Origin: Nitrosopumilus sp.
GTDB taxonomy: Archaea; Thermoproteota; Nitrososphaeria; Nitrososphaerales; Nitrosopumilaceae
Assembly: GCA_965203315.1 (NCBI GenBank)
Contig: OZ241857.1
Span: 1,792,001-1,856,000, forward strand
Reading direction: 5' to 3'
Length of the DNA stretch: 64,000 bases
Of the stretch, positions 1 through 64,000 are shown piece after piece; within the stretch, counting starts at the first letter, position 1; every line of letters starts with the position of its first letter. The translations under genes were made by a program, and so were the position numbers. The notes under the pieces were generated by a model that made no database searches, was not told where the DNA came from, and worked only from the letters and a program-made list of their open reading frames with translations.

Positions 1-132
1 CAAAAGGCTAGATTGGTTATGCGCATCTGCTTTAACTGTGGGTGTAGAAACGACATTGATGCTACACGTTGTCGAAAGTGTAAGAATCCATACCTTCGAA
101 TCAAGAACCGTAATCTAGGCGTCAAAAAGTAG
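1..132 (+). CDS. rpl40e: 50S ribosomal protein L40e, 5'-truncated by window edge
   Basis: Frame 1 reads QKARLVMRICFNCGCRNDIDATRCRKCKNPYLRIKNRNLGVKK*, with the CxxC...RCRKC zinc ribbon of L40e; stop TAG at 130-132. Confidence 0.9.
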   Translation, partial: QKARLVMRICFNCGCRNDIDATRCRKCKNPYLRIKNRNLGVKK

Positions 133-375
133 CCTGTCTTTATACTGCTTTATTGCATATCTTATGCGATTCTGATATCTGCTCAGCTTTTCAGCATCTT
201 TGGGATCATCGATCTCTTCTAGTTCTAGTTGTAGATCCTCTGGCAGTTCTTCGTTTATCTGGTATAGTAGATTTGCTGCAGACTCGTACTGTCTCATGTT
301 TACTGCACCGTCGTATGCTGTAACCATACGTTCTAGTACTTCAAAATCTGGCATGTACTTTATCCTGTATTGCAA
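115..375 (-). CDS. Hypothetical acidic/helical protein (86 aa)
   Basis: Protein-like composition; co-oriented with 477-1145; overlaps rpl40e 3' end by 18 bp. Confidence 0.55.
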   Translation of the reverse strand: MQYRIKYMPDFEVLERMVTAYDGAVNMRQYESAANLLYQINEELPEDLQLELEEIDDPKDAEKLSRYQNRIRYAIKQYKDRLLFDA

Positions 376-476
376 TAAAAAAAGATTGTCGAGACTTTAT
401 CTAACTGCCGTATTGATCTATGCATATTGGCATTTCTTGTTTGTGTTAAATAAAATAGATGACAGTACGCGTCATC

Positions 477-1145
477 TTATTTTGCAACTAGATCGTCTTT
501 TATCTCTTCGATCAATAATGATGCTCTCTCTTTGGAGGTTGGTTTTGAGCCAGTATAACCTAATGCCTTGAGATATGCCAACTGTCTAGCAGTTGGCGGA
601 TCTGAGTCTGTATACTCTGTGTCTAGACGTTGCATCTGTTCTTCTGCACAGTTTTTGATCATACTATCGACCTCTAGTGCTGGGATGAGCTGTCGCATTG
701 CATTACGAACTGCTTTACCATGTGCCTTGGTTCGACCAAACTCATCATAATGTGTATACACTCTCTGTCCGGTACTCTTTTCATAATACCATGCCAAAAA
801 GGGTGACTCGGAGACTCCGATTACGACTGCTCCTGTCCCCGCATTTCTAACTGTTGCCTTACTGTACCATATCCATTGAGACTTGTCATCTGGATCGTGT
901 TTGATAAGTTCAATATTTGACTCTACTACCTCTAGTGGTTGACCGTTCTCTCCCATTCTCTGTGCGATCCATTGTATGCCTGTATATGATAACTCGCGGT
1001 TTCCTCTTTTGTTCACATACACTAGCGCTTGAATGAGTTCTTGTGACGCATTGACGATCTGGTTGCTATCTTCTTGTTCATATGCTTTGATATCAGATAT
1101 GTCTGTCAAATTATATCTCTTTGAACACATCTGTCTTTTAATCAT
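477..1145 (-). CDS. Putative single-strand annealing protein (Rad52/Sak/RecT-like), phage-like
   Basis: Motifs LSYTGIQWIA, SKATVRN..G..VIG and AHGKAVRNAMRQLIP resemble the SSAP core; C-terminal PPTARQLAYLKALG is typical of phage recombinase tails; family call is inference. Confidence 0.5.
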   Translation of the reverse strand: MIKRQMCSKRYNLTDISDIKAYEQEDSNQIVNASQELIQALVYVNKRGNRELSYTGIQWIAQRMGENGQPLEVVESNIELIKHDPDDKSQWIWYSKATVRNAGTGAVVIGVSESPFLAWYYEKSTGQRVYTHYDEFGRTKAHGKAVRNAMRQLIPALEVDSMIKNCAEEQMQRLDTEYTDSDPPTARQLAYLKALGYTGSKPTSKERASLLIEEIKDDLVAK

Positions 1146-1149
1146 CCAT

Positions 1150-1212
1150 CATATACTGTATATACGATATATACAATGTATACTATGGATACTACACATA
1201 TTATACATACTG
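1150..1212. repeat. Seven degenerate 9-bp tandem units (nnnATAC/TTn)
   Basis: catatactg tatatacga tatatacaa tgtatacta tggatacta cacatatta tacatactg, directly upstream of 477-1145. Confidence 0.6.
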
Positions 1213-1527
1213 TTATCAGTTGCTGGGAGCGATCATCTCTGTGTTGGTTATAACACCTCCTGAGCAGTATTGAACGGTCTAATCAAAGACTAGAAAATTT
1301 ACACTATTTAACATGTGCAGGTGTTGCAAATGTTCACAGGAAAAGGTAGGTAGAAGGTCTTTGTTCGTGGATCGGTTCTAGTGGTTCTAATAGCGGTGGT
1401 TTTGGTGAAATCTCTCCAATTAATGACTCAAAGGATCTAGTCATCTTGATGTAACTTGTCAACTCTATCTCGTAATAGTAATGTGATAGTCTACCGATTC
1501 CACACCTTGCTAGAACCTGCAAGATAC

Positions 1528-1553
1528 TTTTATAAGATACGGGGGGGGGGGGG
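1528..1553 (+). promoter_or_regulatory. TATA box (TTTTATAA, 1528-1535) followed by G13 tract (1541-1553)
   Basis: TATA begins 34 bp upstream of the TTG start at 1562; homopolymer lies between TATA and start. Confidence 0.7.
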
Positions 1554-1561
1554 AGTGCTTA

Positions 1562-4500
1562 TTGCTCAAGCGTCGTTTGATCTTTCTGATAGTCTTGTTA
1601 GCAGTTGTCCCATTTTTAATAGTCTATACGCCTGATGCATATGCGACCCCGCTGTACCTACCACCACCTAGTGGTTTTCCTACTTCTCTTACTACAAGTG
1701 AAGCTCCATACATGTCAGCTCAACTAGCTAGCGACAGTGGAACAATTGGTGCTACCAGCGCCAAACGATATCAGATAGACGGTAATCAAAACGTACCGGT
1801 CAAGGCAGGCGATATCTACATACAGGGTACTACAACGATAATATCCAATCCATTCTTTGTAGGAAAGGGTTACACATGTCCTTTTAATGTATTCTCACTC
1901 CCTACTGAACGCACTTTTCATGGAGGTGGTTTTGCTTATCCGACCAATGTACAGCCGACAGGTAATGCAACCAATCCCGCATCACTGACATTTCATGGAG
2001 ACTCTACTTGTGCAAACTGGTCTCCTACACATCCAATGATAACAGACAAAGAGATGCGAATCACTCTAGACAATAAAACAGGCAGTAAAGCTTGGTATGC
2101 ATCACCTCGTCAAAACATAACCGAAGCTCAGCCAATTCCTGCATGTACTGCCGATACCATAAATATCAGTACCGGTAAACTCAAGGGCAACACAAAGATG
2201 TGTTATGGTGTATACCAGGACGATCTGATCATCGTAACCAAGAGATTCTTGGGATACTATGGATCTGCGGATACAATTACGACACCACAGAATCCGGTAG
2301 ACCTTGATTCTGATGGATATTCAATTCCTTCAGGTACACTGTCCATACCACCACCTAGTGGTTTTCCTACTTCTCTTACTACAAGTGAAGCTCCATACAT
2401 GTCAGCTCAACTAGCTAGCGACAGTGGAACAATTGGTGCTACCAGCGCCAAACGATATCAGATAGACGGTAATCAAAACGTACCGGTCAAGGCAGGCGAT
2501 ATCTACATACAGGGTACTACAACGATAATATCCAATCCATTCTTTGTAGGAAAGGGTTACACATGTCCTTTTAATGTATTCTCACTCCCTACTGAACGCA
2601 CTTTTCATGGAGGTGGTTTTGCTTATCCGACCAATGTACAGCCGACAGGTAATGCAACCAATCCCGCATCACTGACATTTCATGGAGACTCTACTTGTGC
2701 AAACTGGTCTCCTACACATCCAATGATAACAGACAAAGAGATGCGAATCACTCTAGACAATAAAACAGGCAGTAAAGCTTGGTATGCATCACCTCGTCAA
2801 AACATAACCGAAGCTCAGCCAATTCCTGCATGTACTGCCGATACCATAAATATCAGTACCGGTAAACTCAAGGGCAACACAAAGATGTGTTATGGTGTAT
2901 ACCAGGACGATCTGATCATCGTAACCAAGAGATTCTTGGGATACTATGGATCTGCGGATACAATTACGACACCACAGAATCCGGTAGACCTTGATTCTGA
3001 TGGATATTCAATTCCTTCAGGTACACTGTCCATACCACCACCTAGTGGTTTTCCTACTTCTCTTACTACAAGTGAAGCTCCATACATGTCAGCTCAACTA
3101 GCTAGCGACAGTGGAACAATTGGTGCTACCAGCGCCAAACGATATCAGATAGACGGTAATCAAAACGTACCGGTCAAGGCAGGCGATATCTACATACAGG
3201 GTACTACAACGATAATATCCAATCCATTCTTTGTAGGAAAGGGTTACACATGTCCTTTTAATGTATTCTCACTCCCTACTGAACGCACTTTTCATGGAGG
3301 TGGTTTTGCTTATCCGACCAATGTACAGCCGACAGGTAATGCAACCAATCCCGCATCACTGACATTTCATGGAGACTCTACTTGTGCAAACTGGTCTCCT
3401 ACACATCCAATGATAACAGACAAAGAGATGCGAATCACTCTAGACAATAAAACAGGCAGTAAAGCTTGGTATGCATCACCTCGTCAAAACATAACCGAAG
3501 CTCAGCCAATTCCTGCATGTACTGCCGATACCATAAATATCAGTACCGGTAAACTCAAGGGCAACACAAAGATGTGTTATGGTGTATACCAGGACGATCT
3601 GATCATCGTAACCAAGAGATTCTTGGGATACTATGGATCTGCGGATACAATTACGACACCACAGAATCCGGTAGACCTTGATTCTGATGGATATTCAATT
3701 CCTTCAGGTACACTGTCCATACCACCACCTAGTGGTTTTCCTACTTCTCTTACTACAAGTGAAGCTCCATACATGTCAGCTCAACTAGCTAGCGACAGTG
3801 GAACAATTGGTGCTACCAGCGCCAAACGATATCAGATAGACGGTAATCAAAACGTACCGGTCAAGGCAGGCGATATCTACATACAGGGTACTACAACGAT
3901 AATATCCAATCCATTCTTTGTAGGAAAGGGTTACACATGTCCTTTTAATGTATTCTCACTCCCTACTGAACGCACTTTTCATGGAGGTGGTTTTGCTTAT
4001 CCGACCAATGTACAGCCGACAGGTAATGCAACCAATCCCGCATCACTGACATTTCATGGAGACTCTACTTGTGCAAACTGGTCTCCTACACATCCAATGA
4101 TAACAGACAAAGAGATGCGAATCACTCTAGACAATAAAACAGGCAGTAAAGCTTGGTATGCATCACCTCGTCAAAACATAACCGAAGCTCAGCCAATTCC
4201 TGCATGTACTGCCGATACCATAAATATCAGTACCGGTAAACTCAAGGGCAACACAAAGATGTGTTATGGTGTATACCAGGACGATCTGATCATCGTAACC
4301 AAGAGATTCTTGGGATACTATGGATCTGCGGATACAATTACGACACCACAGAATCCGGTAGACCTTGATTCTGATGGATATTCAATTCCTTCAGGTACAC
4401 TGTCCATACCACCACCTAGTGGTTTTCCTCCTACACTTACTACAAGTGATGTTCCATACCTGACAACTAGTCTTAATATCGACACTGGAACACTTGGTAC

Positions 4501-7500
4501 AAGTGCAAAGAGATATCAGATAGATGGTACCCAACCTGGTTCACCGGTCAAGGCAGGTGATATCCATATACAAGGTACGACAACAATACTCTCAAATCCG
4601 GTACTCTTTGATCTCTCAACAACATGTGCTTTTAATATCGTATCACTTCCTGCTCTAAGTACTGCTTTTCCAACCAATGTACAACCAGCAGGTAATGCAA
4701 CCAATCCGGCATCGATTGCATTTAGTGGACAATCTTCTTGTGCAAGCTTGTCTCCTACACATCCAATGATAACAGACAAAGAGATGCGAATTACTCTGAC
4801 CAATAAAACAGGCAGTAAAGCTTGGTATGCATCACCTCGTCAAAACATAACCGAAGCTCAGCCGATCCCTGCGTGTACTGCCGATACCATAAATGTCAGT
4901 ACCGGTAAACTCAAGGGCAACACAAAGATGTGTTATGGTGTATATGACGGTGAACTGATCATCATAACCAAGAGATTCTTTGGACAATATGGATCTGCTG
5001 ACACCATTACACCACCACAGAATCCAGTTGATCTCGATTCAGACAAGCCCACATCTGCGACCCCTGTACCTACGACCCCTCCGCCCACACCCGGACAGAC
5101 CCTGACGATAACCATACCTGTACCCAATGATGGTAACATTACCAGTGCGCCCCTCAGTCTCGACCACAATACGCCCAACAAGGCACGATTCATCAATAAT
5201 GAAGTTTCACCAGGATCTGGCACTAGGTATCATGATTTAATTGATGGACAATTAGGCAACATTACGATTCATTACAACACAAATATCACTAGCCAAACGT
5301 TTACTGTACCCTCAAATCCTGTTAATTACTGTTATACTGCCCAGGCAAAGGTGGGGCAATTCACATTCTCTGTGCCAAAGATAAACTCCTATATCGTCCT
5401 AGTATACCTAGATATCTCAAAAAACACTGAACAACGCTGTAGTGATGCTCCTGACATATCATTTAACGGTAAATTAACGCTAGACAAAGAGGTCTACATA
5501 AAACTGACTGGGACAGACGGACAAAATATCTTTTATCATGTGAGCGGTACAGATACGCCAGTAGAGATACCAAAGTGTACCAGTACCAACTTTGATTCTA
5601 CAGACAATACACTAAAGGGCAATACAGAGGTATGTTACGGCAAAGACGGTGCAGATACTGTCATCGTATCCAAGATACTTGCACGCTTTGGAGCCACAAC
5701 GGAGTCTATTCCAAAGTCTAGTACACCAGATCCAAGCAGCCAAGAACTGTTGACCATACCGCCAAAGACCAACTCTACAGTTGACGGTGCAGTACAATTT
5801 AACTCGGACAAATTTAATAGCGGCAAGATATTCTATAGTGGCTCCGATATGAGATTTCTGGACAAGCCAAACCCTACAGGTGATATCTATATAGAATCAA
5901 ATACTGAAACACTCCCGAACTCTCTATTTGTGATTACTGATGATTACGCATGTGATGCAACACTTGATCCTATTAAAAGTCTCAAGAAAAAACAGGTTCC
6001 AAATTTTGCCATACCAGACAATATATCTCCTAAACAAAAGAATAAACTATTTGGATTCGGTCTAGACTTTGAAGCTCCATGTTCCACACCAAGTCCAGAA
6101 ACTCCATCTAACCAAACCATATTCACCGACAAAGAGATGCGAGTTACTCTATACGGCAAGGCAGACAAAAAGCCCTACTATTTCTCACCACGTGACGGAA
6201 TACTAGAAGCACAACCCATACCCGCATGTACCAGTGATATCATCCACACAAGCAACTATACTTTACGAGGCGACAATACCATCTGTTATGGTAAACACGG
6301 AGATGATCTAGTCATTATAACAAAACGATTGGCTGGATTTTATGGTGCGGCCAACAAAGTCACCACACCTACAAATCCGGTAAACCTCAATGCAGATCCT
6401 CCATATCCCTCTCCCAAGGTACCTCGTGAGACCGATCTTTTACGACTGTCACCTCCTGCAAACTTTCCTGCACTGAATACAGATGGCAGATCTCTGTCGG
6501 TGACATCTGATCCGACTACTGCTCCTGGCGCATACTTGGCAGGCAATGATCGTGAGCGATACACTGGTCATCAAAACACTAGAATAGGCGACATGCATAT
6601 AAAAAACGATACAAAGATACTCCCCAACGAGTTTCCAGAGACGAGTACGTGTAGAGCTCAATTCAGAACCGTCAACGTTCTGATTGCCGATGACAATTAT
6701 GGAAATCTCACTCTTAAAGTACCTGCCAATCTAGTAGCAGACTCGGGTTCGTTTGGACCAAACTTTCTTGCAAGCGATACATGTAAGATTGATCTTACCA
6801 AAAACTCTGCCAAACCTCTCCTAACAGACAAAGAGTTGTGGTTTACTCTATACAACAAGGTAAATGAACACCCATACTATTTCTCGCCTCGTGAAAACAT
6901 AACAGATGCTCAACCAATTCCTGCGTGTACAACCGAGACACTTGACAAAAGCGACAATACCCTCAAGGGTGATACTATTATGTGCTTTGCTAAACATACC
7001 AACGACAACGATATCGTCATTATAACAAAACGGCTTAGTGGATTTTATGGAGCAGCTGCTCTGATACTCGAACCTGCAACTCGTGCAACACTCAATCCAG
7101 TTACACCCAGCACACCAGTCCCACCTAGCGGCACAGTTCCAGTTACTGTACCTGTTACTGTACCTGTTACTATTGAGACAGCTTTTCCACTAGTTACTGA
7201 CCCCAAGTCTCACACACGTATGGATATACCAATAAGATCACTGGGTGCAGATGTTGGTGGTCTCTTAACTGAGAACGGCACCTTTAGACACGGATACTTG
7301 GATCTAGGTGATTCTGGCATCGAGTCGGGCTATACCGGACCCATACATGTTGGTTACGTTTACCTTCCACCAAACACAAAACTAGGTCCAAATCCGTCAT
7401 TTGCAGCTGTTGGCAAGAACACTTTTGACGCAAATCTCTTACCTACCTATATTAAACAAACCTTATTCACTGATTCCAACACGTTAGGTGTACCCGCATT

Positions 7501-8797
7501 TGGATTCTTTTACGAGCCGGGAGCCGATTATCTCGAATCTGATGACAAGGCTACAATGTTCAAACCGCACGAAACCAACTCTACTATACGTGTCGTACTG
7601 TACAACCAGACCGGCAAGGCTGGATTCTCTTACTATCCATTAGGACCAGCAAAGACGTTTACACCAGATTTCATGTCAAAATGTACTGCATCTAACTTTG
7701 ACTTTACTACTCTATTACTAAAAGGCGACACCAAAGACTGCTATTATGACAACAATCGTGACATAATCATATTTACAAAGATACTAGAGTGGTATGGTGC
7801 TGGAGATGCCCCCAGTAAATCTATGAATAAAACGACTAAATCGGATAAAAGCGATACTTTTCTGTCCCTTGCACCAACATTTGGCAGATCACAATTCACG
7901 GGTGAACAGTTGGTAACCTGTGGCTATAAAATGGACGACACTTGCCGTGATGTTACTGCATACCATGTCCGGTACGAACGAGATACAATCCAGACAAACA
8001 CAACACACACATTTGCTCTCAAGGCACATGCGCCAAATCTGTTAAACAATGTAATGCTGGCATTCAGTGTACCTACAGTTGGTGCTCCACTGAGTGCAGC
8101 AGAAGCATACATTTCCGTAAATCTTGGAATAAACTATAGCGAACCATCATACCATTACATCACAGATGTTATTATACATGACCCAAACAATATCATCGAC
8201 TATGATATACAAGGTACAACCGTATCCAAGGTATCTTGTTCTGGCGGTACACTAGAGTGTATCCAAGTAATCCTCCCAGATGTACTATTCCGTGATGTAA
8301 TGAATCACGAACCGTTTGCAATACAAGTAACAGACACGTTATCACTGAACGCAATAAACTACATGAACGAAGGCGTCTTTGTTGAAGGTACATCACTAAA
8401 CGCACCACCGACTGTACGACCAGGACTAACACTATCTGGTGACGATGGTAGACCGATAAACTTGGTACTGGTCCGTACAGACAAGGTCTCTGATCTGTGG
8501 GCTGATGCATTTGGAAACACGTGGAGTCGCAACTCGTTTGGCAACTTTGTCATTGTACAATATGCACCATACGCAGGTACCACTCCAGTGTGTACAGACA
8601 TCAATGACAGAATCTGTCCGCCATTCAAGGTCAAACTCGACTGGCACAATCAAAAGATGATAGAACTACGTGACTCGCTATACAATGCATACAAGACAGA
8701 ACCGTACGCAGAGATCGACAATATATTCACATACGAGTTTGGTGACATGGACTCTCGCACTAGAACACTGATGAATCTGGGCTGGCTGACTGAATAG
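1562..8797 (+). CDS. Giant secreted/surface repeat protein (2411 aa) with ~9 copies of a Cys-containing module and a thaumarchaeal-type C-terminal domain
   Basis: Signal peptide MLKRRLIFLIVLLAVVPFLIVYTPDAYA; recurring DKE.R.TL...P.C..........KG.T..C....D..I.TK module; P/T-rich linkers. Confidence 0.85.
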   Translation: MLKRRLIFLIVLLAVVPFLIVYTPDAYATPLYLPPPSGFPTSLTTSEAPYMSAQLASDSGTIGATSAKRYQIDGNQNVPVKAGDIYIQGTTTIISNPFFVGKGYTCPFNVFSLPTERTFHGGGFAYPTNVQPTGNATNPASLTFHGDSTCANWSPTHPMITDKEMRITLDNKTGSKAWYASPRQNITEAQPIPACTADTINISTGKLKGNTKMCYGVYQDDLIIVTKRFLGYYGSADTITTPQNPVDLDSDGYSIPSGTLSIPPPSGFPTSLTTSEAPYMSAQLASDSGTIGATSAKRYQIDGNQNVPVKAGDIYIQGTTTIISNPFFVGKGYTCPFNVFSLPTERTFHGGGFAYPTNVQPTGNATNPASLTFHGDSTCANWSPTHPMITDKEMRITLDNKTGSKAWYASPRQNITEAQPIPACTADTINISTGKLKGNTKMCYGVYQDDLIIVTKRFLGYYGSADTITTPQNPVDLDSDGYSIPSGTLSIPPPSGFPTSLTTSEAPYMSAQLASDSGTIGATSAKRYQIDGNQNVPVKAGDIYIQGTTTIISNPFFVGKGYTCPFNVFSLPTERTFHGGGFAYPTNVQPTGNATNPASLTFHGDSTCANWSPTHPMITDKEMRITLDNKTGSKAWYASPRQNITEAQPIPACTADTINISTGKLKGNTKMCYGVYQDDLIIVTKRFLGYYGSADTITTPQNPVDLDSDGYSIPSGTLSIPPPSGFPTSLTTSEAPYMSAQLASDSGTIGATSAKRYQIDGNQNVPVKAGDIYIQGTTTIISNPFFVGKGYTCPFNVFSLPTERTFHGGGFAYPTNVQPTGNATNPASLTFHGDSTCANWSPTHPMITDKEMRITLDNKTGSKAWYASPRQNITEAQPIPACTADTINISTGKLKGNTKMCYGVYQDDLIIVTKRFLGYYGSADTITTPQNPVDLDSDGYSIPSGTLSIPPPSGFPPTLTTSDVPYLTTSLNIDTGTLGTSAKRYQIDGTQPGSPVKAGDIHIQGTTTILSNPVLFDLSTTCAFNIVSLPALSTAFPTNVQPAGNATNPASIAFSGQSSCASLSPTHPMITDKEMRITLTNKTGSKAWYASPRQNITEAQPIPACTADTINVSTGKLKGNTKMCYGVYDGELIIITKRFFGQYGSADTITPPQNPVDLDSDKPTSATPVPTTPPPTPGQTLTITIPVPNDGNITSAPLSLDHNTPNKARFINNEVSPGSGTRYHDLIDGQLGNITIHYNTNITSQTFTVPSNPVNYCYTAQAKVGQFTFSVPKINSYIVLVYLDISKNTEQRCSDAPDISFNGKLTLDKEVYIKLTGTDGQNIFYHVSGTDTPVEIPKCTSTNFDSTDNTLKGNTEVCYGKDGADTVIVSKILARFGATTESIPKSSTPDPSSQELLTIPPKTNSTVDGAVQFNSDKFNSGKIFYSGSDMRFLDKPNPTGDIYIESNTETLPNSLFVITDDYACDATLDPIKSLKKKQVPNFAIPDNISPKQKNKLFGFGLDFEAPCSTPSPETPSNQTIFTDKEMRVTLYGKADKKPYYFSPRDGILEAQPIPACTSDIIHTSNYTLRGDNTICYGKHGDDLVIITKRLAGFYGAANKVTTPTNPVNLNADPPYPSPKVPRETDLLRLSPPANFPALNTDGRSLSVTSDPTTAPGAYLAGNDRERYTGHQNTRIGDMHIKNDTKILPNEFPETSTCRAQFRTVNVLIADDNYGNLTLKVPANLVADSGSFGPNFLASDTCKIDLTKNSAKPLLTDKELWFTLYNKVNEHPYYFSPRENITDAQPIPACTTETLDKSDNTLKGDTIMCFAKHTNDNDIVIITKRLSGFYGAAALILEPATRATLNPVTPSTPVPPSGTVPVTVPVTVPVTIETAFPLVTDPKSHTRMDIPIRSLGADVGGLLTENGTFRHGYLDLGDSGIESGYTGPIHVGYVYLPPNTKLGPNPSFAAVGKNTFDANLLPTYIKQTLFTDSNTLGVPAFGFFYEPGADYLESDDKATMFKPHETNSTIRVVLYNQTGKAGFSYYPLGPAKTFTPDFMSKCTASNFDFTTLLLKGDTKDCYYDNNRDIIIFTKILEWYGAGDAPSKSMNKTTKSDKSDTFLSLAPTFGRSQFTGEQLVTCGYKMDDTCRDVTAYHVRYERDTIQTNTTHTFALKAHAPNLLNNVMLAFSVPTVGAPLSAAEAYISVNLGINYSEPSYHYITDVIIHDPNNIIDYDIQGTTVSKVSCSGGTLECIQVILPDVLFRDVMNHEPFAIQVTDTLSLNAINYMNEGVFVEGTSLNAPPTVRPGLTLSGDDGRPINLVLVRTDKVSDLWADAFGNTWSRNSFGNFVIVQYAPYAGTTPVCTDINDRICPPFKVKLDWHNQKMIELRDSLYNAYKTEPYAEIDNIFTYEFGDMDSRTRTLMNLGWLTE
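1661..4408 (+). repeat. Four identical in-frame 687-bp (229 aa) tandem repeats; a fifth diverged copy follows (4409-~5040)
   Basis: ccaccacctagtggttttcc starts at 1661, 2348, 3035, 3722 and 4409 (period 687). Confidence 0.95.
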
Positions 8798-8804
8798 ACT
8801 AAAG

Positions 8805-8979
8805 GTTCTATTCAATTGATGGGGGTTGGCATTTTCTGCACAAAATTCTCGAAAAATTTTATAAAATATGGAAACGGCCTCATATCTGCTATCGTAAATC
8901 GCTGCTGTTTTGAGTCACACACTGTGTGTCTTTTGAGATAACGTCATCACGATCTCAACTGCCGTCAATTGAACAGAAC
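8805..8979. mobile_element. MITE family A, copy 1 (~175 bp)
   Basis: TIRs gttctattcaattga / tcaattgaacagaac (1 mismatch); reverse-complement homolog at 18593-18769. Confidence 0.8.
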
Positions 8980-9014
8980 TGTTTATTAAAAAACGATGTG
9001 TGCCAACACATTTA

Positions 9015-9272
9015 GGATCTTTTCGATTTACCTGAGACTATGTGCGTATTATTAAGAGTACCCATGCCCAATCATCAAACATGGTAACAATGAATCAATC
9101 TGTCTCTAGAAATTACACTTGTGTTTTATTGTATCTTAAAACGTGAGTATGATGTAAGAAATACGCATATGGTCTCTGGAATGAATGGTTACAAAAAAAG
9201 CACTATGCGATTACATAACAAAATTACAGAAAAACCTTGCGAAACTTGATCCCACGTAAATCGAAGAGATCC
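9015..9272. mobile_element. MITE family B, copy 1 (~258 bp)
   Basis: TIRs ggatcttttcgatttac / gtaaatcgaagagatcc; right end homologous to 28586-28663. Confidence 0.7.
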
Positions 9273-9333
9273 ATCTATAAAATTGAGTACGCAGTTCTGA
9301 CCATCACGAAATTCAACTCGATTACATAAATTA

Positions 9334-10296
9334 ATGGGTGATTGGGAATGTTTGATGGTGTCTTGTATACAAGCTAGTCATATATCAAAGACATATGGCT
9401 CATTGCTGGCAGTCGATGATCTAAACCTCTTGGTTAAACCTGGTCAAGTCTTTGGATTCTTGGGTCCAAACGGCGCTGGTAAATCTACTACGATCAAACT
9501 ACTCACCACACTTGTGCCTCCAACTAGCGGTTCGCTTGAGATTTTAGGCATTGATGCCATCAATAATCCACTTGATGTTCGTCACAAGATCGGAGTCGTG
9601 TTACAACAACCTAGCTACGAGCCAACTCTCTCTGTTGAAAAAGCTCTCAACAAATATGGTATCATGTGGAATGTACCCAAGGAACAACGTCAACAGCGAC
9701 TCGAACAGTTATTGATCGATTTTGATCTAGTTGAGATACGTAAGAAACGAAACGAAGATCTCTCTATAGGCCAACGTAGACGTGTCCAAGTTGCACGTGA
9801 GTTTATGCATGATATGGATCTCTTGTTTCTGGATGAACCCACTGTGGGACTTGATCCTAATGCTAGACGAAATCTTCTCGATTATCTAAAGAACAAGGTC
9901 CGCTCTGGACTATCTATCTTTTATACAACACACATACTAACTGAAGCCGAATACATGTGTGACGAGATTGCAATAATTGACAAGGGGAGACTCTTGACAG
10001 TCAATACGCCTGATGCATTAAAGTCCAAGTTTGGCAAAGAGAAGACAATAAAGATTCATCTGGTTTCTAGACCCCGTGGTATTGTTGAGCTGTTGTCTAG
10101 TATATCTGATTGCACAGTTGACCCTGACGATGAGACTGAACTAGTTATAAGATCAAACCAGTCAGAGATGGTTCTACTTCAAACTTTGCAGATATTAAAT
10201 GAACATAAAATTGAGATCGAAGATCTCTCTGCCGTACCTACAAACCTAGAAGATGTATTTCTAAAGATGGTGAGGAATAACGCATCCAATAATTAG
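9334..10296 (+). CDS. ABC transporter ATP-binding protein (DrrA-like); start may be 9355
   Basis: Walker A GPNGAGKST, signature LSIGQRRR, Walker B LLFLDEPT, H-loop TTH. Confidence 0.95.
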   Translation: MGDWECLMVSCIQASHISKTYGSLLAVDDLNLLVKPGQVFGFLGPNGAGKSTTIKLLTTLVPPTSGSLEILGIDAINNPLDVRHKIGVVLQQPSYEPTLSVEKALNKYGIMWNVPKEQRQQRLEQLLIDFDLVEIRKKRNEDLSIGQRRRVQVAREFMHDMDLLFLDEPTVGLDPNARRNLLDYLKNKVRSGLSIFYTTHILTEAEYMCDEIAIIDKGRLLTVNTPDALKSKFGKEKTIKIHLVSRPRGIVELLSSISDCTVDPDDETELVIRSNQSEMVLLQTLQILNEHKIEIEDLSAVPTNLEDVFLKMVRNNASNN

Positions 10297-11041
10297 ACTG
10301 GTTGATAGAAATCTCACAATCTCTCTAAATCCGGGATTTCTGATCTGGCAAGTGATCTTCCCATTGATCTACATATTTGTTGCTGGATTTGCTTATGCAC
10401 CGCTGATTCAAGACATTCCTTTAGGTACAAGAGATCTAGACTATCCTGCATTTTTGGCTTCAGGAATGATCGGATTTAACATAATGAACAGTACACTGAT
10501 ATCTGGAATAATAATCTGGAATGATCGTAGACATGGAATGTTTGAACAGATAATGTCTGGTCCATTTACTCGTAGCCACTATATTCTTAGTAATATCTGT
10601 ACAATCGGAATCATTGGACTGATAAGCGCATCTCTTATTACAGCTGTTGGTTATCCTGTATTCTTTGATTCTGTTTCTTTTTCATTTGTTACCATACCGA
10701 TGATCATATTTGGTTCAGTTGTAGGTTCAGTGTTGTTTGGTTCATTAGCGTCGATAATATCTACTAGACTGAAATCTAGTGAAGGCTTTAATGTTATAAT
10801 AAACACCGTCTTTCTCTTTTTTGCATTTCTCAGTAGCGCATTTTATCCTGCAGAGAGCGCTCCTGAACCACTCCGTACCATATTCTATCTAAATCCGCTC
10901 ACATATTTGGTTGATATTATTAGAGCTGGAATCTTTGGAGTAATAACAGAGTTTGTCTTGTACGAACTAGTGATCCTAGCTAGTCTCGCAACTATATTTT
11001 TCGTGATTGCGTCAAAGTTACTGACAAGACTCGACTTTTAG
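10280..11041 (+). CDS. ABC-2 type permease; frame open from ACG at 10280, first canonical start GTG at 10352
   Basis: Multiple TM helices, FLSSAFYP..LNPLTY ABC-2 motif; coupled to upstream ATPase. Confidence 0.9.
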   Translation, partial: THPIIRLVDRNLTISLNPGFLIWQVIFPLIYIFVAGFAYAPLIQDIPLGTRDLDYPAFLASGMIGFNIMNSTLISGIIIWNDRRHGMFEQIMSGPFTRSHYILSNICTIGIIGLISASLITAVGYPVFFDSVSFSFVTIPMIIFGSVVGSVLFGSLASIISTRLKSSEGFNVIINTVFLFFAFLSSAFYPAESAPEPLRTIFYLNPLTYLVDIIRAGIFGVITEFVLYELVILASLATIFFVIASKLLTRLDF

Positions 11042-11115
11042 AGAATGATGGTACAAATACACGTACAGAATCAAGATATCACAAACTAAGACTGTCTCAA
11101 TCTGATTATGCTAGA

Positions 11116-11188
11116 TAGCCCGGTTCAGATTCGAACTGAAGTCTAGGGCTCCAAAGGCCCTCATGCTTGACCGCTACACTACCGGGCT
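11116..11188 (-). tRNA. tRNA-Gln (TTG)
   Basis: Minus strand AGCCCGG..CCGGGCT-A acceptor stem, anticodon arm AGGGC-CT TTG GA-GCCCT, T-loop GTTCGAATC. Confidence 0.95.
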
Positions 11189-11599
11189 AACAAGATCAAA
11201 TACTGTATCTCCCTTAATGAACTTTAAAGAACTAGTTTGATCTAAATTCGTCTATTTTACATCTCTTCGAGATCTACAAATCTAGAGTTGGAGTTTAGCG
11301 TCTATATTGGATCTTGATATACAAATCCATATTGATTCACATTTTGTATCTTAGATGATTACCACATGTCAACCACAATTGTGATCTGCTAGTACGATCT
11401 GATTGTCACTGCAAAAGTATGATCATTGTCATAACCATTGTTTTTCATAGATCCATTAACACAATCTCGTTATCTTGTGATTGCTTTATTCTACAAGAGA
11501 TCCCAAGTTTAACACCTGCATCCGGATTTCTTGTAGTTTTCGATTTTTGACTATTGTGATTGTTCAATAAGTTTTTCTTACTCTATATCGTGAGTGTAG

Positions 11600-12739
11600 A
11601 TGATGGTCGGAACAAAGGTTGTCATTTATGGTCTCAGTACCGAGGGATATGGACTAGCTGCACAGTTGGCAATAGGCGGAGCTGATGTCTATGTCATCGA
11701 CGAATCCGCATCATCAGCATTCTCACTTAATGTTGAGATAGCCAAAAAATACTCTGTCTCTTCAATTAAAGAGGATGATCTCTTGCTTGACGTAATTCCG
11801 ATCGACATTGTAGTATCTGACGCAAAATATCTCTTCTTTACGCCACGTGTACGAAAGAGTGGTGATGACACCAAGACTGAGATCAATTCTAAGTTCAAAG
11901 ATGCTGTATCTGCACTAAAGAAGGATAGTGCTGTCGTCTTTGGACTACCTACTTGTTTTGGTGGTAGCGTTGAGACTATCACTTTGTTAGAGCACATTAC
12001 GGGATTTGAGGTTGGAAACCAGATATCATACTTTTATTACCCTCTAGAGGATATTGACCAACAACCACATGTTATTGGCTCATTTAACGCTAATCCAGAT
12101 CCTACACTCAATAACTTACTCTCAATTAATGATCAATCCAAAAAATTTGTCACAATTCCATCATCTGAATATTTTCATGGCATGAATGTTTTGTCTAAAT
12201 TCCTAAATCTTTCTAGCATGCTTGAAATAACAAAACATGTACGTGAAGACGCTCATATATCAGACTTTGTGTCTGATGATCTAGGTAATGTCTTTTTAGA
12301 TGATATGTTGGATGGATTGTTTGATCTACGGTTGTTACAATCTTCATTTGAAGGACAAAATACCATGACATTTCTATTTAGTGGCATCAACAAATCTCTA
12401 GACTATTATATCAAACTGCTCATCGATCAAATTCGCTCTACACTCAAAGATTATAAACTCAAAGCTAGTCGTACCAAACTTGTACTGTTGTGGAATATAG
12501 ATCAGTATTCTATACGTAACAATAAAACTATGATGTTACATTCGTTAAGGACTAAACTTCGCGACTATATAGGAGACGTCGAGATACGTGAACGTCTAGA
12601 CTTTGATCCGTTTCATATGGACAAGACAACCATGGTCGTTACTTGCTCTAATGCAGATTTTGATTATATGATGAAGGTACGTGAAGACTATGATATTATA
12701 ATCATCAAAGCAAATCCATTCTGTCAAGTCGTCCGTTAA
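11600..12739 (+). CDS. Degenerate nucleotide-sugar dehydrogenase-like protein
   Basis: N-terminal Rossmann-like KVVIYGLSTEGYGLA..GADVYVIDE; catalytic motifs not recognisable. Confidence 0.65.
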   Translation: MMVGTKVVIYGLSTEGYGLAAQLAIGGADVYVIDESASSAFSLNVEIAKKYSVSSIKEDDLLLDVIPIDIVVSDAKYLFFTPRVRKSGDDTKTEINSKFKDAVSALKKDSAVVFGLPTCFGGSVETITLLEHITGFEVGNQISYFYYPLEDIDQQPHVIGSFNANPDPTLNNLLSINDQSKKFVTIPSSEYFHGMNVLSKFLNLSSMLEITKHVREDAHISDFVSDDLGNVFLDDMLDGLFDLRLLQSSFEGQNTMTFLFSGINKSLDYYIKLLIDQIRSTLKDYKLKASRTKLVLLWNIDQYSIRNNKTMMLHSLRTKLRDYIGDVEIRERLDFDPFHMDKTTMVVTCSNADFDYMMKVREDYDIIIIKANPFCQVVR

Positions 12740-12951
12740 TCTATCTTGTACACACATACGATGATGATTCAAATATACACATAGAATTATCGATGTCAAC
12801 GCAAATCTGGTCTTAACTAGACAAAAATAGAAAGATCTACAAGAGGTACATAAAATTGGAAGCCCGAATTTGAGGCTAGATTGGCAGACTAGACCTAACA
12901 TATTCTTGCACGATAGATATTCTACAAATGAACAAGTTGTTCACTAGGGTT

Positions 12952-12986
12952 AAATACAAACTTTTGATGATAATATCAATAACATG
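12952..12986 (+). repeat. 35-bp site, exact copy of 53265-53299 (S-layer start site without a gene)
   Basis: aaatacaaacttttgatgataatatcaataacatg at both positions. Confidence 0.92.
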
Positions 12987-13200
12987 TATAATTGTACAGG
13001 TTGTACAAGTGCTTGTAAAGTTATCCGACATGACCTTTTACAGTCTATTGGTCTACGTACCTACTTCACATCTCTTGTATCAAGTATCTTGTGAATGAGT
13101 AATATTGTATAATGCAAGAGTCGAGAATGAAGGAGTAGAGATCAGCGTATGTTGTCATTGACACTGTATGTAGATATCACTATGCATTATTATATCATAT

Positions 13201-13218
13201 AAAAAAAGAAAAAAAAAA
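13201..13218 (-). terminator. Oligo-T terminator of left S-layer gene
   Basis: T10-C-T7 run on minus strand just after the stop at 13227; similar run after right copy. Confidence 0.65.
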
Positions 13219-13219
13219 G

Positions 13220-16200
13220 GTTTGAACTAGTTTACAGTTATTGTTGTTGTCTGTTGTGGAGATAGTGCAGTTGGTATAGTCAACGACTCCCATGCAAATA
13301 CGGTGATTGTGTATTCACCGGATGCAGTTGGTATCCACGACTGAGATGGACTAAACGACTGAGATGGTGTTAGTGAACCATCAATCCAAGACAGAGATAC
13401 TGTAACACCATCGCTATCTTGAATTTGTACCAAGTATGCAAATGGTTGGTCTTTGTCTTGTGTGTTTGTCAAATCTGCAGTGATCTGGACTTGTTGATCT
13501 ATTGATACCGTACTGAGTGTTGTACCTGTAGAGTCTACTATTCTCAACGACTCGATCTTTACTCGTTCTAGAGGAGGTACTATTGTTCCTATTATGGTGG
13601 TTGCAGTGATGTCTTCAGAGTCGCCTGTATTGTACGGAGCAGGTAGAGTGTTGTCGCTGTACTTTGCAGTGACTGTGTCTCCTTCTTCTGTGGATAGTTT
13701 GTGACCGCCTGATTGGACAGAGAGTCCAAAGAATACAGTACCTTCAAAGATACCACTTGCTGGTTGAGTCTCTGTTACTGTAAGGGTTATTCCACTAGGT
13801 GCACTAGAAGACCATACTTTGACCTCAAAGTTGTCTGCAGATTCTGGATTCAAGTTCATGTCGGGATCGATTACACGTAGTACGCCTGTAGCTGTAGCAG
13901 GATAACTTGCTTCTAGCCACTGAACTTCACCAATGTTCCAACGGATTAGAGCAGACTTGCGTACAGTCTCGTCGTCAGAGAACTCGAATGATACCTCGAG
14001 TCCGTCGTCGTTGTCTGTTGGTAATAGTCCATCGGTTGGTCCGTTACATCTATCACATGTACGACCTGTGACGTCTTTACCATTATAGCCTGTAGAGTTA
14101 TCATCATCTACGTCATATGAGAATCCTGTCAGTATTACTTCACCTGTAAAGATACCAGTGTTTGTACCTGTCTCTACGAGTTTGTAGTTTTTAATGTCGT
14201 CGGATCTTGTAGCAACACGTACCGGATATGGATCAGCACCAATCTCGTCTACTTGGTTTGTGTTTAGGTTGTGATCAGGAGCTGTTACAGTAATGAATAC
14301 CTTGTCGGTCCAACTGTATACGCTTTGATCTAGTTCTATTGTAGCACCAAAGTTTGATGTGAATACCGTTCTGTCGATATCTTCTGTATTATCACCTACA
14401 TAGTCTGCACCTGATGGTCCATAGTCTGTGTATTCTAGCTTGATCTCTTCGCCTCGTTCTAGTCTGTCGTTGTCTATGGCCTTGGGAACAGATATGACCA
14501 CTTGGAAGATACCTGTGCTAGGACCAGTCTCTCGTAGAGAGCCTGGTTCTGCATCGAATATACCTTCACTCAGATTCTTGGTACCTGCGTCCGAGTCCCA
14601 TTTGATCAGATCAAGTGTATATGTTTCACGTGTACCGCTGTCTAGATCAAGGTCTGGATCGATGAGTGTTACGATCATGTCCGAGCCTATAACGTATACA
14701 GACTTGTCTGTCTGTAGAGCACCGTTTCGTAGATCAAAGGTAGCAGAGTCTGTGACTGTGCGTGGGTTACCAGAAGCATCTGTTGTGTCGTTGTACTGTA
14801 CGGTGAGGATATCACCTTGTAGGATGCATGTACGGCTTGTCGTACCGTCAGATATTGTTCTACTTGGACAGTCACTACCACTTGGTCCATCTATGTAAGA
14901 TAGATCAAAGCTTACTTCAAAGACTCCAGATTCAGGAGATGTCTCTGTTAGAGCACCCAAATTCTTTGGATCACATGTACCAGTATCTCGAGCATTAGTG
15001 TACCTTAACTCTGCCAAGAGATATTCGGTATATTTTGTAGCCTTTTCAGTAGGATCTGTAGCATCAGCATGTGCCTTTTTTGCGGCATCTCGCTTTCGTT
15101 CCAACTGACTAACCTCGTCGTTTGCCTCTGATGTAGTGCCACCTGCATGACCTATTAAACACTCATCACCACTGCGAGAGACTGTTATCTTGACTGGTCC
15201 GTTTCCAGACATGCCTTCGATCTTGTCCTCGCCTGTAGGATTCAAGTTGTAGTCTGGGTCGTTTACTTGAACATAGACTTTAACTGTACCAAGTGGAAGA
15301 TTCGTTCCGGCCATGTCTAGGGCTCTTGAACCAGTTGTTGTACCCTGACCATACGGAACTGGATATACAGTTCTATCTAGCGATACAGAGCCTGTACTTG
15401 CACCAATCGATGCAGAGTCACCAGCTGTGACTATCTGACCAGATGCATCTCTAAAGTCTAGATATGTTACGCCAATATCTTTGCCGCTTGTAGGTGTGTT
15501 AGGGTTTCTCGTGTTTACTGTATCGTCGTCATTAAAGTTGCATACTTGTTTTGGTATAGAAAATGAACCTGTAAAGACTCCTGTACTGGATCCGGTCTCT
15601 TGTAGAGTGAATCCGGTTTTAGCGAGTCCGTTCTGAATGTTATTATCTAGGTCACATGCGCCAGATTTCCATCTCTCACCACCAATGGTTACTTCGAGTA
15701 GCATTCCTAGTGATTTGCCACCTGGTAGTAGAGACTTGTACTTGATACCAGCTACATTGGTTACACTCATGCCTACTTGATCTCTATCTGTGTCATTGTG
15801 GTTACTGTCCATTACTACTGTATAGGTATCAGCACGATCAGGATCTGTATTCAGATCAGAGTCCTCTAGTGTTATTACGACATTGCTGCCTACACTGTAT
15901 GTCTCTGCATTCAGAGATACCACACCACTAGAGGTTGCGATATCTTGTTGATCAGAGACCACAGCCATGTTGCCGTTCGAGTCTATGTCTGCATAGTTTA
16001 CTCGCGCGTCAGAGCCTGTAATGTCCTCAAAGGCGATGAATTTGACTTCATTGCCTGTTGGTGTGATACTATCGAATATGTATGGAGTCTTTGGGTAGTT
16101 GTTGCCTTCCATATACGAACGATCATTCACTATCATATCGAGTTGGTTTATCATGATGTACTCTAGTGTTCCTGTAAAGGTACTAGTGTTCTCACCAGTC

Positions 16201-17044
16201 TCTTCTACCTCGACTCGTATAATCTGATTTGCAACTCTCTCACTTGCTTGTGCACCATCGTCATAGAATCCATACGAGAAGAAATCTGCGACTATGGGAT
16301 ATTCTTTGCCTTCAGTGATAGTAAATGATGGTGTGGCGTGGCCATTTCCGTCTTTGATTATTATTCCCAGTGTGACTTGAGCGCTAGTACCGACCTTTGA
16401 TAGAAATTCAGAACTAGATAGTGAATATTTTAGTTCATTGTTATTTCTATCTTCGACCATAAAGCCGGTTATGTCTCTAAGGCCGGAACGAGTATCATAT
16501 GCTGAGAGTTCACTTTTGCTATTGTCTAACAGTGTTCCAAAGTAAACAACATCTCCTGTACTGTTGTGTATGTTTAGATCAACACGCATGTTGTTTGTAT
16601 CAAAGACGCCAAAGTCATAGTTGAATAGATTTCGCCCCGTAAAGTTGCCTTTATTTGAACGGTCATCGTTAATCGATCCATGTAGATCTTCTAGCGTACC
16701 TAGAGGAATAGCAATCATCCCTCCAATGAAGAAGCCAGATGCTGGTCCCGCAAGTGAAAGTGGTTCGGTATCGCGAACATCATTTGAACCATTCCATGAC
16801 AGTATGCCTCTATGACTATCATCGACTCTAAAATCTAAGTCACGTATGTATGTCCTATCATCTGGATCTATCGGATATTTCTGCCAAGAAGTACCTGGTT
16901 GTGTATATGCATATGCAGAATTGTCTTTACTGTCCATTAGTGTACGTGGGTCACCTGTCATAAATGTCGGAATTCTTGACATTGGGTCAGATACCTTTTG
17001 ATCGTCTTCTGCATCACTGTCTTTGTTTTGATCTGCATCGACTA
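13220..17044 (-). repeat. 3825-bp near-identical inverted repeat of 54507-58331
   Basis: Identical by eye from tagtcgatgcagatcaa to ctagttcaaac, except one V/I change, one short patch and a few 3' SNPs. Confidence 0.92.
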
Positions 17045-18515
17045 TGGTTAGGTCGATCTTTTCGCCAGAGTTCCATGTGCCGTCTGCGATATCGAGGTTT
17101 ACTGTAGCAGAGGTGAGTCGTAGGTTTACTGGCACATTATCATCACCGTATGTAATCTGTGCGTTGGTGTTTCGTGGCGCATCAGACTTTGTCATTATTG
17201 AACCACCATCATCGGCAAATTCAAAGACGCCAGTGTTTGGTCCTGTCTCTTCGAATTTGAGTGATTGTATTGTACCAGAAGTGGCAAACACATGAGTTGG
17301 TCTAGTAAATTCTACTACTGGATCATCAGTAATCTTTAGGAGACAATCATTATCACAACCTAATGCACTAGTAGTTGTTACAAATTTAGTAAACTCGTCA
17401 TCACTATATTCAACATAAATTCTAATATGCTCATCGTCTCTAGTGGTGTCATTCACCATAAAATGCATTATATCTTTAGCAGTAGGATCGATATTCAGCA
17501 CATGGTCCGTGATCGTTGGATATATGTTGGCGCCTCGTGGATAATAGTCACGATCTAGCTCAAGTGAGTGATTTGTAGATTGGTCGTATCTCACGGTTAC
17601 AGTTTGTGGATTTCCAGGCTTGTAATAGACAACTTCTACCTCATCCCCATCATCGAGATCAAGATATTTGACCATATCTTCAGATATCTTTGTATCGTTG
17701 TCATTGTCAGCTCTTGTAAGGGGCAATTCACTCAGATATCTATCCCGATAGTGAGTTTGATTATTATTAGGCGATTGCTCATTTCGAGCCCCTAACCAAA
17801 TATGATCAAATTTAGATGTAAGTTTTGATATATTTGATATCTCTTCTTAAGGTGGGAAATGACGTGTATGATGCACGGGTCTTTGATGGATACCAGCGAG
17901 AATCAGTTGATCACCAGAATATCTTTGCTAGGGACGAAGTGCACATCAACGGAATGGAAGGGTTCTGGGGCTTTACAAAATTAAACATGGTGAAGCATCG
18001 TGGGGTGAGCTCAAAGAAATTCTTACTGTATCTCAAAGAGAGGGAGTGGTGATGCAAGAACCGAGAGTGCGATCTGTTTGATTTATTGATGCAATACACG
18101 CTTAGGGGCTCGAAATGAGCAATCGCCTATTATTAATATCGCCCACAGCGCTGCCATCAGTTATATCACCATCACCGTTACCATCTTTTCCAATATCTGC
18201 AAAATAGCCATACCAAGAACCATCTCCTGCATGTTGCATTTTGAGATCTTTACCATCAACTGTGACTCTAGGCATTCCGTCACCCATATCTGTCCGTAAT
18301 GGATCACTTACAATAACCTCCACATACTGGATACCGCCAAAGGTATTGTCGAATCTAGATCCGTATCCGTTTGGATCAGCAGCTGAGACGTATAGGTTTG
18401 GTGTCGACTGGGCATATACTGGCTCCATGCTGGGTATAGCAAAGGTCAGTCCGCCTGCGACCATTATCATCATTAGTATTAAACTAGTTGTTTTTCGTCC
18501 TATTTCGTTATTCAT
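13227..18515 (-). pseudogene. S-layer protein copy 1, interrupted by a 358-bp IS1595-type element (1640 aa if precisely excised)
   Basis: Fragments 18102-18515 and 13227-17726; removing element plus one TSD gives 4923 nt in frame (..VGDINN-NQTHYRDRYLSELPLTR..); repeated ETG.NTG.F motifs. Confidence 0.9.
17770..18127 (+). mobile_element. Non-autonomous IS1595-family deletion derivative (358 bp)
   Basis: Perfect 26-bp TIRs ggcgattgctcatttcgagcccctaa; 8-bp TSD tattatta (17762-17769, 18128-18135); transposase C-terminal remnant HINGMEGFW...YLKEREW*. Confidence 0.93.
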
Positions 18516-18528
18516 GTTATTAATTTAT

Positions 18529-18550
18529 CCCCCCCCCGTGCCATATAAAG
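18529..18550 (-). promoter_or_regulatory. TATA box (CTTTATAT) followed by G9 tract upstream of S-layer copy 1
   Basis: Minus strand ctttatatggcac-G9-ataaattaataacATG; first T of TATA 34 bp from start. Confidence 0.7.
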
Positions 18551-18592
18551 ACTATGAACAATTCGTTCACTGACGTTTACGTGAGAATTATT

Positions 18593-18769
18593 GGCTCTGT
18601 TCAGTTTACGTGAGTTGAGATCGTGATGAGGTTATCTCAAAGAACGTACAATATGAGACTCAAAACAGTAGCAATTTACGATAGACGGTACAAACCCGTT
18701 TCCATATTTTGCAAAATTTTTCGAGAATTTTGTGCAGAGAATGCCAACTCCCGTCAATTGAACAGAACA
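18593..18769. mobile_element. MITE family A, copy 2 (inverted relative to 8805-8979)
   Basis: Ends ggctctgttca / tgaacagaaca; flanking direct repeat (a)gaattatt at 18584/5-18592 and 18769/70-18777; colinear with reverse complement of copy 1. Confidence 0.82.
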
Positions 18770-19653
18770 GAATTATTCACTGTCCATTTGGTTCACCACT
18801 CAGTGCGTCTCTCATTTCATCTCAATCAACGTTTCACATTACGTTAGAAGACTCGAGTTCGAATCACATCTGTGCATGTTGTTTTGATGTGGTGTATGAC
18901 ACGATCGATTTTCCGATTTTCAATACATCATATACTGCGTAGTGACCGGTATTGAAAACCGTCTGCTTGTAAGAGTTGTACACATCACACATATTCATCT
19001 CAGTCACAGGTTGCGAGTATCCAATTATCTACAGATATTGGTTTGATTTACATGTACACAGATCTCGTTGTGTAGATTGTTCCCACGTATTGTGTCCTAG
19101 ACAGTTTCATCAGATGTAGATACAAAACTGTATTCGGTAACTCGAGATGTTTCTGGACAAATCCTAAACGAATCAATTTACCAAATGTCCATAGAGTAGA
19201 GTATCTAATCCACAAGCATCGTATTCGCAAAGATGTGTAATCTATCAACCATACAACTTTTTTGTATAATCCCCCCAGATATCTCTTTTCTGAATACCTG
19301 TCGTTGGAATTCTTGGCCGGTAAAGAGAACAGCAATCTTTGGTATGATAGTTCATTTGCGATTGATGTATTTTTACGCAATACAGAGTGTCAGAATTGAA
19401 TTTGAACATATCGTTGATCAAGTTATTTATTTTGCTATTGTGTGTATTTCGTCTAGTTCCAATTGAGAGATAATTTACGAACTCTAAATCAATAGATTTA
19501 GTTGTACACACATCAAAATAGATGTACGTTCGATAAATACCAGTCAACATACACGATATCTGAATCACAAACAGTCCTTTACAAAAATACATGTCTCTAG
19601 ATATTACTCGTTATATCTCAAGACTTTAAACTAATGACTAGATATCAATTATC

Positions 19654-20058
19654 ATGTCATCAGATACAGAGATGATCATGAATGTTATCGAGACACTCTT
19701 TGATGCAGGTAAAACAAAAGATCTCTCAAGACTTCGAGAGATACATGTGAATGATCCTAGATTCTCAAGTTTTAGCGATCTGCCACCATACGACTGTAAA
19801 GACTATGCAACCACTATCGAACTAGAAGAGTTACGTTTTGTTAGTATCTCAGATTATACATATGATATTAAAAGCTCCAAGATCAGTATCTGGGGAGATG
19901 CAGCTGTTGTCGCCATCGAACTAACACAACATGGAATGCTAGTAGACAATAAGGCATACACAGGGAGGCAATTGATCATAAACGGACGAGCAACATTTGT
20001 CTTGGTCAGACAGAACACATGGAAGATCGCTCATATTCACCTGTCTCAGATAGACTAG
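19654..20058 (+). CDS. NTF2/SnoaL-like (DUF4440-type) protein
   Basis: GDAAVV...GRATFVLVRQNTWKIAHIHLS pattern. Confidence 0.8.
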   Translation: MSSDTEMIMNVIETLFDAGKTKDLSRLREIHVNDPRFSSFSDLPPYDCKDYATTIELEELRFVSISDYTYDIKSSKISIWGDAAVVAIELTQHGMLVDNKAYTGRQLIINGRATFVLVRQNTWKIAHIHLSQID

Positions 20059-20059
20059 A

Positions 20060-20839
20060 TCACTTTGACAAGTTTTCATACAGTTTCCATGCAGAGTCTA
20101 CATCAAGGTTTCCGTGAACAATTCCCCTAATGGCTCGAATCATCGCTACAGGATGGTCTGACTGCCAAATGTTACGGCCCATATCTACGCCCACGGCACC
20201 ACCACGAATCGCACTATATGTGAGTGTCATGGCATCTCGCTCTGGAATCTTTTTTCCACCAGCAACGATGATCGGTACCGGGCACGACCGGACGACTCGC
20301 TCAAAGTCTTCACAATAGTAAGTTTTTACGATATGTGCGCCTTGTTCTGCAGCTATGCGGCATGCCAATGAGAGATATCTAGCATCCTTGCCCAACTCTT
20401 TGCCAACTGCAGTAACTGCAAGAACCGGTAGCCCATATTGTTGTGCCTCACTTACGAGTTTTCCTAGATTGCTGATAGTCTGATACTCGTACTTTGAGCC
20501 AACGAATATTGACATTGCAAGTGCTGTGGCGTTTAGGCGTATTGCATCGTGGATCGATACTGTAATGTCTTCTTTTGAGAGGTCTTCACCTATTATACTA
20601 GATCCTCCAGACACACGCAAGACCATCGGCGTGTCTGTGGTAGGTACAACTGACGTTCGCATGATTCCACGCGTAAGCATCAACGAGTCACAGTACTTTA
20701 AGAGTGGCGCAATAACTTTGCTTGGATTCTCTAGACGTTCTGTAGGACCAAGAAAATAACCATGATCTACAGCAAGCATTAGAGCACGATTGTTACGTCG
20801 TATTATACGTGATATTCTGTTTGCTAATCCCCAGTCCAT
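20060..20839 (-). CDS. lsrF: LsrF-like class I aldolase/thiolase (DhnA family)
   Basis: MLAVDHGYFLGP, GAHIVKTYY Schiff-base Lys, IIVAGG, GVDMGRNIWQ. Confidence 0.85.
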   Translation of the reverse strand: MDWGLANRISRIIRRNNRALMLAVDHGYFLGPTERLENPSKVIAPLLKYCDSLMLTRGIMRTSVVPTTDTPMVLRVSGGSSIIGEDLSKEDITVSIHDAIRLNATALAMSIFVGSKYEYQTISNLGKLVSEAQQYGLPVLAVTAVGKELGKDARYLSLACRIAAEQGAHIVKTYYCEDFERVVRSCPVPIIVAGGKKIPERDAMTLTYSAIRGGAVGVDMGRNIWQSDHPVAMIRAIRGIVHGNLDVDSAWKLYENLSK

Positions 20840-20873
20840 CAAGAGATCACCGTATCAACCCGACATATACGTC

Positions 20874-21905
20874 TTAAGCCTTTCCAACTATAACGATCTT
20901 TATCGCATCGTTGCCACGTCTTGCATGATTGAACGCCTGCATCGAGTCATCGATACTATACCTGTGAGTTATGAGTGAACTTGCGTCGATACGACGAGTA
21001 CGTATGAGATCGAGTGCCTCTTGTGTGTCCTTGTCTGATGCTGCATAGCTGGTCATCAGCGTAATCTCTTTAGAGTATATCTTGTCCATCTCTGCCTCTA
21101 GTATTGTACCCTTTGATGGAACACCAAACATCATCACTGTGCCGCCAGGTCGCACCACTTGTAGTGCATCATCCAGTGCAGATATACTACTAGTTGAGAC
21201 TATGGCAACATCGACACCATGTACTGTCGCGGTACGAATCTTTGTGTGACGAGACTCTTCTGTTGCCGATATTACGTCTATGCCAAATCGAGATGCAAAG
21301 TCTAAACGAAATTGGTTTACGTCCAAACCAAATATTCTATCAAATCCATTCATACGAGATATCATTGCGTGTAATATTCCTGTCGAGCCCATTCCAAATA
21401 TCGCAACTGAATCACCGTGTCTGTAATCTAGTTTATGCCAAGATCTAAGACAGCATGCCAACGGTTCGATCATCGCTGCTTCCTCAAATGAGATAGTGTC
21501 AGGAATCTTCAAGACGCCTCCATGTTCTACGTTCCATGCAGGTACAACATACTCTTCGGATAGACCACAGGGCGTGAGATTGGTCTCATAATACTTTGGA
21601 CACATGGTCTCACAGCCATGTTCACACAGATGACAGTCATAGCACGGAACATGATGATGTGTAAATACTCGATCTCCAAGTCTAAACTTTTTTACGTTTG
21701 AACCTACACCCACAATTACTCCAGATGGTTCGTGCCCCAATCTCATGGATGGTTGACCATATTGACCAAACACTTTTTCTAGATCTGAACCACATATTCC
21801 ACATGCGTGCATCTCTACCAATATCTCACCTGGATTGAGACTGGGTCGTTGCGCCTCTCTGATCGATACTATTGATGGTTCTCTTACAAATGCTGTCTTC
21901 ATCAT
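20874..21905 (-). CDS. Zn-dependent (sorbitol/threonine-type) dehydrogenase
   Basis: CGICGSD, GHE, CxxCxxCxxxxxxxC structural zinc, GMGSTG NAD site. Confidence 0.92.
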   Translation of the reverse strand: MMKTAFVREPSIVSIREAQRPSLNPGEILVEMHACGICGSDLEKVFGQYGQPSMRLGHEPSGVIVGVGSNVKKFRLGDRVFTHHHVPCYDCHLCEHGCETMCPKYYETNLTPCGLSEEYVVPAWNVEHGGVLKIPDTISFEEAAMIEPLACCLRSWHKLDYRHGDSVAIFGMGSTGILHAMISRMNGFDRIFGLDVNQFRLDFASRFGIDVISATEESRHTKIRTATVHGVDVAIVSTSSISALDDALQVVRPGGTVMMFGVPSKGTILEAEMDKIYSKEITLMTSYAASDKDTQEALDLIRTRRIDASSLITHRYSIDDSMQAFNHARRGNDAIKIVIVGKA

Positions 21906-21942
21906 ATAGAAAAATTTGAAACATGATATAAAGATGTAAACG

Positions 21943-22236
21943 TCACACACCTAGAATCTTTTTGAGCATTGCCCTATAATCTACGTCAACCTTTGAACTA
22001 CCTGCAGCAGGTAGTCCGAATACAAGTGTCGAGTTTTTCGTACGAAGCTCTGTTAGTTCATCACCTAATGCTTCGGTAATATCATCACTTACAAGAACTA
22101 GACCTACATCAGAGTCGTCAGATAACTGTTTGATCTCATCTAGTGCTTTTTGTGGGGTATCAGATATAATACCAGGAACTCCAGCTAGTTGAAAACTTGT
22201 TACAAATGACTTTGTGCCCACAGTAAAGATCTTCAC
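21943..22236 (-). CDS. atpF: A/V-type ATP synthase subunit F
   Basis: MKIFTVG...FQLAGV...DVGLVLV...KKILGV pattern. Confidence 0.85.
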   Translation of the reverse strand: MKIFTVGTKSFVTSFQLAGVPGIISDTPQKALDEIKQLSDDSDVGLVLVSDDITEALGDELTELRTKNSTLVFGLPAAGSSKVDVDYRAMLKKILGV

Positions 22237-22310
22237 ATAAACAGATGTAAAAAGTTGTAATTTAACCTTTTAGTCATTTACGAATATGGAATGGGTACAT
22301 GTTATCATTA

Positions 22311-22661
22311 TCATAAAGGACGTGCCTTGCCTACATCTACACCATCATCTTTTTGTTCAAATACTCTATATTCACCAATAACAGAATCACATTTTTTGCA
22401 TGTGTATTGACCTCGTTCGACTAGAATTAGATTATCAGCTACCTCTTCATTCCCGCTCTCTTCTAGACGTATATTTGGCGATTCTGAGAATTCGGTATCG
22501 CAGTTGTTACAATAGTATTTGAGCATATTGCCCTGCTCTAGTTTACCGATAGGAGCAAGAAACAACTTGCCAACACCAAGATCAGCCTTTTTGGCTTGAA
22601 CGTCACTAATATCTGCAACAATATATCCACCAGAACCTTGCAGTTTGGACTCGGTCATCAC
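22311..22661 (-). CDS. Zinc-ribbon protein
   Basis: YYCNNC and YTCKKC pairs. Confidence 0.75.
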   Translation of the reverse strand: MMTESKLQGSGGYIVADISDVQAKKADLGVGKLFLAPIGKLEQGNMLKYYCNNCDTEFSESPNIRLEESGNEEVADNLILVERGQYTCKKCDSVIGEYRVFEQKDDGVDVGKARPL

Positions 22662-22814
22662 ATAAAGCTCTTTAACGGTATTAAAATATCATTCTAACAG
22701 AGCCTCTGAATAGTTTGATGTATCTGGTATCGTGTGTCCAATATATATGACACAGATACTATCACAGATTATGAATCACTAAGTTATTATCCAATTGTCT
22801 TGAAAAGATAACAA

Positions 22815-23624
22815 ATGGTCAAGATCAAACAAAACTCTGATGTGTTGTTTTATTTCAACAGCTCAAAAAAATGGCTTGTACGAATTACAAAGAGAGAGTC
22901 ACTCCACACGCATATTGGTGTAATACCACATGCAGATGCGATAGGTAAAGAGTACGGATCCAGACTAGTTACCAACAAAGACAAGTATGTGTATCTACTC
23001 AAACCAACCATGTACGATTATACGATGAAGATTCAACATGGAACACAGATAGTCTATCCCAAAGATATTGGATATATTATTGCCCGTGCAGGAATTCAGA
23101 GTGGTCAAAAGATATTAGAGATTGGGACTGGCAGTGGCTCACTGACATCGTTCGTTGCGGGAGTTGTACGACCACGAGGTCATGTGTATACGTTTGATGT
23201 AGATGAAAAATTTATCCAGATTGCAGAAAAGAATATCGCACGAGCTGGTGTCTCAAAGTATGTAACTCTACACAACAAAGATATCAAGAAAATTAAAGAG
23301 ATGCCTCTGCAAGATATGGATGTTGCGCTAATTGATTTAGGTGATCCGTGGACAATAATTCCAAAAGTTCGTGCAATGCTACAAGGTAGTGGTTCACTCT
23401 TTGCAGTATGTCCCACAATGAACCAACTTGAACGACTCACTACAGCTCTAGTTGAAAATGAGTTTACCGACATTGAATCGACTGAACACATTATACGAAA
23501 TATTGAAGCACGTGAGGGCAAGACTAGACACTCTTTTCAAGGAATAGGTCATACAACATACTTGTGTTTCGCAAGAAAGGCGTTCTTTGATCTCAAACCA
23601 AGACGCAGATCTGCATCTCCTTAA
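22815..23624 (+). CDS. trmI: tRNA (adenine57/58-N1)-methyltransferase
   Basis: TQIVYPKD, LEIGTGSGSLT, IDLGDPW, GHTTYL motifs. Confidence 0.93.
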   Translation: MVKIKQNSDVLFYFNSSKKWLVRITKRESLHTHIGVIPHADAIGKEYGSRLVTNKDKYVYLLKPTMYDYTMKIQHGTQIVYPKDIGYIIARAGIQSGQKILEIGTGSGSLTSFVAGVVRPRGHVYTFDVDEKFIQIAEKNIARAGVSKYVTLHNKDIKKIKEMPLQDMDVALIDLGDPWTIIPKVRAMLQGSGSLFAVCPTMNQLERLTTALVENEFTDIESTEHIIRNIEAREGKTRHSFQGIGHTTYLCFARKAFFDLKPRRRSASP

Positions 23625-23821
23625 TTTATTACAATGTTAATTTTTCATTTGAATTTCTTTATTATTATAAAATCATGTATAGTACTGATTTTGATCTCCA
23701 TTTGATACAACATAATACCATTTACGCAAATTGTTTCTTTACCACATAGATTTATTGAAAAATATTTTGTATTACAATACCAGATAGAAATCTGCATAAT
23801 CCATATTTGTTGGGTTAGTGT

Positions 23822-24774
23822 TTAGTATTTGGGCTCAAACAATCTATTTCTGTTATAGTCAACAACACACATCTCAAACAATAATCTATACTTATCTTCA
23901 TGGTATTGATGTTTTAGATCGTTCATACATCCAACAAGTTCTTTATTCCTGTATAACACATTATCAAAGTAGAGTCTACTAGGCAACATGTTTATTTTTT
24001 GCTTATTACATCGTTGACAGACTAGTACGCAATTGTATGGCACCGTAGAAAATATATAATTATAAGGTATTACATGATCGACAAACGGCTTGGAAAATTT
24101 TTCTAAACAATAGAAACATTTAGAGTCTTGCGCTTTTTTAAATCGTACTTGTATATCCTTCTTCAACATTTTTGGTGGACTAGTTAGAGTATTAACTTTG
24201 GTTGCAATTTGTGGAGTCAGCTTATTTAGTCTTTCTAAATACGTAGCAATTTTATTATTTAAGCCTTGCTTTAACATAGTTTTGTACTTGTGTAAAAAAT
24301 TGATAAACGATTCATCAAAATATATTGTATTTGAATTATGTTTTTGAAAGAGATTGATCATATCTGTTTTTATATGAAACAACACTTCAGGTTTTATACT
24401 TTTTGTTATTACCTCTTTTCTGAAATCTTGCATATGATCTTCTGCAAGTTCTTGTATGGTTGGGGGTTTTTATGAAGATTATGATACATGTGGATAATCT
24501 TTACAATTCTAGCATCGTGTGGATCTTGGGCTTGTTTTAAATGAAATCCATATTCCATATCCCAATAGAATTTTGCAAATCTAACTGCAATAAAATTTAG
24601 ATCAACATAGAGATTACCATTATTTTGTTCAAGCCATCTTTGACCTACCAAATATTTTTTATCAACAAGATCTCCAATATCTAACAGTGATCTTAAAAAT
24701 ACTGGTTTGTAGGTACTAGCCATGTATCCTTTATCGAACATTTGATCAAACATTGCAAGATAGTTGACTGTCAT
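23822..24774 (-). pseudogene. HNH endonuclease split by a 1-bp frameshift
   Basis: 5' part ASTYKPVFLRSLLD...FAKFYW; 3' part CFYC..DHVIP..NCVLVCQRCNKQK; frames join at A5C5 run (24462-24471). Confidence 0.8.
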
Positions 24775-25007
24775 ATCAAAAGTTGATTCTTCGATATAAA
24801 TATAACTTGCTAAGAGTCTTTCCAAAAAAGATCTTTTAATACAACATTTTGATTGTGTAATGTTTAGTAGTTTTTTATTTGAAAATAACACATGATGAGT
24901 GAGACTGTTTGTTTGAGGTTGACTTGTCAAACATTGCATATGCTGATCAATTTACATATCACAAGATCTTAGCAATCAATATAAGACAAATATAACATAC
25001 ATTGTAT

Positions 25008-25724
25008 ATGACAAAATTTACTCAAGATCAAGTTGAACATCTAAACAACATAATAACAACAGCAGAATCTGCACTAAGATGGGCATCAGATAATCTACAT
25101 CCAAGAGTTGCAAAGGCATCAAGTTTTGGAGCTGAAGATGCAGTTCTCATGCACATGATGATAGAGATCAATCCCAAATTTCGATTCTTTACACTAGATA
25201 CTGGAAGACTCCCTCAAGAGACGTATGATATTATCGACATATGTAGAAAGAGGTACAACATAGAGATCGAAGTACTCTTTCCAGATGCAAGAGAAGTTGA
25301 GACGATGGTCAGAGAGCATGGCATGAATCTCTTTTACAAAAGTGTTGAGAATCGAAAGATGTGCTGTGAGATACGAAAGGTTCACCCCATGAACAATATG
25401 CTGTCCAATCTTGATGGATGGATTACTGGCTTGAGACGAGATCAGACAGATATTCGAAAGGATGCGACCATATTTCAACTAGACAAAGCACACAACATGA
25501 TACTAAAGATCAACCCGATCATCAATTGGACATGGGAAGAGATTCAGAGATACATCAAACAGTATGATCTACCATACAACTCACTACTTGACAAAGGATA
25601 CCCAAGTATTGGCTGTGAGCCATGTACACGCGCGATCAAGCCAGGTGAGGATTTAAGGGCAGGTCGTTGGTGGTGGGAACAAGATCAACATAAAGAGTGT
25701 GGACTTCATATAGAGTCAAGATGA
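25008..25724 (+). CDS. cysH: APS/PAPS reductase
   Basis: [30 protein letters not shown]. Confidence 0.95.
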
Positions 25725-25734
25725 GAGGTACAAC

Positions 25735-26862
25735 ATGATTAAACCACATGGCGGTAAATTGGTAAATCGATACTTTAAAGGAGATACAGGCGATATCTCG
25801 GCGTTTACGATATCGTACGATCTAGCGAACGATGTTGAGAATATCGCAGACGGCATATTCAGTCCGTTAGATGGTTTTTTAGGACGCGATGACTTTGAAT
25901 CAGTTATATCAAGTGGCAGACTCTACAATGACTTAGCATGGACCATTCCAATAGTCTTAGATGTTGATGCTCAAACTGCTACTCAAATGCACGATGCCAA
26001 GACAGTTCTACTACAGACACCAGATAGCAGAGACATTGCCATACTCGATGTAAAAGAGCATTATACATTTGACAAGACAGAGATGTCCAAAGGAGTATAC
26101 GGAACAACAGACCCCACACATCCAGGAGTTGCAAAGACACTATCGATGAAAGATGTTCTAGTAGGAGGTACAATTGAGCTGGTAAACAGACCAACAGAGA
26201 CTACAGTTCGTGCAAATAGAATGACAGCTACTCAAACACGTCAAGCATTCACAGATGCCAAATGGAAGACCATATGTGCATTTCAGACTAGAAATCCACC
26301 ACATGTTGCCCACGAGATGCTACAAAAGACATCCATTACAACTCGTGATGGTGTCTTTGTAAATCCGATCATAGGCAAGAAGAAGTCAGGTGACTTTGTA
26401 GACGATGTAATTGTACAATGTTACAAGACCATGATCGAACTGTACTATCCAAATAATCGTTGTATACTTGGAACGTTGCATACAGAGATGAAGTATGCTG
26501 GACCTAAAGAGGCCATTCATCACGCAATAATGAGACAGAATTATGGATGTACGCACATCATCATAGGACGTGATCATGCTGGAGTAGGTAACTTTTATGA
26601 ACCGTTTGCAGCACAAGAGATCTTTAAAGATTATCCAGAGATAGAGATAGCACCAGTATTCTTTCCTGCATTCTTTTATTGTAATTCATGTATCACATAT
26701 ACAAACCCAAAAGCATGCCCGCACGATGACACAGTAAAGGAACAGATCAGTGGAACAAAACTACGCGCCATGATCCAAGAAGGTAAAGCGCCATCAAAGT
26801 TCATTCTTCGTCCCGAGGTGGCAAAGATAATTCTAGAACATCCAAAACCATTTGTGGAGTAG
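25735..26862 (+). CDS. sat: Sulfate adenylyltransferase
   Basis: [39 protein letters not shown]. Confidence 0.96.
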
Positions 26863-26963
26863 ATATGTCTTTGCGTGGTACATGGTATAGATTACATAAC
26901 AGGTTACACAACAAGTTTCAACATAATTTACAGCATAATTTACAATGCGATTTACATTCATCA

Positions 26964-27638
26964 ATGTACTGTGGCATAATAATCGCGTTAGCCATACTGG
27001 CTGTACCTGATATAGCAACGTCAGTATTTGCACAAGATATGAAGAACCCATCACTAATAATTGACACGATTGAGATTCAAGCAGTAGAGTTTAACAACAT
27101 TGTAAGAACAGCAGAGATCATCAAACTAGATGATATCCATGCAGTAAGTTGGCAAGTCACCATAGACAATAATCTAATGTATGCAAATCCAAATGGAAAC
27201 GCAGTCTTGCGCATATATGATGTTGCGACACATGACGAATTTATTGAAGTCGGAATGGGTGCCCAACCCGATCACAAGTTTTGGGTTGCAGTTCAGACTC
27301 CAGAAGAAGGATATGTGGTGATCTGGCGTGATCTAGAACGCGGTTGGAGTCCACAGAGTAAGACCATCGTGTCATATACAGATCGAGCTGGACTTACCGT
27401 AAACAATGGTGCTCGAATAGTAGTGACAAATCTAGATATCGGCGTATTTGGAATAGATGCCTATTCAACATACGGCATGGAAGGATCAACCGATCCCCCT
27501 GCAGTCAACTCGGGCGTAATGATAGTCGAGTTTCTCTCTGGTGATCCATCAGAGAATGTTTTTGCACTATTTCCATTTTATGTAGCAGCTGGTATTGGAG
27601 TAATAGTCGGAGTATTATTCATAACAAAGCGACGCTGA
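26964..27638 (+). CDS. Membrane-anchored exported protein (ORF extends to 26865)
   Basis: Signal-like CGIIIALAILAVPDIATSVFAQ; C-terminal TM followed by KRR. Confidence 0.75.
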   Translation: MYCGIIIALAILAVPDIATSVFAQDMKNPSLIIDTIEIQAVEFNNIVRTAEIIKLDDIHAVSWQVTIDNNLMYANPNGNAVLRIYDVATHDEFIEVGMGAQPDHKFWVAVQTPEEGYVVIWRDLERGWSPQSKTIVSYTDRAGLTVNNGARIVVTNLDIGVFGIDAYSTYGMEGSTDPPAVNSGVMIVEFLSGDPSENVFALFPFYVAAGIGVIVGVLFITKRR

Positions 27639-27752
27639 AAAGTATGCTCAAGTCCATCAAGCATTCAATTAGATCACAAGAGTTGATTTGCGTGTGGGGT
27701 ATTCGCGTGGCCTATAATTTAGTCCACTTGCCAGTTATGAGACTAGTCACTT

Positions 27753-27869
27753 GGATCTCTTCGATTTATGTGAGATGATATTTCACAAGGCTTTTTTCCA
27801 ATCTTCGGTTAGAGAATCTTGTAGTGCTTCCGTCATAACCATTCTACCTCACGCAAACCGAAGAGATCC
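27753..27869. mobile_element. MITE family B, copy 2 (117 bp)
   Basis: TIRs ggatctcttcgattt / aaaccgaagagatcc; colinear with reverse complement of 28586-28663. Confidence 0.75.
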
Positions 27870-27909
27870 TCACGGAATATTACAACCATTGCAAATATAT
27901 CGAATATTT

Positions 27910-28524
27910 TCAAAGATCTAATCTGAGTAAACCTCGTTTACCAGCCTCTTTCATCGCTAGGTGTATTGGCATGTCAAGAAATCCTGCAAATCTTGCAAGA
28001 CTCAACTTTTCTTTTGCAAGTAAAGAGAATAAATGCTCCTTAATATCTGGTTTTATTTTTTCATATGTTGCAGAACCTTTTCGCATATCAGGATACAGAC
28101 AGTACATGAAAGATAGCATCTCTGGAACTGTGATATCGTTTATGCCACTCTTGTGCTCAATAAACACATCTGGCATTGTTATGTTAAACATACCAGGAAA
28201 CTTTAGAATCTTGTCTTTTTTATCTACGATCTCTTTGGCGTATGCCACGCTCTTTTCAGTCAATTGTATGGCGTCATCACTCTCAGCTAGCATGCCAGTC
28301 TGTACAAGATGATCTAGAGAATCATCCAATACTGTACTGTATGGACCATTATCGTTTATTGTAAAGTTACACATCTCTCTAATCTCTTCGTATGGATCTC
28401 CCAACATGTACATCAAGACTTGGAGTTTCTGTCTACCTTGTATAGGCTGAGCGTCTACATTTACCAATAAGAGAATATACTCTTCAATCTCGTCGAGTTC
28501 CAATATCCTGTTCTCAGTTGCCAT
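27910..28524 (-). CDS. Winged-helix (YwgA/SocA-like) plus UPF0175-like putative antitoxin
   Basis: I.GR.KLQ.LMY...F.....GPYS..L...L..L...G motif; C-terminal KLSLARFAGFLDMP. Confidence 0.6.
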   Translation of the reverse strand: MATENRILELDEIEEYILLLVNVDAQPIQGRQKLQVLMYMLGDPYEEIREMCNFTINDNGPYSTVLDDSLDHLVQTGMLAESDDAIQLTEKSVAYAKEIVDKKDKILKFPGMFNITMPDVFIEHKSGINDITVPEMLSFMYCLYPDMRKGSATYEKIKPDIKEHLFSLLAKEKLSLARFAGFLDMPIHLAMKEAGKRGLLRLDL

Positions 28525-28585
28525 ACTGTTTCATTCTCATAACGAGATAAAAATACTCGGAAATTGTAGTCACGGCAACAACACC

Positions 28586-28663
28586 GGATCTCTTTGGTTT
28601 ACGTGTAGAATGGTCACAGAAAAAGCCTTGTAAAATGTCACCCCACACAAATCAAAGAGATCC
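28586..28663. mobile_element. MITE family B, copy 3 (78 bp)
   Basis: TIRs ggatctctttggttt / aaatcaaagagatcc. Confidence 0.75.
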
Positions 28664-28779
28664 TTATCAAGACATAGACGAATACGAGTACAATAAGTCA
28701 GCAACTAGTTTTTCATACTAGATATCTAATACAAACATGTGTTGTGGTTTTTCAAGATATGATTGTATCAAACAAGTCA

Positions 28780-29055
28780 TCAATACAAGACGTCAAATTT
28801 GGAAAACTTGTTAGTAAATATCATGTCTTGGATATCGATATTTGTAACTCTCGAGTTTGCAGGACCAACACGTGCCCAATCTATCACTGCTGCAACATCT
28901 TTGGTTTTACCTTCCAAAACAGCCTCTACACGACCGTCATCAAGATTTTTGACCCAGCCGTAAACATTGTTCTTCTTTGCAGTAACCTTTAGTGTTTGTC
29001 TAAAGAACACTCCTTGTACTTTACCAGTAACAAGTATCCGCTTACACACAGACAT
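28780..29055 (-). CDS. acyP: Acylphosphatase
   Basis: GKVQGVFFR, GWVKNLDDGRVE. Confidence 0.95.
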   Translation of the reverse strand: MSVCKRILVTGKVQGVFFRQTLKVTAKKNNVYGWVKNLDDGRVEAVLEGKTKDVAAVIDWARVGPANSRVTNIDIQDMIFTNKFSKFDVLY

Positions 29056-29099
29056 TAAATCCAGACATGCGCAAACCTTAATCAGTCTTCGGTTGTAGA

Positions 29100-29834
29100 T
29101 TACCTTCGCTCTTTAATTCTAGCTCGGCCTGTCTTTCTAGCAGCGATACTTCCCACCTTTGCACCAGGCGGAGCATCTCGAGACACAGTAGAGCTCTGTC
29201 CCACATGTTGGTGACGACCACCACCGTGTGGGTGAACAAATGCTGCTTGTGCAACACCTCGAACGATCGGATACTTTTTACCTTTTGAACGAAATCTGCG
29301 CCACTTGCCACCTGCGCTCATGTATGGTCGTTCTCCTACACCACCACCCGCAAGAGTTCCGATCATTGCACGGTTCTTTGGATTTAATGTAGCAAATCGA
29401 CCCGAAGGAAGTTTTACTGTAACGCCATCATCACCATGTGAGAATATCGTTGCATTGGTGCCTGCTGACTTTACGATAGCACCACCGTCTCCAAAGTGTC
29501 TCTCTATATTACATACGACTGTACCGTCAGGAATATTTTGAATACTGATCACGTTTCCTTTCTCAAGTTTTGATTTTAAACCAAATTGTAATTTAGAGCC
29601 AACTCGAGTTCCCAGTACAGATGGAACATACGATATAGAACCATTAGGAAACTGTATCTTTGCCAGAGGAACATCTCGTCCACGTTCATGGACTAGATCT
29701 ATTACCGTACCATCATGCTGTTCAGATAATGCAAAACGCGGATAGATCGCTCTAGTACCGATCTTGCCAGTAGATGTAGATCTGAACTGATTGCCTCCAC
29801 GGCCACGTCTTCTAACTAGCGGTCTCTTACCCAA
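29100..29834 (-). CDS. rpl2: 50S ribosomal protein L2
   Basis: (M)GKRPLVRRRGRG, VRGVA..HPHGGG..QH, KVGSIAARKTG. Confidence 0.97.
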   Translation of the reverse strand: MGKRPLVRRRGRGGNQFRSTSTGKIGTRAIYPRFALSEQHDGTVIDLVHERGRDVPLAKIQFPNGSISYVPSVLGTRVGSKLQFGLKSKLEKGNVISIQNIPDGTVVCNIERHFGDGGAIVKSAGTNATIFSHGDDGVTVKLPSGRFATLNPKNRAMIGTLAGGGVGERPYMSAGGKWRRFRSKGKKYPIVRGVAQAAFVHPHGGGRHQHVGQSSTVSRDAPPGAKVGSIAARKTGRARIKERR

Positions 29835-30096
29835 GTTAATCGCCTTCAGCATATATTGAATTTTAAGTTTGTTATATTCGCTTGTATCTGATGTGTAGTG
29901 TCAACAGATACAACTCTACATCAACACACCTGTAATCATTGACTAGAATAGACTAGTCGGAGGTTATTGAGATATAGATCAATGAACAACTGAAATATCT
30001 AGACCAACACCATACCACACACTAAGTCGCATAGATCGATATCATGGAGCATATTGCTACAAAGATATAAAAAATAGGCAAGTTGCTTCGATGTAT

Positions 30097-32283
30097 ATGA
30101 GTCATAAACCTCTCTCACTAAAGGTACTAGAAGCATATACAAGAGATGTTGGAAGAGGAGTAGCACGAATAGACTATGATTCGATGGATGCGCTAGGAGC
30201 ATCTACAGGTGATGTTATAGAGATAAAAGGTAAACGACGAACTGTTGCAAAGTGTCTTCCACTGTATCCATCAGATGAAGGTAAAGGGATTATCAGAATC
30301 GATGGTTTGGGAAGAAACAACTCGGGTATTGCAATAGGAGATACAATATTGGTCAGAAAGATCAAAGCTGTCTCGGCAGAAAAGATCGTTGTTGCACCAT
30401 TAGAAGCGATTCCTCCAATCGATGAACGATACTTGGCAGATGCTCTAGATAGTGTTCCTTTGATCAAAGGAGATAATGTAATGGTTCCATACTTTGGTGG
30501 ACGTTTAACGTTTCAAGTTATAGGAGTCTCTCCAAACGCTGATGCCGTTCTAGTGATACAAAAGACGGTATTCCACATAGCAGAAAAGGGCGAGACTTTA
30601 CGAGGTGTTCCTCAAGTTACATATGAGGATATTGGAGGATTAACAGATGAGATAAAAAAGGTCAGAGAGATGATCGAGTTGCCATTACGACATCCAGAGA
30701 TATTTGAGAAACTAGGAATCGAGGCGCCAAAAGGAGTCTTGTTGTATGGTCCGCCAGGTACAGGTAAGACCTTGCTCGCAAAAGCAGTGGCAAATGAGAG
30801 TAATGCACATTTTATCAGTATATCAGGTCCTGAGATAATGAGCAAATTTTATGGTGAGAGTGAAGCTAGACTACGTGAGATATTCAAAGAAGCACGAGAG
30901 AAAGCCCCGTCCATAATATTCGTGGACGAGATCGACTCGATTGCTCCAAAACGTGAAGAGGTGACCGGTGAGGTTGAACGTCGTGTTGTATCTCAAATGT
31001 TATCGCTGATGGACGGTCTAGAAGCAAGAGGTAAGGTAATAGTAATATCAGCAACGAATAGACCAAATGCCATAGACCCAGCTCTACGTAGACCAGGTAG
31101 ATTTGATCGTGAGATCGAGATCAAAGTTCCAGACAAAAAAGGGAGAAAAGACATACTAGCGATTCACAGTAGAAATATGCCACTATCCGATGACGTCAAT
31201 GTAGACAAGATATCAGGAGTGAGTCATGGGTATGTTGGTGCAGATCTAGAGTACCTGTGTAAAGAGGCTGCAATGAAGTGTCTCAGAAGACTATTACCTA
31301 TTCTAAACCTAGAAGAAGAAAAGATTCCACCAGAGACTCTGGACAAGTTGATCGTAAATCACGAAGACTTTACTAAAGCACTCATCGAGGTAACTCCCTC
31401 CGGGATGAGAGAGGTCTTTATAGAGAATCCAGATGTAAAGTGGGAAGAGGTTGGCGGACTAGAGGACGTCAAAAGAGAACTGCAAGAAGCAGTAGAGTGG
31501 CCAATGAAGTATCCAGGACTATACGACAAACTAGGACACAACATGCCACGTGGCATATTATTACACGGTCCAAGTGGAACCGGCAAGACGTTGCTTGCAA
31601 AGGCAGTAGCTACACAGAGCGAGGCAAACTTTGTATCGGTACGAGGACCAGAACTACTCTCAAAGTGGGTCGGCGAGTCAGAGCGCGGAATACGCGAGAT
31701 ATTCAAAAGAGCAAGACAGTCTGCACCATGTGTAGTATTCTTTGACGAGATAGACTCTATTGCACCCATAAGAGGTGCAGGAGGAGAGACCGCTGTAGCT
31801 GAACGAGTTGTGAGTCAGTTATTGACAGAACTAGACGGTATGGAGAACATGCACGGCGTAGTCGTACTAGCCGCCACAAATAGGGCAGATATGATAGATC
31901 CAGCTCTACTAAGACCTGGTCGATTCGACAAGATAATTCAGATCCCACTACCAGACAAGGCTAGTAGAAAGAGCATACTAGAGATCAATGCAAAACGAAT
32001 TCCCGCAATTACAGAGAGAGATGATCCACAGCGTGTCGACTTTGATAAATTAGCCGAGATCACAGACGGTCTTAGTGGTGCAGATACCGCATCCATTGCA
32101 AATACAGCTGTATCACTCATCATACACGAATTTTTAGATACACATCCAGACGTCAAAGATGTAGAAAAGAAGAGTATCGATGCCAAGGTTGCAATGAAAC
32201 ACTTTGAAGAAGCAATAAAGAAGGTAAGAGAACAAAAAGATCTAAAGATAGGCGAAAAACTAGTAGCATCATATTATAGATAG
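30097..32283 (+). CDS. cdc48: CDC48/VCP AAA+ ATPase
   Basis: Two AAA modules ([16 protein letters not shown]), [11 protein letters not shown]. Confidence 0.97.
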
Positions 32284-32382
32284 AATCTACAAACTAGATT
32301 CAAACACGTTGATTTTGAACAAATGTTCAGTCTGGATAATACAAGAACAGTTTTAATAAAATATCAATCGTATCTTGTACAC

Positions 32383-33672
32383 ATGTCACAGAGTTACAAG
32401 GGACGAGCGTCAGAGTTTCTAGCAGATAACAACATATCGATTGGAGACACTGTCAAGATTGTCTCAGATATCACATATTATGGAATAGTGATGCCCAGAT
32501 ATGAAAAAGGAGATGAATGTCATCTGGTTTTAAAATTAAAGAGTGGATACAACGTTGGCATAGACATATCAGAGCTGCAAAACGTTACCAAGGTCGTATC
32601 AGATGCTAGAACAGTCGATACTACAAAAGATAGTATAAACAAGACAAAAGATACAAAGGTATTACCAAAGATTCTGTTGTTGTCGACTGGGGGAACAATT
32701 GCAAGCAAGATCGACTATCGTACAGGCGCAGTAACGCCACTACTAACAGCTCAGCAACTAAACTCTTCTGTCCCCGAGTTGACAGAGATGGCAGATATCC
32801 ACACAGAGAGTGTACTAGCTAAATACTCTGAAAATATGACGACACGTGATTGGATAGAGATTGCGACAGAGATAAACAGTTATGCAGAGTCTGACTATGA
32901 TGGAGTCATAGTAACACATGGAACAGATACCATGCATTATACATCAGCATTTCTCTCATTTGCTCTAGCAGGATTTCCAATCCCAATAGTTCTAGTCGGA
33001 TCACAACGATCATCGGATCGTGCATCGTCTGATGCAGCACTAAATCTGATAGGAGCTGTTAGGTTTATTGTAAAGTCACACGTACAAGGCGTCTATATCG
33101 CAATGCATCAAGACGAGAATGACAACAACATAGCATGTCATATAGGGACACGAGTTAGAAAGAGTCATACTAGCAGACGGGGAGCTTTTCAAACTATAGG
33201 TGATGAACCTGCATTTGTTGTAACAGATGATACCATACAAAAAAACATGACAACTGACTTTTACTCAACATCGTTCAAGCCAGAGATCTGTATAGATGAC
33301 AGGGTTGCACTAGTAAAGTATCATCCTGGTTATGATCCCAAGATCATCGACAGTCTAGTAGATATCGGATATCGTGGAGTAATATTCGAAGGCACAGGAT
33401 TGGGCCATGTAGGCGATACACTATATGATTCTATAAGGCGAGCAAGAGAGAGAGGTGTGTTTTTTGGCATGACATCACAGTGTATCGATGGACGTACATG
33501 TATGACAGTATATGAGAGTGGTCGAGATCTGTTAGACCTAGGCATAGTACCGCTAGCCAACATGATTCCAGAGGTTGCACTAGTAAAGGCAATGTGGGCC
33601 ATGGGATATCATGATAATAATGATATCAGAGATATCATGTTGAGAGAGATTGCGTCGGAGATGAGACATTGA
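32383..33672 (+). CDS. gatD: Glu-tRNA(Gln) amidotransferase subunit D
   Basis: KLKSGYNVG, STGGTIASKIDY, HGTDT, GSQRSSDR. Confidence 0.96.
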   Translation: MSQSYKGRASEFLADNNISIGDTVKIVSDITYYGIVMPRYEKGDECHLVLKLKSGYNVGIDISELQNVTKVVSDARTVDTTKDSINKTKDTKVLPKILLLSTGGTIASKIDYRTGAVTPLLTAQQLNSSVPELTEMADIHTESVLAKYSENMTTRDWIEIATEINSYAESDYDGVIVTHGTDTMHYTSAFLSFALAGFPIPIVLVGSQRSSDRASSDAALNLIGAVRFIVKSHVQGVYIAMHQDENDNNIACHIGTRVRKSHTSRRGAFQTIGDEPAFVVTDDTIQKNMTTDFYSTSFKPEICIDDRVALVKYHPGYDPKIIDSLVDIGYRGVIFEGTGLGHVGDTLYDSIRRARERGVFFGMTSQCIDGRTCMTVYESGRDLLDLGIVPLANMIPEVALVKAMWAMGYHDNNDIRDIMLREIASEMRH

Positions 33673-35597
33673 CATTTACCATAAACGATATTGGAGTAAA
33701 GGTAGGACTAGAGATACATCAACAGCTTGCAACAGGCAAGAAACTCTTTTGTAATTGCAGACCAGCCGAGAATGAAGAGTATGACATATCATTCCATCGA
33801 AGGTTACGAATTACAAAGAGTGAGTTGGGCGAGTATGATCCTGCTGCACTCTTTGAGAGTTCGAGATCACGACGTATAACATACTATGCAAACAGTCAGA
33901 GCAGTTGTCTAGTAGAGTATGACGAAGAACCACCTCATGAACTAGACTCTGATGCAAAAGAGATATCATTGATGATATCTGCCACACTACACTCAAAGAT
34001 CTTTGACGAGATATATCCTATGAGAAAGACTGTAGTAGACGGCTCAAATACTAGTGGTTTTCAGCGCACGATGTTGATCTCACAAGGAGGATACTATGAT
34101 GTTGGAGATGTGAGGATCGGTATCCAATCCATATGTCTAGAAGAGGATGCAGCAAAGAATCTAGGAGAGAGAGATGAATCTAGAGAGTTTGGTTTAGGTC
34201 GGCTGGGTATACCTTTGGTAGAGATTGCGACCGAACCCTTTGACGCAAACATGGATACCATCAAGGATATTGCACTAGGTCTAGGAAGAATACTACGTAG
34301 TACGAAAAAGGTGAGACGTGGTTTAGGATCTATACGACAGGACGTCAATGTATCCATACGTGATGGCAAAGTTGTGATCGAGGTCAAAGGAGTGCAACAG
34401 TTGGATCAGCTACGACGAGTAATCGAATATGAAGCAAAGAGACAAGACGGATTGTTACAGATATCAGATAGGTTGAGACAGATAGAGTGGACAGCACCAT
34501 CAGCAATAGACATTACCGAGACTCTACTAGATTGCAAATCCAAGATAGTACAAAAGGCACTAGACAACAAGCAGAGAATAGTAGGTATATCGTTTAAGAA
34601 TATGAGTAAAATATTTGGGTTTGAGCCACATGCCAATATACGACTAGGAAGAGAGATTGCCGAGTTGGTACGAGTATTTGGGATTGGTGGTATATTCCAC
34701 TCTGATGAGCTACCAAACTATGGCATAACTCAGAGCGATCTAGACAAGGTAAAGGATATCTTGGAGATACAAGATGCAGACGGTTTTCTAATCTTGGCAA
34801 CTCCGGAACAAAAGATGCAGATACTAGTACAGCAGATCATCAGACGAATCGACTATATTCGATTACACGGTATACCCGCAGATACAAGGATGGCAACTCT
34901 GGACGGAGAGACCAGATTCTTACGACCAAGACCGGGATCAGCCAGAATGTATCCAGAGACAGATGTACCGCCGTGGACAATATCGGATGAGGATAGAGAG
35001 ATGGCAACTCGATCGATCCCCAAATCGTGGGACGAGTCTATAAAAGACATTCAAACAAGACATGGACTCAATCTGCAGCTTGCATCTCAGATATTTGACT
35101 CTAGATATATTGAATTATTTGATACAATCATACAAAAGACCAAGATCAGCCCAACGTTTGTTGCGTCAATATTGTGTTCGACAATAACAAATCTAGAACG
35201 AGAAGGATTGGACTCGAGTCTTTTAACAGATACAGAGATAGTCAAAGCCTTTGAGTTTCTAGAGCTTGGTACAATTGCAAAAGAGTCCATAGATATCATC
35301 TTTCGTGATATCATGTCCAACAAATCAGACAGTATAGAATCTGCAATAAAGAATACAACACTAGAGACGATATCTGAGAATGAGATTGAACAGATCATTG
35401 CAGATATTGTAGACAATAACGAACAATTGGTTCAAAAGATGCAAGGACGTGCCATGGGACCACTTATGGGCATAGTTATGAAACAACTACGTGGTAAAGC
35501 ATCAGGTCAAACAATAAACGAGATTCTACAAAAAAGGATCAATGCAAAACTAGAACAAGTTGGCGCACGACATGGACGTAATTACTTCCAATCGTAG
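33669..35597 (+). CDS. gatE: Glu-tRNA(Gln) amidotransferase subunit E
   Basis: GLEIHQQL, DGSNTSGFQR, LEEDAA, RPRPGSARMYPETD. Confidence 0.96.
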   Translation: MTFTINDIGVKVGLEIHQQLATGKKLFCNCRPAENEEYDISFHRRLRITKSELGEYDPAALFESSRSRRITYYANSQSSCLVEYDEEPPHELDSDAKEISLMISATLHSKIFDEIYPMRKTVVDGSNTSGFQRTMLISQGGYYDVGDVRIGIQSICLEEDAAKNLGERDESREFGLGRLGIPLVEIATEPFDANMDTIKDIALGLGRILRSTKKVRRGLGSIRQDVNVSIRDGKVVIEVKGVQQLDQLRRVIEYEAKRQDGLLQISDRLRQIEWTAPSAIDITETLLDCKSKIVQKALDNKQRIVGISFKNMSKIFGFEPHANIRLGREIAELVRVFGIGGIFHSDELPNYGITQSDLDKVKDILEIQDADGFLILATPEQKMQILVQQIIRRIDYIRLHGIPADTRMATLDGETRFLRPRPGSARMYPETDVPPWTISDEDREMATRSIPKSWDESIKDIQTRHGLNLQLASQIFDSRYIELFDTIIQKTKISPTFVASILCSTITNLEREGLDSSLLTDTEIVKAFEFLELGTIAKESIDIIFRDIMSNKSDSIESAIKNTTLETISENEIEQIIADIVDNNEQLVQKMQGRAMGPLMGIVMKQLRGKASGQTINEILQKRINAKLEQVGARHGRNYFQS

Positions 35598-38500
35598 ACT
35601 ATCCATCGAAACTGTTCTTGAGGAATCTTTTCTATAGAGTTGCTGTAAAGTTTTGCAGGGTTTTGCTTGCACGTTATCTTTGGATCATCAAATACATCTT
35701 CGACGATATAAAGCCAATACTCTTCTTGCAATCGCAATGCAGTCTGCCATTCATGATCCGTCAACATTATACTACCAGATCTTTTGTGTGATTTAACTTC
35801 AATCTTTCTGTCAAAAGACTCGACATCATATCCACAATTCTTTTTAGAACAATCTACAACTTGTTTAGATAGTGTATCGTCTGTTGCTCTATCTCGCTCA
35901 TACTGGAGTACTGCCTTCATTCCTGCTTCATCAATGCGTATTCTAATATCTGCTCCAGACTTGGAAGTGACTTGAGCGATGCCTATTAGATCAATCTTTA
36001 CACTAGTTTGAAATTGCTCTTGAATTCTCTTTTTATCGATATCGGCTTTCTTGATTAGGTCTTGGATCTTGGCTCTCTTGGATTTTATGATCTTTTCGAC
36101 ATGTGGACTAGTGTTCTCTGGTTCTAGTTCACGTATTCTAGATTCATGATCTTCTATCTTTTGGACATAGTGATCTCGACAGATCGATACAGTCTTTTCT
36201 TTGATTTTATCTAGAGTGTCACTAGTTTTTTTTCGCTCTTCTTCTGCAAGATCATTTATGGTAGGAGTAATTCTCTGAATTGCACTTGTGACAAAATCGA
36301 TGTTTATTTTCTTATCAGATTCGTCATAATCCCATATACTTCTACTATCAACTTGATATATCTCACCATCAGACTGTTCAAACAAAGATATGATTTTGGT
36401 AGAGCGCTGTTGTAGTTGAGAGTCAGTGACGGTAACCTTGTAGATACATAATATTCCATCTTGAGTCTCATGAGATAGTGCTGCAACATGGTCTGATGAT
36501 GCATTCCAAAGCATCTTTTCGATATCTTTATTTCCAAGTGCTAGATACTGTATTGACTCTTTCTCTGAGGTATTAGCATCAAAGGTGCCTATTATTTCAC
36601 CGATATCAAGTTCTCTAGCTAGTCGTTCAGAGAGACGAATCTTGTATTTGTTGTCAGTACCGTTACTAGTACTGCTAATGGTGTCCATCTTACCACCGGT
36701 CATCTCGACAAACGTTTGTACGAATCGTTTTACTTCATCTATGGTCACAGCTGACTCCCTTATCTTGTGAATATCATCAATCTTTGTTGCATCTAGTCGA
36801 TTTCCTTCTAGCAGTGTGTCTCTCTTTCTTAATATCTCTGTACGGTTGGACTCGATTGTAGATAATTCTGCATTGATCTTTGGCTCCCATTCATCCTTTG
36901 GTATCTCTCTCAATTCGTCATAGTATCGTCCTAGATCATCTGGACCTATTAACATTCCTATGATATCATAGACTTTATCGCCAATGGCGTTCTTTATCTG
37001 TTCAATCTTTTCAAGTAGTTTATTCATGATGTAACCGTCGATTGTCGATTCCGAATCTACTACAAAATTATGATAAAATACATTTTGGTCTTGGCCAATT
37101 CTGTGTATTCTGCCCATTCGCTGTTCTAATTTGTTGGGGTTCCATGGTATATCATAGTTTATCTCGACATTGCAGAACTGCATGTCGATTCCTTCCCCAG
37201 CTGCATCTGTACATAGTATGATCTCGTATCCTTTGGGATCTTTGAATTTTTCTAGTGCTTCTTGGCGTTCTGTAATCTTCATGGTACCATCTATCTTGCC
37301 AACTTTGTAATCGAGAGACTCTGTCAGATGGTTTAGTGTATCTCGATATTCTGTAAAGACCACTAGTTTGGCGCTAGGCATATCAGTCTTGAGTTGTCTG
37401 ATAAACTCTTGCAGTCTAGATAATTTAGAATCATAGTCAAGTGACTCTAGACAAGAGATGATCTCATTCAGGACGATCTTTTCTTCTCTGATATCAGATA
37501 TTGTAAAGCCATCATATCCTTGTACGTCTTCGAACTCGAAATCATCTTCGAACATTTTAGATTGTATTTTGGAGACATCAAAGTCTTCTGTTCCAAGTTT
37601 GTATATTCTACGCTTTAGAGATATCTCTAGCGCGGCTAGTGAAGAACTAGCTCTCTTTCTGTATATGTGTTGTAAGAATCTTATCATATTTGCTTCCTGA
37701 GGAGTCTTTACTTTTGATGCTAGAAAATTAAAGTAATTTTCCAATAGTTGCATTATATGGAGTTCCTTGTCTTTGAGAGGAATGTTTACTGTTTTGCTGG
37801 TTCTGCTTGGAAATATAGATTTTCCTTCAATATCTATGACCTCTTCTTTGATTGTACGTGTCCAAAGATGTGAGGCGGTACTGATATCGGTGACAAAGTT
37901 GTCCAATAACTTTAATCGCTCAATAAAGTCATCATCGTCTCCATCGTGTGGAGTTGCAGTAAGTAACATCAAATGATTTGTCTTTGCTGCTAGATGTTTC
38001 CCAAGAGCAAGTCTAGCAGTCTTTCTTCTCATCTTGTGTGCTTCATCGATGACAACAATATCAAACTCTTCGGTTAGTCTATCAATTACGTGCTCTTGTT
38101 TTAGGTAATCTATAGAGGTTACAAAAGAGAATTCATCTGTAAATAGCTCTGGATTGTATCTAACATATTCACTATTGAGAATTGTTGTTGGAATGTCAAA
38201 TCGCTCTTGTAATTCATTCTTCCATTTTATTTGCAGAGACTTTGGTACCACAAATAAGAGTCGTTTTGCTAGTCCACGCGCACGTAACTCTGATACAATC
38301 AGTGCGGCAATTATTGTCTTTCCTAGTCCTACCTCGTCTGCGATTAGTATTCTCGAGTTGTCTAGTCCCCAGATCACTTCGTTTATCTGATGTGGAAATA
38401 TCTGAATCTTGGTTGATGTTGCGAGTACATATGGATTGAACCTGTATTCCGAATATAGTCTTTGAGCATCCATCCCTAAAACAAAGTCCAAGTGAGAACT

Positions 38501-38665
38501 GGTTATGTTTTTAGTTAACTTTGATATTGGATCATACATCATGCTAACTCTGTTATAGTCATACCATTTTGTTCCGAGATTCATAAATACCTGTATTGAT
38601 TTACCTTGAATATTCTTGATCATTCCATCACCATCAGGTGTGGATACTCTATCGCCTACTTCCAT
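35582..38665 (-). CDS. SNF2-family helicase with C-terminal DUF3883-type PD-(D/E)XK nuclease
   Basis: ADEVGLGKT, DEAH, TATP, GEGID, EQRMGRIHRIGQ; C-terminal GYDVES..KIEVK...LT.HE...Y.LYIV. Confidence 0.9.
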   Translation of the reverse strand: MEVGDRVSTPDGDGMIKNIQGKSIQVFMNLGTKWYDYNRVSMMYDPISKLTKNITSSHLDFVLGMDAQRLYSEYRFNPYVLATSTKIQIFPHQINEVIWGLDNSRILIADEVGLGKTIIAALIVSELRARGLAKRLLFVVPKSLQIKWKNELQERFDIPTTILNSEYVRYNPELFTDEFSFVTSIDYLKQEHVIDRLTEEFDIVVIDEAHKMRRKTARLALGKHLAAKTNHLMLLTATPHDGDDDDFIERLKLLDNFVTDISTASHLWTRTIKEEVIDIEGKSIFPSRTSKTVNIPLKDKELHIMQLLENYFNFLASKVKTPQEANMIRFLQHIYRKRASSSLAALEISLKRRIYKLGTEDFDVSKIQSKMFEDDFEFEDVQGYDGFTISDIREEKIVLNEIISCLESLDYDSKLSRLQEFIRQLKTDMPSAKLVVFTEYRDTLNHLTESLDYKVGKIDGTMKITERQEALEKFKDPKGYEIILCTDAAGEGIDMQFCNVEINYDIPWNPNKLEQRMGRIHRIGQDQNVFYHNFVVDSESTIDGYIMNKLLEKIEQIKNAIGDKVYDIIGMLIGPDDLGRYYDELREIPKDEWEPKINAELSTIESNRTEILRKRDTLLEGNRLDATKIDDIHKIRESAVTIDEVKRFVQTFVEMTGGKMDTISSTSNGTDNKYKIRLSERLARELDIGEIIGTFDANTSEKESIQYLALGNKDIEKMLWNASSDHVAALSHETQDGILCIYKVTVTDSQLQQRSTKIISLFEQSDGEIYQVDSRSIWDYDESDKKINIDFVTSAIQRITPTINDLAEEERKKTSDTLDKIKEKTVSICRDHYVQKIEDHESRIRELEPENTSPHVEKIIKSKRAKIQDLIKKADIDKKRIQEQFQTSVKIDLIGIAQVTSKSGADIRIRIDEAGMKAVLQYERDRATDDTLSKQVVDCSKKNCGYDVESFDRKIEVKSHKRSGSIMLTDHEWQTALRLQEEYWLYIVEDVFDDPKITCKQNPAKLYSNSIEKIPQEQFRWIVYDWK

Positions 38666-39738
38666 TTATCCATACGAGATTGATTCTCGTCCCCCATGAG
38701 TTTCTTGGTTCTTTTTTTACGATCTTTAGACAATCGCCCGTTAGACTGTTGCACAACACCAACACTTAATCCCATGTGATCAGCAATCATTTTTAAGATT
38801 CTGTAGTCCTCATTATCTTGTGGTGTAAAAGCATAGTTTTGATTCTTTTTTAAATCATGATTTTTAATTAGTAGATTCACTATCGGTTTTAAATCTAGTT
38901 CTTTAATATTATCATGATGTAATAGTTGAGTAATATTTGATTCATTAGATACAACATAGCTCAATTGTTGATACAAATTTTTTGGATCAATATCCTCAGG
39001 GCCGTACTCAATATTTTTTTTTAGTTTTTTTAGATAGATATTATTACCATTTTGGTCAATTATGTCACTGTTGATTAATACTTCTAGATTTGTATTATAT
39101 GCTCTAACAAACATTAATGCATTATCTACCGGCATTTGACCATTACTAAATATTTTACATAAAACATAAAAAGACATTTTTGGACCTATTATATCAGACT
39201 GTTTTTTTAATAATTTTACGATTAATTGCTTTATTATAGATTCCCGAGCATCCTTTATAAGTGTCTCAAAATTCGGCGTAAAGTCTTTTGCATAGCTTTT
39301 AAGTATTGTATGTTGGGTAGAAATCTCCAACACTTTGCCATAAACCATAATCAATAGATCAGTGATAGATGTTTCCAAGAGTCTTTTTTCTGGGATATCG
39401 TCAAGAATTTTTACTATGCTATCATCTATGGCAGGAATTAGATCTTCAAAATATCTCACAGAGTCATTCAATATCTTTCTGCAACTAATAACTATCGAAG
39501 ACATAAAGGAAGCCTTGTCTCGTGCAAGAACATTTGTGGCCATTTCTGTATGTATTGCATAGCTTGAAACAATTTGTAGTTTAGCCTCTTGAATTGCTAT
39601 AAGAAATTGATTCCATACATCAGTACTAGAATGTGAAAAAAGAATTACCGCTAATCCATCATCTTTGAGTTTACTTGCTATGGCCTTGAATGACTTTTTT
39701 AGCCCATTACCAAAAAACATCTTCGCGTCCTGTACATT

Positions 39739-41271
39739 AGACATTATGCGTTAGTCGTTTTGACCGAAACACTTAGATCGTAGGTCTAAAAATAGCAATC
39801 ATTGAGTCAAAAAACTAGTACGTCAAACGGACAAATACTGTGTCTCCAGCAAAGAGTAAAAGAGTTAGAGCAGACTGTTAGTGAACTAGAGCAACAACGA
39901 GATACTGTTGCAGAACAACTCGACCAAGAGGCGAACAATAAACCTAATTTTTACAGACAGAAAACAGAAAAGGTTGATGATTTTTGTAAGAGGATCCTCT
40001 CCAAACCAACTACTTTGTATAAATTCACAAAAATGACGCCCAATCTATTCGCGCTGTATGAAAAAGAATACAAACAATACATCAAAGATGAATCAATTAG
40101 AGAGAGACGCAATGATCAACTCAACAAGAGACGTAAAGAGAAACTAGATGGTGAACCAAAGATACCACAATACTCTGGCGTTAATGTTGGACGAGGAAAG
40201 GTGTCAGTATTAAGCACAACAGCTGTCATGTTGATGGAGTTTATGTCTACTCGAGCTGGAATGACTCAAGATGTGATTGGGTCCATATTTGATATGAGTC
40301 AAAGCAATGTCTCTAGACATACTAGACATGTACGTAGATTCCTGAATCAATCTTGGACAAGACCAATAGATATAGCAGACCAGATCTCTAAATGTAAAAC
40401 ATTACAAGATCTACGAGAATGGATTCCTCGCTTAAAGACTGCAATTGATGGGACTCATTTCATAATCGATATACCATCAGATTCTCAGTTAGAAACGTGG
40501 TCAAGGTCTGGCAAACTAAAGAAACACACTTGTGTAATTCTAGTGATGGTGAACAAAGAAAAGCTGATCCTAACTATGAGTCCATTATACTATGGCAGTA
40601 CGCACGAGATAACCATACTCAAAGAGTGGAAATTGGGATTTGGTAAATGGGAAGACAAGATGAGAGATCCATCAACTCCACGTAAAGAGAGAATAAAGAT
40701 GCGTCAGGATTCTGCATACCAAGGTGGCGAGAGTGTATTTCCAGGAACAAACTTTATCGTACCATTCAAAAAACCTCGTGGCGGCGAGCTCACCAAAGAG
40801 CAGAAAGAGTTTAACCGAGATCACAGCTCAGAACGTGTAGTGGTTGAAAATTCCATAGGAATGATCAAGCAGTATCGTCACATGCAACAACAAATTGAAT
40901 GTGTTGAACCTGATTTAGAAAAAAGAATCGAAGAGGTAGCAGCACTTGTAAATGCAGGCATATTATGGGACAAAAGACGCGATCGACCGACCAAGAGATT
41001 TGACAAGCTGTTGCGTGCATATCATCGGCGTGCCAACAAATTGAGAAAGAGATACGGCTAAAACATCATAAATGCAATACAGGATACCATTATCTGTTTA
41101 TGATTTACTGTATTCCTGTACATTCGTGTACAATAACGCAACATTTTGACTGTATTTGCAAAGTTGAATGAGATATTCTAATTTTAGACACTTGTGTAAT
41201 GACGTTGACGCAATAACTTACGAATTTCAACCAGCTTTGGTATCGTTGAAAACGACTAACGCATAATGTCT
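39739..41271 (+). mobile_element. IS5-family (ISL2/PIF-Harbinger-like) insertion sequence
   Basis: TIR agacattatgcgttagtcgtttt at both ends; TSD ATT (or TA if ends are 1 bp shorter). Confidence 0.9.
39802..41061 (+). CDS. DDE transposase (DDE_Tnp_4-like)
   Basis: F.MSQSNVSR HTH, IDGT, DSAYQG, PFKKPRGGELT..Q..FN...S.ERVVVENSIG. Confidence 0.9.
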   Translation: MSQKTSTSNGQILCLQQRVKELEQTVSELEQQRDTVAEQLDQEANNKPNFYRQKTEKVDDFCKRILSKPTTLYKFTKMTPNLFALYEKEYKQYIKDESIRERRNDQLNKRRKEKLDGEPKIPQYSGVNVGRGKVSVLSTTAVMLMEFMSTRAGMTQDVIGSIFDMSQSNVSRHTRHVRRFLNQSWTRPIDIADQISKCKTLQDLREWIPRLKTAIDGTHFIIDIPSDSQLETWSRSGKLKKHTCVILVMVNKEKLILTMSPLYYGSTHEITILKEWKLGFGKWEDKMRDPSTPRKERIKMRQDSAYQGGESVFPGTNFIVPFKKPRGGELTKEQKEFNRDHSSERVVVENSIGMIKQYRHMQQQIECVEPDLEKRIEEVAALVNAGILWDKRRDRPTKRFDKLLRAYHRRANKLRKRYG

Positions 41272-42815
41272 ATTATTAAATCGACCTGGGCTTTCACAAT
41301 AATCTTCATCGAGTGGAACTCTAGATGGGAGTTTGTGATATTCAGAAAGAATCCTATAAACCCATACATAAAAAAATTCTGATATTTCTCCATATTGAAC
41401 GTCATTACCATACGGAGGATCAGTAATTATTAAATCGTATTTTTCATTAGATATTTGTGTGACAGATTCATTTTTACAATTTGCTGTGTAGTTTAGCTTT
41501 GATACAAATCTAATGGATTTATATATAGAATTAATAATATTTGGAATGCTACCACTAATTTTTTCAAATGGATTCGATTCAGCAAAATTATATACAATTC
41601 GTGGTTGTCTCATACTTAAAACACCTCTTTGTAATTCTGCTACAATCGTCCAATGAACTCCAAATCCAGATTGATCTACTCTTTTTGCAAGAAGAAATGA
41701 CAAATATGTTGCAATTATTTCACGATCTGATTTTTTAGATATTTTGGAGCAAACGTTTTTAATATTTTGGAGCATGGTACAAAGTACCAACATTTGACGT
41801 GGATCAAAATATTGATCCCAGGTAGTTATACCATAGTTCCATAAAGCGTTATTTCTGCTATAATTAGCTAAAATATCTTCATTAGGAATAATATTGTTCA
41901 TTTCAAATTCTTTACGTTTTCGCTCAAACATTTTTTTAGCATCTTTGTATTGCTGTTTATCTTCACTTGTAGGCAGAATATATTCTTTGTTTTTTCCAAT
42001 CTGAATCTGTATTGCGATCATTTCACGATCTTTATATTTTTGAATGTCACTTACGACTGCATCATACAATATTGTGTTTGTACATGAGATGCAAACTGCC
42101 TTTCCTAGTTTTTGTGTGTAACTCTTGCCATCATGTTCAGAAATATTATCAACTAATTCTATTTTGAAATCTTTATTTTTAGGAATTATTTTTATTCCAA
42201 GTGTCTTTTTTGGTTTTTTAACAATATACATATGATTTGTGAGTGGAAATCTTTGTTGGCAATAAGGGCAACGTATACACCACGACCAAAGATATACAGT
42301 TGACGATTTTCTAAAAAACCTACTTAAAGATTCTTTTGTATCATCAAGTACAATATTTGCATATTTCTTAAAGTCATCGCAAAGATTTGATTCATACTGT
42401 TCAGGATATACAAGAATAGCTTTTTCTATTTGAGATGCAAGTGGGTTATAATCAGACACTGTGACATCAAACCCCAATTGTACAGCAGGGAACATTAGAT
42501 TTCCAGATCCTCCAAATGGATCTAAAACTTTGATAGATTTAGGATCAATGTTAAGCTTTTGCTTAAAATCAGAAATATTTGGATTGTAATCAAATGGTTT
42601 CTCCTGATCTAAACCTAAAAACTGCTCAACATCGGAAATATTATTAAAACAACAAGAAAGCATAATTGCCCTACCAACTATTAATGGCTTTTTAGTCCAC
42701 CATGCCATCATCTGAGTAATGCTAGGTGCAGTTTGTTTCTCTTTTTTTGATGCATTGCCAACACGATTGAAAAACTCTAGTACGTTTATGTTTGCGTCTT
42801 CGATTACTGCATGCT

Positions 42816-43175
42816 TCAAGCCACATCACTATTAAGTATCTTCCATGCATTAGGCGCTTTCTTATTGGTCAAAAATTGATATGACCAAAAATGGATCTCT
42901 AAACTACTCTCACTTTTAATATGATTAAGAAATTGTATTCCCTGATATTCGTTTTGTGCACTCTTTAGTACCATCATACCGACAAACTTTCGTGCAACAT
43001 CGTCGTCCCAATCATCTTTATTTAGGATCAAATGTTTTTCTGCAATCTTTGCTCTCCACCCAGACACTGAAGCATATTTTATCTTCTTCTTACCAAATAC
43101 ATCATCTACATATACCTGGAGGTTTATTGATTTCTTACTTTTACTTTTTTCAATTGTATGATGATAAGTTCTCAT
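42816..43175 (-). CDS. Small hypothetical protein of the restriction-like operon
   Basis: Translationally coupled between ATPase and methylase; occupies the position of DUF3780 in related systems (inference). Confidence 0.65.
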   Translation of the reverse strand: MRTYHHTIEKSKSKKSINLQVYVDDVFGKKKIKYASVSGWRAKIAEKHLILNKDDWDDDVARKFVGMMVLKSAQNEYQGIQFLNHIKSESSLEIHFWSYQFLTNKKAPNAWKILNSDVA

Positions 43176-45831
43176 TTTTTCACCAAATTATTTTCTCGTA
43201 ATTTGTCAGATATGTCTACAGACGATTCTAGATCTAGTATAGCAGTACATGATGCAATAGAACAGGATTCTAAACATTTTAGTAGACGTTTGGCCAAAGT
43301 AATGTCTTTAAGTTCACTTGTTATAGTAGCAAGTGTGTTATCTTCTAGATGTATATCAACACGTATTTTTCTATGTGTGCAATCAATAAAAAGTAATTTA
43401 TTTAAGGCGTCAAAGACATCGCTAAACGATCCTAAATCTACTGTATACTTGAATGGATGTTCTCTTTCGATTTCATCATTTGGCAGTAATGGTTCCGATG
43501 TAGAATTCTCTGACTTTGTTGTAGTTTTTTGTTTGATAAAAGTTTTTACAAGATTTTTGTGTATTAAATAGCCAGAAAATTCTACTTGCGTATCTCGAGA
43601 GATGGTACCAAGATACCCCCCCCCTCGACATATTCTTCTAATTCACTAGCATATCCAAACGCTCCATTTTTAACTCCATCAGATATTGCTTGTTTGATCG
43701 AACTCATGTTTTCAACAATTCTTTGTCTTTTGTCATATAGAAAACTATTGTAAATGTCTTCCACCTTTTTGTGCGAGTCCACAGATATAGCGTCTTGACT
43801 GAGTTCAGATACCATCTTGCCCTTACTCTTCAAAAACTCTTTCACCATATCTGTAATGGTTTTATGATGTAGATCAGAGTGTGGCATGTCAGAGAGTCTT
43901 GGTTCAGGACTGTCAGGATAACCTATTTGATTATACCCTACAATACATGCGCGAGTGAGGTTACCTTTTGCTTCTTCCTTTTTTATTGTTATATTCTTAT
44001 GAAATGTTTTATCAGCTCGGATCTATTCATCTTTCTCTGCTTTTTTTATGGCAACCACTTCTTTGGCACAGTCTCTAATTTCATCCACTCTATCTTCATC
44101 AGCATATAAAAATACGATCGTATTTTGGTGTCTTCGCGGCGAATTATCACTAGTATGTGCAATAATATCAGATATTCGTGTCTTCATGTTGTTATTTGTC
44201 TCGTAATGAAAAAAATATAATTTTAGATTCTCATCATCGGGAACATTCTCACTCCAGACTACAAGTTTGAATATTCCTTTTGGAGAATTTACGAGCTCGT
44301 GATGTATTTCATAATCAATCTCTGACTGAGTGATATTTTTTGCGTGTTCTGCAATTATGGCATTCTCATTTGCTACATCAACAAAATAATACTGACCTGC
44401 ATTCTCTTTGACATACCAAAAATATTTTCGGATATCTTCACTCAATGCATTATCGACTAGTGATGAGTCAAATCCAGGCTTGCCTATAGATAACTTGATC
44501 TGTTCAGATGTTATTCCAGATTTTTTGTTAGGTATCTGATGTAATGAATAGAGATAAATTGTTCTTGAGATGGATTCCACAATCTTGACGTGTCTATTTT
44601 GATCTAAATTTTTGGCATGTACTAGACAGTCGGTATTTACAATTTTACCAAACTCATTTCTGTCAATCTTTGAGGTAATCTCATCTAGTATTGATTGATC
44701 TTCTAGATTGATGTGTTCGGTAGATAACAGGAGACAGTCTTTCTTGCTTTTATATATGTCATGTAGTAACAGTGCAAGGAACCGTAACGTCCCTCTTGTT
44801 TGATTAAATTTAGAAATGGTTGAAACTCGCTCATACAGTATCTCAATGATCTTCGGATGAAATGGGTATGATCTCTCCAGTTTATTTTGGAAATCCGAGT
44901 CAATTGTCAAACCCTGATCGGAATAATAATCTAAATACTCTTTTATTACTAACTTTTTTTCGTTTTGGTCAATATCTTTGATCAGTCTATGCCTTATGAC
45001 ATCATAAATCTCGTTTTTTAGTACAGGATTGATTATGCTAGTTTGGCGAGCAAGTGATTCTTTCAATCCCTCTACAACTTTATCTGTTTTTGTAATATTT
45101 CCTTTAATACGATCTGTGGTTTCTTTGAATAATGGTTGCTTATCAGTAAGCGTCATTATGAACATACTATTTTTGCTAGAAGATACTGCACTGATTAATT
45201 TGTAAATAAACGACTCGGTAATCTTGGATTTGTTTGTGTCTCCAACCTTTTCTGCAAGAGTCTCAGTGAGGTAGTGAGGTAGTTCATCGATCATGAGTAG
45301 AGTGGGTTCATCAAAGAACGATTTGATAATATTAAGATCAGATATTGGTTTTGTAGATTCATCATACTCTTTAACTAGATCATATTTACCAAGCTTGTCG
45401 GCAATCTCCCCCCACAATGTATTTCTTTTAACATCTCTACCATCAATTGCTACAACACGAATGTTTGGTATTGAATCGATTCCAAGATCTTTATCGAGAT
45501 CGTATTTTTTGCTATACTCAAAACCAATTTTAGGATTTGATAGAACGTGATACAGCAACATCAAAGTATGTGTCTTGCCTCCACCAAAGCCGGTGTCGAC
45601 AACAATTGCAGGTTTGCCCAGAGATCTAGTGACTCTATGCAATACATCTTTAAGAATTGACTTCATCTGTATTGTAAGAAATGTATTGTCGAGAAACTTT
45701 TCGGGATCTTGATATACCGGATCTGCACTCCCAGAGGTCAGATCATGCATCTCGACAGCAAATTTGTGTAGATCTAGGTTTCCTGTCTCAATCTCATCAC
45801 TAAACTTGCAAGTCTCCCAAATATTCTTCAT
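43172..45831 (-). pseudogene. DUF499 AAA+ ATPase with in-frame TAG (44023-44025) and poly-G frameshift (43616-43624)
   Basis: YQDP..F...TF, TGFGGGKTH, TLWGEIA, IDE, SYPFHP, FNQTRG.LR; frame continues after TAG, then shifts at G9 to an ORF ending in ATGA overlap at 43172-43175. Confidence 0.85.
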
Positions 45832-45929
45832 CTATGATACTTCTCCACTTATCAACAAACTCAATTTACCCCTAAAATAACGTTTGCTAAGTTGTTAAAT
45901 TAGCACAGTAGAACATATAGTCACAATAA

Positions 45930-46014
45930 TGCGGGAAGTGGGATTTGAACCCACGAACTCCTAAGAGATAAGGACCTGAACCTTACGCCGTTGACCGGGC
46001 TGGGCGACTCCCGC
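45930..46014 (-). tRNA. tRNA-Leu (CAG)
   Basis: GCGGGAG..TTCCCGC-A acceptor, anticodon arm TAAGG-TT CAG GT-CCTTA, long variable arm, GTTCAAATC. Confidence 0.95.
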
Positions 46015-46055
46015 AGTCTATGTATCATAAACCAAGAATAAGTTTCTTTATTAGA

Positions 46056-46241
46056 TTGGCAGATAGACCAGAGATATTGGAGTTTAAAGAGATATACTGT
46101 ACAAACTGTAAAAAGATTCTAGGCAGATACAATACAAAATTTTACAAGGAAGATAAGATACGAGAGATACTAAACACTACTCACTCCGATCACATCCGTA
46201 GTGGGCACCACATAAACATCCGTAGATACAAGCCGAGCTAG
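46056..46241 (+). CDS. Small putative zinc-binding protein
   Basis: IYCTNCKKILGRYN...H..H..H; TTG start at 46056. Confidence 0.6.
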   Translation: MADRPEILEFKEIYCTNCKKILGRYNTKFYKEDKIREILNTTHSDHIRSGHHINIRRYKPS

Positions 46242-46329
46242 AGATCTAGTATCTCTCTCCCCATGCAGAGTCTGGTAGATCATACTAGAAATTGATTCCA
46301 AATACACGATTGTTCAATGTATGTATTTT

Positions 46330-48405
46330 CTAATTACGCATAGTATTTTCTATAAAGTCAACAATCTTATCCAAGTGACGTAATATTTCATCAATTTCGT
46401 AGTCAGATTTAATATTTTGCTTATAGTCACCAATAGAATTTGTACCTACATTTGAAACATCTTCTAAATTCTCCGTCTCAAGAATATTGTCATTCTTTTT
46501 AACGTTATAACCAACTATTATGTAATTTTTTCTAGCGGTCATACTACAAATTGCGTGTCTTTGGCCGTTGACAAATATGATAAATTTTCCATATACCTTC
46601 CTCATTTCAAATTCTATATCATAATTATAATATTTGGTTTTAATTCTACTTTTAATTGTATTCCATAAGAGCTTAACTTCAGTTTTTTCTAAGTGTTTTT
46701 CTTCAATTGACGCATAAGTGTCGTCAAATGTTTTATCCACAGTTCTAATTGGACGTGGCCATACATTCAATGCAAGATCAATTAGATCGTTAGCTCTTCG
46801 CTTTATACTATTTTGATCCCATTTTGTATATTGAACTAGATCTCTAGAAAGTTTAAAGCTAGAGTCTTTGTATGTGTCTAACTTAATATCAAATTGTTTG
46901 TTACTCAAAGCAGGATTTTTGCCAGTTAATGTAAGGTTGCCGATTGTGTGAAGATATTTATCATGAATTTCTTTATGATCTATACCTAGATACTTTTTCC
47001 ACGGTTCAGTTAATGTTTGTGGCATGATATGTTCAATTTCGATGGTATTCATATTGACCTGTTCTTCATTGTTGTAATTTTCCAATCTCATTAGTGCATA
47101 CTTGCAAATATTTTGTTTTTCATATATGGGTATGTTTCTCAAACTCTCTTTAAATCTGGTATCACTTTGAAATTTATGCATGCCGTCAAGAGATAACAAT
47201 TGTTCTTCTAGACTTTCAAAATATTTTTTGTTTGTAATTTTGGGTACTATTTTTGGTAGTTCTTTATTCAAACCTGCAACGCCATCGCATATAAACTGTC
47301 TAAACATATATGAGTCAATCAATCGAATTATTTTTTTAGTTGTTTCTACATTAATGATTTTTTGATGAAGATCTGCTAAAACTTTTAAAAATATAAAATT
47401 AGGTATACTTGTTTTTTGATCACGCATATATTTCAAAGCATTATTTATCTCTTCAAATTCTTTTACTGCTATATCTAGTGTGCTATTATCAACATCTTTA
47501 AAGCCCAATATTATGCGATAGTATTTTGAATATTCATATATGTTTTTTAGTTCTTCTTTTCTGTCTAATTCTTTTTCTTCTATGTACTTTTTGAATTCTT
47601 CATAAATAGCATTCTGATTTATGTTTGTGTTTGAATGATGTATAATTAAATAAAAGCGTATGAAATCTTCAAAGTGATTTACTTTGTTTTCAGTAAGGGG
47701 TTTTTCCATAGAATACCAATATTTTTCATATAGTTCTTTTTGTGTATCATCATCGTATTGTATCATGATATAACTTTTTATCAAATCTGTTTGCGATAAT
47801 ACTTTTCCTGTGGAGTTAATACTCATAAATATGGCTTGAGGATCTTCATCTTTCTCCACTGTTATAGTTATTAATTTCAGTTTGTTAATACCATCCCACA
47901 ACACATCTATATCTAAATCTTCCTTTTCTAATTGACTAGTAAAAAATTTAAAATTTTTGCTCAGTCGATCAGATTTGAGACTATTGTGATCTAGAATATC
48001 TCTCAGAGGTTTGTTATCTGATAACAAAATTTTATACTTATCGTCACCTTTTACGTTACTATTGAATAACCGCTCTTCAACTTTACTTTTTGTGCAATTT
48101 TTAGCAGATTTTGTATCAAGTATATTATGAATTGCTTTCAAAAGTAGAATTACACTAACGATTCGTTGTTGACCATCAATAATATAGTATTTCGAAATAT
48201 CATCACCTGGCTGTCTAGGTTTTTCAATAATTATGATAGAACCAGTGAAATGAGATTTTCTATCTTTATTTTTTCCAATCGCAACAATATCGTCAAATAA
48301 TTGTTTGCAGTGTTTAGCCTCCCACGTATATTGACGCTGATAGTAAGGCGTGATAAATTGATTGTTTGGTAATATCTTTAATAAAAATTCATCCTTCGGA
48401 TTCAT
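46330..48405 (-). CDS. GmrSD-like type IV restriction endonuclease (DUF262 + DUF1524/HNH) with C-terminal extension
   Basis: P.YQR.Y.W, IIDGQQR, F..IN.TG..L..DL, IEHIMPQ, IGNLTL...N..LSNK; AT-rich. Confidence 0.9.
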   Translation of the reverse strand: MNPKDEFLLKILPNNQFITPYYQRQYTWEAKHCKQLFDDIVAIGKNKDRKSHFTGSIIIIEKPRQPGDDISKYYIIDGQQRIVSVILLLKAIHNILDTKSAKNCTKSKVEERLFNSNVKGDDKYKILLSDNKPLRDILDHNSLKSDRLSKNFKFFTSQLEKEDLDIDVLWDGINKLKLITITVEKDEDPQAIFMSINSTGKVLSQTDLIKSYIMIQYDDDTQKELYEKYWYSMEKPLTENKVNHFEDFIRFYLIIHHSNTNINQNAIYEEFKKYIEEKELDRKEELKNIYEYSKYYRIILGFKDVDNSTLDIAVKEFEEINNALKYMRDQKTSIPNFIFLKVLADLHQKIINVETTKKIIRLIDSYMFRQFICDGVAGLNKELPKIVPKITNKKYFESLEEQLLSLDGMHKFQSDTRFKESLRNIPIYEKQNICKYALMRLENYNNEEQVNMNTIEIEHIMPQTLTEPWKKYLGIDHKEIHDKYLHTIGNLTLTGKNPALSNKQFDIKLDTYKDSSFKLSRDLVQYTKWDQNSIKRRANDLIDLALNVWPRPIRTVDKTFDDTYASIEEKHLEKTEVKLLWNTIKSRIKTKYYNYDIEFEMRKVYGKFIIFVNGQRHAICSMTARKNYIIVGYNVKKNDNILETENLEDVSNVGTNSIGDYKQNIKSDYEIDEILRHLDKIVDFIENTMRN

Positions 48406-48656
48406 ATAATTTAGTTAAATAAGTAGTATATAAAGATCAAAACAGACTCTTCTCAACATGTGGATGGTAAAACAATATGAAAACTAGACATTCGTTTCCC
48501 AAACATTAAGAATTTACAATATTCGATACATAACCCAAAGTGTCATTGCATAGTTTTGTGAGAATTATGTGCCACCTGTCACCGCCATCATATTGCAGAG
48601 ATCATAACGTTGTAAGTACTATCCAAATAAAAGAATCGAAATGTAACAGAAACGAA

Positions 48657-49172
48657 TCACAACAGTTGCGTCACGTCAGACAGAGACTTGATCCGCATCA
48701 GTCCTGTAACGTGTAGGTTCCAAGGTTGTGTATACAGTATCATCTGCTTGTTCTCTGTGATCATCTTTGTGGCAGTGATCGGCGAGTCATCGATAAAAAC
48801 ATCATAGTCTAGATCTGCTTTCATCACTCCTGCTGCAACAGACACATAATTACGATATACGATACCGTGATATCTCAACCACGCTTTGACGGATGTATCT
48901 GTATCAGGACTGCGTGCAGTAACGATATCAACATCTCCAAGATCTGACAAACGAGACGTTTTGTCTCCAAGATCACTTTCAGTTGGTGGAATACCACTCC
49001 AATTATTCCAACAAGAATCTAGTTGTGTGTGAAATGTATCTCTAGGTATTTCGAGATCCTTCCAAAAGTCCCACGATTTGATATCTTGTACATGAATGTC
49101 AGTTTTACTAGTACGTATCCAAGATGTAATGACATCTGCCAATACACCATCCACATCTAGAGCAATCTTCAT
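48657..49172 (-). CDS. HAD-family 5'(3')-nucleotidase-like protein
   Basis: [25 protein letters not shown]. Confidence 0.85.
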
Positions 49173-50263
49173 CGACTAAACGATCTCTGGAGTTCAGATA
49201 GTAAAGCCTTTTGCTCATCGTTGAGTTTTTTGGGTACATTTACAACAACTCTAACATATTGATCTCCTCTGCCTCTACCATACTTGACGTTAGGTACGCC
49301 TTTGCCCTTTAGTTTGATTATTGTGTTTGGTTGACTGCCTGAATCTACCTTTATCTTTTCGTCTCCTTCCAGTGTAGGAACGACGACCTCACAGCCAAGA
49401 GCAGCATCAACTATAGAGATGTTGTGATCATAAAATATATCCCGTCCATCTCGTTTGAATTTGTTGTGTTGTTTGACATGTATTCGAACCACAAGATTAC
49501 CGTTTGAGCCATCTGGAACCTCGTTTCCTTCGCCAGATACCAAATAGTCGTCCGAGTCTACTCCTGGCGGAATTGGAACATTTATCTGCTTACGTCCTCT
49601 CTTTACTCCTCTTCCTTTACAATCTTTACACGGGTTAGTAACGATCGAACCGCTACCACTACAAACCGAGCAAGTGGTTGCGGTTACAAATGATGCAAAT
49701 CCCACATTTTTGGTCTGGCGTATCTGACCTCGACCGTGACAAGTATCACAAGCCTTTAGATCTGTTCCTGGTTTACATCTAGAGCCATTACAAGTATTAC
49801 AGATGATCTGCTTTTGTAGATCGATGTTGATATCTTTACCATGCAAGACATCTTCGAGTGTTAGTGTAGTCTCGTATAGCAGATCAGAGCCTCGTGATTC
49901 TGTAAATCCAGAGAATCCTCCACCACCGCGACCAAATATACTCTCGAATATAGATTCGAATCCTCCACCACCGCGACCAAATATATCACCAAAGTCTCCT
50001 CTAGCACCACTAAAGATATCATCACGGCTATATCGTCCATCAACACCTTCGTGACCATACTTGTCATAGATGCCTCGCTTTTCATTATCGGATAAGACAG
50101 CATATGCCTCTGTTACCTCTTTAAAGTGCTCTGCAGCTTCTGTGGTTTTGTTACGATCAGGATGAAACTTTAATGCGAGTTTACGATATTGGCGTTTTAT
50201 CTCATCCGTAGACGAGTCCTTGGATACACCAAGAACCTCATAATAGTCTCGTTTTGCAGACAT
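49169..50263 (-). CDS. dnaJ: Chaperone DnaJ
   Basis: J domain HPD, G/F region, four CxxCxGxG repeats. Confidence 0.97.
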
Positions 50264-50303
50264 GATTCATCGATTAATTATACGGGTATAAATGGTATTA
50301 GAG

Positions 50304-52232
50304 TTAGTTTGGTTTCTGTTCAGTGTCTGTTTGAGATTGATCTTGATCAGACGTTTGATCAGCAGTCGTGTCTTTATCATCGGTTTGACTAGTTGTATCA
50401 TGGGTGGTTTGATCACTAGTTTGATCAGTGCCATTATTGGTCTGATCTTGAGCACCTGTTGCACCTTCGGCACCTGGAGGAGTACTCTGATAGAGTTGTG
50501 TAGATACCTCGTTTACGACATTTTGTAGCTCTTCGAGTTTGGGTTTTAGTACATCTGATTCTTTGTCTAAAACTTCTCTGACGGACTTTATTGCGTCAGT
50601 GACTTTGATTCCCTGCTCTTGTGTTATCTTGTCTTTGAGATCATGATTGATGAGCTTTTCTGATGTGTATATGAAACTCTCGGCCTCGTTTCTGAGATCT
50701 ATTGCTTCCTTTTTCTTTTTGTCTTCTTCTGAAAACTTTTCTGCATCTTGTTTCAGTTTCTCGATCTCATCTTTGGATAGTTTTGTGGAAGACTCTATTG
50801 TAATCTTGGCCTCTTTTTGTGTGCCTAGATCTTTGGCAGTGACATTTATGATTCCGTTTGCATCGATATCAAACTTTACTTCTATTTGAGGAACGCCACG
50901 TGGTGCCGGTGGTATATCAGTCAAGTTAAAGCTACCCAGAGAGACGTTGTCTGTTGCCATGGGTCGTTCACCCTGAACTACATGGATAGTTACAGCTGTT
51001 TGATTGTCAGCTGCAGTCGTAAAGACCTTACCCTTCGATGTAGGAATAGTTGTATTTCTCTCTATTAGTGGTTCACGTACGCCACCCAATGTCTCGATTC
51101 CCAGAGTCAGAGGTGTAACGTCCAACAGTACAATATCACTCGTAACATCTCCTGCAATGATTCCAGCTTGAATAGCAGCGCCCATTGCGACAGCTTCCAT
51201 AGGATCTACTCCAGACTCGGCTTGACGTCCAACTACATCACTGACAAACTTTTTAACCATAGGAATTCTAGTCGGACCGCCAACCATCACAATCTTGTTT
51301 ACGTCAGCAGGAGATAGCTTGGCGTCTTCTAATGCCTTTAGAATCGATGGTTTGCAACGCTCGACTATGGGTCCAATGAGCTCGTCTAGTTTTGCTCGGG
51401 TTACACGAACCTCCAAGTTTTTAGCTCCTGTCGATTGATCATGTGCGATAAACGGTAGATTTACATCTGTCTCCATTACAGTAGAGAGTTCAATCTTGGC
51501 CTTCTCTGCAGACTCTCTCACTCTAGTCATAGCTGTTGGATCAGATGTGAGATCAATACCCTCCTTTTTCTTAAACTCATCTACAAGATAATCAACAACA
51601 ACTTTGTCCATATCAGCACCGCCCAGATGAGTATCACCAGAGGTACTCATCACCTCAAAGACGCCACCGCCCATCTCCATTATCGTAACATCAAGAGTGC
51701 CACCACCAAAGTCAAATACCAGAATCTTCATGTCCTCCTTTGCTTTATCTAGACCAAATGCTAGAGATGCAGCTGTAGGTTCGTTGATTATACGAACAAC
51801 ATCTAGACCAGCTATTGTTCCAGCATCTTTTGTTGCTTGTCGTTGGTTATCATCAAAGTATGCAGGAACTGTAATCACAGCCTTTTCGATCGACTCACCC
51901 GTAAAGGCTTCAGCGTCTTTCTTTATCTTTTGTAGTATATACGCTGAGATCTGTTGTGGTTTGTACTCTTTACCTTGAATATTAAATACATGATCTGTGC
52001 CCATCTTTCGTTTTGCTTCGATTATAGTATTGGTAGGATTAGTGACTGCCTGTCTTCGTGCAGGTTCACCTACAAGTAGATCGCCATCTTTAGAGAATGC
52101 GACGACCGACGGAAATGCTTTTCCACCTACAGTAGCGCCCTCTGCTGCTGGAATGATGGTAGGCTTGCCACCCACAACTACAGCAGCTGCAGAGTTACTC
52201 GTTCCTAGGTCAATACCAATGACTTTACTCAT
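50304..52232 (-). CDS. dnaK: Chaperone DnaK
   Basis: [39 protein letters not shown]. Confidence 0.98.
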
Positions 52233-52238
52233 TCTCAT

Positions 52239-52940
52239 TTACTCCTTTTTTGATATTTTGACTAGTGTCGGTCTTATAACTCTAGACTGTGAAATATATC
52301 CCTTTCGAACCTCTTCGACTATGGTACCATCATCTAGACTTGGGTTAATTATACTAGATATAGCCTCATGATATGTAGGATCAAAGATCTCACCTAGTGC
52401 ATCGATCGGAGAGGTGTCGTATCTTTTAAGCAGTGCGTCCATATTCTTGAGTATGGCATCGAGACCGTGTGTGTCAACTTGATTTTGGGCAAAGGCATCC
52501 TTTGCTCGTATAAAATCATCATAAACACCCAGAAAATCTAAAATAAATTTATCAATTTGTGCATTAATGCCATTTTTTATATCAGCTTGGGTCTTTTTTG
52601 ACAAGTTTTCATAATCAGCTAGAACATGTTGAAGTTTTACCTCATAGTCATTGGTCTTTATTATTTGAGACTCGAGTTGAGCAGCTAGTTCATCATAGCT
52701 AGGCACATGTTCAGAGATAGATTCGATATTAGAGACGGATGGGTCTAAACGTTCATCTGTATCTTTTGTGCTCGAGACATCGATTGCAGTGTCATCTGGG
52801 GTGTCATTGATTGCGTTTGTTTCACTAGAGGTATCACCAACAGCGTCACACAATGAACCATCCTGTATATCATTTGAGGCATCATCTACAGTATTTGGTA
52901 TGATAGAGATTGGCACGTTAGAATCGGCTTCAGAAGACAT
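52239..52940 (-). CDS. grpE: Nucleotide exchange factor GrpE
   Basis: ADYEN..K, FDPTYHEA, KGY....VIRPTLV; directly upstream of dnaK. Confidence 0.93.
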   Translation of the reverse strand: MSSEADSNVPISIIPNTVDDASNDIQDGSLCDAVGDTSSETNAINDTPDDTAIDVSSTKDTDERLDPSVSNIESISEHVPSYDELAAQLESQIIKTNDYEVKLQHVLADYENLSKKTQADIKNGINAQIDKFILDFLGVYDDFIRAKDAFAQNQVDTHGLDAILKNMDALLKRYDTSPIDALGEIFDPTYHEAISSIINPSLDDGTIVEEVRKGYISQSRVIRPTLVKISKKE

Positions 52941-53264
52941 TGTGTTTGGGATATACTTGCAGTCTAATTTAATATTAGTGTAGAGAGGTCATTCTCGTAA
53001 AATACAAGAGAACTAGAAACCATTGATTAGACGGTTCCCACTAGTCACTAACTGAGATAAATAAAACAAACAATCACTACAGTTTGCCCAAATGTCTATT
53101 TCAGCAGGCTATCATATCTTCTTTTGGTGGTGGCTCTGGCTCGCCTAACGATTTTTAATGTATTCTAGTATAATTTCTAGAAAAACAATTGTGGTAATTC
53201 GATCGCAATGATCAAAGGGATCATGTCAGATATCATGTTTAGAGGCTCAAAGCAATTAACTCCA

Positions 53265-53299
53265 AAATACAAACTTTTGATGATAATATCAATAACATG
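53265..53299 (+). repeat. 35-bp site overlapping the S-layer copy 2 start codon; identical to 12952-12986
   Basis: Exact match; contains TTGAT-gataat-ATCAA inverted repeat and ends in the ATG. Confidence 0.92.
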
Positions 53300-56200
53300 A
53301 ATAACGAAATAGGACGAAAAACAACTAGTTTAATACTAATGACAATAATGGTCGCAGGTGGACTGACCTTTGCTATACCAAGCATGGAACCAGTCTATGC
53401 CCAGTCGACACCAAACTTATACGTCTCAGCTGCTGATCCAAACGGATACGGAACTAGATTCGACAACACCTTTGGTGGTCTACAAGTTGTCGAAGTCATT
53501 GTAAATGATCCGTTACTAACTGATGAGAATGATGCTATGCCTCGTGTCACAATAAACGATGACGTAAAACTCAACATGACACAAGCTGGTGATGGCGCTT
53601 GGTATGGATACTTTGCAGATAAAGGACGTGATGGTAACGGTGATGGCGATGACACGGACCTTACTAGCGGATATTTCATCACTGCCGCAACTGTACAACT
53701 AGCACTAGATGGTGAAGTTAATTATGATGGCCTATATGGTAGCAGTGAAGACTCTGCGCGTTACACAGGTGTGGGTGGTTTCACAGACGATAACTTGGTC
53801 AATAATTCTCCCTCAAAGCGAGGTTCAACAGCTAAAATACTATCTGATGATGGTAATCAAATAAAGTATCTTGATCTTGATGATGGTGATGATGTAAAGA
53901 TCGTATACCAAAAGGCAGGAAACCCACAAACTGTAACCTTGACATATGACAAATCAAAGAACAATGGAATTGAACTTGACAGAAACTCGTACGCAAGAGA
54001 CGCAAATGTGTACATTACTCTCATAGATCACGTACTAAACGTAGACCCAACCTCTAAAGACGTTTGGCAGTTCTTTCTTGATGTAAATTCGCCTTCTGCA
54101 CCCGGAGCTGGTACTTTTCCAGATGACAGAGTAATATTGGCAACTCGTAATCTAAGTGGCGGTACTAATGGTTGGACACATGCTCAACTTGGTTGTGATG
54201 ATAACGACTGTATGTTGTCGATACCAAATGATAGCATACTCCGACTAGACAATGACGATGACGCTACAAACAATCCCAATAATATTACCTTTGAAGAAAC
54301 TGGACCAAACACTGGTGTATTTGAGATAAGAGACAATGATGGCGATACATCAATAATGACTGATGATAATGCACCAAGAGGACAAAATAGTCTTATCACT
54401 TATTCTGGTAACAATGTAGCCGTAAACCTACGACTAACTACTGCTACTGTAGATCTAGATGTATCCGACGGTACATGGAACTCGGGTGAAAAGATAGATC
54501 TGGCAGTAGTCGATGCAGATCAAAACAAAGACAGTGATGCAGAAGACGATCAAAAGGTATCTGACCCAATGTCAAGAATTCCGACATTTATGACAGGTGA
54601 CCCACGTACACTAATGGACAGTAAAGACAATTCTGCATATGCATATACACAACCAGGTACTTCTTGGCAGAAATATCCGATAGATCCAGATGATAGGACA
54701 TACATACGTGACTTAGATTTTAGAGTCGATGATAGTCATAGAGGCATACTGTCATGGAATGGTTCAAATGATGTTCGCGATACCGAACCACTTTCACTTG
54801 CGGGACCAGCATCTGGCTTCTTCATTGGAGGGATGATTGCTATTCCTCTAGGTACGCTAGAAGATCTACATGGATCGATTAACGATGACCGTTCAAATAA
54901 AGGCAACTTTACGGGGCGAAATCTATTCAACTATGACTTTGGCGTCTTTGATACAAACAACATGCGTGTTGATCTAAACATACACAACAGTACAGGAGAT
55001 GTTGTTTACTTTGGAACACTGTTAGACAATAGCAAAAGTGAACTCTCAGCATATGATACTCGTTCCGGCCTTAGAGACATAACCGGCTTTATGGTCGAAG
55101 ATAGAAATAACAATGAACTAAAATATTCACTATCTAGTTCTGAATTTCTATCAAAGGTCGGTACTAGCGCTCAAGTCACACTGGGAATAATAATCAAAGA
55201 CGGAAATGGCCACGCCACACCATCATTTACTATCACTGAAGGCAAAGAATATCCCATAGTCGCAGATTTCTTCTCGTATGGATTCTATGACGATGGTGCA
55301 CAAGCAAGTGAGAGAGTTGCAAATCAGATTATACGAGTCGAGGTAGAAGAGACTGGTGAGAACACTAGTACCTTTACAGGAACACTAGAGTACATCATGA
55401 TAAACCAACTCGATATGATAGTGAATGATCGTTCGTATATGGAAGGCAACAACTACCCAAAGACTCCATACATATTCGATAGTATCACACCAACAGGCAA
55501 TGAAGTCAAATTCATCGCCTTTGAGGACATTACAGGCTCTGACGCGCGAGTAAACTATGCAGACATAGACTCGAACGGCAACATGGCTGTGGTCTCTGAT
55601 CAACAAGATATCGCAACCTCTAGTGGTGTGGTATCTCTGAATGCAGAGACATACAGTGTAGGCAGCAATGTCGTAATAACACTAGAGGACTCTGATCTGA
55701 ATACAGATCCTGATCGTGCTGATACCTATACAGTAGTAATGGACAGTAACCACAATGACACAGATAGAGATCAAGTAGGCATGAGTGTAACCAATGTAGC
55801 TGGTATCAAGTACAAGTCTCTACTACCAGGTGGCAAATCACTAGGAATGCTACTCGAAGTAACCATTGGTGGTGAGAGATGGAAATCTGGCGCATGTGAC
55901 CTAGATAATAACATTCAGAACGGACTCGCTAAAACCGGATTCACTCTACAAGAGACCGGATCCAGTACAGGAGTCTTTACAGGTTCATTTTCTATACCAA
56001 AACAAGTATGCAACTTTAATGACGACGATACAGTAAACACGAGAAACCCTAACACACCTACAAGCGGCAAAGATATTGGCGTAACATATCTAGACTTTAG
56101 AGATGCATCTGGTCAGATAGTCACAGCTGGTGACTCTGCATCGATTGGTGCAAGTACAGGCTCTGTATCGCTAGATAGAACTGTATATCCAGTTCCGTAT

Positions 56201-58324
56201 GGTCAGGGTACAACAACTGGTTCAAGAGCCCTAGACATGGCCGGAACGAATCTTCCACTTGGTACAGTTAAAATCTATGTTCAAGTAAACGACCCAGACT
56301 ACAACTTGAATCCTACAGGCGAGGACAAGATCGAAGGCATGTCTGGAAACGGACCAGTCAAGATAACAGTCTCTCGCAGTGGTGATGAGTGTTTAATAGG
56401 TCATGCAGGTGGCACTACATCAGAGGCAAACGACGAGGTTAGTCAGTTGGAACGAAAGCGAGATGCCGCAAAAAAGGCACATGCTGATGCTACAGATCCT
56501 ACTGAAAAGGCTACAAAATATACCGAATATCTCTTGGCAGAGTTAAGGTACACTAATGCTCGAGATACTGGTACATGTGATCCAAAGAATTTGGGTGCTC
56601 TAACAGAGACATCTCCTGAATCTGGAGTCTTTGAAGTAAGCTTTGATCTATCTTACATAGATGGACCAAGTGGTAGTGACTGTCCAAGTAGAACAATATC
56701 TGACGGTACGACAAGCCGTACATGCATCCTACAAGGTGATATCCTCACCGTACAGTACAACGACACAACAGATGCTTCTGGTAACCCACGCACAGTCACA
56801 GACTCTGCTACCTTTGATCTACGAAACGGTGCTCTACAGACAGACAAGTCTGTATACGTTATAGGCTCGGACATGATCGTAACACTCATCGATCCAGACC
56901 TTGATCTAGACAGCGGTACACGTGAAACATATACACTTGATCTGATCAAATGGGACTCGGACGCAGGTACCAAGAATCTGAGTGAAGGTATATTCGATGC
57001 AGAACCAGGCTCTCTACGAGAGACTGGTCCTAGCACAGGTATCTTCCAAGTGGTCATATCTGTTCCCAAGGCCATAGACAACGACAGACTAGAACGAGGC
57101 GAAGAGATCAAGCTAGAATACACAGACTATGGACCATCAGGTGCAGACTATGTAGGTGATAATACAGAAGATATCGACAGAACGGTATTCACATCAAACT
57201 TTGGTGCTACAATAGAACTAGATCAAAGCGTATACAGTTGGACCGACAAGGTATTCATTACTGTAACAGCTCCTGATCACAACCTAAACACAAACCAAGT
57301 AGACGAGATTGGTGCTGATCCATATCCGGTACGTGTTGCTACAAGATCCGACGACATTAAAAACTACAAACTCGTAGAGACAGGTACAAACACTGGTATC
57401 TTTACAGGTGAAGTAATACTGACAGGATTCTCGTACGACGCAGACGGTGATGATTCCACAGGAGAAAACGGTAAAGACGTCACAGGTCGTACATGTGATA
57501 GATGTAACGGACCAACCGATGGACTATTACCAACAGACAACGACGACGGACTCGAGGTATCATTCGAGTTCTCTGACGACGAGACTGTACGCAAGTCTGC
57601 TCTAATCCGTTGGAACATTGGTGAAGTTCAGTGGCTAGAAGCAAGTTATCCTGCTACAGCTACAGGCGTACTACGTGTAATCGATCCCGACATGAACTTG
57701 AATCCAGAATCTGCAGACAACTTTGAGGTCAAAGTATGGTCTTCTAGTGCACCTAGTGGAATAACCCTTACAGTAACAGAGACTCAACCAGCAAGTGGTA
57801 TCTTTGAAGGTACTGTATTCTTTGGACTCTCTGTCCAATCAGGCGGTCACAAACTATCCACAGAAGAAGGAGACACAGTCACTGCAAAGTACAGCGACAA
57901 CACTCTACCTGCTCCGTACAATACAGGCGACTCTGAAGACATCACTGCAACCACCATAATAGGAACAATAGTACCTCCTCTAGAACGAGTAAAGATCGAG
58001 TCGTTGAGAATAGTAGACTCTACAGGTACAACACTCAGTACGGTATCAATAGATCAACAAGTCCAGATCACTGCAGATTTGACAAACACACAAGACAAAG
58101 ACCAACCATTTGCATACTTGGTACAAATTCAAGATAGCGATGGCGTTACAGTATCTCTGTCTTGGATTGATGGTTCATTGACACCATCTCAATCGCTTAG
58201 TCCATCTCAGTCTTGGATACCAACTGCATCCGGTGAATACACAATTACCGTATTTGCGTGGGAGTCGTTGACTATACCAACTGCACTATCTCCACAACAG
58301 ACAACAACAATAACTGTAAACTAG
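53297..58324 (+). CDS. S-layer protein copy 2, intact (1675 aa)
   Basis: Nitrosopumilus-type N-terminus MNNEIGRKTTSLILMTIMVAGGLTFAIP, repeated ETG.NTG.F.G motifs, C-terminal Q.FAYLVQIQD..G..LSWI.G...F.WES...P.ALS. Confidence 0.93.
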   Translation: MNNEIGRKTTSLILMTIMVAGGLTFAIPSMEPVYAQSTPNLYVSAADPNGYGTRFDNTFGGLQVVEVIVNDPLLTDENDAMPRVTINDDVKLNMTQAGDGAWYGYFADKGRDGNGDGDDTDLTSGYFITAATVQLALDGEVNYDGLYGSSEDSARYTGVGGFTDDNLVNNSPSKRGSTAKILSDDGNQIKYLDLDDGDDVKIVYQKAGNPQTVTLTYDKSKNNGIELDRNSYARDANVYITLIDHVLNVDPTSKDVWQFFLDVNSPSAPGAGTFPDDRVILATRNLSGGTNGWTHAQLGCDDNDCMLSIPNDSILRLDNDDDATNNPNNITFEETGPNTGVFEIRDNDGDTSIMTDDNAPRGQNSLITYSGNNVAVNLRLTTATVDLDVSDGTWNSGEKIDLAVVDADQNKDSDAEDDQKVSDPMSRIPTFMTGDPRTLMDSKDNSAYAYTQPGTSWQKYPIDPDDRTYIRDLDFRVDDSHRGILSWNGSNDVRDTEPLSLAGPASGFFIGGMIAIPLGTLEDLHGSINDDRSNKGNFTGRNLFNYDFGVFDTNNMRVDLNIHNSTGDVVYFGTLLDNSKSELSAYDTRSGLRDITGFMVEDRNNNELKYSLSSSEFLSKVGTSAQVTLGIIIKDGNGHATPSFTITEGKEYPIVADFFSYGFYDDGAQASERVANQIIRVEVEETGENTSTFTGTLEYIMINQLDMIVNDRSYMEGNNYPKTPYIFDSITPTGNEVKFIAFEDITGSDARVNYADIDSNGNMAVVSDQQDIATSSGVVSLNAETYSVGSNVVITLEDSDLNTDPDRADTYTVVMDSNHNDTDRDQVGMSVTNVAGIKYKSLLPGGKSLGMLLEVTIGGERWKSGACDLDNNIQNGLAKTGFTLQETGSSTGVFTGSFSIPKQVCNFNDDDTVNTRNPNTPTSGKDIGVTYLDFRDASGQIVTAGDSASIGASTGSVSLDRTVYPVPYGQGTTTGSRALDMAGTNLPLGTVKIYVQVNDPDYNLNPTGEDKIEGMSGNGPVKITVSRSGDECLIGHAGGTTSEANDEVSQLERKRDAAKKAHADATDPTEKATKYTEYLLAELRYTNARDTGTCDPKNLGALTETSPESGVFEVSFDLSYIDGPSGSDCPSRTISDGTTSRTCILQGDILTVQYNDTTDASGNPRTVTDSATFDLRNGALQTDKSVYVIGSDMIVTLIDPDLDLDSGTRETYTLDLIKWDSDAGTKNLSEGIFDAEPGSLRETGPSTGIFQVVISVPKAIDNDRLERGEEIKLEYTDYGPSGADYVGDNTEDIDRTVFTSNFGATIELDQSVYSWTDKVFITVTAPDHNLNTNQVDEIGADPYPVRVATRSDDIKNYKLVETGTNTGIFTGEVILTGFSYDADGDDSTGENGKDVTGRTCDRCNGPTDGLLPTDNDDGLEVSFEFSDDETVRKSALIRWNIGEVQWLEASYPATATGVLRVIDPDMNLNPESADNFEVKVWSSSAPSGITLTVTETQPASGIFEGTVFFGLSVQSGGHKLSTEEGDTVTAKYSDNTLPAPYNTGDSEDITATTIIGTIVPPLERVKIESLRIVDSTGTTLSTVSIDQQVQITADLTNTQDKDQPFAYLVQIQDSDGVTVSLSWIDGSLTPSQSLSPSQSWIPTASGEYTITVFAWESLTIPTALSPQQTTTITVN

Positions 58325-58331
58325 TTCAAAC

Positions 58332-58350
58332 TTTTTCTTTTTCTTTTTTT
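58332..58350 (+). terminator. Oligo-T terminator of S-layer copy 2
   Basis: tttttctttttcttttttt 7 bp after the stop. Confidence 0.65.
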
Positions 58351-58658
58351 ATATTTACATAATACAATATACACAATGCAGCTTATGCATGGCGATAGAT
58401 GTACACGACATTCCTGTTGATATCAGAGTATTCCACAATCAAATTTAGTCTAACTTGCGTACTCGAATATATCGACTATATCGACACTGGTATTCATAAA
58501 ACATCAAACCAAATACAAAAGCATCAGTGATATTCTGCTGAACAATCACAAGATATCAAAAGTTACAATCGTTAATGAACGACTGAATATTATCTCAAAT
58601 GATGATATGATCTGATACCATAACGATCACTTTAATTAAAATTATAGTAGTTTATTTT

Positions 58659-60356
58659 ATGTCTAATATGGCAACAATGACTGGCGCAAAAGCATTGATG
58701 AGCGCGATGGAGAATGAGGGTGTCAAACAGGTCTTTGGCTTACCTGGAGGCGCAAATCTTCCCATGTATGACGAGTTTGCACGATGTAACATTAGACATA
58801 TCTTGGTGCGACATGAACAGTCTGCAGCTCATATGGCAGATGGCTTTGGTCGCGTTAGCAGAAAACCAGGTGTGTGCTTTGCAACCTCTGGACCTGGCGC
58901 AACTAATATTCTTACTGGACTTGCAACTGCACAAGCCGACTCGGCACCAATGATCGCAGTTACGGGTCAAGTCCCCGTGGCTATGATCGGCAGGGATGCA
59001 TTTCAAGAGAGCGATATCATCGGCATGGCAAATCCTGTAGTAAAATACGCATATCAACCAAGAACTCCTGAAGAGATACCGGAGACGATTCGACAAGGAT
59101 TCTATATCGCAGAGACAGGAAGACCTGGCCCTGTACTGATCGATATACCAAAAGACGTACAACAGAACGAAGCCGAGATGGTATTTCCATACGAGTTTCG
59201 CATAGAAGGATATCATCCATGGACCGATCCTGATATTACTGCAGTAGAGCGTGCAATCGATATCTTGATGCACGCAGAAAAGCCAATCATATTAGCAGGT
59301 GGCGGTGCAATAATCTCTTCTGCATTTGCAGAACTACAAGCGGTCGCAGAGACGCTGATGTTGCCGGTTGTAACTACATTCAAAGGCAAGGGTTCATTTC
59401 CAGAGACCCATCCACTATCCCTTGGACCAATTGGAATGCATGGTCACGCAGAAGCTAACCGTATGATGACAGAAGCAGACTGTGTTTTAGCTATCGGTAC
59501 TAGATTCTCTGATAGATCTGTTGGCACATTTGCAGCGTTTGAGAAACGACTCAAGATAATACACATGGACGTCGATCCAGCAGAGATTGGCAAGAATCAA
59601 ACCGCACACTTGGCAGTAGTGGGAGATGTTAGAGCATCACTGAGAATAATGGTCAAACTACTCTTACAGAGATCTATAAAACGTTCTCAGGAATCGACGT
59701 GGATCAAACATGTCAAAGAGACAAAATCCTACTGGAAAGATAATCTAAAGATTCATCCAGGAGAGATGGGGGCAGCAAAGGTTTTACGAAAACTGCGAGA
59801 GATACTCCCTAGTAAATCGATCATCACAACAGAAGTTGGTCAACATCAGATGTGGGCATCGCTATTCTATGATGTTATTGAGCCTGGTACGTTCTTTAGT
59901 TCAACAGGGCTTGGAACTATGGGTTGGGGATTTCCGGCAGCAATAGGCGCCAAGGTAGCAAGATATGATGTACCTGTGATCGATATTGCGGGTGACGGTA
60001 GCTTTAACATGACAGAGAACTCGCTTGCAACTGCAGTACTGGAAGATATTCCCGTGATCGTATTTCTGATGAACAATTTTACGTTAGGTATGGTTGCACA
60101 ATGGCAACGAACCTTTTATGAGCGAAGAATGATTGGTGTAGATCAAGGCAAGTGTCCCGACTATGTGAAACTAGCCCAATCGTATGGTGCAGAAGGGATA
60201 CGCGCCGAGTCTATGAACGAACTTGAAAGTGCCATCAAGACTGCGCTTGGGAATAATGTTGCTACCGTAATTGACATTCCAATAGATCCAGAAGAAGACG
60301 TATTGCCATTTGTGGCTCCTGGTACATCACTATCGGAGATGATCCTACCATCATGA
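58659..60356 (+). CDS. ilvB: Acetolactate synthase large subunit
   Basis: FGLPGGA, RHEQ, TSGPGATN, GDGSF..N TPP motif. Confidence 0.96.
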   Translation: MSNMATMTGAKALMSAMENEGVKQVFGLPGGANLPMYDEFARCNIRHILVRHEQSAAHMADGFGRVSRKPGVCFATSGPGATNILTGLATAQADSAPMIAVTGQVPVAMIGRDAFQESDIIGMANPVVKYAYQPRTPEEIPETIRQGFYIAETGRPGPVLIDIPKDVQQNEAEMVFPYEFRIEGYHPWTDPDITAVERAIDILMHAEKPIILAGGGAIISSAFAELQAVAETLMLPVVTTFKGKGSFPETHPLSLGPIGMHGHAEANRMMTEADCVLAIGTRFSDRSVGTFAAFEKRLKIIHMDVDPAEIGKNQTAHLAVVGDVRASLRIMVKLLLQRSIKRSQESTWIKHVKETKSYWKDNLKIHPGEMGAAKVLRKLREILPSKSIITTEVGQHQMWASLFYDVIEPGTFFSSTGLGTMGWGFPAAIGAKVARYDVPVIDIAGDGSFNMTENSLATAVLEDIPVIVFLMNNFTLGMVAQWQRTFYERRMIGVDQGKCPDYVKLAQSYGAEGIRAESMNELESAIKTALGNNVATVIDIPIDPEEDVLPFVAPGTSLSEMILPS

Positions 60357-60844
60357 ATGCAACTTGGGCCATACTATCAATTGTGGTTGGGAACAAGCCT
60401 GGAATACTCTTCAAGATTACTCATCTATTTCGCTCACGAAACTTTAACATCGACAGTATATCTGTAGGCGTAACCGAGAATCCTGCATACTCTAGAATGA
60501 CCATCACCACATATGGAGACAAGCATCATATCGAGCAGATTGTAAAACAGCTAGACAAGATGATCGACACTGTATCTGTCAAACATTTAGACGAACACAA
60601 GACCGTATTTCGAGAGCTGAGCATTTTTAAGATAAGAGTGCGTAATGCTAATGATAGTATGGAGATAAACAAGATAGCAAACGCATATGGTGGCAAAGTT
60701 CATGATGCAAAGAGAGACTCTGTGATGGTAGAACTCACTACTACTCCAGATCAGATAAAGGCATTTGAAGAACTAGTATCTCCTTTTGGTATCATCGAGG
60801 TTGCTAGAACTGGGGTTGCAGCGCTAGAGAGGAGTGGGGCATGA
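60353..60844 (+). CDS. ilvN: Acetolactate synthase small subunit
   Basis: NKPGIL....LF..RNFNIDSISVG ACT domain, IEVARTG. Confidence 0.95.
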   Translation: MNATWAILSIVVGNKPGILFKITHLFRSRNFNIDSISVGVTENPAYSRMTITTYGDKHHIEQIVKQLDKMIDTVSVKHLDEHKTVFRELSIFKIRVRNANDSMEINKIANAYGGKVHDAKRDSVMVELTTTPDQIKAFEELVSPFGIIEVARTGVAALERSGA

Positions 60845-62355
60845 AGATTCGAATATTTGATACTACCCTACGAGATGGTGAACAGACACCAGGTGTATCA
60901 CTAACGCCTGATCAGAAACTCGAGATTGCACAAAGACTTGATGCACTAGGTGTAGACGCAATCGAGGCTGGCTTTCCTGTAATATCTGAAGGAGAACTAC
61001 GTGCAGTAAAGATGATAACATCAGAAGGACTAAGCTGTGAGATTGCAGGACTAGCTAGAACCAACAAAAAGGACATTGATGCAGCAATAGACGGAAATCT
61101 AGACTATATTCACACATTTATTGCAACATCTGATATTCACCTCAAACACAAACTCAAGATGAGTCGAGAGCAAGCTGTAGAGAAAGCAATTACAGCTGTC
61201 GAGTATGCCAAGTCGCATGGACTACGAGTAGAGTTTTCTGCAGAAGATGCGACGAGAACAGATCGTGAATTTCTAAAGACAGTATTTAGTGAGATTGCAA
61301 AAGCTGGAGCTGATCGAATAGATATTCCTGATACAGTCGGATACTCGACACCAGAGTATATGGCAGAGATCACGCGAGATGCAATCCAAGCCACAAATCT
61401 TCCTGTTAGTGTTCATTGTCATAACGACTTTGGTCTGGCTGTCGCAAATGCATTGTCTGGCATACATGCTGGAGCAACATGCGCTCATGTTACTATAAAC
61501 GGCATAGGCGAGCGCGCAGGTAACGCATCTCTTGAAGAGCTCGTAATGGCTCTGAATTCTCTCCCATACGAACAAAAGTACGAGACTAACATAAACACTA
61601 GACTGATCTATGACACATCTAGATTTGTATCAAAGTTGGTTGGAATCCAAGTTCAACCAAACAAAGCTATAGTGGGAAACAATGCATTTGGCCACGAGTC
61701 TGGAATTCACACACATGGTATTCTCAACAACCCTCTCACCTATGAGCCGATCAGTCCAGAACTTGTAGGTAGGAAGAGATGGCTACGCGTGGGAAAACAT
61801 GCTGGAATTCATGGAATGAACGCAATGCTAGATGAGTTTGGAATCAAACCCACTCTTGAACAGTCTAATGCAATCTTGGAACAAGTTAAAGAGCTAGGTG
61901 ATCAAGGCAAACCACCAACAGACGTAGAGTTGATATCTATTGCAAGTAAGATACTAGGTGATACTGGGATACGACGTATAGTCCAACTGACAGGTTTCTC
62001 GGTATCAACTGGAATTGGAACTATGCCTTATGCATTTGTAAAACTGAATATAGATGGTCAAGACTTTGTTGGGACAGACTATGGAGTGGGACCAGTTGAT
62101 GCAGCACTAAACGCAATCGAAGAGATCACTGGTAAAATATCAGAGATACGAATCAAAGACTATGGGTTAGCATCGATCAGTGGAGGATCTTCGGCACTAT
62201 GTGAGGTCACTGTAACTGTCGAAGATGTACACGGCGACACAATCTCTGCCAAGTCCATAGGTGAAGATATCGTAACCACTAGCGTCCAAGCGGTCATAGA
62301 CGCCATGAATCGAATAATGCTCAAAAAGGTAATCCAAGAGAGACAGCTCAGCTAG
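60841..62355 (+). CDS. leuA: 2-isopropylmalate synthase / citramalate synthase family
   Basis: FDTTLRDGEQ, HCHNDFG, GERAGNA, HESGIH, GPVDA; leuA versus cimA not resolved. Confidence 0.88.
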   Translation: MKIRIFDTTLRDGEQTPGVSLTPDQKLEIAQRLDALGVDAIEAGFPVISEGELRAVKMITSEGLSCEIAGLARTNKKDIDAAIDGNLDYIHTFIATSDIHLKHKLKMSREQAVEKAITAVEYAKSHGLRVEFSAEDATRTDREFLKTVFSEIAKAGADRIDIPDTVGYSTPEYMAEITRDAIQATNLPVSVHCHNDFGLAVANALSGIHAGATCAHVTINGIGERAGNASLEELVMALNSLPYEQKYETNINTRLIYDTSRFVSKLVGIQVQPNKAIVGNNAFGHESGIHTHGILNNPLTYEPISPELVGRKRWLRVGKHAGIHGMNAMLDEFGIKPTLEQSNAILEQVKELGDQGKPPTDVELISIASKILGDTGIRRIVQLTGFSVSTGIGTMPYAFVKLNIDGQDFVGTDYGVGPVDAALNAIEEITGKISEIRIKDYGLASISGGSSALCEVTVTVEDVHGDTISAKSIGEDIVTTSVQAVIDAMNRIMLKKVIQERQLS

Positions 62356-62365
62356 CTGATACATC

Positions 62366-63385
62366 ATGTACAAGATATCATTGATCACCGGAGACGGAAT
62401 AGGTCCTGAACTTGCCCAATCTGCTCATACCATACTAGATACAATCCATGATCACCTAGATGTAAAGTTTGATGTAATAGAGTTGTCTGCAGGTGATGCA
62501 GCACTTGCCAAGACAGGTAAAGCACTAGATGATGATACCATACATCAGATAAAAGAGTCATCTGCTTGTCTCAAAGCTCCTGTGGGGGAGAGTGCAGCTG
62601 ACGTCATTGTAGTACTACGTCGTATGTTTGATCTATATGCAAATATTCGTCCTGCAAAGTCATATCCAAACATGCCTGCATTGTACAATGACATCGATAT
62701 GGTCATAGTACGTGAAAATACAGAAGATCTCTATATGGGAAAAGAGTTTGATTTGGACGACTCTGCAGTTGCTCTGAGAATAATCTCCAAAGCTGCATCT
62801 ACTCGAATAGCACGGCGTGCATTTGAGATGGCTCAAGATAGATCAAAACGACGAGTTACATGTGTACACAAGGCAAATGTTATGCATAAAACTGATGGGC
62901 TGTTTGTAAAGGCATGCGTTGATGTCTCACAAGAGTATCCTGACATATCGTTTGAACAAATGTATGTAGATGCGTGTGCAATGAATCTGATTAGGCAACC
63001 TCAAAGATTCGACGTACTAGTTACCACCAACCTCTTTGGAGATATCCTCTCTGATGAATCATCTCAAGTTGTTGGAGGATTGGGTATGGCTCCTGCTGCA
63101 AATATAGGTGACGATTTTGCTCTATTTGAGCCAGTACATGGAGCTGCTTTTGATATTGCAGGATTGAATATCGCAAACCCATCATCATTTCTACTATCCA
63201 TAAAGATGATGCTTGATTGGCTAGGCGAGCGATATGACGATCAACGAGCAATTCAAGTTGGCTCATTATTAGAGGCTAGCATATATGATCTAGTAAAGAT
63301 TGGTATCAAGACCAAAGATATCGGTGGCGACAAAACGACAACAGAGTTTACATCACATGTGGTACATGAATTACGTGATCTTTAG
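62366..63385 (+). CDS. leuB: 3-isopropylmalate dehydrogenase family
   Basis: GDGIGPE, ANIRP, RENTE, NLFGDILSD, EPVHGAAFDIAG. Confidence 0.9.
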   Translation: MYKISLITGDGIGPELAQSAHTILDTIHDHLDVKFDVIELSAGDAALAKTGKALDDDTIHQIKESSACLKAPVGESAADVIVVLRRMFDLYANIRPAKSYPNMPALYNDIDMVIVRENTEDLYMGKEFDLDDSAVALRIISKAASTRIARRAFEMAQDRSKRRVTCVHKANVMHKTDGLFVKACVDVSQEYPDISFEQMYVDACAMNLIRQPQRFDVLVTTNLFGDILSDESSQVVGGLGMAPAANIGDDFALFEPVHGAAFDIAGLNIANPSSFLLSIKMMLDWLGERYDDQRAIQVGSLLEASIYDLVKIGIKTKDIGGDKTTTEFTSHVVHELRDL

Positions 63386-63387
63386 AC

Positions 63388-64000
63388 TCAACCCAGTACC
63401 AATCCGATATCCATCAGATTTGTATGTGTGGGACCAGTGATTATGTTCTCTTTACGCTTTTGAAAGAATCGCGCAGAGTCACTGTTTCGTATATGCTCTT
63501 TTATGATATCACGATCTGTTGGAATGTTCTGTGTTATTGCGCCTGCAAAGGTCGAGTTACCATCTATTCCATCTGTACCCATTGCCGCAATAACTAGACG
63601 TCGTAGACTTTGAGTATTCTTTAGTAGGCGTAGCACCAACTCTTGATTTCGTCCTCCTGATCCTTTACCTAAAACTCTAACCGTCGTCTCGCCTCCAAAC
63701 AGCAGACACTCGTTTGTATCTGCTGGAATGTTGTCGATGATCTTTGGTACCGCATCCTTGATATTTCCAAATATCTGAATCGAACTTGTTCTGTAGCCTT
63801 TGTCTGTAGCTCTTTTGTGCATCTCGTTTATACAATCTGCATTTCTCGCAATAATTCTACAAGGTATGCTCTCTGATATCTTGTAGTTGTCTCTACTCTT
63901 CAAGATGTCTATGACACTATTAGGCATCTTGTTTGTGATATCATATTTGTACATGATATCTAGAGCATCATTGTGTGTTGTGTTGTTCATGTGTGTGGGA
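63388..64000 (-). CDS. Glycerate kinase (MOFRL family), 5'-truncated by window edge
   Basis: GGETTV, GGRNQE, GTDGIDG, TGPTHTNLMD. Confidence 0.9.
   Translation of the reverse strand, partial: PTHMNNTTHNDALDIMYKYDITNKMPNSVIDILKSRDNYKISESIPCRIIARNADCINEMHKRATDKGYRTSSIQIFGNIKDAVPKIIDNIPADTNECLLFGGETTVRVLGKGSGGRNQELVLRLLKNTQSLRRLVIAAMGTDGIDGNSTFAGAITQNIPTDRDIIKEHIRNSDSARFFQKRKENIITGPTHTNLMDIGLVLG

Follow-up and report, generated by a model that had tools for sequence, protein, structure and literature searches.

The window analysed here, a stretch of 64,000 nucleotides from Nitrosopumilus sp., carries two copies of a putative S-layer gene in opposite orientations and three related start sites, A, B and C. 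This raises the question of whether an archaeon can exchange its surface protein by DNA inversion. Ammonia-oxidizing archaea have no cell-wall component other than the S-layer, which is also the first structure that a virus meets, and they rank among Earth's most abundant microbes. The original prediction was that a promoter at B is common to two genes, that a reversible B–C inversion picks the N-terminal variant and that an A–B inversion silences copy 1. Repeated inversion in the past is well supported by our analysis. The arrangement is, on balance, probably best explained by a system of invertible S-layer cassettes, in which a single cassette had A and C as its two arms until a B–C inversion parted them.

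The S-layer gene family

The S-layer identity of the genes was borne out by a match to the solved N. maritimus S-layer protein (8c8k_A, 1734 aa; E = 0, 1154.5 bits, four stretches), with significant similarity over its full length; Pfam gave only a sub-threshold match, to BatD. An AmoA gene was found in the genome, and the host is an ammonia-oxidizing archaeon. The two variant genes of the original prediction both turn out to belong to a mosaic family of at least 12 paralogues. This genome has 11 occurrences of the gene-start pattern, versus one to three in the 83 of 150 other genomes of the genus that have it; the S-layer gene number is expanded in the host, members of the genus normally having one to three.

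The paralogues share a 52-bp start, at which Logan contigs break, and their 3′ parts differ by 31–118 substitutions in about 1.8 kb. Variation is found in alignment columns 100–1300, the ends being near-identical. In the available excerpts of the N. maritimus S-layer paper to which entry 8C8K is tied (PMC11153153), the C terminus of NmSLP is membrane-proximal, and the variable columns would therefore be N-terminal and membrane-distal; the S-layer is proposed there to channel ammonium to the membrane. NmSLP (Nmar_1547) is of the same protein family as the window genes. According to these excerpts it has one paralogue, Nmar_1201 (91% identity, one of the two copies dominant), and no repeats or inversion are described in them, whereas in the present genome the mosaic copies number at least 12 and inverted-repeat arms are present.

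Start sites in the window

The word AATAACATG is read at B on the minus strand (18513–18521). The 9-mer core has four matches in the window versus 1.48 expected, a number reached in seven of 100 shuffles and, alone, not beyond chance. The long A/C and B/C identities are homology, not chance. As had been noticed, A (12952–12986) and C (53265–53299), both on the plus strand, are identical over 35 bp, and a repeat search of the window extends this match to 40 nt at 98%. The inverted repeat reported between B and C (18470–18521/53291–53342) is likewise real: it is perfect over 52 bp and extends as 264 nt at 88%.

The outer part of site A (12929–12957, plus strand) is a predicted canonical S-layer promoter, P, with the palindrome TGAACAAGTTGTTCA at 12929–12943 and the TATA-like TTAAATAC at 12950–12957; it lies fixed outside the cassette. 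It overlaps an inverted-repeat arm (12952–12991, plus strand), the promoter-side arm of a cassette here called c6, which contains the dyad TTGAT-GATAAT-ATCAA (12964–12979) and an ATG (12984–12986) and is joined to the 3′ ('S') end of the cassette. Site C (53260–53304, plus strand) is the 'N' arm, the promoter-less partner of the same cassette: CTCCAAAATACAAAC is followed by the dyad TTGAT-GATAAT-ATCAA (53277–53292) and an ATG (53297–53299), and the arm is now joined to copy 2. C has no palindrome, CAAAATAC replaces TTAAATAC, and its inner 28 nt match arm A with no mismatch. Site B (18513–18569, minus strand) is a promoter variant, P′, composed of the palindrome TGAACGAATTGTTCA (18569–18555), the TATA box tttatatg (18549–18542), a run of nine G (18537–18529) and then ATAAATTAATAACATG; it has only an 11-nt core in common with the arms and lacks the dyad.

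These observations change two readings of the window. B had been credited with the only clear TATA box, but A bears TTAAATAC and a palindrome, together the conserved S-layer promoter of the genus. A had been taken for a TATA-less leader behind which an A–B flip would turn copy 1 OFF; the promoter-less arm is C, and the flip would give ON because A carries the canonical promoter.

Two promoter types

The architecture of P (palindrome, TTAGGC, TTAAATAC, about 21 nt and CAATAACATG) is found upstream of the single S-layer gene in all 30 of the relatives' loci compared, where the TTGAT dyad is absent. The 35-bp 'leader' is thus the part of the native S-layer promoter, shared across the genus, that lies between TATA box and start codon. 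The TATA box lies at −34 to −27 from the ATG, and the mRNA would therefore be nearly leaderless. The single promoter first proposed gives way to at least 10 promoter copies for at least 12 genes: 12 of the 17 palindrome matches adjoin arms, and a P′ on contig C6 is one more. This second P′ (C6:25054–25112), with a run of 11 G, stands ahead of another paralogue and has no repeats around it. Promoter-less arms retain an A/T-rich box resembling CAAAATAC.

Putative invertible cassettes elsewhere in the genome

A genome-wide look for more sites yielded a table of 20 start-core sites. Seven other loci are cassettes of about 5.2 kb (gene plus conserved 3′ tail) with inverted copies of the leader at both ends, the arms forming inverted repeats of 25–37 bp in all seven. 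Each of these loci has one arm with the palindrome and one without, so that palindrome and TATA box, the putative promoter, stand at exactly one arm per canonical cassette. The predicted promoter joins the gene start in c4, c8 and c9 and the 3′ side of the gene in c1, c2, c3 and c5; three cassettes are therefore in the ON arrangement at once. The window sites combine these elements as promoter plus 3′ side (A) and promoter-less arm plus gene (C). All eight arm-linked genes tested are intact ORFs of 1591–1675 aa, promoter-less ones included, and the genes behind promoter-less arms at canonical or window loci are intact in five of five cases.

The arms contain the dyad TTGAT-N6-ATCAA, whose 6-nt spacer is locus-specific. 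All 12 genomic occurrences of the dyad TTGATGNNAATATCAA are in cassette arms, and the dyad appears to have arisen in this lineage only. Spacers are the same within a locus in five of the seven cassettes (c1, c2, c3, c5 and c8) and differ between loci, a pattern reached in 84 of 200000 permutations. The two spacers of c9 have one mismatched nucleotide. Perfect arm pairs are also formed by A/C and c4P/N2.

Both orientations are thus present among the paralogous loci, which supports the earlier claim that DNA inversion at the shared start region moved promoters between copies. In a tree built on 1.5 kb of 3′ sequence and the tail, two supported clades (100/100 and 94/99) each mix ON and OFF states, and at least two flips must therefore have occurred. 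We propose that recombination between the two arms flips the cassette while the promoter outside one arm stays fixed; the promoter would read into the gene in one cassette orientation (ON) and into the gene's 3′ side in the other (OFF). Such a dyad, with a cassette-specific 6-nt spacer matched between partner arms, follows the plan of a tyrosine-recombinase core site, and we therefore regard a site-specific recombinase as the likelier agent.

The two window copies and the probable history of the locus

The S-end of c6 (12987–13226, minus strand) contains, in gene sense, a T-rich terminator past the copy 1 stop codon, about 200 nt conserved among cassettes (from an alignment of 11 3′ flanks) and the palindrome TTGTACAACCTGTACAA just inside the arm. 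The plus strand of this region has a 36-codon ORF starting at 12984, which is not conserved as coding sequence: in the 3′-flank comparison it has 14 codons or is frameshifted in other cassettes.

Copy 1 is split by an insertion. The portion 3′ of it (13227–17761, minus strand) is open up to the insertion, with a listed ORF of 1499 aa (13227–17726), and copies 1 and 2 are 98.8% identical across 3955 nt (13188–17138). The 5′ part (18136–18515, minus strand) encodes the signal peptide and the first 127 or so codons; its listed ORF (18102–18515) ends at a stop codon within the insertion. The inserted element (17770–18127, 358 bp) has terminal inverted repeats that begin with GGCGATTGCTCATTTCGAG (36 nt at 94%) and is flanked by an 8-bp direct duplication, TATTATTA, at 17762–17769 and 18128–18135, so that 17762–18135 is affected in all. 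The net gain of 366 nt keeps the frame but brings in stop codons. A 100% identical copy lies at C1:503053–503413, and 55 BLAST pieces are spread across the genome; nine copies with paired ends, most with 7-bp duplications, measure 355–358 bp (four), 907 bp (four) and 1091 bp (one). The element is identified as a MITE by its terminal inverted repeats and target-site duplication, and by the occurrence of many short copies along with longer relatives. Its insertion into copy 1 is very recent; the copy that the original prediction placed behind the promoter of B is not intact.

Copy 2 (53297–58324, plus strand) is intact, with 1675 aa. Its 3′ flank has the terminator (to about 58364) and neither the S-end nor the inverted arm; the copy behind the C6 P′ likewise has no 3′ arm in the 3′-flank alignment. 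The 35-kb segment between B and C (18522–53290), which probably was inverted in the past, contains housekeeping genes (CDC48-type ATPase, GatB/E-like, DnaJ, DnaK and GrpE) and defence-type genes (SNF2 helicase with NOV_C, DUF1156, DUF499 and GmrSD).

One part of the original prediction that stands is a B–C inversion of this segment. It is the best reading of the present arrangement because A and C are perfect partner arms (no mismatch in 28 nt), because copy 2 is without the 3′ arm of the canonical cassettes and because the B-type promoter is found elsewhere, on C6, without repeats. A would then be the promoter arm of a cassette in the OFF state and C the promoter-less partner arm of that cassette; B would be a second promoter type, with poly-G and no dyad, from an expression locus that was fixed and could not invert. 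Homologous exchange within the 5′ ends that the two genes share in opposite orientation (identical over at least 52 bp) would have inverted the 35 kb and swapped the upstream regions, leaving copy 1 behind P′ yet broken by the MITE, and copy 2 intact yet behind a promoter-less arm.

Switching, recombinases and alternative explanations

Several junctions of the assembly are reproduced in Logan contigs: N9–S in four of four runs, N1–G in X3 and X4, the c5 N–G junction in X3 and P′–G in X1 and X2. The opposite orientation was sought at c9, the sole cassette examined, and in four of four runs from two studies the contigs showed the reference junction only and no strand-changing joint, a result to be read knowing that Logan contigs lose rare variants and that the c9 spacers differ by 1 nt. 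The contig of the c9 N-arm flank starts at the same base in all four runs. Past inversion is upheld; ongoing toggling was not seen in the contigs of this one cassette.

Whole-genome searches for three recombinase families agree with the earlier remark that no recombinase is encoded in the window, none of the matches falling there. The serine recombinase family (PF00239) had no match in the genome. PF00589 gave two tyrosine-recombinase-like ORFs in island-like contexts and PF01548 (IS110) 14 matches, with no tie to the arms in either case; the cassette neighbourhoods contain no recombinase and no common adjoining gene family. The tyrosine-recombinase-like ORF family occurs in 10 of 40 other genomes of the genus, and the cassette 3′-junction pattern in none of those 10. 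Among 151 genomes of the genus, only the present one has this pattern, and two metagenome scans gave no match.

One alternative view is that the loci are only an evolutionary relic, left by a few flips through rare homologous recombination during a recent burst of duplication and gene conversion, with no switching today and expression through ordinary regulation or residual promoter activity of the N arms. The reference junctions of c9, the failure of the family and neighbourhood searches to find a dedicated recombinase, and the strong mosaicism, a mark of homologous exchange in the family, all suit this view. Since the paralogues are young, intact silent ORFs need not mean selection, and matched spacers can also be obtained by concerted evolution under rare homologous recombination. 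However, the matching of partner-arm spacers in five of seven cassettes needs repeated exchange between both arms of each locus, the dyad appears confined to this lineage, at least two independent flips fell among very similar cassettes, and all five genes behind promoter-less arms are intact. We regard such a relic as rather unlikely.

The original prediction in its full form is improbable: it gains from the B/C repeat and from the single B–C inversion that best explains the arrangement, but it is opposed by at least 12 genes and 10 promoters, by the canonical promoter at A (A–B inversion giving ON), by the missing dyad at B and by the disruption of copy 1. It is very improbable that no inversion took place and that the inverted 3′ leader drives a distinct element, S (a small convergent gene or an antisense RNA), with two promoter classes as the upstream flanks. 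Every 3′ arm is indeed followed by a short ORF led by ATG, and the two S types differ by two synonymous changes and an in-frame indel. Nevertheless, S has 36, 14 or 16 codons or is frameshifted, depending on the cassette; palindrome and TATA stand at just one end per canonical locus, and the end varies, which a fixed two-gene layout would not lead one to expect; and near-identical flanks are joined to gene or S according to locus, window C and c4_N differing at two of 28 positions. Mis-assembly of a repeated gene family, as the source of the duplication or of the orientations, can be given hardly any credence. Contigs C1 and C5 do have their first 17,739 bases in common and part within the spacer of an arm, a branch that counts in favour of the cassettes but may reflect assembler handling of 96%-similar paralogues, and C4 is a free-floating cassette without flanks; but independent k-mer contigs from four runs exactly reproduce several flank–arm–inner junctions, the window is internal to a 1.94-Mb contig, and many substitutions in a consistent mosaic separate the copies.

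Beyond the preferred reading of invertible cassettes and a B–C inversion, it is possible, though we lean somewhat against it, that this is true archaeal S-layer phase variation over many loci. A candidate recombinase, perhaps a domesticated island integrase or an IS110-type enzyme, would recognize the dyad in the promoter leader and flip entire S-layer genes of 5 kb, so that each comes to face its fixed promoter or to point away from it, while the cassette-specific 6-nt crossover spacers would keep flipping private to each cassette. Homologous exchange at the 5′ ends and segmental gene conversion would add a further layer by reshuffling the variable N-terminal part. Together, these processes would let a clonal population vary its surface coats combinatorially, presumably as a defence against viruses or grazers.

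In the available excerpts of 10.1101/2023.03.11.532203, chromosomal invertons are described as minimally investigated in Archaea, and only 12 putative archaeal invertons are reported in 42 archaeal datasets (36 Euryarchaeota and 6 Crenarchaeota), with no Thaumarchaeota listed. In open-access PMC and bioRxiv, no account was found of an archaeon whose S-layer undergoes phase or antigenic variation through inversion of DNA. If true, the present case would be the first S-layer inversion switch seen in archaea, and would carry programmed inversion switching into a domain and a phylum that are new to it. Its design would be unusual: what turns is the gene, beside a promoter that does not move, and the leader of that promoter itself serves as the repeat. 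It would also give workable access to site-specific recombination in archaea and to the arms races between nitrifiers and their viruses.

Comparison with known systems

Known invertons of bacteria, among them fimS, the capsule promoters of Bacteroides and cwpV of C. difficile, are mostly of a few hundred base pairs and carry a promoter or an intragenic piece. The cassettes described here resemble them in the inverted repeats that bound the invertible segment and, as proposed, in switching a surface structure ON and OFF and in the bet-hedging that this gives a population, and differ in that the segment is a 5-kb gene cassette. In Mycoplasma, the vsa genes of M. pulmonis and the mpl genes of M. 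penetrans are multi-gene families of surface lipoproteins with site-specific inversions at 5′-end sites, the mpl genes switching independently. Here too, a surface multi-gene family has short 5′-end sites at which inversions would connect genes and promoters or disconnect them. In mpl, however, a small promoter segment flips, whereas here the 5-kb gene would flip and the promoter stay fixed; vsa and mpl also have their own tyrosine recombinase encoded nearby, in contrast to the present loci, where none is linked.

Two S-layer systems are also comparable. In Lactobacillus acidophilus, the expressed and silent genes slpA and slpB lie in opposite orientation and are exchanged by inversion via a short conserved 5′ sequence. 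The window likewise has oppositely oriented S-layer genes and an apparent inversion through conserved 5′ sequence; slpA/slpB, however, is a pair, whereas this genome has a family of a dozen genes with cassette-specific repeats, and the promoter-linked window copy is inactivated by a MITE. The sap locus of Campylobacter fetus consists of S-layer homologues with conserved 5′ ends, among which inversion of a segment moves one promoter to another copy. The B–C event in the window, between oppositely oriented homologues with 52 bp of perfect 5′ identity, is of this kind. In C. fetus, however, a single promoter lies on the invertible segment, whereas at least 10 are found here, each fixed outside its own cassette, and at most loci of this archaeal host the whole gene would flip locally between arms of 25–37 bp.

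A family of S-layer genes

The genome searched (2.47 Mb in 7 contigs, of which C1, C4, C5 and C6 are referred to here) contains at least 12 S-layer paralogues sharing 75–100% amino-acid identity. In the window, copy 2 is an intact open reading frame of 1675 amino acids (53297-58324, plus strand) that matches 8c8k_A, a 'cell surface protein', with E=0 and 1154.5 bits; this entry is that of the Nitrosopumilus maritimus S-layer paper (PMC11153153). The genome also encodes an archaeal AmoA, and the identification as a thaumarchaeal S-layer gene therefore holds. The original prediction of two variant genes served by one promoter is not supported, given the number of paralogues and the presence of seven loci that each have their own promoter. 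The conserved gene start is found 11 times, versus one to three times in the 83 of 150 other genomes of the genus that have any.

Eight copies linked to arms (the inverted leader repeats described below) have intact ORFs of 1591–1675 amino acids. The signal peptide, the first approximately 100 residues and the last approximately 450 residues are near-identical in all copies, and variation is located in alignment columns 100–1300, in blocks common to different pairs of copies. For example, copy 2 and the gene of cassette c9 are 81–97% identical in the first 400 columns and 16–20% identical in columns 500–700. On the minus strand, copy 1 matches copy 2 at 98.8% identity in its 3' 3955 nt and at 84% in the first 372 nt, the region between being diverged. 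According to PMC11153153, the C terminus of the N. maritimus protein is membrane-proximal, which would place the variable region on the N-terminal, membrane-distal side.

One further paralogue (C1:737731-743067) has an open frame of 1779 amino acids lacking the signal-peptide start, promoter and arms. Immediately upstream of it is a Cys-rich, transposase-like ORF, and the paralogue is probably a truncated copy. The window also carries a 2411-amino-acid ORF (1562-8797, plus strand) with five tandem 687-nt repeats, four of them 99–100% identical. It has no Pfam match and is probably another large repetitive surface protein.

Native promoter

A single architecture is present upstream of the single S-layer gene in all 30 loci of relatives: the palindrome TGGACAAnTnGTCCA, TTAGGC, a TATA-like TTAAATAC (or TTTTATAC), about 21 variable nucleotides and CAATAACATG. 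The TATA box occupies positions −34 to −27 relative to the ATG. With the TATA spacing usual in archaea, transcription would begin just a few bases ahead of the start codon, and from this general promoter geometry the S-layer mRNA is predicted to be nearly leaderless. A search of the literature returned nothing relevant on thaumarchaeal transcription start sites or leaderless starts. When up to 2 mismatches are allowed, the genome has 17 copies of the promoter palindrome, of which 12 adjoin arms.

Putatively invertible cassettes

Twenty sites were tabulated in which the core is followed either by the gene start (G) or by a second conserved sequence (S), which sits about 270 bp beyond the stop codon on the other strand. 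At seven loci, the gene lies between inverted copies of the leader, one arm (P) having the palindrome and TATA box and the other (N) having neither. The 3' tail common to these canonical cassettes consists of a terminator, about 200 conserved nucleotides, a palindrome and an arm. The promoter joins the gene start (predicted ON) in c4 (C1:826 kb), c8 (C5:36 kb) and c9 (C5:50 kb), and joins the 3' side (predicted OFF) in c1 (C1:12.6 kb), c2 (C1:206 kb), c3 (C1:793 kb) and c5 (C1:858 kb). A single promoter per locus, facing either gene or tail, is what would remain after inversions of a segment whose promoter lies outside it.

A tree was built from the tail together with the 3' 1.5 kb. ON and OFF loci are mixed in it within two supported clades, (c5 OFF, c8 ON) with support 100/100 and (c1 OFF, c4 ON, c6A OFF, c9 ON) with 94/99, so that at least two flips are needed, with gene conversion as a caveat. 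There is good support for the S-layer gene cassettes having inverted repeatedly in this lineage, and we consider this very probable.

The palindrome just inside the 3' arm (12992-13010 in the window, and in other cassettes) reads TTGTACAACCTGTACAA, with TTGCACAGCCTGTGCAA as the c3 version; the half-site TTGTACA is similar to TTGTTCA, the half-site of the promoter palindrome. The palindrome shows no firm covariation and was not taken as evidence: c3 alone has changes on both sides, and c5 and c8 are changed on a single side.

Arm dyads and spacers

Each arm contains the dyad TTGAT-N6-ATCAA, extended in some to TTATTGAT-N6-ATCAATAA; TTGATGNNAATATCAA occurs 12 times in the genome, in arms only. 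The right half of the dyad corresponds to the ancestral leader, and the left half is missing from the promoters of all 30 relatives. The 6-nt spacer varies between loci and matches within a locus: GTGAAT in the arms of c1, GGAAAT in c2, GAGAAT in c3, AGAAAC in c5, GAGATT in c8 and GATAAT at window sites A and C. The c4 P arm shares TGGAAT with an arm designated N2 (C5:17724), the N arms of c4 and c9 share GGTAAT, and the c9 P arm has GGGAAT. Five of the seven same-locus pairs have identical spacers, a result reached in 84 of 200000 permutations, which gives no formal probability since the loci are related.

In the core site of a tyrosine recombinase, a 6-bp crossover region that must be identical between partners lies between two binding elements in inverted orientation, and by analogy the arms have the layout of such sites. 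Alternatively, the matched spacers could result from concerted evolution under homologous recombination. Under either route, the sequences indicate that the two arms of a locus exchanged sequence repeatedly. A MITE end beside the N arms was rejected as a general feature, c9_N alone matching (17/22).

Probable history of the window locus

The sequence matches on which the prediction of a switch was built stand. Sites A (12952-12986, plus strand) and C (53265-53299, plus strand) are identical over 35 bp, extended by repeat search to 40 nt at 98%, and the perfect 52-bp inverted repeat between B and C continues as 264 nt at 88%. At B, the core AATAACATG (18513-18521, minus strand) is preceded by tttatatg and nine G. 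This 9-mer alone is not significant, with 4 matches in the window versus 1.48 expected and 4 reached in 7 of 100 shuffles; the long matches among A, B and C are homology.

Site A had been taken for a TATA-less leader. It has the exact architecture of the relatives (TGAACAAGTTGTTCA ... GGTTAAATAC ...) and therefore carries the canonical palindrome and TATA promoter. Being a P arm attached to S, it represents the promoter side of an OFF cassette, named c6. At site C, an N arm runs into the gene start of copy 2. Arms A and C show no mismatch over the inner 28 nt, versus 1–8 differing positions in the other P/N pairs, and the spacer that they share is unique to them. They must therefore belong to a single cassette, whose two arms today lie in direct orientation at a distance of 40 kb.

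Site B is a different promoter version, P', which has the same palindrome and TATA-to-ATG distance as P, with GCACG9ATAAATT in place of the dyad region; what it has in common with the arms is the 11-nt core alone. A further P' (C6:25054-25112), with G11, precedes another S-layer paralogue; the difference in poly-G length may be genuine or may stem from a homopolymer error in sequencing. The 3' arm is absent from both copy 2 and the C6 copy, which suggests that the P' loci are expression sites that are fixed and do not invert.

The simplest history of the window would start from a normal OFF cassette, with the P arm of A joined to S at one end and copy 1 joined to the N arm of C at the other, and with copy 2 behind P' 35 kb off in opposite orientation. 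An exchange within the identical 5' ends would then have inverted the 35 kb, swapping the upstream regions of the two copies. The predicted B-C inversion is thereby supported as a past event, by the partner arms at A and C and by the lack of a 3' arm in copy 2. High-level production of a full-length protein is unlikely today from either window gene, because copy 1 is broken behind P' and copy 2, although intact, lies behind CTCCAAAATAC with the palindrome absent. If A and C were to recombine in the present arrangement, 40 kb would be lost, including DnaK, DnaJ, GrpE and CDC48, and cassette c6 is effectively locked. The inverted segment also contains a defence-type gene cluster (35582-48405, minus strand) with an SNF2 helicase with NOV_C, DUF1156, DUF499 and a GmrSD-type endonuclease.

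Mobile elements

Copy 1 is interrupted after codon ~127: an element of 358 bp, whose inverted ends are 36 nt long, sits there with a duplication of 8 bp (17762-18135). The insertion keeps the frame yet brings stop codons. The element (17770-18127) is a MITE with 55 pieces genome-wide, including a 100% identical copy at C1:503053, so that the insertion is very recent, and a 99% copy at about C1:1251388-1251392. The family comprises copies of 355–358 bp, four 907-bp relatives and one of 1091 bp, all with GGCGATTGCTCATTTCGAG ends and most with 7-bp target duplications; further copies lie at C1:340485, C1:226602, C1:1326212, C1:1385557, C5:200586 and C5:334496. This MITE/IS family is active. The C6 copy behind P' (C6:25054-30970) is disrupted close to its 5' end by another kind of element, of ~905 bp, which has a 98.9% copy at C1:1540987. 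Thus, both repeat-less 'fixed' expression loci have been knocked out by mobile elements.

Other inverted repeats of the window (8805-8977 / 18596-18768, 173 nt at 84%; 9220-9273 / 27752-27805 / 28620-28663, 44–54 nt at 80–86%) carry motifs of the GTTTACGTGAG / GATTTATGTGAGAT type and look like the ends of another MITE family; one of these repeats lies just outside the P' palindrome of B. The Rfam search of the window found two tRNAs (RF00005; 11116-11188 and 45930-46014, both minus strand, 62.1 and 44.7 bits) and no other RNA. A sigma-70/terminator scan was set aside as having no meaning for an archaeon.

Recombinase candidates

As noted at the outset, no recombinase is encoded in the window, and none adjoins any cassette. 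There is no serine recombinase in the whole genome, and no gene is common to the flanks within 5 kb of 12 loci. Two tyrosine-recombinase-like ORFs of 542 and 545 amino acids (C1:1467141-1468769 and C1:412064-413701) are candidates for the flipping enzymes. They adjoin NERD/HerA/NurA and AAA/SNF2 genes, and their family is present in 10 of 40 other genomes of the genus; this island-like context and patchy distribution led us to reject them as enzymes specific to the cassettes. The genome also has 14 IS110-type (DEDD transposase) matches, twelve full-length and two partial, with ORFs of 348–380 amino acids, for example at C1:232623, 235025, 673792, 791726 and 1216238; most score nearly alike (103–104.7 bits). 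The IS110-type enzyme family includes known invertases, and one match lies ~600 bp outside the c3 N arm. The IS110-type ORF is a further candidate, but nothing connects it with the arms.

Evidence on current switching

The window is represented in the Logan contigs of 11 listed runs, none of them RNA. Arms A and C share 35 nt and the gene starts at least 45 nt, so that Logan contigs (k=31) break at A, B and C and linkage is invisible there. The region of cassette c9 (C5:41300-57000, L019) was therefore examined instead, in four runs (X1-X4) from two studies, apparently of the same strain. In all four, the contig flanking the N arm has an identical start position and shows the reference junction, and no strand-changing joint was found in these contigs, which drop rare variants. 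The only joints are two 'skip' joints (96 and 254 nt) that have nothing to do with the arms, and the loose ends at L019 9026, 9037 and 9040 are junctions of other paralogues. Given the loss of rare variants and a one-base difference between the two c9 spacers, the result counts weakly against switching.

The assembly also branches within an arm. C1:1-17739 and C5:1-17739 are identical (17,739 bases) and diverge inside an arm spacer, the arm reached in C5 being the perfect partner of the c4 promoter arm, which lies on C1 at a distance of 800 kb. Contig C4 (6.7 kb) consists of a cassette that has neither arms nor flanks. These features may reflect structural heterogeneity, or the assembler's handling of 96%-similar paralogues, and are weak evidence of a mixed population. 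The S-junction pattern is found in 1 of 151 genomes of the genus, namely this one, and two metagenome scans for the arm and junction patterns gave 0 matches. An active programmed switch is plausible, if unproven, and we lean slightly towards it.

Contigs matching the c9 N-terminal variable region (L019 9464-10659) with 0–3 mismatches have a depth of 4–6x that of the flanks in X3 and X4, and ~0.8–1.7x in X1 and X2. The copy number of this segment might differ between samples, with the caveat that contig depth does not equal copy number.

Comparison with known systems

A preprint on invertons (10.1101/2023.03.11.532203) describes 12 putative archaeal invertons from 42 datasets, in Euryarchaeota and Crenarchaeota. 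No archaeal S-layer inversion system was found in the open-access PMC and bioRxiv literature. Among bacteria, Campylobacter fetus sap and Lactobacillus acidophilus slpA/slpB are reportedly S-layer gene inversions, and the B-C event of the window works like these; the single promoter of C. fetus sap has no counterpart here. The local flips of the cassettes resemble the per-gene switches of Mycoplasma penetrans, from which they differ in that no recombinase is linked and in that it is the gene, rather than the promoter, that flips.
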